From Ginglymostoma cirratum (Eukaryota): DNA of 35,928 nucleotides. The notes under the pieces are model-generated. The model made no database searches. It had not been told where the DNA came from and was given only the letters and a program-made list of their open reading frames with translations. The number at the start of each line of letters is the position of its first letter. Position 1 is the first letter of the stretch. This document shows positions 1 to 35,928 of this stretch, one piece after another. The position numbers and the translations under genes were made by a program. The DNA lies in assembly GCA_024137785.1 (NCBI GenBank), contig JAHRHZ010000027.1:1-35928 (forward strand). Direction: 5' to 3'.

Positions 1-380
1 ATTCTGATAAATTACAGTCTGAAACTGAAAATGATTGTAAACCTTGATGTGAAATAATTTGTTCTCACTTGGAACCAATACCAATGGGAATATCAACAAT
101 GACAATGTTCTACATTTTACTGACAGACTTGGATCATAAAGATATTTGTGTTATTGTTGGTGCCGATGTTGGCAATGCCGTTGAAGAGACTTCACAAATA
201 TATTCACTTCCTATTGAGGGATCAGATAATATATAGCTTCATCTGGGTCTCACTTGCAGACAACCAAGAGGGAACTCTTCACAAATGGGACCTCAGGGCT
301 TTTTGTGAAGAATGGATTTTGTTGAATTCGTTTGACTATAACTGTCCCTGTTGAGAGAAATGTGGAAGTGACATATGGAA
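1..380. repeat. Paralog of about 31320-31700 (stalk 2 region)
   Basis: Direct alignment at offset 31319. Confidence 0.93.
129..210 (-). pseudogene. Stalk exon 2, unit 1, with in-frame stop: GSEYICEVSSTALPTSAPTITQISL*
   Basis: Acceptor ccctcaatag (phase 1), S/T/P-rich, TGA at 136-134, possible phase-2 donor AA|gtctgt; identical to 31529-31448. Confidence 0.72.
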
Positions 381-984
381 CATTATTTAGGTTTCATTCC
401 TCTCCTGTATATTGATGCCGCTGTATTCTTATTAAAGCACAGGAAAGGTTGAGGTTGCTGTGACTGTATTCCTGAGATCCCCTTTCTCACCCTTTTCAAA
501 CAAAAAGGAAAGTTCCAGCCACAGAGATGGTCACTGCCATCATTGGACAACGTGTTCCTTGGGGGATCCAGCAGCCGTTGCTGTGCCCTGTGATATCCTG
601 TGATTACTGGATAAGCTTCCACTGTGATTTGGACTTAAGTTTTCACTGCAGGTTTTATATGTAATGAAGCAGAACCCTGCTAGCTCCGTCACATGAGGAC
701 AATGTGTGGGTATTATCGTACTGACAAGTCAACAGATGTTGACGACGGCTTGTGTCCTGGACATGATTTACAGCCACGGACACTTCAGGGTGTGCACTAA
801 AACTGAGGTATTCAGTTACAGACAGTGGAACACTTCCTTCAGCAAGTGATGCTTAATGTGACCCAAACCCAGGTGGAATTTGACACCGTTATCCCCTCGG
901 GTCATATGGTACGATACACTGGTGACATTGACTATTATGGTCATAACACATACAAGCTGTGAGAGGGAGCACAAATCTCGAGCG

Positions 985-2190
985 CATTAATAATAAGAAG
1001 AAGAACCTCTCTATAGCAGGGGAACTAAAACTGTACACAAGACTCCTAAAGTGGCCTCACCAATGTCCTGCACAAACTCAAAATAATGTTCCAACTCCTC
1101 TACTCAATGGCCTGAGCAATGAAGGCGAGTGCACTTAATGATTTCTTGACCAACCTGCCTGCAGGTGATGCAACTTTCAAATAATTATGAACCTGACCTT
1201 CTGGATCTCTCTGTTCGACAACAGTACCCAGGGTCCCACTATTAATTGTACAAACACTGCCCTTGTTTGTTTTAGCAAAATGCAATACCTTGCATTTTTC
1301 CAAATTGAACTGCATCTGCTGTTCCTCAGTTCATTGGCCCAATTGATCAAGATTCCGTTGTACTCTTCGGTAACCTTCTTCACTGCCAACAAGCCACCAG
1401 TTTTGGTGTCATCCACAAACTTACAACAATGCCTCCTACATTCTGATCAAAATCATTCATCTACGTTACCCCAATCACTCTGAAACACCATTGGGTCGAA
1501 GCCAAAAGTACTAAACACAACCGTCCAGCACCAGCCTCTGTTTTCTGCTGTTAGCCAATTTTGTATCCAATTGACAAGATCATCCTGAATCCCATGTATT
1601 CTAACTTCAATCATTAGTTTACCACAGGGAATACTGTCCATGTAGACAATGCTTGCTGCTCTGCCCTCATCAATCTTTTTGTTTACGTTCTCAAAATTAC
1701 TCAAGCAAGTTTGTAAGGTACGATTTCCCACGCACTATTCCTCATCAGTCCTTGCCTCCTGAAACACATATAAATTCTATCTCTCAGAACCTTCTCCAAC
1801 AACTTACCCACCACTGATACCAGACTCACAGGCCTATAGTGCCCAGTCTTCTTCCATCTTTTCTGAAATAAAGGCCCAACATTAGCCAGCCTCCAGTCCT
1901 GCAGCACCTCAGCCGTGGCTGTGGATGACACGATTCTCTCTGCCAGGGGTCCAATAATTTCTTCCTTAACTTCCCACAATGTCCTGAAAAACAAGTGATC
2001 ACTTCCCAGAGATTGATCTGCCTTTTTGTTTTTAGACCTCCAGCGCTTCCTCTTCTGCAATGTTATCTGTTTGCAAGATATCAATATTTGTTTTCCTGAT
2101 TTCCCTAACCTCCTGATCTATCTCCACAGTAAAATCTGATGCTAAGTAGACATTTAGTATCTCTCCAATCTCGTGTGGTTCCTCTTGTAG
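985..2190 (-). mobile_element. Old CR1 LINE fragment (RT region)
   Basis: Broken ORFs with YRPVSLVSVVGKLLE, IVYMD, WIQNWL, QFNLEKCKVLHF. Confidence 0.93.
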
Positions 2191-2579
2191 ATGATGTAGT
2201 TCACTTTCTCTCCCGAATCTGAGGGTTGATGCATCACATCTGGGCTTGTTAAAGGGTATGGGCTGGTAACTACAACCCAGATATCCCACCTGTTTAAAAC
2301 CAAGAGTTTCACATGGAACTGTCACTTGCTGATATTAGCTGTGGTCAATTCCACTCTCTTGGAGTCAGTTTCCTGAGCTTTCAGGAATAATGTGAAAACG
2401 CATCCACAGACACACAACCTGTCAGTGATTTTCCATTGGTTGAAATGTAAGGATCCATGAGGAAGACTAATGTGGTTCCCCATCTTCACGGGTTATGCAG
2501 GCAACATGGCTTGACTGTGGTTTAAGAAAACCACTTCTACAGTACCTACAAAGTTAAATTTTTATCCTTTATTCTTTGT

Positions 2580-2750
2580 TGGCCAGCTTTTGCTGCCTAT
2601 TCTGAATTACCCCTGACTGATTGGCTTTCTAGGCTTTTGAAGAGGACAGTTAAGAATCAAGCACATTGCTGGAGTCCCATGTAGACTAGAGCTGGAAAGA
2701 ACTGCATGTTTCCTTCCCTAAAGGACATTATTGAACCAAATAGTACTTAA
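2580..2750 (-). mobile_element. Fragment of tRNA-derived SINE (same family as 19143-19489)
   Basis: Reverse complement of the ggttcactaatgtcctttagggaagg...cagcaatgtg core; paralog at 23680-23845. Confidence 0.7.
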
Positions 2751-3638
2751 CAGGATCTTAGGGGACCCCAAAATACCTCACATTCGATGAAATTCTCAGT
2801 TGAAGGGAGCAAACTGTTGGAAACCACCAGGATGTGGAAGTGAATTTGAAGGCAAGCAACAGAATTGAAGTAATTCTCTGAAATATCCGATTGCTTTTAG
2901 CAACATTGATTGAGGAAGGAATGCTTGCGAGGACACCAGGAGAACCTTCATTCTGCAAATAGTTTCCAAATGATGCTATCCCAAAGGGTGAATAAGTTGT
3001 CAGTTTATCACCTCATCGACACTGTCTCAGCTGCAAGAGCACAGCATTCCCTCTCTCTGCTGGGCTGTGGTATCCAGCTGAATTTTAACCCCAAAGGGGA
3101 ACTTGAACACACAACATGTTTGTGATAAATGTTCGAGTGCAGCCACATGAGCCGCTGCTGATAGTTACAAATACAGTTTCTGTGTGTCATTGCTACTTGA
3201 TGCTGACCTGCTTCTTCTCTGACAGCTCGAACACGAGATCATATCAGGAAATGCCTGCAGTCAATACTTGCAGATATTTCATCTGTACAACTCACTTCCA
3301 ACCTATACCCAATATCTGTCCAAAATCTGGACATAACAGTCATGCACTGAGTTTGATAATTCCGTCTGGTAGAAAAATTCAAATTGTCAGTCAATCAAAA
3401 ACTATTTTAATTATTACGGATTCTTGGAGTTATCGCAATGTTTATGCGTGCCGTGGGGAACATTTTATTAACCTGCTCATGTCGAAAGTACAATGCAAAC
3501 TGTTGGGTTTATTCACAATTGGCGATGAAACAAATGGTGTGTATTTTATCAATTACAGTCTTACAGAATGAGATAAAAAAACATCTAGTTTAAACAGACA
3601 TTCAGTAAAAAAAATCACATTGTTTGCTTCACACTCAC

Positions 3639-3961
3639 CGATGCTGTCGATGTGTATTCTATACCAGCAGTTCTTCTCTGTTACATTGTTGACTGACACA
3701 TGAACAATTTCACTGGATTTTGTTCCCTGAGTATTTGAGGCTGTGCAGTAATATTGATGATGTTGCTGTGTGAAGGATTGACAATGTAGATCCAGCTTAC
3801 TGGTGTCAGAGATCTTTGAAACTTGAGATGGGGTCTTCTCAGACCACGTGCAGTGAATGGGGAGGGATCCGTGGGCAGACTCACAGGAGATTGTCACTGA
3901 GCCCCCAGAACGTGAGACATTTGGTTGTGACAAAAATGAAGTTGAAGAGCAGAGACAGCTT
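3639..3961 (-). pseudogene. C2a exon, unit 1, frameshifted
   Basis: 323 nt versus 324 nt in unit 2; 1-nt deletion near 3937 (CTT C-A TTT vs CTT CGA TTT); remainder matches ORF 3553..3978. Confidence 0.88.
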
Positions 3962-4111
3962 CTGTGGGAAAGAAACAATTGTTTAGAAATTGACCGCCAT
4001 CAAAAAATCAAATACTCTCCAACACTTTGTTATCTTGTTCCCTGGATAAAGCATTGATCAGACATATCAGCAGAATTGAAAATCAAAATACTATCAGTGA
4101 GACATATGTAC

Positions 4112-4426
4112 CATCAGAGATGTGCAGCTTTACGTGAAACATTGGGTCAAGGCCCTGAGTCTGAATCCCACAGCTGTACCATCCTGTATCTCCCCTTTGA
4201 AGATTCTTTATTGTAACAGGAAATATTACTTGTATTTTGTTATCTGCGATTCATATTCTCCCATTTGCCCAGTTTGTTGTTGCTATAACATTACACTGAC
4301 GAATTCATCTGTGACACCAATATTTAATGTTTGACTGGTAGCGTCATACTTGGTAGTGGCAATGTGTTGTGATCGCTCTTCCCAAAATTCCCGATACAGG
4401 CTTCTCTGCCCATAAAGCACCTGAAA
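4112..4426 (-). pseudogene. V-type (CD300/pIgR-like) exon, unit 1, inactivated
   Basis: 315 nt with intact splice sites but three in-frame TGA codons (4346-4344, 4307-4305, 4253-4251); retains KYWC...C and GDTGWYSCG. Confidence 0.9.
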
Positions 4427-4982
4427 CTGAGTAATAAATATTTCAGAGATTTGGAAATTTCTAAAGAAGTCTTAACATGTACAGATACATTGTAATCAAC
4501 TACATTGTATCTAGTTTGAGATGAAGGTAATCATAAATATACACCCTTATCAGATTGTCTGAGTTTTCCATTTTCACAGGGAATGATTAAAACAGTGTTA
4601 CCCAACTGGTCGAGTTTTGGAGCTGTCTCGAAATTGGGCTTGTGCTACACGCTGTGGGCTCTAGCCCCACTGTGTGTGGCACCATCGAAATGTTGCCCTT
4701 CTGGATAGCAGCCTGAGTGACAGGCCTGGATTGGAGTCAGCTGGGGATGAGTGTGAGGGAGGCTACAGGTGCTGAAGTGTCCTTGTTCTGAACGGAGAGG
4801 GAGAGTTTCATCCAGGGAGGAGAGGGGATTGTGGAGACTCATGGTTGGCTCAGGCACTGAATTTTCAGGTCTTGAGGGTCAGATAGAACAGGTGACACAG
4901 GAAGATTATGAGAGCCCTCAAGGAGTTAAAGTAGAGATTTGAAGTTCAGTAAGTGATGGCTCACCAATGTGAAGCTAGATGG

Positions 4983-5325
4983 TGGATGGCACTGTGGCTG
5001 AGTGGTTTGCACCGAAGGACCCTGTCCCTTTTCCAATCTTGGGCGACTGAGTGTGAAGTTTGCATGTTCTCCCAGTGTCTGCGTGGGTTTCCACTGGATG
5101 CGCCTGTTTTCACCCACAGTCCAAAGATGTGCAAGTTCCGTGGAGTGGCCACGCTAATTTGCCCATAATGTTCAGGGATGAGTAGGTTAGGTGCATTAGC
5201 CACAGGAAATGCAGGGCTACAGGGATAGGGTAGGGGAATGGTTCTGGGGAGGGATGCTGCTCAGAGGGTTGTTGTGGAGTTGTTGGGCTGAATGGCCAGT
5301 TTCCACACTGTGGGGATTCTATGAT
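4983..5325 (+). mobile_element. HE1-type V-SINE
   Basis: tRNA-like head, V-domain (tttgcatgttctcccagtgtctgcgtgggttt...cccacagtccaaagatgtgc), CR1-like tail ending ggattctatga. Confidence 0.88.
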
Positions 5326-6791
5326 CTCTGGTCAATGTGTAGAACCTTGAGGGCAGGAAAGGCAGGATTATTTGTAATCAAACATTGCTGTCAGTGTAAA
5401 GCAGAGTAAAATTACAGAAGTAATTGATTGATTGTTTCAGAGAGATACTTCATGAGAAAATGTTTAAATTGCAGCCATGTTGTGTCCTGGTGTGGAAAGC
5501 GAGCAGCCTGTCGATGACTGAGTAGAGTTTCCCTCAAAACACATGAATGTGTGTGGAACAATTCTTGACTGAAATGATAGAAAGAATTTTAAAATAAAAT
5601 GAAGTAGTTGAGAGGAAAGGGAAAAGGGAGAAAAATGCATGAATGGTTGAAGCTGATGGAAGTCATGAATTAGAGTTCTTATAGGGAGGAGGAATCCATG
5701 AGAGGAATAGGATTGTTGGACACACAGAGGCACACCTCAGCTTTCTGTAAAGTATTCTGCTTGACATTAATGATCTTGCCCCTCAAACTGTTGCAGAAAG
5801 GTTTCCTGTAACATATCACAGAGCTACGGCCCTGGGAACGTTAATATTTTGTGTTTCAACTTTGCTTGATCATAAATGAAGGGGTCGTGGCAAAATTGAA
5901 CAATAATTTTGGTGCAATTTGACATTGTTATGTCATAACTGATGTGCAACTTGGTTCAAGACAAAGACTGAAAGTAAAAAGCTATTTTACGGGAAGAGAA
6001 ATACAAACCAACCATCCAGTTTTGAGGCAGAGACTCGCAAAACAATATTTAATGAATTCTTCCAAGTTAGTTAAATAAATGGAAACAAACCTGAGATGTT
6101 TTGTTTGAGGGCTTACCACCACACCAGTTTTCAGTCATATTGAATGTTAAAAACTTTGGACTAGTTCAGATGATTATGCTGTTTGAGCCACCTTTTAAAA
6201 AAAATGCTGTCCTTTTATTATTTTATTCATAATTAATAATGCAGCTGTAAAGTATTTGGTAACTATGTCGTGTGGTATTATAATATTTTCAAAAGAAGAT
6301 ATAACATTTCCTGATGTTGCTGATGTTTTTCTAGACTTCTTTCATTTGAACCTCAAACACTTCCATATTTGGAGATACATGGGGCAGACCTTGCACATGG
6401 TACATCTGATTTTTGCAGTTTGTTCTTCCTGGAACAGGTCATTAGCATGAGACCAGTTTGTCGAGGGGTGTCACTCTGCACTGGATAAGGCTGACCTGGA
6501 ATCTCACTCATTCTTGCACCCTGCCATGGACTCGTTGGAATGATTTGCAGGTTGATGATGAATCTGTTTGTCTTGGTGAGAATGCACACTCCTTTGTAAA
6601 ATGTGCTGCAGAATGAATCAAACTTTCAGCATTTGTCACATCAATAAAAATGTTACCCGTTGTGTCAACAAGATGTTCCGTTGTGCTTTTACATGTCACC
6701 AACTATGCAAACATCTCTATACTGTATAAACCAGATGGTAGACTTTAATAAGCATTAATTATTTGAATAAACATCTGAGATGGTCACTCAC

Positions 6792-6828
6792 TGGGAATGC
6801 AACAAATGAGGAGAATCAAAATCCACAT
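6792..6828 (-). pseudogene. Leader exon, unit 1 (MWILILLICCIP); intact but heads a pseudogene
   Basis: ATG, hydrophobic 12 codons, A|gtgagt donor; paralog of 27859-27823. Confidence 0.85.
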
Positions 6829-6922
6829 TGTTTTATTCACAAAGATCAGTTCTTGATGTCAGTCACACAGCTCTTGTTTCTCACATGGAAATAAGTGTGT
6901 AATGCAATGTCTGCAAGAATGT

Positions 6923-6946
6923 AAATGAGGAAGAGGATACAGGAAG
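6923..6946. promoter_or_regulatory. Purine-rich ETS/PU.1-like boxes about 100 bp upstream of the unit 1 ATG
   Basis: aaatgaggaag...caggaag, conserved in the unit 2 promoter; motif match only. Confidence 0.3.
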
Positions 6947-8434
6947 CCAAGTTCCGAAACTACTGTAAGCCAGCTGATGCTGAACGCTGAAGAAATTTTT
7001 CTCCTGTTAGTTATGTTTAACAGAAGAACTAAACTAATTTTCAATGAATGAATAAAAAATTCTGAAATCAAGACAGTTGAAGACTCAGGTGCTGAGGATA
7101 ACGATGAGCCAACCTCAGTATTTAGACTGAATTCTCAAGTGAAACACAACTGGCTCATTCTCCAATGTTAGAAAACTGCCACCAACAGTTTTTGAGAAAT
7201 ACATACTTATTTTGTGAAAATTATTCCTGCAATTATAAATAGAATTGTTTTGAATATTTTGTGTTTTTTTGCAGAATGTACCTCCTGTTGTGAGGGCTGA
7301 AATTGATTGTTGTGTCAGGATCTGAACTCCTGGATGTGCAAGAGAAGGACACTCTCTGCTCCATTTCCAAAAGACTCAAGTGAACAAGTAATGAGGTTGA
7401 TTTCAGGTAGAAAAAGGAACTCAACTGACAGAGAGAATATTCTGGGAGAAGTGAACTGTGATTGAGTAACTGGGAGTGAGCTTCAATTCCAAGGTGTGTG
7501 TCCCTCTGATGAACTGCCTGACATGGGGCTTTGTCTTTCCCAGGACATGGTTGATGATGGGTGAGTCTGGTGAATCATGCTGGGTTTCACGTTTGAGAAG
7601 ATCAAAGGGTCTGATACCCTCATGAATCCTGCTAACCCCCCACCCACAATGCTGAAGGCAGTGCTCCCACCTTAATGCTTAATATGGAAGGAGAGTCACT
7701 GGAGATGTTACCCAGAGACTGAACCAGTGAGGACCATCGCAATGCTCTGTCTGGGAAACAGAAACAATACTTTGGGTTAACTCCTGAAGAACACTTGGAA
7801 CCATTTTGGGGTTATTACCCGAATTTGGAAGAAACCCCCCTGCCAATAGTCACCAATGTCTGAGTGTCAGAAATTGAGAGCAGATATCTCCCAGCCCCTG
7901 AAGAGCACGGCCACTGTAGAACCTGTTGGAAAGTATGCTGAGATTAAATAACTCTCAGAACAGCCTTGAATTAAACAAGTTTTATCCCCTCCTTGTCTTT
8001 CCAGAATGTCTCTCCACTGAACATTTCTGTCAGCGGCTGCAGACATATTGCTGCAGGTGACACAGTTCTAACTCTTTAGTGAGCTGTCGGCAGTGGCTGC
8101 CAGGACGGTGTTACAATGCCTGTAGGTATGGTTTGTGGTTTCCCAATGGACTTTCTCCACAGGCTCTGGGCTTTTACCAATGATAGAGGAGGCCAATCCC
8201 AATTGTCTCGCAGATCCAGGTTAAAAATAACATATGTTATTTATCTGTCTGAAGGCCTTTGGAAGAGTAGTGAAATATCCCTGCTGTAACGCTTGGTGGC
8301 ATATTCCTTGATGCCGAAGCTACTTGTCAAACAGTTCCTGGAGAATATCTCAATATTCTGAGCTGTGGGAACTTCAGCGCCTGTTTACGGTACAGTTTAA
8401 TTGATAATTTCTCTTCTGGTCCTTGAGAATAAAG

Positions 8435-8930
8435 TCAGAGAGAGTCAGAGTAATAAAGCTTGGAAACAGGCCCTTTGGCCCATACAGTTCCTTGATGATT
8501 GTGGTGCCCACTCAGCTGGTTCCAATTGCTTGCATTTGGTCCATAACCCTCTAAACCCTTCCCATCCATGTACCTTTCCTAATGATTTTGAAATGTTGCG
8601 ATTGTACCTGCCTCAATCTTTTCTCTGACATTCCATATAAACACAACACTCTGCATGAAGAAATTGCCCCTCACGTCCTTCTTAAATTTTTGCTCTTCAC
8701 ATTAAAACAATGCACTCTAGTTTTCAATCCCCCATTCCTGGGAAAAAGGACTGTATGAATTCATCCTACCTATGCCCGTCATGATTTTATACGCATCAAT
8801 AAGGTCACCCCTCATTCGCCTAAATTTCAAGGAATAAAGTCCTATCCTTGCCCACCACTCCCTATAACTCAGGCCTAATGGTCCTGGCAACATCTTTGTA
8901 AATCTTCTTTCCACACTTTCCAGTTCAACT
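8435..8930 (-). mobile_element. CR1 LINE 3' end
   Basis: ERRFTKMLPG...LYSLKFRRMRGDLIDAYKIM plus CR1 3'UTR. Confidence 0.9.
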
Positions 8931-8969
8931 ATGTGGAAACATTTTTTTCACGCCCCAACTTCTCAGAAA

Positions 8970-9337
8970 TTGACGGCCCAGTGCCTCAGTGGTTAACACG
9001 GCTGCCTCCCAGCCTCAGTGACCTGGGTTCACTTGAAGCTTTGTCTGACACTGCGCAGTTTGCACGTTCTCCCCATGCCTGGATGGCTTTCCAGTGGGTG
9101 CTCCAGGTTCCTCTGATACTGCATTGTTAGTGCATTGATGTGCAGCTGAGGTGAAGTGATCGTGCTAAATTACCCGTAGTGTCCAGGCTGTGCAGGCTAA
9201 GTTGGTTCGACAATAGAAATGTGTGGCCATGGGAATTGGGAAGAATTCTGAGTCTGGTGGGATGGTCTTTGTAAAGATGGTGAAGAGCTGATGGGCCAAA
9301 TGGCCTCTTTCTGCAATGTACGGGTTGTATGATTCTC
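8970..9337 (+). mobile_element. HE1-type V-SINE (older)
   Basis: tRNA-like head, tttgcacgttctcccc V-domain, tail tatgattct. Confidence 0.82.
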
Positions 9338-9739
9338 ATTCACATTCCTCTTTGACCATGATTCTATTTGAGTATTTAATGGACGGGGCCCAAACTGAGT
9401 GTGTGTTCATTGAGGAGAAGCCATTCACACAGAGCATGCTGCAGGCAGAAACATTTTTATGAACAAAGTAATTTTGAATGAAATCTACATTAAAACCTTG
9501 ACATTATGGTTTAAGAAAACTCTCAGAATGTTCATTTCAATTCAAATTAATTTGTATATTAATGTTTTGGAAGAAATTTAAATTTGTTGTTGAATGAAGT
9601 GTGGATTTGCTGCTTTGTGAATGCAGTGCGCTGAGAAACATATTCATTTCCTTTAAAACCTTACCTTTTCAGAACGTTTTCAAATAAGACAAGTTGCATT
9701 TCTATATTAGTTTAAAGATGTAAAACCAGAGCAGTAATG

Positions 9740-9945
9740 TGAATAACCTTAAGTTGATGTTCGGTGGATGATTTAAGGCCAGCTGGGATGGTATGGGAAT
9801 GGCTGAGTGTGGAGCTAACAACATGTTGGATGAGGGCTCTGTTGGACAGGGAGATGGATGGAGTCATTGACTAAGGAAAAGTGATTGTTGTGGGATCAAA
9901 GACAGTGGCTTCAATCTTCAGAATTGTCAGTTGTAATTTTATTGA
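9740..9945 (-). mobile_element. Possible L2 LINE RT fragment
   Basis: KLQLTILKIEATVFDP resembles the L2 motif LQLNxxKTEAIVFGP. Confidence 0.4.
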
Positions 9946-10550
9946 CATTGTGAAAATGCACAGACAGGCACAAGAACAGCAGGTAGGTATGTCAGAGGCA
10001 GTTGTTAAACTGGATCAAAGGATGGAGGAATCAACCAACGCTATCAGTCCCAGGCGGTGTGTCTGGCCATCCCCCTTGGAGAGGTGGACAGCTGTCACTC
10101 AGACTCAGGCTCAGCTCACTGAGTGTCTGCTGGATATGAGCACACACCGACATTCCATCACTGTAGCCATTGGTGCTTAGCATAACTGAGGAGGTGAGAG
10201 TGGGTCATCACTATCGACTTCACTCCAGGTTCCCCTTACTCTCAGGGAGACAGGATGGTGTCAGGAGGCACCCATAGAGAGGATGAGCCTCACAGAAGAT
10301 CCCTCGATGTTTCCTCTCAGGACACTCCAGTTAAATCTGGCCTCTCCATCTCCTCCCTGACTGTGATGCCAAGCCATTGCAGAAGTTCCAGTCAGTGACA
10401 GTGAGCCCAAATATGGCTCCCACCCCATTTCAGCTGCATCTGGGACATCCCACTCCCACCCCCTCCAACAACCTTTGTCAACTGCAGCTATGAGGGCCAC
10501 AGCAGCCATACTGACGGCAGAGACATTCTGGGCAAAGCTGCAAGGTCACG
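9945..10550 (+). mobile_element. Possible remnant of the Harbinger second (Myb/SANT-protein) ORF, C-terminal part
   Basis: Coiled-coil-like MHRQAQEQQVGMSEAVVKLDQRMEES then S/P-rich sequence, convergent with the transposase; no Myb domain seen. Confidence 0.35.
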
Positions 10551-10554
10551 CTGA

Positions 10555-11140
10555 AGCGTTCTAGGCACCAAAACCTCATCTTAACGAGGCCTATGGTCTG
10601 TTCCACTTTGGCCCTGGTGGAAGCAGGAGCAGCATTGTATCTTCATTGTGTATCAGTCAATGGGTTTGATAAAGATGTCACTGGCCGAGTTTCAAGAGGG
10701 CTCTCCTTGTCTCCCAGCAGCCATCCCTGTACGTCCTGAGGACATTGGGAAGAAGCAGGACCCAGTGATCTCTCGAATATCTGAGCATCGTGGGAGCTCC
10801 CAGGATATCAATGACCCACCTCCAAAACCTGGCATCGAAGGTCACATCCAAAGTGAGCTTTGATGTAGGTGGAGACTTTTCTGTTGCCGAGCTCTGCAAG
10901 TTAGTGATGGGGACATTCTAACAGCAATGTGGGTGCAGTTTATCGCATGCTGCCCCTGGGGGAAGCCAGTGACGTTGGAACATTCCCCTTCCTGGACTGA
11001 GTGACTCACCGTGTCACAGCTCAGGGAAACATATGAGCAGCTGTGATCTGGAGAAAATGGCAGCAGTGACAGCTTGACTGCATTTGTGTGTCAGAGAGTG
11101 GGAGGTGCCACGCAGCTGCCCAGTTGGTCCTTGAACTCTT
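10555..11140 (-). mobile_element. Fossil PIF/Harbinger DDE transposase (HARBI1-like), frameshifted
   Basis: Ordered motifs across frames: GTSHSLTHKCSQAVTAAIF..FP, GFPQGQHAINCTHIAV, NRK, YPGSSHDAQIF, GWLLGDKESPL, RYNAAPASTRAKVEQTIGLVKMRFWCL. Confidence 0.88.
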
Positions 11141-11754
11141 GTCCATGTGATAACGCCATGAGAATGTCCGAGGTGTATAACCTCATCCAAATGTAATCTG
11201 CACAACCAAAGACATCGAGTTTCATTTTGGGTGCATAATTCTGGCAATAAGCCACTGTGATAGACACCCGCCTCCCAAAGAAAAGTCTCCCTTGCACATT
11301 GCAGACTATCTCCTCTCAGACCTACAATTCAGTGTGTGAACGTGGCGGCTGAGAATTGCATTTTGTTACTGATAGCTATGCAGTGCTTTACAGAAATGCC
11401 AAACTCAAGTGGTACTATAAAATGAGCCTGTCTGATTACATTCGCCTTGTTAACAAGACACTGAATGTGAATAATGTTGTGGTCAATGATTGCTTGAGAC
11501 CATAACGTGTAATGCTTATTTCTGGACAATGAATGACCTGCCGTTGTAGTGGAATTGAATGGTAGTTGTGTGACTGAATCAGTGGATGCAGGGTGGATGC
11601 AATAGCCCCGACTGGGTTTCAAATTCATAGGATTTCACGGTCTCCCTCCACCTCCTCCCAAAATATGAATCAATGACTTCACACCACTCTGCAAGTGACT
11701 CTTGTACAGTGAGTGGGACAAACTTTGTCAAGTGTCAAACTAGTGATTTTGTGC

Positions 11755-11900
11755 CATAATGAAAAATTACTAGAAACTGAGCAGGTCTGGCAGCCTCTGT
11801 GGAAAGAAAGCAGAGTTAATGTTTGAGCTCCAGTGACCCTTCTTCAGAACTATCAGTAGCTGGGAAAGGGTGGTCTATATGCTGCAGACACGGGACTGGG
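11755..11900 (-). mobile_element. Penelope-like element pLTR fragment
   Basis: agcaggtctggcagc...gacccttcttcagaa; minus strand CTGAAGA-AGGGTC...CAAAC is a degenerate hammerhead core. Confidence 0.6.
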
Positions 11901-12499
11901 GTGTTTGTGTGAGTTACCAGCAGACTCGATCTGTGATCCAGAATGATCCTTCTTCCACTCTTTTGTGTTGCTGTCCCTGTGGACCCAATGATCTTCTACC
12001 GTCTCACTGTTTCTGTTCATTCACTTTCTGTAACCATTATGCCCCTAATTTACCATCAGAGCACATGTGTTTGAGAATTGCAGAGCCCTTATTGACCCGA
12101 AGCCCACACCATGTAAGTAATAGTGACTTGGGAAAGCCTCACCTCCTGTTGCTCTCTGGCACTTCCTATGTTCAATGAGAGCCCCCCGAAAGGGTGATCT
12201 TTATGTGGTATTTCCTCTTTGGACCAGGCCAGAATCAGGTTTCTTCACTTAAATATTTATTAATGCTTGCGTGGAAGCTGGACATAAGTAAATATGGTGA
12301 ACAAATCACATCTTTAAAATGGCAATAAGGATTTTCTCAGATTTGTATAGATAACAAGCTTTCATACAATGATTTCTCTAAATAATAGCATGCAGTCAAA
12401 CTGTTAGACATTACCTCGCCTGTATCTCTATTCTACAGTATTCGCATGCTATACATTCCAGATTATTACACATGACTTTAGTATCCAATCCAATTAAAA

Positions 12500-12850
12500 C
12501 GAGGGCATGCACAGGCTGAATAGCCAGGTTCTTTTTCCTGGATTTGGGAGTCCACAACTAACGGGCAGAGGTTAAAGTTGAAAGGGAAAATATTTAAAAA
12601 TGGCCTGAGGAGTAAGTTTTTCACACAGAGGGTAGTGCGATTATGGAATGAGCTGCAAGAGGATGTGGTGGAGGCTTGTCCAATTATGACATTTAAGAGG
12701 CATCAGGATGGATATATGAACAGGAAAGGTTTAGAGGTATGTGGGACAAATGCTGGCAAATGTGACCAGGTCAGATTGGGATATCGGATCGGTGTTGCGG
12801 GGGAAGTTGGGCTGAAGGATCTAATTCTGCGTTTTATGACTGTCTGACTC
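12500..12850 (+). mobile_element. CR1 LINE 3' end
   Basis: FFTQRVVRLWNELQEDVVEA...TFKRHQD. Confidence 0.9.
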
Positions 12851-14429
12851 GATGGACATGATTATATTACCCAATCATATAATGTACATCCTGTCATATA
12901 TTGTTAGATATTCACATCTTCCAGCTGGAAGTACATCTTCTGACAGTAGATATGTAATTGTGATGACCAGAAATCTTACTCTGTCTATTTTTCCCTTTTA
13001 ATACCCTTTTATCTTGAACTGCCTTTACTCACTGTCATCATTCTCTCAGTGACACAGTCCAATCAAGCCTATCCCAGACTTGATTTGATCATTTCCCTCA
13101 GGCTCCCATCGACTTGCCCCTGATAATTCCGCAAAACATTCCTGATCAAACCATCACTGACTACCAACCCAATGTGGACTGACTCAGCAGGAGAGTTCCA
13201 AATGAAAGTGGCCCAGTGCACGGACTCATATCTCCTAGCTCCCAGAATGAGCTCTCTGTAATTCCTGGGCTGGATACCCTTGCATGATGGGACTGAGTGA
13301 GGCCCAATGCCTGGAACACAAGGACCCAGATCCCCAGAGTCTGGTGAGAGCAGGCACTGACTGACCATGGACTGGAATTGAAAGAGAGCCTGAATTGATT
13401 GTGGCATCAGCCCTGGATTCCACATAGTCCCCAGTCACCCCACTCGGCACTGCTCTCCTTTCACTTTCAGACATGGCAATTTCACTGAAGCACATTACTG
13501 TATTTGCCACATGAGATACTGGCCAGTGATATCAGAGTGACACTGACATGGTATGGTGCCATACAGTGAGATGCTCACTCCCTTCCCTGCTCAGTGCCTC
13601 CCACTGTGACAAGCTGCCAGCTTTGAACTCTGTGGTACAATGCAATGCAGCTCACAGAGTCTGGCAGGCTGCAGTTTACAAAGCCAGAGTTCTGTGTTTA
13701 AAAGCAATGTAAAGCACTGAGGCTGGCAGCCTGCAAACAAGTGTCCCCGAGCTCCAAATTCAAGTGGGTGTGACAGCTGGAGCGAGAGCAGGTCTGATTC
13801 TGTAGGGAAGGCTGATCGTTTGCTCCTGATGACTTGAGTGGATAAAGAGTGGAGGAGGGTTGTCTCCAGGGAGCGTGCAGGGATGTTGTGGTGACAACAG
13901 ATGAAGTCTGGGTGAGGTTTGGAACAAGCAATCAGCGAGTAGTATCTGCCAGTTAGATGCTGTGATTAACACATTGGGAATTTGCACTGTGTATTTCCTG
14001 GGTGGAAGAGAACAATTGGAAATGGTGAAAAAGTGGCGAGAGTTGGGCTAATAATGAGGCACAAATACATGGAAATAAGATGGTCACAACTCATTCGTGA
14101 GATTCTCAACATGCCATTTATACACCTACGCAGAAAATTGGAAAATCTTTTCTTGATGAGAAGTTCTGATTCTTTCATGATTGCCATATTTTCCCAATTT
14201 CTTGCAATTTCCCTGATTGTTCCAGGGAGGGAAAAATTCCACCCACTTTCCTCTTTCCCTGTGATAGTCTCCCATTCTCCTTAAAAAATATACGTTGATC
14301 TATCCCGTATAAAAGTGAAACACATCATGGGAGTCTCTGTTTCCAGTGAATGAATAATCCAAGTTACTTCTTTGTTATAGAAAGGGGCTTCTCTTGACAG
14401 ACATCATGACAAAACAAAATAAGAAGTTT

Positions 14430-14714
14430 TAATGAGCAGTGTTACATTCCACAGACAAATATCAATCAAATGTAAACACTTAACTTTGTGATTACAGTGA
14501 TCATTTCAGGTTTTTGTTCGTTTTCAACTACAATAATTCAAAATCATCTTATGACAAGATCTCTTTTCCCACACAGAATTGATGAAACCAATATCCGATG
14601 TGAGATAGTTAAGAAATATTTTATCAAGATGCAAACTTCCAGCCAATGCTGCAGTAGCAGAGAATCTTCACTTTCCCAATTGGTCGAGCTGAGAGCATCA
14701 GATTCAATGAGGAA
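14430..14714 (-). other. Probable non-coding terminal (3'UTR) exon, unit 2
   Basis: Strong acceptor ctgatgtttctttccag at 14715, conserved in unit 3 (29615); an indel between paralogs argues against coding; 3' end uncertain. Confidence 0.45.
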
Positions 14715-14989
14715 CTGGAAAGAAACATCAGAAACACTGAGACAGAGTATGATGCCTTATTTATCATGTTAGTTTTGATTTGAATTCTGGACATGGCAAT
14801 GAACTGAAGATAACTTGAAATGAACTGGAGCTGTGTCTAGATCACACTCCTCCTTCCCCATCACCTATTGCACATGTTCTGGGAAACTAATACAGATCAA
14901 AATGCTTGTACATGTCGAAGATCATTGTATCACAGAGAGTTAACGTTTCCCTGCAGTTGTGCTGGTGAGCAGATGACAGAAAAAATAGG

Positions 14990-15890
14990 TGAAGACATAA
15001 GACATTGGAACAAAACTATGCCATTCAGCCCATCGTGTCTGCTCTGCCATTCAACTGGATTATGGCTGATCTCATAATCCTCAACATCACTTTCCTGCCT
15101 TTTCCCATAACTCTTGATTCACTGACTGATTAAAAACCTGTCTATCTCAGCCTTGAGTGTAAGCAATGGCAGAGCCTCATCAACCGTCTTTGGCAACTAA
15201 TTCTACAGGTTCACAGCATCTCAGCGATAAAAACAAATTCTCCTCATCTCAAACTTAACCATATGTATCATCGATGATGATATGCTTTCGTCCACGTCTC
15301 AACCACAAGTGGAAACATCTAATCTGCATTTACCCCATCATGTCCTGGAAACAGCTTGGATGTTTCATTTAGCTAACTTCTCATTCTTCTCGATTCCAAT
15401 GAGGACAGGAGCAATCCTACTCAACCTCTCCTCATAAAATAGTCCCTCCATTCCTGGGATCAGCCTACCGTTTAGCCTTGATTCTACCAGAAGAAACAAA
15501 AGGATTTAGGATGGTCTTTACAATACCATTTTACAGTGCCTTTGAAAAATGGATACAGAGACTTCTGAAGCAGGACCAGAGGAGAGTATTCAGCCCCTGA
15601 AGGCTCCTTCAGCATTCACCTGGATCCTGCCAGATCTTCCACCTGAATGCCATTTTTGTGTAGCATTATTCCCATGTCTCTCGATATCTCTATTACCCAG
15701 AAATTTATTGCTCTCCGTTTGGAGTATACTCAAGGCTGGAACCTACACAGCTCTCTGGGGCAGAGAATTCCAAGTATTCCTATCTTCTGAGTGAAAATTC
15801 CTGCTTATCTCAGTCTCAATTGGCCAACCCACTCTTCTCAAACTGTCTCCTGCTTCAGAAACATCTCCATCCAGGAACATCTCAGTGATG
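14990..15890 (-). mobile_element. Two old CR1-like 3' fragments (about 14990-15440 and 15550-15890)
   Basis: ccattcagccc stem tails and WNSLPQRAV; paralogous to 29870-30530. Confidence 0.7.
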
Positions 15891-15939
15891 GAGAACTTAG
15901 AGTGCTCAGAATTAAACTTGTAAAGACCATGATACTCAC

Positions 15940-16030
15940 CTAATGTTTTCTCATATACACTGTTACAGAAACAGAGCAAATCACCAGGAGAGTGAAGAAC
16001 ACCCAGCAGATTACATTCCAGACACCGTAA
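15940..16030 (-). CDS. Transmembrane + short tail exon, unit 2: (S)YGVWNVICWVFFTLLVICSVSVTVYMRKH*
   Basis: Acceptor catttttctcag (phase 2), about 23-aa hydrophobic run then basic RKH, TAG immediately followed by gtgagt; paralog at 30689-30590. Confidence 0.82.
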
Positions 16031-19000
16031 CTGAGAAAAATGTAAGAAATACAAAATCATTTGACGAAAATGAGTCTGCTTTATGTTTTAACCATTTATC
16101 CACGATTTAAACTGCAACCTGAGTATATTGTAGCAAAGTAAAGTAGCGCAGCTCAGGGAGTTCACTGGGGAAACGGAACTACATTTTAATTCATGAATGA
16201 CATGAACAAATAGGTAAAGGTCAAATGAAACAAGTTTCAGTAGCATGTCCTGTAATGCTCAGGGCAAAGTTATACGTGAGGGTTATAAGTTTTAATGGTT
16301 GGACATTTGCAGGAGGCACTGCAGCCTGGTGTGATATTACAACAGTGAGAGGTCTATTCAGTGAGTGAGAAACTCAGAATAGCATCATCCCACAGTGGTC
16401 CTTGCACTTTCTTACAGGCAAAGCTTAACCAGCTGGAACCAGGCAGCCTTTCACCCTCTCAGTTTGTAACTCTGCGGATGTGAGAAAGAGAAGATGACAG
16501 AGAATGTAGTGACCCTGTCGTGATACAGCAGAATGCCCTGGGTTATCAAAAGTTGCCATTTCTTTACTTTGAAAACTACAACAGCCTGAGCTGAGATGAA
16601 TAATAAAACATCTAATTTTATTTAATTGTATGTGTTATGCCTCGAATGGACAATGTCATCACTTCAGGGTGTGTGCTAAAACTAAGGTATTCTTTTACAT
16701 CCAGTGGAACACTTCCATCAGCCTGTCATGCTTGAAGTGACCCAAACTGAGATGGAGTCTGACACCATTATCCCCTCAGGTCACATGCTCTGACACAGTG
16801 ACGAATTTGTCTATTCAAGGCATAACACCTACAAGCTGTGAGATGTAACACAAAACTGGAGTGCAACATTTGTGCATTCTCTGGAGCTTTATTACACTTG
16901 CATTCATTTTCAAAAATGATTCATTGAATTTTTCAAAATTGTCCAAATATCAAAGTGACGTAATGTGATGAGGTGCAGTTGTTCATGTGACTAAAGAAAC
17001 GAAACCAATGAACATTTTGAATTGTCATGAAACGAATGAATGAACGTCAGAGTCTGTATAAAACTTATCGATGCTGCTGATTTATGTCATCTCAGTACAG
17101 CTTCTCTCTGCTCCCCTGGCAACTGACACATCCAATTTCACTGGATTTTTCTCCCTGAGTATTGGAAGCTGTGCAGTAATATTGATGATGTTGCTGTTTG
17201 AAGGATTGACAACGTAGATCCAGTTTATTGGTGTCAAAGATCTTTGAATCTTGAGATGGGGTCTTCTCAAACCATGTGTAGTGAATGGGGAGGGATCCAT
17301 GGGCAGACTCACAGGAGATTGTCACTGAGCCCCCAGAACATGAGATAATTGGTTGTGATTAAAATCAAATTCGAGGAACAGAGATATTTTCTTTGCGAGG
17401 AAACAATTATTGCAAAACTGACTCCAAGTGAAAAATTGAAAATCCCTGAATACTTCTACCTACACTCTCCCATCTCATGAAGTAAGGTGATAGAGCACAG
17501 AAATAGACAATTTGGCATGGCCAATCCACCGAACCTACACATCTTTGGGCTGTGGGATTAAAACCAGAGCACACAGAGGAAACCAACACACACAAGGGGA
17601 GAATGTGCAAACTGCATACACTCAATTACCCGAGTGTGGAATCGAACACATGTCCCTGGCACTGTGAGCCACCAGGCTGCTGATAAAATATGGCCTAAAA
17701 TAAAATTTATAGTCTTACAATGCTTTTTCTGTCACAGAATATTATCTGGTTAAAAACAAATGAATTACACGTTCTGGAGACCGGAATAAAAAACAGAAGT
17801 TGTGAGAATGATATGATCAGACTGATTTGTTTAGTTTCAGATGTGGACTAGAATTGTGAAGAATTCTGCACTGATCTACTTCTGCACAAATGTGGACTAA
17901 ATCGCTGTGCATTTCCAATATTCTCTGTTCGTCACTGGCACTTAATTGGCATTTTCTCTTCATCACCTTTGTAAGTTTAAAGAATTATTTACTCAGTGTT
18001 TATATCACATTTACAGTTCCGGCTGCTTATTTCCGACAGCTCAGGCGAGTAAGTTGATGCAAAAGGCTAACGCTGAAAGCTCCCTGTCACTGTGCAGATA
18101 TATCACCTCAAATATTACTTTTCACCAGCAGGAATGAAACTATCCTGAAATGTCACTCCAGAACACATAGCCGCAAGGTAGGTTTGGCAAGCACAGTACA
18201 TCACACACCATGTAGTTTAATGGTGAAGTGATGAAGATGAGCAATGCAATCTGAAGGCCAACAAAATAGAAACAATATTCTCCATTTGTACTTTTCAAAT
18301 ACAATTGGACCTTCAAAGTGAAACTAACACAACAGCCTGACATAAACCCAGCACCATTTTCATTTACAAAATAACAAATGACTTTCACTCGTTTGGTCAA
18401 AATTGTTGAACAATATTGTTAATCTCGCACATGGAATCAAAACAAAGACTATCCGACCTTTCAGAGGTTTTGTCTTCTGAGGTTTGAGTTTGACTGGGAG
18501 AAGAAATTCGATTTGTATTTGGGGAATGTGTATTTGTCAGTGATTTTGGTGAAAAAATGTCACAAATATATCCTTGTCCTGTTGAAACAAGGAAATGATG
18601 TTTGGATTCACCTCAGTTTCACTTGTAATTATCCAAGAGGACGTCATGAACAAATGGAGGCTCATTACCTGTAGAAAAGCCTGTGTGATAGCGTTATTTC
18701 CCCTTCTCTGGTCACAATGACACCTATAAATGACTGAGTTCGACTGATAATTTTATAGAGTCATTGAGTTATACAGCGCGGAAACAGACCCTTTGGTTCA
18801 ACACGTCCATGTTGACTAAGTTTCTCAAACTAAACTATTCCCACTAGTCTGCATTTGGCCCATATCCTTCCAAACCTTTCCTTTTCATCAACAGATTCAA
18901 ATATCTTTTAAGTATTGTAACTGTCCATTCATTAACTATGTCCCGTCCACATATGAACTAACATCTGTGTGAGTAGTTGCCTCTCAGGTCCCTTTTAAAT

Positions 19001-22000
19001 CTTTCTTCTCTCATGTTAAAAATATTCCCTCTCATTTGAACTCTCCCACCCTGGGGAAAAAGACATTTCCTATTCACCTCATCTATGCCCCTCATGAGTT
19101 TGCAAGCCGTTACTATTTTACACCTCTACTTCCTGCACTCCAGGAGGGGTAATGGCCTCGTGGTATTATTGATGGATTGTTAATCCAGAGACTCAGATTA
19201 TGATGTGGGGAGCAGGGTTCAAATCCCACCAGGGCAGGTAGAGGAATTTGAATTCATTAAATATCTGGAATTACGAATCCAATTATGACCCTGAATCCAT
19301 TGTCGATTGTCGGGACAATCCCATCTGGTTCACTAATGTCCTTCAGGGAAGGGAACTGCCATCCTTACCTGTTCTGGCCTCCATGTGGCTCCAGACCCAC
19401 AGCAATGTGTTTGCCTTGAAACTGCCCTTTGGGCATTAAATGCTGCCTAGCTAGCCACACCCTCACCCCGTGAATGAATTATAAAAAAACTTGAGAGAAA
19501 AAAGTCCCAGCCTTTCTTGCCTGTTCTTATAACTCAAACCCTCCAGTTCTGGCAACATCCTGGTAAATCTCTTCTGAACACGCTCCAATATAATAATAAC
19601 CTTCCAATAGCAGGGTGACTAGAACTGTACACAGTACAACAAAAGTGGCCTCACCAAAATCCTGTGCAAGTTCAACATGACGTTCCAACTTCTGTACTCA
19701 AATGGTCTGAGCAATGAAGGCAAAAATGCGAAATGCCTTCTCAACTACCGTGTCGACTTGTGATGCAAATTTTAAAGAATTATCAACCTGAACCTCTAGA
19801 TCTCCCTGTTCAACAACACGACCCAGGGCTCTACCATGAATTGTATAAGTCCTGCCCTTCTCTGTCTCACCAAAATGCAATACCACGTATTTATCAAAAT
19901 TAAACATTATCGGCCACTGCTCAGCTCATTGGCCCAATTGATCAAGATCCCTTTATAATCTTAGATAATCTTCTTAATTGTCGACTTTACCACCAATTTT
20001 GGTGTCATCTGAAAACTTTCTAACAATGCCGATGAAATTCTTATCCAAATCGTTCATATAAATTATACTGATCCATGTGCAACTTCACTGGTCACAGGCC
20101 TCCAGTGCAAAAACCAACCCTCCAGCACCACACTCTGTCTCCTGCTGTCAAGCCAATTTTGTTCCATTTGGCAAGATCACCCTCAATCCCATGAGATTTA
20201 ACTTTACTAATTCGTCTACAATGAGGAACCTTGTTACTAAAGTCCATGTAGACAACATCTACTGCTCTGTCCTCTTCAATCTTTTTGGTTTCATTCTCAA
20301 AAAACTCAAACAAGTTTGTAAGGCAGACTGTGCACACACAAAGCCATGCTGATTAACCCTAAACAGTCCTTCCCTCTCCAAGAGCATATAAATCCTATCC
20401 CCCAGAATCCCCTCCAACAACTTACTTAACACTGATGTCAGGCTCACAGGCCTATAGTTCCCAGGCTTCCCATTAGAGCCTTGCTTAAATAAAGGCACAA
20501 CATTAGCCAACCTCCAGTCCTCAGTCACTGCACCCGTGACTGTGGATGATACAAATATCTCTGCTAGGGATCCCTTAATTCCTTCACTAAATTCCCACAA
20601 TATCCTAGGACATGCTTAATCAGGTCCCACCGATTTATCCACCTTTGTGTTTTTTAAGACCTCCAGCACTTCCTCTTCTCTAATGTGGACTATTATTAAG
20701 CCATCAATATTTATACACCTGAGTCCCCCAGCATCTATGTGTTTCTAGAACATAGAACATAGAACTGTACAGCACAGTACAGGGCCTTCGGCCCACAATG
20801 TTGTGTCAAACTTTTACCCGAAACCTAAGGTCTATCTAGCCTCCACCACTACCTTATACCATCATCCATATGCCAATCTAATAGCCACTTAACTGCCCCT
20901 AATGAGGCCGACTCCACTACCCTCTCTGGCAATGCATTCCATGCCCCAACCACTCTCTGAGTAAAGAGCCTACCTCTGATGTCTCCCCTCTCTCTACCTC
21001 CACTCACTTTAAAACTATGCCCCCTTGTAATAGCTACCTCCACCCTTGTAAAAAGTCTCTGGCTATCCACTCTTTCTATACTTCTGATTATTCTATACAC
21101 CTCGATCAAGTCACCTCTCATCCTTCGTCATTCCAAAGAGAAAAGCCCTACCTCTCTCAACCTATCCTCGTAAGACCTTCCCTCCATTCCAGGCAACATC
21201 CCGGTAAATTTCCTCTGCACCTTTTCCAATACTTCCACATCTTTCCTGAAATGAGGCAACCAGAACTGGACACAATACTCCAGATGTGGCTGAACCAGGC
21301 TTTTGTACAGCTGGAGCATAACTTCACGGCTCTTGAAATCAATCCCTCTATTAATGAAAGCTAACACACCATACGTCTTCTTAACAACTCTATCCACCTG
21401 CGTGGCAGCTTTCATGGAAGTGTGGACATGAACCCCAAGATCCCTCTGTTCCTCCACACCGCCGAAAATCTTTCCGTTAACCCCGTATTCTGCTTTCAAA
21501 CTTGTCCTTCCAAAATGAATCACCTCACAATTTTCAGGGTTAAACTCCATCTGCCATTTCTCAGCCCAGCTCTGCATCCTATCAATGCCCCTTTGTAACC
21601 TAGAACAGCCCTCCGCACTATTTACAATTCGACCCACCATCGTGTCATCCGTGAACTTACTATTCCACCCGACCACTCCTACATCCAAATCATTTACAAA
21701 AATCACAAGTAGAAGAGGACTCAGAACAGATCCTTGTTGTATACCACTCGTAACTGAGCACCATGTTGAATATTTTCTGTCCATTACCTCCCTTTATCTT
21801 CTAAGTGTCAGCCAATTCTGAATCCAATCTGCCAGATTTCCCCTATCCCATGCCTCCTTACTTTCTGCATGAGCCTACCATGGGGAATCTTCCCAAACGA
21901 CTTACTTAAATCCATGTATTCCACATCCACTGCTCTACCTCCATCCACCTGTTTGGTCACCTCTTCAAAGAATTCAAACGTTTTGTGAGGCATGATCTAC

Positions 22001-25000
22001 CCCTCACAAATCCATGCTGACTATCATGGATCAAACTATGCCTTTCCAAGTGATCATAAATCCTGTTTCTCAGAGCTCTTTCCAATAATTTGCCCATCAC
22101 TGAAGTAAGGCTAACTGGCCTGTAATTTCCGGGGTTATCCTTGTTCCCTTTTTTGAACACGGGAATGACGTTTGCCTCTCTCCAATCTTCCAGCACTATA
22201 CTCGTGGACAATGAGGATGAAAAGATCATCACCAAAGGCCCTGCGCTCTCTTCCCTCGCTTCCCATAGAATCCTTGGATAAATCCAATCAGCCCCGGGGG
22301 ACTTATCGTTCTTCAATTTCCTCAAAGTTTCTTGTACGTCTTCTTTACTAACATCCACCTCCTCTAGCCTATCAGCCTGTCTCACATTGTTCTCCCCGAT
22401 AGCGAGGTCCTTCTCAGCTGTGAATACCAAAGAAAAGTATCCATTAAGGACCTCTCCGATCTCTTCAGGCTCTGTGCACAAATTCCCTTTACAATCCTTG
22501 ATCGGACCTGCTTTACTCTGGTCATTCTCTTATTCCTCACGTACTTGTACAAAGCCTTGGAGTTTTCCTTGATCCGATCTGCCGATGTTTCCTCATGCCC
22601 CCTGATGGCTCTCCTGAGCTCTTTCTTCAGCTCCTTTCTGGATAACTTGTATCTCTTTCAAGCCTTTTCTGTTCCTTGTTTCCAAAGCCTCACTGAAGCA
22701 TCCTACTTTCTCTTAACTTTCTCATTTGACCTCACTTGAGAACCAAGGCTCCCTCACTCGACCGCATCTTCCCTGCCTGCTTGGGACAAACATATCGAGT
22801 ACATGCAGTATGCATTTTTTGAACAATCTCCACATTTCTATCGTGTTCTTCGCTGACAGCATCTGTTCCCATTTTATGTTACCCAGTTCTTGCCTAATAG
22901 AATTATAATTTCCCTTCCACCGATTATAAACCTCACCCTGCTGTATGTACCTATCCTTTTCCACGACTATTGTAAAAGTAACAGAGATATGCTCACTTAC
23001 GCCAAAATGCTCCCACCAGCAGGTCTGACACTTGGCCCGTTTCATTGCCAAGCACTCCACAGTAAAAACTGATATGAAAGTTTGGATCAGTATCTCTCCC
23101 ACATTCTGTGGTTCCACACATGGACAATCTTGTTGACTTCCTTTCCCAAATCTGAGAGTTGATGTCTAACATCTGGGTTTGTTAAAGGGTTTGGGCTGGT
23201 AACTTCAACGCAGTTATCCCACTTGTTTAAAACCACGAGTTTCACATGGAGCTGTCGTTTGCTGATATTGGCTGTGGTCAATTCCACCCTCTTCGTGTCA
23301 GTTTTCTGAGCTCTCAGGAATGAGGAGAAACACCCCACAGACACATAACCTGCCAGTGATTTCCCATTGTATCGGAGATAATAGGAACTGCAGATGCTGG
23401 AGAATCCGAGATAACAAGGTGTCGAGCTGGATGAACACAGCTGGCCAAGCAGCATCACAGGAGCTCCTGATCCCATGATGCTGCTTGGTCTGCTGTGTTT
23501 ATCCAGCTCTACACCTTGTTATCAGTGATTTCCCATTGGCTGAACTGTAAGTATCCAGGAGGCAGACACATGAGGTGCCCCATCTCCATGGAGTACATAG
23601 ACAACATGGCTGAGGTGTATTTTAAGTGAACCATTTCTGCAAGAACTAAATTGTTAAATTTTTATTGTTTATTCTTTGTTGGACAGTGTTTGCTGCCCAT
23701 TCTGAATTACCTCTGACTGATTGGCTTTCAGGGCTTTTGAAGAGGGCAGTTAAGAATCAAGCACATTGCTGGAGTCACATATAGACCAGAGCTGGAAAGG
23801 GCTGCATGTTTCCTTCCCTAAAGGACATTAATGAACCAAATAGTGCCTTCCAGGATTTTAGGAGGCCCCAAAATGACTCACATTCGATGAAGTGCTCAGT
23901 TGAAACAAGCAAACCGTTGTAATGCAGCAAGATGTAGAAGTTAATTTAAATGCAGTGAAAAGCATTGAAGTAATTCTGTCAAAAATCTGGTTGTTTTTAT
24001 CAATTGAGGAATGAATTCTTCCTTTGATATCAGGAAAACCTCCATTCTGCAAAGAGTTTACAAATGACGCCATACCCAAACGGTGAACAGGTTCTCAGTT
24101 TATCACCTCATCGATGCTGTCTCAGCTGCAAGAGGACAGCATTCCCTCTCTCTGCTGGGCTGTGGTATCCAGCTGAATTTTAACCCCAAAGGGGAACTTG
24201 AACACACAGCATGTTTGTGATAAATGTTAGAGTGCAGCCACATGAGCCGCTGCTGATAGTTACAAATACAGTTTATGTGTGTCATTGTTCCTTGATGCTG
24301 ACCAGATTCTCTCTGACAGCTCAAACACGAGATCATATCAGGAAATGCCTGCAGTCAATACTTGCATATGTTTCATATTTACAACTCATCTCCAACCTAT
24401 ACCCAATATCTGCCCAAAATCTGGACATAATAGTCACTTCCCGAATTTGATAATTTGATCTGGTAGACAAATTCAAATTGTCCGTCAATCAAACGTTTTT
24501 TAATTTTCGGGGATTATTGGAGTTATTACAATGCTCATGCATGCTGTGGGTAATATCTTACGTACCTGCTCATTTTTGAAGAACAAAGCAAACCGTTGGT
24601 TTTGTTCAGAACTGGCGATGAAACAAATGGAGTGCGTTTTATCAATTACAGTCTTACAGAATGTGATAAAATGCAACCAGTTGCAATACACTTTCAATAA
24701 AAAAGAAATCATATTGTTTGCTTCACACTCACCGATGCTGTCGATGTATATTGTATACCAACAGTTCTTCTCTGTTACATTGTTGACTGACACATGAACA
24801 ATTTCACTGGATTTTGTTCCCTGAGTATTTGAGGCTGCGCAGTAATATTGATGATGTTGCTGTGTGAGGGATTGACAATTTAGATCCAGTTTATTGGTGT
24901 CAGAGATCTTTGAATCTTGAGATGGGGACTTCTCAGACCATGTGTAGTGAATGGGGAGGGATCCCTGGGCAGACTCACAGGAGATTGTCACTGAGTCCCC

Positions 25001-27859
25001 AGAACATGAGACATTTGGTTGTGACAAAAATCGAAGTTGAGGAGCAGAGACAGCTTCTGTGGGAAAGAAACAATTGTTGAGAAATCGACTGCCACCGAAA
25101 AATCAAATACTCTCCAACACTTTGTTATCTTGTTTCTTGGATAAAGCATTGATCAGACATATCAGCAGAAATAAAAATTGAAATAATATCAGTGAGACAT
25201 ATGTACCTTCTGAGATGTGCAGCTTTACATTAAACATTGGGTCAGTGGCAATGCCAGGTTTGTCAATCCCACAGCTGTACCATCCTGCATCTCCCCATTG
25301 AAGATTCTTCATTGTAACAAGAATTATTCCTTGTGTTTTGTTATCAGTGATGGATATTCTCCCATTTGGCCAGTTTGTTGTTGCTATAACATGACACTGA
25401 TGAGTCCATCCGCGACACCAATATTTAATGTGTGACTGGTACCACCCTGCTTCGTAGTGGCAATGTATTGTGATTGCTCTTCCCAAAATTCCCGTAACGT
25501 ATTTCTCTGCCCATAAAGCACCTGAAACTGAGGAGAAAATATTTCAGAGATTTGGAAATTTCTAAAGAAGTGCTTAACATGGATGGATACATTGTAATCA
25601 TTGACATTCTATCTAGTTTGATTGAAAGAGTCGGACCCAATGGGTCAAGTTTTGGGGCAGCCTTGAAATTGGGCTTGTGCTAAACAATGTCGGCTCTAAG
25701 TCCACTGTGTGTGGCACCATCGAAGTGTAACTCCTGAAGAGCAGTCTGAATGACAGGCCTGGATTGGAGTCGGCTGGGGATTAGTGTGAAGGAGGCTACA
25801 GGTGCTGAAGGGTTCTTATTCTGACCGGAGAGGGAGAGTTTCAATCGGGGAGGAGAGGGGAGTATGTCGACTCATGGTGTGCTGAGGGGCTGAATTTCCA
25901 GGTCTTGAGGGGAAGATGCAACAGGTGACACAGGAAGATTATGAGAGGCCGCAAGGAGTTAAAGGAGAGATTTGAAGTTCAGCAAGGGATGGTTCACAAA
26001 TGTGAAGCTCAATCACAGATGGCACAGTGGCTCAGTGGTTTGCACTGATGCCTCACAGTGCCAGGGACCCTGTTCCTTTTCCAATCTCGAGCAACCGTGT
26101 GTGAAGTTTGCACGTTCTCCTTGTGTCTGCGTGGGTTACCATTGGATGCTCCTGTGTCCGCCCACAGTCGAAAGATGTGCAAGTTCAGTGGATTGGCCAT
26201 GCTAATTTGCCCATAATGTTTTGGGATGAGTAGGTTATGTTCATTAGTCACGGGAAATACAGGGCTACTGGGATGGGGTAGGGGAATGGGTCTGGGGGGC
26301 GTGGGGATGCTGCTCAGAGGGTTGTTGTTGAGCTGTTGGGCCGAATGGCAAGTTTCCACACTGTGGGGATTCTATGATCTATGGTCAATATGCAGAAGCT
26401 TAGGACAGTAAAGGCAGGATTAATTGTAATCACACATTGCTCTCAGTGTAAGGATAGTAAAATAACAGAAGGAATTTACTGATTTTTCTGGAGAGACACT
26501 TCATGAGAAAATGTTTAAATTGCAGCCATATTGTGTCCTGGTGTGGAAGAGGGGCAGCCTGTTGATGATTGGGTAAACTTTACCTCAAAAGATATGATTG
26601 TGTGGGAAACAATTCTCAACCGAAACGAAAGAAAGGATTTTAAAATAAAATGAAGTGGTTGAGAGGAAAGGAGAAAGGGAGAAACTGCATGAACAATTAA
26701 AGCTGATGGAAGTCACGAATGAGAGTTCTTATTGAAAAAGGAAGTCTTGAAGAGGATTGCTGAACACACAGAGGCACACTTCGGTTTTCTGTCTGTAAAG
26801 TATTCTGCATGAAATTGGTGAGCTTGAGCCTCAATCTGTTGCAGAAAGATTTCCTGTAACATTTCACTGAGCTGCGGCCCTGGGAACTTTAATACTTTGC
26901 GTGTTCATCTCTGCTTCATTATAAACGAAGGGGAAGTGGCAATATTGAACAATAATGTTATTGCAATGTTACAATTACAATTGTGATAATTGATGGACAT
27001 GAAAGAACTTTGTTCAAGTTAAAGACAGAAAGGAAAAAGCCTTCTTATGGGAAGAGAAATATAAACAAACCATCGACTTTTGTGCCAGAGTCTCGCAAAC
27101 AACATTTAATGAACGTTCTATTACAGGAAAAGAAAGGAAAGCAAACCCAAGATGTTTAGATTGACAGCTTACTACCTCACCAGTTTTCAGTGTATATTGA
27201 ACATTTAAAACTTTGGACCAGTTCAACTGATGATGCTGTTTGAATCACTTTAAAAAACATCATGCTGTCCTTTTCTTTATTTTATTCATAATTAATGATG
27301 CAGCTGTAAAGTATTTGGTAACAGTCTTGTGATATTATCATATTTTCAGAAGAAGATATAACATTTCCTGATGCTCTTCATGTATTTTTACATTTTTTCA
27401 TTTGAACCTCAGTCAAAGCACACGGTGCTTCTGTTTTCTGCAGTTTGTTCTTCCTGGAACAGGTCACCAGCGTCAGACCAGTTTGTGTAATTTAAGGGGT
27501 GTCACACTGCGCTGGATAAAGCTGACTTGGAATCTCATTCACGCTTGCTCCCTGCCATGGGCACGTTGGAAGAATTTGCAGGTTGATGATGAACCTGTTT
27601 ATCTTTGTGAGAATGCACATTCCTTTGGAAAGTGTGCTGGAGAATAAATCGAACTCTCAGCATTTATCACAGCAATAAAGATGTTACCTGCTGTGTCAAC
27701 AAGATGTTCCTTTGTGCTTTTACATGTGTCCAAATATGTAAACATCTCTATACTGTATAAACCAGACAGTAGACTTTAATAAACATTAATTATTGGAATA
27801 AACATCTCAGATGGTCACTCACCGGGAATGGAACAAATGAGGGGAATCAAAGTCCACAT
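15940..27859 (-). CDS. Spliced gene model (unit 2): CD300/pIgR-like V + C2 Ig receptor (MDIR-like), 297 aa; exons 27859-27823, 25527-25207, 25056-24733, 18578-18458, 16030-15940
   Basis: Five exons with AG/GT boundaries and compatible phases (1,1,1,2) sum to 37+321+324+121+91=894 nt, an open frame from ATG to TAG: signal peptide, V, C2, S/T-rich stalk, TM, MRKH*. Exon joining is inferred; no transcript evidence is available. Confidence 0.7.
17069..17390 (-). pseudogene. Dead second C2 exon (C2b), unit 2
   Basis: Paralog of C2a; in-frame TGA 17367-17365 and TAA 17361-17359, 2-nt deletion near 17133, TAA 17084-17082, donor mutated to ataagt. Confidence 0.9.
17506..17680 (-). mobile_element. 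HE1-type V-SINE 5' part
   Basis: Reverse complement of the V-domain (catggccaatccacc...gagaatgtgcaaact). Confidence 0.8.
18140..18225 (-). pseudogene. Possible decayed transmembrane exon (TM1) downstream of stalk 1
   Basis: NYMVCDVLCL aligns codon-wise with SYIVWNIMCW/YGVWNVICW of the intact TM exons; after a frameshift LAAMCSGVTF resembles LVICSVSVTV; no usable phase-2 acceptor found. Confidence 0.4.
18458..18578 (-). CDS. Stalk exon 1 (Ser/Thr/Pro-rich, one Cys), intact: GQGYICDIFSPKSLTNTHSPNTNRISSPSQTQTSEDKTSE
   Basis: Acceptor ttccttgtttcaacag, donor AAG|gtcgga (weak), 121 nt, phase 1-2; start homologous to stalk 2 (GSEYICE). Absent from the ORF track. Confidence 0.75.
18757..20745 (-). 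mobile_element. Old CR1 LINE (RT to 3' tail), interrupted by a SINE and by a young CR1; resumes at 23056-23115
   Basis: PGNYRPVSLTSV, AVDVVYMDFS, FNFDKYVVLHFG; tail near 18757. Confidence 0.93.
19143..19489 (+). mobile_element. Full-length tRNA-derived SINE distinct from HE1, nested in CR1
   Basis: A box (tggcctcgtgg), B box (gggttcaaatccc), tail gtgaatgaattataaaaaaa; CR1 sequence resumes on both sides. Confidence 0.82.
20746..23055 (-). mobile_element. Young 5'-truncated CR1 LINE nested in old CR1
   Basis: Long ORF2 pieces (KSPGADWIYP, NYRPVSLTS, QGSVLSP, FTDDT) and 3' (TTCTATG)n tail at 20746-20765. Confidence 0.96.
23354..23538. mobile_element. Fold-back Penelope-like pLTR insertion (153 bp) with 16-bp target site duplication
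   Basis: cagtgatttcccattg at 23354-23369 and 23523-23538; inverted arms 23410-23457 / 23476-23523; empty site at 2423-2438. Confidence 0.85.
23680..23845 (-). mobile_element. SINE fragment, paralog of 2580-2750
   Basis: tttccttccctaaaggacattaatgaacc core. Confidence 0.7.
24733..25056 (-). CDS. C2-type Ig domain exon (C2a), intact, FcR/LITR-like
   Basis: Acceptor tttctttcccacag, donor G|gtgagt, 324 nt, phase 1-1; EAVSAPQL...GDSVTISCESAQGSLPIHYTW...QYYCAASN...SSEIVHVSV...KNCWYTIYIDSI. Confidence 0.9.
25207..25527 (-). CDS. V-type Ig domain exon, CD300/pIgR/TREM-like, intact
   Basis: Acceptor ttttctcctcag, donor G|gtacat, 321 nt, phase 1-1. Translation ...GRAITIHCHY...KYWCRGWTHQC...RISITDN...MKNLQWGDAGWYSCG has the canonical Cys/Trp, DxGxYxC, and the extra C-C' Cys pair typical of CD300/pIgR. 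Confidence 0.92.
26017..26378 (+). mobile_element. HE1-type V-SINE, paralogous insertion to 4983-5325
   Basis: ggcacagtggctcagtggtttgcactgatgcctcacagtgccagggacc head, V-domain, same flanks. Confidence 0.9.
27823..27859 (-). CDS. Leader (signal peptide) exon, unit 2: MWTLIPLICSIP
   Basis: ATG + 12 codons + 1 nt, followed by gtgagt donor (phase 1); continues into VSGALWAE of the V exon; paralogous exon at 6828-6792. Confidence 0.85.
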
Positions 27860-27953
27860 TGTTTTATTCACAAAGATCAGTTCTTGATGTCAGTCACACA
27901 GCTCTTGTTTCTCACATTGAAATAAGTGTGTAATGCAATGTCTACAAGAATGT

Positions 27954-27977
27954 AAATGAGGAAGAGGATAAAGGAAG
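27954..27977. promoter_or_regulatory. Purine-rich ETS/PU.1-like boxes about 100 bp upstream of the unit 2 ATG
   Basis: aaatgaggaag...aaggaag; motif match only. Confidence 0.3.
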
Positions 27978-29220
27978 CCAACTTCTGAAACTACTGTCTG
28001 TCAGATGACGCAATTTAACCTTGAAGGAATTTTTGTCCTGTTAGTTATGCTTAACAGAAGAACTAAACTAATTTTCAATGAATGAATAAAAAATTCTGAA
28101 ATCAATACAGTTCAAGAGCCAGATGCTGAGGATAGCAGTGACTGAAGCTCAGTATTTAGAGTGAATTCTCATGTGAACGACAACTGGGACTCATTCTCCC
28201 ATGTCAGAAATTGCAACAAACAGGTTTTGACGAATACAGATTTCTTCTGTAAAAATTCATCCTGCAGTTAAAAATAGAATTGTTTTGAATATTTTGTGTC
28301 TTTTTGCAGAATGTACCTCCTGTTGTGAGGACTGAATAATTATTGTGTCAGGATCAGAACTCCTGGATGTGCAGGAGAAGGACACTCTCTGCTCCACTTG
28401 TCCAAGACCCAAGTGAACAAGTAATGAGGCTGATTTCAGGCAGAAAAAGGAACTCAACTGACAGAGAGACAATTCTGGGAGAAGTGAACTGTGATTGAGT
28501 AACTGGGAGTGAGCTTCAACTCCAAGGTGAGGGTCCCTCTGTTGAACTGCCTGACATGGGTCTTTGTATTTCCCAGGACATGGTTGATGATGAGTGAGTC
28601 TGGTGAATCATGCTGGGTTTCACCTTTGAGAAGATCAAAGAGACTGATACCCTTCATTAACCCTGCTAACCCCCACCCACAATTCTGAAGGCAGTGCTAC
28701 CACCTTAATGCTTAATATGGAAGTAGAGTCACGGGAGATGTTACCCAGAGACTGAAGCAGTGAGGACCATCGCAATGCTCTGTCTGGGAAATAGAAACAA
28801 TATATTGGGTAAACTCCTTGTAGAACACTTGGAAACATTTGGGGGTTATTACCCCAATGTGGATGAAACCCCACTGCCTTGAGGTCACCAATGTCTGAGT
28901 GTCAGAAATAGAGAGCAGAGACCTCCCAGCCCCTTATGATATGGGCACTGTAGAATCAGTTGGAAAAATATGACAAGATTCAAAAAGCAGATTCCGTGAT
29001 GCAACAGTGAATGCAGCTCTTATGAACAAGGTGAAGAATATCTGATCAAATTGTCAGGGATCCTGTAAAGTGACTTGCTCAGTGTCAAAGCCACATCCTG
29101 TTGGATGGGCACTCAGCAGATTACAAATGACTGTTCTTCTGAGACAAACCATTGCACGACCTGAACTTGTGCAATTTTACATTGTTACAATGTTACATTG
29201 CACAAACAAACAGTAATCAG

Positions 29221-29384
29221 ATGTATCAGAGATAAAAGGTACTGCAGATGCTGGAGAATCCGAGATAACAAGCATGGGGCTGGATGAACACAGCAGGTCA
29301 AGCAGCATCATAGGAGCAGGAAAACTTGACGTTTCGGGCCTAAACCCTTAATCAGAAATGGGGGAGGGGAAGAGGGTTCATGTA
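29221..29384 (-). mobile_element. Penelope-like pLTR fragment flanked by atgta duplication
   Basis: actgcagatgctggagaatccgagataacaag...; absent from the paralogous site near 14470; degenerate hammerhead core 29355-29331. Confidence 0.78.
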
Positions 29385-29389
29385 ATTTA

Positions 29390-29614
29390 TTTAACTTGGT
29401 GGTTACTGTTATCATTTCAGTTTTTTGTTCTTTTCCCATTACATTAATCCAAAATCATTTCATGACAAGATCTCTTTTCTCACACAGAAATGTCCAACGT
29501 GAGATAGAACATGAATATTCAAACAAGGTGCAAATTTCCAGCAAATGACACAGGAGCAGAGAATCCGCACTTTTCCATTTTGGTTGAGCTGAGAGCATCA
29601 GATTCAATGAGGAA
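29390..29614 (-). other. Probable 3'UTR exon, unit 3
   Basis: Same acceptor and sequence as 14714-14480. Confidence 0.4.
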
Positions 29615-29869
29615 CTGGAAAGAAACATCAGAAACACTGAGACAGAGTATGATGCCGTATTTTTCATGTTAGTTTTGATTCGAATTGTGGACATGGCAAT
29701 TAAATGATGAAAACTTGTGATAAACTCCTCCTTCCCCATCGTTTATTGCACATGTTCTGGGAAACTAATACAGATCAATACTGCTTGTACACGTCGAAGA
29801 TCATTTTATCACAGAGAGTTAATGTTTCCCTGTCGTTGTGCTGGTGATCAGGTGACAGAGGAAATAGGT

Positions 29870-30530
29870 GAAGGCATAAGACATTGGAGCAAAACTGCGC
29901 CATTCAGCCCATCATGTCTACTCTGCCATTCAACTGGATCATGGCTGATCTCATAATCCTCAACCCCACTTTCCTACCTTTTCCCATAACTCTTGATTCA
30001 CTGACTGATTAAAAACCTGTCTATCTCAGCCTTGAGTGTAATCAACGGCAGAGCCTCATCAATCCTCTTTGGCAACTAATTCTACAGATTCACAACCATC
30101 TCAGAGATGTGAAAAAAAATTCTCCTCATCTCGAACTGAAATGTATGTATCATCTGCGATGATGCCCTCTGGTCCAAGTCTCACCCACAAGGGGAAACAT
30201 GCGGTCTGCACTTTTCCCATCATGCCTTGCAAGTTTCAGTAAGCTAACCTCTCATTCTTCTCGATTCCAATGGGTACAGGACCAGTCATACTCAAAATCT
30301 TCTCACAAACCTCTTCTCATGTCCATCAATATCTTTATTAGCTCGAAATGTATTGACCTCTGTTTTGACTATATTCAAAGCTGTAGCCTCCAGAGCTCTC
30401 TGGGGCAGAGAATTCCAACAAATCATCACCCTCTTAGCGAAGGAATCCCTTCTCATCTCAGTCTCAAACGGTCCACCCATTCTCCTCAATCTGTGCCTTC
30501 TGCTTCAGAAGCATATCCACACAGGAACAT
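29870..30530 (-). mobile_element. Old CR1-like 3' fragments
   Basis: FAKRVMICWNSLPQRALEA; paralog of 14990-15890. Confidence 0.72.
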
Positions 30531-30589
30531 CTCATTGATGGAGAACTTAGAGCGCTCAGAATTATTCTTGTAAAGGCCATGATAATCAC

Positions 30590-30689
30590 CTAATGTTTTC
30601 TCATATACACTGTGACAGAAACAGAACAAATCACCAGGAGAGTGAAGAGCACCCAGCACATTATATTCCAGACAATGTAACTGGGCAAA
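30590..30689 (-). pseudogene. Transmembrane exon, unit 3: LPSYIVWNIMCWVLFTLLVICSVSVTVYMRKH*
   Basis: Two phase-2 acceptors 9 nt apart (exon start 30689 or 30680), TAG|gtgatt. The exon itself is intact, but the upstream exons visible here carry stops. Confidence 0.75.
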
Positions 30690-31447
30690 CTGGACAAAAT
30701 ACAAAATCATTTGTAGGAAACAAGTTTCCTTCATGTTTCAAACATTTATCCGCTGTTTACACTACAATCTTAGTTTATTGTAGCCAAATAAAGCTGCACA
30801 GCTCAGAGAGTTAAGTGGGGAAACTGAACTACAGTTTAATTCCTGCATGACATGAACAATAGATAAAGGTGAACTGAAACAAGGTTCAGTAGCATGATGT
30901 ATTGCACATCACAACGTTATGCTCAGAACAGCATCATCCCACAGTGCTCCTTGCACTTTCTAACAGGCAAGTCTGAACCAGCTGGAACCAGACAGCCTTT
31001 CACCCTCTCAGTTTGGGAACAACATGTAACTCTGAGGATCTGAGGAAGAGAAGATGACGGAGAATGTTATGTCCCTGTCAGTGATACTGCAGAATGCCCT
31101 GAGTGTTCAAAAACTGCCATTTCTTTGCTTTGAAAACTACAACACCATGAGCAGAGATCAATAATAAGGCATTTAACTTTAATGGTGAAAACTGCACTCG
31201 AATCTGCGAGGTGACAAACAGAAAATTGTTACTTTCTATCATAGATTTCCAATTTTATGAACAGCAACATTGTCAGGAAGGTAACGGGATAGCATCGTAT
31301 AAAATCAGGCACCATCTCCATTCTGATAAATTATAGCCTGAAATTGGAAATTCTTGAAAACTTTTATGCAAAATGACATGTTATCACTTGGAATCAATGC
31401 TGATGGGAATATCGACAATGAAAAGGTTCTACTTTTTACTGACAGAC

Positions 31448-31529
31448 TTGGATCATAAAGATATTTGTGTTATTGTTGGTGCCGATGTTGGCAATGCCGT
31501 TGAAGAGACTTCACAAATATATTCACTTC
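31448..31529 (-). pseudogene. Stalk exon 2, unit 3, with the same in-frame stop (31455-31453)
   Basis: Lies between C2b and the TM exon; identical to the unit 1 copy. Confidence 0.72.
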
Positions 31530-31709
31530 CTATTGAGGGATCAGATAATATTCGGCTTCACCTGAGTCTCACTTACAGAGAACCAAGAGAGAACTCTTCA
31601 CAAATGGGACCTCAGGGTTTTTTGTGAAGAATAGATTTTGTTGAATTCATTTGTTGACAACTCCCGCTTTCTGGAGAGATGTCGTAGTGACATAACTTCA
31701 ACATAATTT

Positions 31710-32110
31710 AAAGATAACATAGTGTGGAGCTGGTGGAACACAGCAGGCCAGGCAGCATCAGAGGAGCAGGAAAGTTGACATACCGGTTGGGACCCTTCTT
31801 CAGAAATGGTGTGGAGGGGAAAGGGAGCTGGGAAATAAATAGAGAGAGGAGAGGTGGGGCTGGTGAAGATAGGTGGGATGGTGATAGTTGAGTGCAGGTA
31901 GAGAGTGGTGGGGATTGGTCAGTGATGTGGGAGGGGCATATAGGTAGGAGGGAAGATGGACAGGTTTCGTCAAGACAAGGAGGTGGGGATGAGAGGGAGG
32001 ATTGGTCATGGGATGTGGCCGGGGCTGGGGAGATTGGTAAAATCCATATTTAGGCCATTGGGCCGGAGGCTTCTGAGGTGGAATATGAGGTGCTGCTCCT
32101 CCAGTTCCAT
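31710..32110 (-). mobile_element. Penelope-like element 3' end (GIY-YIG C-terminus + pLTR)
   Basis: Minus-strand ELEEQHLIFHLRSLRPNGLNMDF (32107-32039) is the typical PLE endonuclease end, followed by a pyrimidine-rich tract and the pLTR. Confidence 0.87.
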
Positions 32111-32283
32111 CTAGCATCTATTTTCAAAAACAAATCAATGCTTTGCTCAAAATTGTTAAAAAATGAAAGTGACATAATGGGATGAGGTGCAGTTAATCAT
32201 GTGATGAAAGAAGCTGAACAAATGAACAGTTTGAATAGCCATGAAATGAATTAATCAACTTCAGTGTCTGTAAAAAAACTTAC

Positions 32284-32607
32284 TGATGCTACTGGTTCAT
32301 ATCATCTCACTACAGCTTCTCTCTGCTCCCCTGGCAAATGACACATGAACAATTTCACTGGATTTTGTTCCCTGAGTACTTGAGGCTGTGCAGTAATATT
32401 GATGATGTTGCTGTGTGATGGATTGACAATGTAGATTCCATTTATTGGTGTCAGAGATCTTTGAATCTTGAGATGGGGCCTTCTCAGACGATGTGTAGTG
32501 AATGGGGAGGGATTCCCGGGCAGATTCACACGACATTGTCACTGAGTCCCCAGAACATGAGATAATTGGTTGTGATTAAAATTAAAATTCAGGAACAGAG
32601 ACATTTT
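32284..32607 (-). pseudogene. Dead C2b exon, unit 3
   Basis: 324 nt; TAA 32584-32582, TAA 32578-32576, TGA 32299-32297; core Trp changed to Ser (HYTS); donor gtaagt intact. Confidence 0.9.
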
Positions 32608-32689
32608 CTTTGCGAAGAAACAATTATTACAAAACTGACTGTAAGTGAAAAATCAAAAACTCGAATACGAAGACCTTCACTGTCACATC

Positions 32690-33542
32690 CAGTGTCACAA
32701 GGTCAGACAGCACAGAAATAGAGCCTTCTGTTTCATATGTTCATGTTAAACAAGTTTCTCAAAAGAAACTAGCCCCACCTGCCAGTGTTTGGCCGTTATC
32801 CCACTAAACATTTCCTAATCATATACGTATCGAAATGTCTTTTAAATGTTGTAACTGTGCCTTCATCTATCATGTTCTCTGGCATTTTATTCCACATATG
32901 AACCACCCAGTGTGTGAAAAAAGTTGCCTCTCAGGTCCCTTTTACATCTTTGTCACCTTACCTTACCTTTAAAATATGCCCTCTCACTGTGAAGTCTCCC
33001 ACACTAGGGTAAAAATACCTTTGCTATTTACCTTATTTATACCCCTCATGATTTTATAAACCTCTGTAAGTTCACCCCACACCCTCCTATGCTCCATTGG
33101 AAAATGTCCCAGCCTTTCCAGCCTATCCTAACAGCTCAAACCCTCCAGTCACGGCAACATCCTGGTAAATCTTTGGTGAACCTTCTCTAATTTTATAATA
33201 ACCTTCCTATAGCAGGGTGGATAGAACTGTTCACAGTAATCCAATAGAGGCCCCACCGACGTCCTGTACCATCTCAACATAACGTTCCAACTCAATGGCC
33301 TGACCAATGTCGGCAAGTGTGTTAAATGCTTTCTCAACCACCCTGTCTCCAGGTGATGCAAATTTCAAATAATTATGAACTTGAGCCTTGAGATCTCTGT
33401 GTTTGATAACACTTCCCAGGGTCCTACCATTAACTGTATAATCACTGCCCTTGTTTGTTTCAGCAAAATCCTATACCTCGTATTTATCAAAATTAAGCTT
33501 CATTTGCCATTCCTCAGTTTGTTGGTATAATTGATCAAGATC
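32690..33542 (-). mobile_element. Old CR1 LINE 3' part
   Basis: LDYCEQFYPPCYRKVIIKLEKVHQRFTRMLP plus 3'UTR. Confidence 0.9.
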
Positions 33543-35928
33543 AGGATTTGTGATCCCAGGGATGAGGTATTCAGACTTCCAACAGACACAACAGGGAGTG
33601 AGGTTGTTAATAAAGAAATGCAGTCGATGGAGCGTAATTGTGGACACAGGGATGGTTTGAAGTGTGTATACTTCAACGATAGAAGTATCAGAAATAAGGC
33701 GGATGAACTTACAGCATGGGTCAGTAATTGGAGCAACAAAGTTGTGGCCATGACAGAAACTTGGGTAACTCAGGGACAGGAATGGTTGTTGGAAGTTCTG
33801 GAATTTAGATGCTTTAAAAGAAATAGGGAGGATGGTAAAAGAGGCAGCAGAGTGGCATTGCTAGTCAGGGCCAGTACAGGCGCTACTGAAAGGCAGTTTG
33901 AGAATGGTATGTCGACAGAGTCAGTTTGGGTTGAGATCAGGAACAAGAAAGGATCAGTCACTTTGCTGGGGTATTTTTTTACAGACCCTCTAATAGTTGC
34001 AGAGAAGTGGAGTTGCAGATTAGGAAGCAGATACTGGAAAGGTGCAGAAGTCGGAGGGTTGTAGTGATGGGAGACTTCAACTTTCCAAATATTGATTGGA
34101 AACTTTTTAGTTGTCATAGTTCAGATGGAACAGATTTTGTCCAGTGCATTCAGGAAGGATTCCTGACACAGTAAGTAAATAGACCAACGTGAGGAGAAGC
34201 CACTGTGGATTTTGTGTTTGGCAATGAACCAGCCACGTGTTAGACCTGTTGGTGGGAGCATTTTGGTGGTAGTGATTATAACTCTGTTACTTTTACAATA
34301 GTCATGGAAAAGGATAGGTACATACAGCAGGGTAAGGTTTAGAACTGGGGGAAGGGTAATTATAATTCTGTTAGGCAAGAACAGGGTAGCATAAATTGGG
34401 AACAGATGCTGTCACGGAAGGGCACTATAGAAATGTGCAGATTGTTTAAGGAATGCATACTGCATGTGATTGATATATTTGTCCCTAGCAGGCAGGGAAG
34501 GTGTGGTCGAGTGAGGGAGGCTTGGTTCTTGAGAGAAGTCGAACGACTAGTTAAGAGGAAGAAGGATGCTTATATAAGGTTTCGGAAACAAGGATCAGAA
34601 AAGGCTCTAGAGAGATACAAGTTAGCCAGGAAGGAGATGAAGAAAGGGCTTAGGAGCGCTATAGCAAGAGAAAAACTCGGCAGATGGATCAAGGAAAACT
34701 CCAAGGCTTTTTACACGTACGTGAGAAATAAGAGAATGACCAGAGAAATGGTAGGGCCAATCAAGGATTGTAAAGGGAATTTGTGCACAGAGCCTGAAGA
34801 GATAGGAGAGGTTCTTAATGGATACTTTTCTTCGGTATTCACAACTGAGTGGGACCTAGCTGTAGGGGAGGACAGTGTGAAAAAGGCTGGAAGTCTAGAG
34901 GAGGTGGATGTTAGTAAGGACGATGTACTAGGAATTTTGAGGAACTTGAAGATAGATAAGTCTCCCGGGCCTGATGGGATTTATCCAAGGATTCCTTGAG
35001 AAGCGAGGGAAGAGATTGCAGGGCCTTTGGCGATAAACTTTTCATCCTCACTGTCCACGAGTATAGTGCCGGAAGATTGGAGAGAGGTAAATGTCGTTCC
35101 CTTGTTCAAAAAAAGTGAATAGGAACAACCCCGGAAATTATAGGCCAGATAGTCTTACTTCAGTGGTGGGCAAATTATTGGAAAGGGCTATGAGAAATAG
35201 GATTTATGATCACTTGGATAGGCTCAGTTTGATTCGTGACAGACAGCATGGATTTGTGAGGGGTAGTTTATGACCACTAAACCTTATTGAATTCTTTGAC
35301 GAGGTGACCAAACACGTGGATGAATGTAGAGCAGCGGGGGTCGTATACATGGATTTGAGTAAGGTGTTTGATAAGGTTCCCCATGGTAGGCTCATGGAGA
35401 AAGTAAGGAGGCATGGGATAGGGGGAAATGTGGCAGATTGGATTCAGAATTGGCTGACCCTTAGAAGACAAAAGGTGGTGGTGGACGGAAAATATTCAAC
35501 ATGGTACTTAGTTACAAGTGGTTTATCACAGGGATCTGTGCTGGGTCCTCTTCTATTTGTGATTTTTGTAAATGATTTGGATGTAGGAGTGGAAGGGTGG
35601 ATTAGTGTGTTCGCGGACAATACGAAGGTGGGTTGAGCTGTGGATAGTGCGGAGGGCTGTTCTAGGTTACAAAGGGACATTGATAGGATGCAGAGCTGGG
35701 CTGAGAAGTGGCAGATGGAGTTTAACCCTGAAAAGTGTGAGGTGATTCATTTTGGAAGGACTGATTTGAAAGCAGGATACAGTGTTAACAGAAAGATTCT
35801 TGGCAGTGTGGAGGAGCAGAGGGATCTTGGGGTTCATGTCCACAGTTCCCTGAAAGCTGCCACCCAGGTGGATAGAGTTGTTGAGAAGGCATATGATGTG
35901 TTAGTTTTTATTAATAGAAGGATTGAGT
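33543..35928 (+). mobile_element. Young CR1 LINE (endonuclease + RT, disrupted), runs off the window
   Basis: LKCVYFNDRSIRNK..MTETW (APE), KSPGPDGIYP, YMDLSKVFDKVPH, QGSVLGP, FADNT; same subfamily as 20746-23055. Confidence 0.96.

Follow-up and report, generated by a model that had tools for sequence, protein, structure and literature searches.

According to PMC3031540, MDIRs are multigenic activating and inhibitory receptors similar to CD300, TREM, FCAR and pIgR. The named members compared here are clearnose skate MDIR2 (P0071), which has a tyrosine-motif tail, and MDIR5 (P0078), which has an Arg. The activating MDIR form is said, in Cannon's 2006 account, to carry a positively charged transmembrane (TM) residue. 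True pIgR has tandem V domains only and a long tail with transcytosis signals. Fusion, conversion and decay are familiar processes at other paired-receptor loci. In human FCGR2C the ectodomain of an inhibitory gene is joined to the 3' end of an activating gene, the chimera having been born in a segmental duplication (PMC6563257). No genomic description of a shark MDIR cluster was found in the literature searched.

The stretch analysed here (the window) comprises 35,928 nt of Ginglymostoma cirratum (assembly GCA_024137785.1, contig JAHRHZ010000027.1, positions 1–35,928). Sequence comparison identifies it as part of a carpet-shark MDIR cluster with CD300/pIgR-like V and FcRL-like C2 domains. All 75 homologue hits are elasmobranch, those from carpet sharks being 71–88% identical, which upholds the initial annotation in placing here an innate receptor cluster, of IgSF type, from a cartilaginous fish. 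Among solved structures, V matches pIgR and CD300 at the top by sequence and C2 is FcRL5-like. The mammalian proteins concerned (CD300/CMRF35, pIgR and TREM for V, FcRL5 for C2) are distant, and none joins these V and C2 types. Leader, V and C2 are of the types found in the skate MDIRs (V 53% identical to MDIR2 and 51% and 48% to MDIR5; C2 60% to MDIR2 and 63% and 58% to MDIR5), and 12 of 24 TM residues of MDIR5 are identical to the array's TM2. However, the window copies are mostly pseudogenes, and the one open product has neither the tyrosine motifs of MDIR2 nor the Arg of MDIR5.

Carpet-shark gene models (whale shark P0042, zebra shark P0002 and P0022, Hemiscyllium P0058, Chiloscyllium P0059 and P0060) are 71–88% identical in V and share a clade with the array in the V and C2 trees. 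In these trees rays and skates are represented by MDIR2 and MDIR5 alone; the V tree additionally leaves aside Mustelus P0005, P0006 and P0008 and Pristiophorus P0118, and the C2 tree was built by a quick method. The models are annotated as pIgR-like, CMRF35-like or FcRL5-like. The name pIgR-like is no proof of Ig transport; unlike a pIgR transporter, the array product has one V, one C2 and a four-residue tail. The models either keep the TM2 Arg or have a TM1 with ITIM-like motifs, and predict open C2 and stalk2 exons, whereas both TM2 copies in the window carry Cys, so that the activating subtype is not represented while family membership is unaffected. Nor is the inhibitory subtype seen inside the window, where tail exons are absent and TM1 is at most a trace. 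The family is multigenic with variable domain number: besides the three units here, 125 homologues have 1–12 domains, the long ones often being fused models, and take the forms V, V-C, V-V-C, V-C-C, V-C-V-C and longer. Birth-and-death evolution, as proposed earlier, is supported in this family of variable V and C2 number; a modular architecture is already implied by the name MDIR.

The array consists of three paralogous units, all on the minus strand and 83–88% identical, with colinear blocks far above chance. Units 1 and 2 align over 2422–4519 and 23522–25621 (86.6% identity) and over 4584–7951 and 25619–28986 (84.2%), units 2 and 3 over 14480–16620 and 29391–31181 (82–84%) and over 16897–17507 and 32111–32722 (83.7%), and units 1 and 3 over 1–389 and 31320–31710 (86.4%). 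Three divergent copies on one strand constitute a real tandem array, and the three head-to-tail units first described are borne out by these long blocks. Only unit 2 lies wholly within the window. The TM exon of unit 1 is expected beyond position 1, and for unit 3 the 5' half lies past the LINE sequence that closes the window. The claim that each unit lacks a different module is not confirmed, since unit 1 is cut off before its TM and unit 3 is complete from C2b to the last exon. The leader (L) has a phase-1 end. As initially annotated, V and C2 exons are phase 1-1, the stalk exons (121 and 97 nt) are phase 1-2 and TM2 begins in phase 2. The proposed free interchange of modules is not borne out: the stalks, at phase 1-2, are not freely interchangeable, and three of the four membrane-directed splices tried for unit 2 are closed. 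No tandem repeats were found in the window, and a Pfam search of six ORFs from 9875–13965 for hidden exons between units gave no match. The intergenic tract at 11009..14125 (minus strand) matches, in order and in four pieces of 36–96% identity, the non-Ig filler of zebra shark P0002, which sits between the TM2 gene and the TM1 gene of that fused model.

The exons of unit 2, like those of units 1 and 3, are all on the minus strand. The leader exon (27823..27859) is open and has Pro as residue 6, a position taken by Leu or Val in 26 of 26 leaders from carpet sharks. The V exon (25207..25527) is open, with acceptors at 25527 and 25521 and an extra Cys pair; it is of CD300/pIgR type (Pfam V-set, 5.8e-10), 88% identical to whale shark P0042 and 53% to skate MDIR2. 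The C2a exon (24733..25056) is an open FcRL-like C2, 60–63% identical to MDIR2 and MDIR5. The stalk1 exon (18458..18578) is open and phase 1-2, with a GTCGGA donor (C at +3), and its nearest stalks are those of ITIM-type zebra shark genes (scores 107–108). The C2b pseudo-exon (17069..17390) has three stops at the positions seen in unit 3, a 2-nt deletion and a donor changed from GT to AT. The TM2 exon (15940..16030) is open, with Cys for Arg and a four-residue tail ending in TAG; this TAG was rejected as a lesion, the same end point, four residues after TM2, occurring in six carpet-shark models. A last exon (14640..14714, start only, acceptor 14714) lies 3' of the stop codon; this exon after TM2, like the inactivating lesions, had been overlooked.

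The initial annotation of unit 2 as L-V-C2a-stalk1-(TM1)-C2b-TM2 lacking stalk2 stands except for TM1. A faint TM1-like trace at 18284..18373 (minus strand), with in-frame stops and no acceptor, is probably what was first read as TM1. A tblastn search with the 75 homologues gave no TM1 match at E<=0.01, and type A tails (see below) gave weak, inconsistent matches (E 0.5–1.7). A frameshift-tolerant TM1 profile with a self-score of 101 reached 31.4, ending at 18284. This score has P=0.003 against shuffles of the same intron, but it was reached by 6 of 40 whole-window shuffles and the plus strand yields 33.5 by chance; a TM1 with 25% of its residues randomised would be expected to score about 69 (5th percentile 45). 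On these scores TM1 is not established in unit 2 and is a faint trace at most.

Units 1 and 3 have the compositions originally assigned (L-V-C2a-stalk2 without stalk1 or C2b, and C2b-stalk2-TM2), and most modules of the array are dead. In unit 1 an open leader exon (6792..6828) is followed by a V pseudo-exon (4112..4420) with stops at codons 25, 38 and 56 and a C2a pseudo-exon (3639..3961) frameshifted by a 1-nt deletion near 3937; the reading frame ends after 39 residues. Its phase 1-2 stalk2 exon (114..210; TGA at 136–134) lies within 118 nt that are identical to unit 3, where stalk2 (31433..31529, phase 1-2) has the same in-frame TGA at 31455–31453; the stop of this identical tract may have spread by conversion instead of descent. 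This TGA is unlikely to be the end of a secreted form, as homologues read through it and a phase-2 donor follows. In unit 3 the C2b pseudo-exon (32284..32607, phase 1-1) has stops at codons 8, 10 and 103, all shared with unit 2, and the TM2 exon (30590..30680, phase-2 start) has Cys for Arg and a TAG at the donor. The homologous segments have Arg in 39 of 39 cases against Cys in the TM2 of units 2 and 3. The last exon (29540..29614, start only, acceptor 29614), again 3' of the stop codon, is 96% identical between units 2 and 3, and in unit 3 it weakly matches short Mustelus type B tails (E 0.44–0.83).

The modules missing from units 1 and 2 were lost by deletions whose junctions can be mapped. 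At 986..998 unit 1 lacks what corresponds to 16866–19591 of unit 2, a segment that contains stalk1 and C2b. The interval 2122–2438 (23055–23369 in unit 2) was rejected as a unit 1 copy of stalk1; it continues an old LINE and its flank and matches no homologue. In unit 2 about 0.9 kb, with stalk2, was removed at 16620..16663, a junction filled by a 38-nt inverted copy of 16797–16834. A second point in unit 2, 17507/17508, lies within a LINE-tail remnant and SINE fragment (17483..17675, minus strand) that are joined there without long homology, and unit 2/unit 3 homology stops at it. The remnant, 17483–17507, is the last ~25 nt of an older LINE 3' fragment, which in unit 3 (32698..33541, minus strand) lies directly upstream of C2b, at the expected place of the V exon. 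Recombination between this LINE tail and the LINE at 18773, deleting stalk1, is not supported, as the two are 72–77% alike and their flanks differ. That older LINE, in the C2a–stalk1 intron (18773..20728, minus strand), shares its position with unit 1 (998–2105; 75.7% identity). Private to unit 2 are a young LINE inserted within an older one (20745..23055, minus strand) and an insertion at 23368..23523 with a 16-nt target-site duplication and an internal inversion, for which unit 1 shows the empty site. A further young LINE (33543..35928, plus strand; Pfam Exo_endo_phos and RVT_1) runs off the window, masking sequence 5' of unit 3, and is 86% identical to 21339–23063 in opposite orientation.

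Relatives suggest where such a cassette may have come from. Two types of gene occur in them, nearly identical in their ectodomains: type A has stalk1, an uncharged TM1 and an ITIM-like tail, and type B has stalk2, an Arg-bearing TM2 and a short tail. In 25 carpet-shark proteins there were 21 TM matches, 14 of them scorable for stalk pairing and 7 not. Stalk2-like exons accompany TM2 in 9 of 9 cases and stalk1-like exons TM1 in 3 of 5 (Fisher P=0.027, the rows not being independent); these pairings are predictions, since most of the homologues come from automated gene prediction and many of the models are visibly fused. Of the two exceptions, one is a tie at 42 v 41; the other is zebra shark P0002, in which a stalk1-type exon precedes an Arg-TM2, followed by the same intergenic tract as after unit 2. 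Since stalk1 usually precedes the ITIM-tailed TM1 and stalk2 the Arg-TM2, the cassette looks like a fusion of a type A 5' half with a type B 3' half, for which 17507/17508 is a candidate junction. The trees do not separate C2a and C2b into A and B inside the carpet-shark clade, and the V tree behaves likewise.

We favour the view that the window is a decaying stretch of MDIR paired receptors in which an A/B fusion cassette was probably duplicated, converted and eroded. A deletion would first have joined L-V-C2a-stalk1 of an A gene to C2b-stalk2-TM2-last exon of the next B gene. With its phase-2 end, stalk1 splices in frame to TM2 only; the bypassed C2b and stalk2, which now carry stops, and TM2, which has lost its Arg, would have decayed as a consequence. 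Three copies of the region are now present, 13–17% apart, with shared lesions, patchy gene conversion, and retroelement insertions and deletions that are separate. Unit 2 has dropped its dead stalk2, and unit 1 its stalk1 and C2b; the V and C2a of unit 1 have died. Unit 1 could instead be an independent A-to-B deletion, not a copy of the same cassette. The proposed hybrid follows the chimera logic of FCGR2C, although the gene families are unrelated. FCGR2C came about through homologous unequal crossover and carries an ITAM of its own, whereas the junction here appears non-homologous, dead exons separate the two halves and the Arg for adaptor binding has gone.

The window can yield at most one protein, the predicted unit 2 product, which is probably an inhibitory/activating hybrid. 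Only L-V-C2a-stalk1-TM2 (297 aa), of four membrane-directed splices tried, is open; it has an ordinary V-C2 ectodomain and neither ITIM nor adaptor-binding Arg, and therefore no new ectodomain arises. The only genuine module swap sits at the stalk/TM boundary and alters signalling class, not ectodomain. For the fate of unit 2, recent death has about an even chance, a non-signalling membrane receptor or decoy is appreciably less probable, and a secreted read-through form is unlikely. That all three units are pseudogenes, the unit 2 path being merely stop-free so far, falls just short of an even chance. The leader Pro at residue 6, the lost TM2 Arg and the C at +3 of the stalk1 donor fit it, as does C2a, where a relative-rate test found no difference between units 1 and 2 (5 v 6). 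Against it stand 297 open codons in five exons with intact GT/AG beside lesion-rich exons, and the V exon, in which unique changes in unit 2 and unit 1 are 4 v 24, 3 v 19, 6 v 18 and 6 v 20 with four outgroups (P 0.0002–0.02). This asymmetry indicates that constraint on V lasted longer in unit 2 than in unit 1. Pairwise dN/dS of the Ig exons is 0.9–1.5, which fits the favoured view of a decaying stretch.

More tentatively, unit 2 may be an expressed hybrid, its inhibitory-type ectodomain and stalk joined to an activating-type membrane exon by splicing that skips dead exons and uses the phase-2 boundary common to both. The fusion would then be older than the split from zebra shark, where P0002 keeps the Arg, and the product a signal-dead decoy in this lineage. 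A predicted secreted V-C2-stalk protein is unlikely. Read-through of the weak stalk1 donor gives an open 287-aa protein, the same read-through peptide terminates the whale shark model P0042 and also P0023 in its second half, position 18221 has an ATTAAA, and soluble CD300-like receptors occur in carp (PMC3031540). However, the P0042 and P0023 ends may reflect only a predictor that lacked the next exon, and one ATTAAA per 700 nt is the chance expectation. It is similarly improbable that a single ancestral gene underwent internal C2–stalk duplication without A/B fusion, its second module then dying: C2a and C2b are 82–85% identical, the stalk1 and stalk2 blocks are paralogous and V-C-C forms exist in relatives, but the two stalk blocks have no more than about 61% in common and correspond to the distinct A and B classes of stalk in other carpet sharks, and C2a/C2b homology breaks off about 50 nt 5' of the exon.

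Exon shuffling that generates ectodomain diversity, as originally proposed, would imply three functional receptors with interchangeable modules and is very improbable. Exon sets do differ per unit, Ig phases are compatible and V/C forms vary among the 125 proteins. However, unit 1 ends after 39 residues, units 1 and 3 are broken in their visible exons, both copies of C2b and of stalk2 are dead, V-C2a is the only open ectodomain, and the absences are deletions. On the per-exon grouping, C2 exons sort by class and not by shuffling, with 26 of 27 informative sites following the a/b classes. The stops are unlikely to be consensus errors because the same codons recur in separate copies. An assembly artefact or collapsed haplotypes are scarcely credible, given the divergence of the units, the insertions private to them, of which one has a target-site duplication and is matched by an empty site in the other unit, and the absence of N bases from the window.

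The copies thus differ through deletions from mostly broken duplicates of a known receptor family. MDIRs lie near the root of the CD300, pIgR, TREM and FcRL receptors and are little studied. The array gives a base-level history of one such cluster, in which shark paired receptors turn over via a probable fusion by deletion, conversion and decay, and it cautions against judging functional diversity from exon inventories or automated models of such clusters, which overstate it. If the hybrid reading is true, the phase-2 stalk/TM boundary would be a reusable sign switch of shark paired receptors.

Self-comparison of the window, which contains no N, reveals three paralogous units in the same orientation with blocks 83–88% identical, confirming the array proposed in the initial annotation. 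The offset is ~21 kb between units 1 and 2 and 14.5–15.2 kb between units 2 and 3, and units 1 and 3 have 1–389 and 31320–31710 in common. Every exon is on the minus strand, so transcription follows the order unit 3, unit 2, unit 1; unit 2 alone lies wholly within the window. A reading of the units as haplotypes is ruled out by insertions private to single units, one of which is flanked by a 16-nt target-site duplication and has its empty site in unit 1, and the units are therefore true paralogues. This insertion, at 23368–23523, also contains an internal inversion, and related short repeats are inserted at 29222–29376 and 31712–31825. Pfam domains excepted, we take the window repeats to be CR1-type LINE, SINE and Penelope-like elements. 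An old LINE common to units 1 and 2 (998–2105 / 19592–20728) is only 76% identical, against 85–88% in its flanks; this value may give the true duplication age, the rest being homogenised later. Units 2 and 1 are separated by a 6.5-kb spacer (7952–14479), part of which matches filler of a zebra shark gene model; this spacer is missing between units 3 and 2 (28987–29390).

Unit 2 consists of L (27859–27823), V (25527/25521–25207), C2a (25056–24733), stalk1 (18578–18458), C2b (17390–17069), TM2 (16030–15940) and a last exon starting at 14714. The V-exon acceptors 25527 and 25521 are 6 nt apart, and homologous models use both forms. Unit 1 has L (6828–6792), V (4420–4112), C2a (3961–3639) and stalk2 (210–114), and unit 3 has C2b (32607–32284), stalk2 (31529–31433), TM2 (30680–30590) and a last exon starting at 29614. 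The exon phases were correctly described at the outset. The TM1 exon then assigned to unit 2 is not established in the window: a profile built from 16 shark TM1 segments yields only a trace ending at 18284, scoring 31.4 against a self-score of 101. The trace outscores shuffled versions of the intron that holds it (P=0.003, 300 shuffles) but is no better than whole-window shuffles (6/40 reach its score), and falls far under the score expected from a normally decayed exon. Applied to TM2, this method detects both exons, with scores of 106 and 112. A putative small exon between stalk2 and TM2 (minus strand, 31005–31037 in unit 3 and 16460–16485 in unit 2) was spotted by eye in the alignment; it is bounded by AG...GT with phase 1-2 in unit 3, is 11 nt shorter in unit 2 and matches no homologue.

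The receptor family is already known. The V domain matches structures of pIgR, CD300 and TREM, C2a matches FcRL5, and Pfam is consistent with the V and C2 assignments. A homologue search gave 75 hits among 81 candidates, all elasmobranch and including skate MDIR2, a modular domain immune-type receptor; a second, with the Hemiscyllium homologue P0058 as query, returned 76 of 317, including MDIR5. Direct comparison with MDIR gives 48–53% identity for V and 58–63% for C2, and the closest homologues are from carpet sharks (71–88%; whale shark 88%). The window domains fall within a carpet-shark clade in both the V tree (30 of 80 rows, support 99, FastTree) and the C2 tree (32 of 100 rows, SH-aLRT 94, quick tree). 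V domains of TM1 and TM2 genes, as labelled from often fused gene models, are interleaved and group by lineage, the usual pattern for paired receptors. A Rhinoraja model named TRIM69-like (P0073), joining RING/B-box to MDIR-type domains, is probably a fused prediction. The literature searched contained no description of a shark MDIR cluster at the genomic level, a weak negative given its coverage of few subscription papers.

The absent modules are deletions. In unit 1 the junction 986/998 joins the equivalents of 16865 and 19592, with the loss of 2.7 kb including C2b and stalk1. In unit 2 the junction 16620/16660 marks the loss of ~0.9 kb, including stalk2; the gap there (16626–16663) is a 38-nt inverted copy of 16797–16834, of the kind that repair with template switching leaves. 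In unit 3 a repeat (31711–32110) stands in place of ~0.6 kb of lost intron, and no exon went with it. The majority of the window's modules are dead. Codons 25, 38 and 56 of unit 1 V are stops, and unit 1 C2a has a 1-nt deletion; the two copies of C2b (units 2 and 3) share stops at codons 8, 10 and 103, to which unit 2 adds a 2-nt deletion and a donor change from GT to AT. Both stalk2 copies (units 1 and 3) carry an identical TGA. Both TM2 copies have Cys where all 39 such segments among 125 homologues have Arg, a residue of the kind that binds an FcR-gamma-type adaptor in FcalphaRI, GPVI and LILRA. The stop four residues past TM2 is not a lesion, as it is present in 6 carpet-shark models, and is a clade feature. 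The unit 1 product ends at a stop at residue 39. Of four membrane-directed splices tried in unit 2, one is open (L-V-C2a-stalk1-TM2, 297 aa), and a form that reads through the stalk1 donor is open for 287 aa but has no TM. One stalk can replace another but cannot be dropped, and the modules are thus not freely interchangeable as first thought. Birth-and-death evolution is supported, its death side dominating the window, while the exon shuffling supposed to yield new ectodomains is not shown there.

A 118-nt identical tract between units 1 and 3 (115–232 / 31434–31551) covers the stop-bearing stalk2, in a block 87% identical overall and about 80% outside the tract; the longest identical run in 2000 permutations does not exceed 75. 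The tract is best read as gene conversion carrying a null mutation. Three further blocks show a milder excess of identical runs (P 0.004–0.04), and two show none. Among the four C2 exons (3639–3961, 17069–17390, 24733–25056, 32284–32607), 26 of 27 informative sites split C2a from C2b, all within 45 nt of the exon start or 55 nt of its end and none in the central ~225 nt, which suggests that the exon centres were homogenised. In units 1 and 2 an intronic block (3028–3177 / 24123–24272) reaches 98% identity, with flanks at 79–91%; it is either a conversion tract or a conserved element. Upstream of the leader, three 200-nt tiles (7234–7836 / 28269–28870) are 93% identical, over background, possibly reflecting a promoter or conversion.

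Homologues fall into two types by their 3' ends: type A has an uncharged TM1 and an ITIM-like tail, type B an Arg-TM2 and a short tail. In 25 carpet-shark proteins (21 TM matches, 14 stalks scored), stalk2-like sequences pair with TM2 in 9/9 and stalk1-like with TM1 in 3/5, and the window's stalk1 scores 107–108 against zebra shark type A stalks. From this pairing and match, the exon order reads as a probable A/B gene fusion, in which L-V-C2a-stalk1 followed by C2b-stalk2-TM2 would represent a type A 5' half and a type B 3' half without L and V. A candidate junction is 17507, where homology between units 2 and 3 ends and a LINE tail adjoins a SINE fragment. Stalk/TM swaps have precedent in predicted models only: zebra shark P0002 has a stalk1-type exon before Arg-TM2, followed by filler that matches window 14125–11009 colinearly and next by an intact type A gene, and an identical stalk end precedes TM2 in basking shark P0004 and TM1 in white shark P0014. 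The closest mechanistic analogue of such a hybrid is human FCGR2C (PMC6563257).

Pairwise dN/dS is 0.9–1.5 for the Ig exons and 0.68, on few sites, for TM2. Whichever of four outgroups is used, unit 1 V carries 3–6 times as many unique changes as unit 2 V. One of the four, the whale shark gene, may be nearer unit 2 than a true outgroup; the other three agree. In C2a the two units do not differ in unique changes. Three features speak against a live unit 2: the lost Arg, a weak stalk1 donor and Pro at leader residue 6, where 26/26 relatives have Leu or Val. It is doubtful that unit 2 is an expressed and functional inhibitory/activating hybrid; this possible hybrid is the most interesting point to remain.

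Follow-up and report, generated by a model that had tools for sequence, protein, structure and literature searches.

A further MDIR-type V-C2 receptor unit in Ginglymostoma cirratum, as read from sequence, with a 3′ end that may specify a membrane-bound or a soluble product

Does the stretch of Ginglymostoma cirratum DNA analysed here, a window of 35,928 nucleotides, hold an intact immune receptor gene among decayed exons, and would such a gene encode a membrane protein or a soluble one? Three units of an MDIR-type shark gene lie in tandem within the window (Table 1). A preliminary description had joined five exons of the middle unit into a composite receptor of 297 amino acids, flanked by decayed siblings. 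Judged from its sequence, the middle unit is a further member of the known MDIR-type family, and its 3′ end may specify either a membrane-bound product or a soluble one.

Table 1. Positions and characteristics of the features in the three units of the window.
Feature	Position	Strand	Characteristics
Leader exon (MWTLIPLICSIP)	27859-27823	-	37 nt; phase 1 out; donor CCG/GTGAGT
V exon	25527-25207	-	321 nt; pIgR/CD300-type V-set, intact
C2a exon	25056-24733	-	324 nt; FCRL-type Ig domain, intact; donor TCG/GTGAGT
C2a-stalkA intron	18579-24732	-	6.15 kb (6,154 nt); sense-oriented LINE fragments
StalkA exon (GQGYICDIFSPKS...TSE)	18578-18458	-	121 nt; phase 1 in, phase 2 out
StalkA donor read-through (RSDSLCFDSMCEINNIVQQF)	18397-18457	-	20 extra codons, then TGA
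SINE-like repeat between stalkA and C2b	17508-17675		copies at 26045-26209 and 5031-5161
Dead C2b exon	17384-17069	-	two early stops; deletion of 2 nt; AT in place of the donor GT
TM exon (SYGVWNVICWVFFTLLVICSVSVTVYMRKH-stop)	16030-15940	-	91 nt; TAG is the last triplet
Upstream unit, 3′ half	30590-32603	-	dead C2 32603-32285; stalkB ~31529-31440 with in-frame TGA; TM 30680-30590 with Cys for Arg
Downstream unit, pseudogene	1-6828	-	leader 6828-6792; V 4426-4114 (3 stops)
Downstream unit, rest	C2 3961-3639; stalkB ~210-121	-	1-nt deletion in C2; TGA in stalkB

Translation of the five joined exons in a local script yielded 297 codons and the TAG (894 nt) without a stop or frameshift, and the coordinates, phases and frame were found to be as described before. 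Every internal exon is preceded by AG and followed by GT, and the splice sites are good at four of five. The leaders of P0002, P0152 and P0153 share 92% identity with the leader exon, which has an A at position -3 of its ATG, the V acceptor at 25527 opens into the VSGALWAEK of the family, and the junction codon AG/T between stalkA and the TM exon generates the 'SY..W' start of the family TMs. The arithmetic of the five-exon frame is correct, but the fit is no better than chance, as 511 other AG..GT segments (40-200 nt, length 1 mod 3) between C2a and the TM exon hold the required frame open, 76 of them with a pyrimidine-rich acceptor; likewise, 17.5% of the 40-codon windows in the intron are free of stops. 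Homology searches were performed with each exon one by one, and the joined 297-aa sequence was used for arithmetic only.

We accepted the stalkA exon as real because of its homology and not because of the frame fit. It has one open frame of three, which is 68% identical over 59 aa to residues 226-284 of P0156 (E 3e-22) and reads GQGYICD..., corresponding to the Ser/Thr/Pro-rich stalk of MDIRs that starts with G-x-x-Y-x-C-[DE]. The beginning of the exon and the sequence flanking it upstream show homology to the stalkB of the neighbouring units, and the exon lies inside a segment (17507-18773) that is missing from the upstream unit. The intron that separates it from C2a harbors reverse transcriptase ORFs at 20259-23117 with RVT_1 matches (E 2e-8), and part of this intron is missing in the downstream copy.

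The V and C2a exons place the unit in its family. The V exon matches the Pfam V-set (E 6e-10) and, among PDB entries, pIgR (E 3.8e-31), CD300/CLM-1 (E 1e-15) and TREM2 (E 3e-7), and its V-set domain contains the extra Cys pair (..KYWC..C..) of the CD300/pIgR/TREM type. It is followed by a C2/I-type Ig domain, as the C2a exon matches Ig_3, Ig_2, ig and Ig_C17orf99 in Pfam, FCRL5 in PDB (E 2.4e-35) and 892 proteins at E<=0.001. The MDIRs of Rostroraja eglanteria (Cannon et al. 2006, cited in PMC3031540) form a multigene family with a CD300/pIgR-type V domain followed by C2 domains. In line with the preliminary description, which had named this skate architecture, the middle unit is related to MDIR2 and MDIR5 with identities of 49-54% in V, 58-63% in C2 and 50% in the TM, the highest V value (54%) being to MDIR2 and the TM value to MDIR5. 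Other families share single parts of this arrangement. The V of mammalian CD300 (CMRF35) matches that of the middle unit, but CD300 has a single V without C2, and the C2 exon behind the V exon sets the middle unit apart from the single-V ectodomain of the CD300 family proper. Domains of pIgR match the V as well, but pIgR carries five V-type domains, whereas the Ig domains of FCRL5 match the C2 and FCRLs are devoid of a CD300-type V. The combination of V and C2 is the MDIR arrangement. Among the MDIRs, MDIR5 is V-C2-V-C2 in contrast to the V-C2 of the middle unit, and has a short-tailed, Arg-bearing TM of the same kind as that of the middle unit, which lacks the Arg. In MDIR2, the TM bears no charge and is followed by a long tail that contains ITIM-like motifs (Y-x-x-[VLI]); when 221 proteins of the family, among them P0151, P0024, P0035 and MDIR2 itself, were used as tblastn queries, no tail exons were found in the window.

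The closest relative is 'CMRF35-like molecule 8' of the whale shark Rhincodon typus (P0156, 284 aa, an NCBI model). It has the same order of leader, V, C2 and stalk with the same exon junctions, and the identity amounts to 88.7% in the V exon, 87.9% in the C2a exon and 64-68% in the stalk. The leader, V, C2a and stalkA of the middle unit are its counterpart, with leader, V and C2a matching it at 88-89%. P0156 is, however, annotated without a TM, its model continuing past the stalk donor until a stop is reached, whereas the stalk of the middle unit could also be joined, still in frame, to a TM exon located 2.4 kb farther on. Proteins of Hemiscyllium ocellatum and Chiloscyllium plagiosum, namely P0152 (293 aa), P0157 (276 aa), P0155 (299 aa) and units of P0002, are V-C2-stalk-TM proteins of identical architecture and length class; the hemiscylliid relatives with the leader-V-C2-stalk-TM layout of the model range from 276 to 299 aa. 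Their C2 domains are 79-87% identical to C2a, their stalks start with G-x-E-Y-x-C-D, and their TMs read SY..W....FTLLVICSVSVT and end in RKH or QKH before the stop, as in the model. Their stalk is stalkB-like, whereas the stalk and TM of the model stem from two different modules with a dead C2 exon between them.

The preliminary description had also regarded the flanking siblings as decayed, which was borne out by stops and a frameshift in the downstream V and C2 and by the dead C2 and the stalkB TGA upstream. The downstream copy has four lesions (three stops and the frameshift) within 645 nt of V and C2, as compared to none within 894 nt of the middle copy; the chance of all four falling into one of two lineages is p ~0.06. 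Moreover, the cysteines and tryptophans of the Ig fold are all kept in the middle unit. Since the neighbouring copies are pseudogenes, the 5′ half of the middle unit is probably live, and its leader, V, C2a and stalkA exons probably encode a V-C2-stalk ectodomain, either of a live gene or of one recently silenced. It is conversely doubtful that the whole middle unit represents an unexpressed pseudogene with frames kept open by happenstance. Its location among pseudogene copies, the LINEs in its intron and the frequency with which in-frame bridging segments arise by chance would fit such a fate, as would the weak stalkA donor and the loss of the TM Arg described below. In addition, no protein encoded by the window was found among the candidates of 96-429 aa in the protein collection, and dN/dS values of 0.7-1.3 against the paralogues in the window give no sign of purifying selection, although these partners are pseudogenes and the values hence uninformative. 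The undamaged frame of 894 nt, the retained Ig residues, the leader with its Kozak A and the four good splice sites argue against it.

How could this ectodomain be linked to a membrane anchor? The exon denoted C2b had been described as riddled with stops, and we likewise found the stops together with the loss of its donor. Both stops recur in the C2 of the upstream unit (32603-32285), indicating that C2b was dead before the units were duplicated. Given the missing donor and the stops in common with the upstream copy, any transcript has had to skip C2b since before this duplication. The sole in-frame path to an anchor is that of the preliminary description, from stalkA (18458) over the dead C2b to the TM exon (16030), which belongs to a second, 5′-truncated module, and this route would result in 297 aa in the exact layout of the family. 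The decayed TM-like exon that was also said to be skipped is not detectable by homology. When the TM block was aligned locally to three segments (18457-17480, 24732-18579 and 17068-16061), nothing exceeded the shuffled controls save one marginal match of 26 nt (24661-24636), and in the first of these segments even the best alignments stayed under the mean of the shuffled sequences. The only TM-like candidate is one hydrophobic ORF at 18274-18190. Of the internally duplicated C2-stalk-TM module that had been proposed, the second module with C2b and TM can be recognized, but its own stalk is lost and no remnant of a TM of the first module was found. Tblastn hits extending about 30 codons upstream of C2b had suggested a V-exon remnant; this candidate was set aside, as in DNA alignments the intact copy has its V-C2 intron at this position.

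The TM exon has a strong acceptor and is 72-77% identical to family TMs with the same RKH-stop end, its TAG is followed by a strong GTGAGT, and an AATAAA is located at 15709, 230 nt past the stop. Its identity to the upstream copy is 92%, as compared to 80-82% for the flanks (Fisher p 0.009). The TM is homologous to those of the MDIR5-like type and has a short cytoplasmic tail (RKH). However, activating-type MDIRs have a basic TM residue within W-x-V-[IG]-R-W, and hemiscylliid TMs contain WDVIRW with an invariant Arg, whereas the middle unit reads WNVICW. This Arg is kept in 33 of 33 relatives and is replaced by Cys in the middle unit and also in the upstream copy. For any membrane form, the customary pairing with a signalling adaptor would presumably be impossible. 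The change of Arg to Cys and the GTCGGA sequence of the donor are equally compatible with a relic and with a decoy.

These features bear on the proposal of a functional membrane receptor of 297 aa, encoded by an mRNA that joins leader, V, C2a, stalkA and TM and constitutes the main product. Five family exons in compatible phase, a layout and stop position as in P0152, P0155 and P0157, and a TM exon conserved above its flanks with a strong acceptor and an AATAAA downstream would favor it. The stalkA donor AAG/GTCGGA is, however, weak. Donors with C at +3 and G at +4 are rare among vertebrates. With the Arg lost, the closest relative annotated without a TM and no junction reads in the admittedly weak RNA data, this proposal appears unlikely. 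Of the preliminary interpretation, the architecture, the assignment to the family and the decay of the flanking copies are supported, whereas the donor, the missing Arg and the TM-less P0156 speak against function as a membrane receptor.

The donor of stalkA also permits a different 3′ end. Read-through is predicted to yield a TM-less product of ~288 aa, with 13 of 17 residues of the tail being the same as in the C-terminal tail of the whale-shark P0156, and an ATTAAA (18221-18216) lies 237 nt downstream of the donor. For the RNA check of 15500-19450, raw reads from two RNA runs and contigs from two further runs were used, all of one organism ~5% diverged, the contigs of which are ~95% identical and collinear with this region and therefore stem from another species or a diverged copy. 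About five RNA reads of this organism fall on stalkA and the next 600 nt, none of them spliced and none with the joint 18458>16030; the depth is below ~1 on stalkA and the TM exon, and similar on stalkA and the following 600 nt. The change 17237 A>G is present in all reads on C2b, suggesting that they derive from paralogous C2 exons that are expressed and were cross-mapped, and the SINE-like repeat shows very high read and contig depth. None of the sequencing runs contained as much as half of the words of the V and C2a exons, the best shares being 0.26 and 0.21.

A gene with solely a soluble product, in which an extended stalkA is the terminal exon of a secreted V-C2-stalk protein of ~288 aa and the TM exon an unused relic of a dead neighbour, would account for the weak donor, the frame that stays open for 20 codons, the ATTAAA, the tail residues in common with P0156, which ends in read-through of the same AG/GT, the even read depth across the donor and the lost Arg. 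Nevertheless, we consider this exclusive form somewhat unlikely: the conservation of the tail is no better than that of neutral sequence, the TM exon is more conserved than the sequence around it, the tail of the whale-shark model may have been added automatically for want of a recognized TM exon, and the read counts are tiny and derive from another organism.

Taken together, we favor, with a probability of roughly 0.5, an intact 5′ half that is the counterpart of P0156, combined with a degenerate membrane-anchor half. The anchor half looks degenerate on account of the weak stalkA donor and the Cys in place of the TM Arg. On this favored reading, a large share of the transcripts would ignore the stalkA donor or terminate at that point, resulting in the soluble protein. 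An arrangement reminiscent of the immunoglobulin mu gene can be envisaged. Its membrane/secreted switch balances a weak 5′ splice site against a poly(A) site, and the middle unit is similar in that a weak donor closes the last ectodomain exon, followed by a poly(A) signal and, further downstream, a TM exon. The middle unit might be a live chimeric gene that was rescued by borrowing an exon: one copy would provide ectodomain and stalk, which are spliced over a long-dead C2 into the TM exon of a decapitated neighbour. The weak stalk donor and the downstream poly(A) signal might then permit an IgM-like choice between soluble and membrane forms, and the membrane form, deprived of the Arg that is invariant in the family, would act as an adaptor-blind decoy. 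This scenario we judge quite improbable.

At present, the MDIR/'CMRF35-like' family, for which annotations exist in several genomes of sharks and rays, mainly gains several pseudogenes and one V-C2 member that is probably live. Transcription of the composite would make it a clear case of a receptor that, within a rapidly turning-over array of shark immune genes, has outlived the loss of its own anchor by means of the exon of a dead neighbour, and an activating-type family would be seen making soluble or non-signalling variants. If true, this would bear on the origin of paired and decoy receptors in the oldest jawed vertebrates.

All acceptors of the five-exon model of the middle unit are AG and all donors GT, the junction phases are 1, 1, 1 and 2, and the joined exons comprise 894 nt, that is, 297 codons plus TAG, so that the exon positions, splice sites, phases and frame claimed in the preliminary description were all reproduced on the minus strand (the window contains no N). 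The TAG is the final triplet of the TM exon, with a strong GTGAGT directly after it and AATAAA approximately 230 nt past it. The joining served as an arithmetic check only; homology searches were run per exon. As arithmetic, the in-frame fit is no more than chance. Across the 8.7 kb from C2a to the TM exon, 511 segments bounded by AG and GT (40-200 nt, length 1 mod 3) hold the required frame open, 76 of them with a pyrimidine-rich acceptor, and 17.5% of 40-codon windows are stop-free.

The stalk exon of the middle unit, stalkA, is a real exon on account of its homology and not of the frame arithmetic. Its one open frame of three matches residues 226-284 of P0156, a 284-aa 'CMRF35-like molecule 8' of the whale shark Rhincodon typus (68% identity, 59 aa, E 3e-22). 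Moreover, its first ~35 nt and upstream flank can be aligned to the neighbours' stalk exons, and its start, G-x-x-Y-x-C-D, is that of the stalks of family proteins.

The V exon encodes a pIgR/CD300-type V-set domain (Pfam V-set E 6e-10; pIgR E 3.8e-31; CLM-1/CD300 E 1e-15) and C2a an FCRL-type Ig domain (FCRL5 E 2.4e-35). A full HMMER scan yielded 892 relatives of C2a, the closest all from sharks or rays. Named relatives bear the titles 'CMRF35-like molecule 8', 'polymeric immunoglobulin receptor-like' or 'Fc receptor-like 5' and come from Rhincodon, Hemiscyllium, Chiloscyllium and many others. MDIR2 and MDIR5 of the clearnose skate are related too; they are 49-54% (V), 58-63% (C2) and 50% (TM) identical to the window. 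These similarities, together with the domain matches, bear out the proposed assignment to the MDIRs (modular domain immune-type receptors), described in PMC3031540, citing Cannon et al. 2006, as a multigene family whose activating and inhibitory members have CD300-, TREM- and pIgR-like domains.

The layout of the model is that of the family: leader, V, C2, stalk, TM and stop follow each other in Hemiscyllium P0152 (293 aa) and P0157 (276 aa), in Chiloscyllium P0155 (299 aa) and in both units of the hemiscylliid P0002. The stalks of these relatives read GREYTCD... and their TM SYVVWDVIRWVLFTLLVICSVSVTMFTRKH; the window's TM exon product is SYGVWNVICWVFFTLLVICSVSVTVYMRKH, with the stop positioned as in these relatives, and the codon that the proposed stalk/TM junction splits, AG|T, supplies the Ser of the family 'SY..W' motif. 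P0156 is overall the closest protein, with 88.7% identity in V, 87.9% in C2 and 64% in the stalk.

The minus strand of the window carries three units arranged head to tail.

Features of the three receptor units in the window
Feature	Position	Strand	Length	Remark
Upstream unit		minus		3' half only inside window
Upstream unit, dead C2	32603-32285	minus		
Upstream unit, stalkB	~31529-31440	minus		TGA in frame
Upstream unit, TM exon	30680-30590	minus		
Middle unit, leader exon	27859-27823	minus	37 nt	
Middle unit, V exon	25527-25207	minus	321 nt	
Middle unit, C2a exon	25056-24733	minus	324 nt	
Middle unit, C2a-stalkA intron			6.15 kb	sense-oriented LINE reverse-transcriptase fragments throughout
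Middle unit, stalkA exon	18578-18458	minus	121 nt	
Middle unit, SINE	17508-17675			between stalkA and C2b
Middle unit, dead C2b	17384-17069	minus		
Middle unit, TM exon	16030-15940	minus	91 nt	
Downstream unit, leader	6828	minus		
Downstream unit, V				three stops
Downstream unit, C2				1-nt deletion
Downstream unit, stalkB				TGA as in upstream stalkB

The stops, the deletion and the in-frame TGA confirm decayed siblings on both sides. C2b and the upstream dead C2 have two early stops in common, indicating that the exon was already dead when the units duplicated, and the C2b donor has changed from GT to AT, so that skipping of C2b is the expected behaviour. StalkA lies inside a 1.27-kb segment (17507-18773) absent from the upstream unit, and the middle unit lacks stalkB, the stalk exon type that its neighbours have between dead C2 and TM. 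Thus, as previously proposed, the model joins the stalk of one module to the TM of another. The 'decayed TM-like exon' of the preliminary description was not confirmed: no first-module TM remnant with homology support was found at 24732-18579, 18457-17480 or 17068-16061, the sole candidate for a TM-like segment being a hydrophobic ORF at 18274-18190.

In addition, the stalkB exons at 115-232 (downstream) and 31435-31552 (upstream) are identical over ~118 nt including the TGA, in surroundings of ~86% identity, which suggests gene conversion. LINE fragments (RVT_1, E 2e-8) lie at 20259-23117 (minus), in sense within the C2a-stalkA intron, and at 34202-35926 (plus), an 86% identical inverted copy at the window's upper end. 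A SINE-like repeat (17508-17675, 26045-26209 and 5031-5161) is very deeply covered in every run mapped; one of its copies lies exactly at the edge of the stalkA-bearing segment. The 6.5 kb between the middle and downstream units (7951-14480; GC 0.45-0.49, above the rest of the window) are not matched by any sequence between the upstream and middle units.

Neither a stop nor a frameshift interrupts the 894 nt of the middle unit, in which every Ig-fold Cys and Trp is retained, vs three stops and one frameshift in 645 nt of the downstream sister copy; were both lineages neutral, all four lesions would fall in one of them with p ~0.06. The dN/dS values against in-window paralogues (0.7-1.3) are uninformative, because these partners are pseudogenes. 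We put the probability that leader-V-C2a-stalkA is a live gene at about 0.6-0.7, and consider a silent pseudogene unlikely.

The anchor half of the middle unit shows signs of degeneration. The stalkA donor, AAG|GTCGGA, carries C at +3 and G at +4, neither of which is common in vertebrate donors. Another donor that keeps the frame, CAT|GTGCGA, lies 27 nt downstream and would give a 148-nt exon, but is not an improvement. P0156 lacks a TM, its final 17 residues, RYDILCFDSLCEMNNIV, being the translation past the same AG|GT. Past the stalkA donor the window frame stays open for 20 codons (RSDSLCFDSMCEINNIVQQF) before a stop, with 13 of the 17 residues identical to the P0156 tail, and ATTAAA follows 237 nt downstream of the donor. 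The tail, the open frame and the ATTAAA make a soluble product of ~288 aa, which would arise by read-through of this donor, a serious alternative; that it is mainly the product we hold possible, if tentatively.

The motif W-x-[VMI]-x-R-W, including its Arg, occurs in 33/33 family TM segments collected from sharks, rays and MDIR5; Cys replaces this Arg in the TM of the middle unit and of the upstream copy. Judging by other activating receptors with short tails, the Arg is likely the contact for a signalling adaptor. Running counter to degeneration, the TM exons of the middle and upstream units share 92% identity vs 80-82% in the flanks (Fisher p 0.009), suggesting constraint or gene conversion. 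A second frame of this exon (15743-16060, minus) continues through the donor as a 105-aa ORF (..YEKTLGEYHGLYKFNSEHSKF..); two Hemiscyllium NCBI models, P0002 and P0006, contain the same read-through peptide, there probably a prediction artefact fusing neighbouring genes.

V and C2a words were present, even by half, in none of the listed sequencing runs, and among collected proteins of 96-429 aa none encoded by the window was found. Raw RNA runs (two) and contig runs (two) of one organism were mapped to 15500-19450; its contigs follow the window collinearly with ~95% identity and hence derive either from a related species or from a diverged copy. From this ~5% diverged organism, ~5 RNA reads, none spliced, fell on stalkA and the next 600 nt, and ~1 read with several mismatches on the TM exon; among these reads no 18458>16030 joint was reported. 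All C2b reads carry 17237 A>G and hence originate from expressed paralogous C2 exons. C2-matching contigs (~93%) at 17199-17344, within C2b, reach a depth of ~2,000-3,700 in run X9 and ~75-90 in run X10 (background ~20 in both), as if a paralogous C2-bearing gene were expressed strongly and tissue-dependently in this organism; past 17344 the contig goes on as ...FSSPPNA..., cf. whale-shark P0163.

Taken together, the arithmetic, family and decayed neighbours of the earlier interpretation stand, whereas a 297-aa membrane form as the main product of the middle unit appears doubtful. The family was already known, and the middle unit is a new member of it. If it is transcribed, its only unusual feature would be a borrowed anchor without the Arg.
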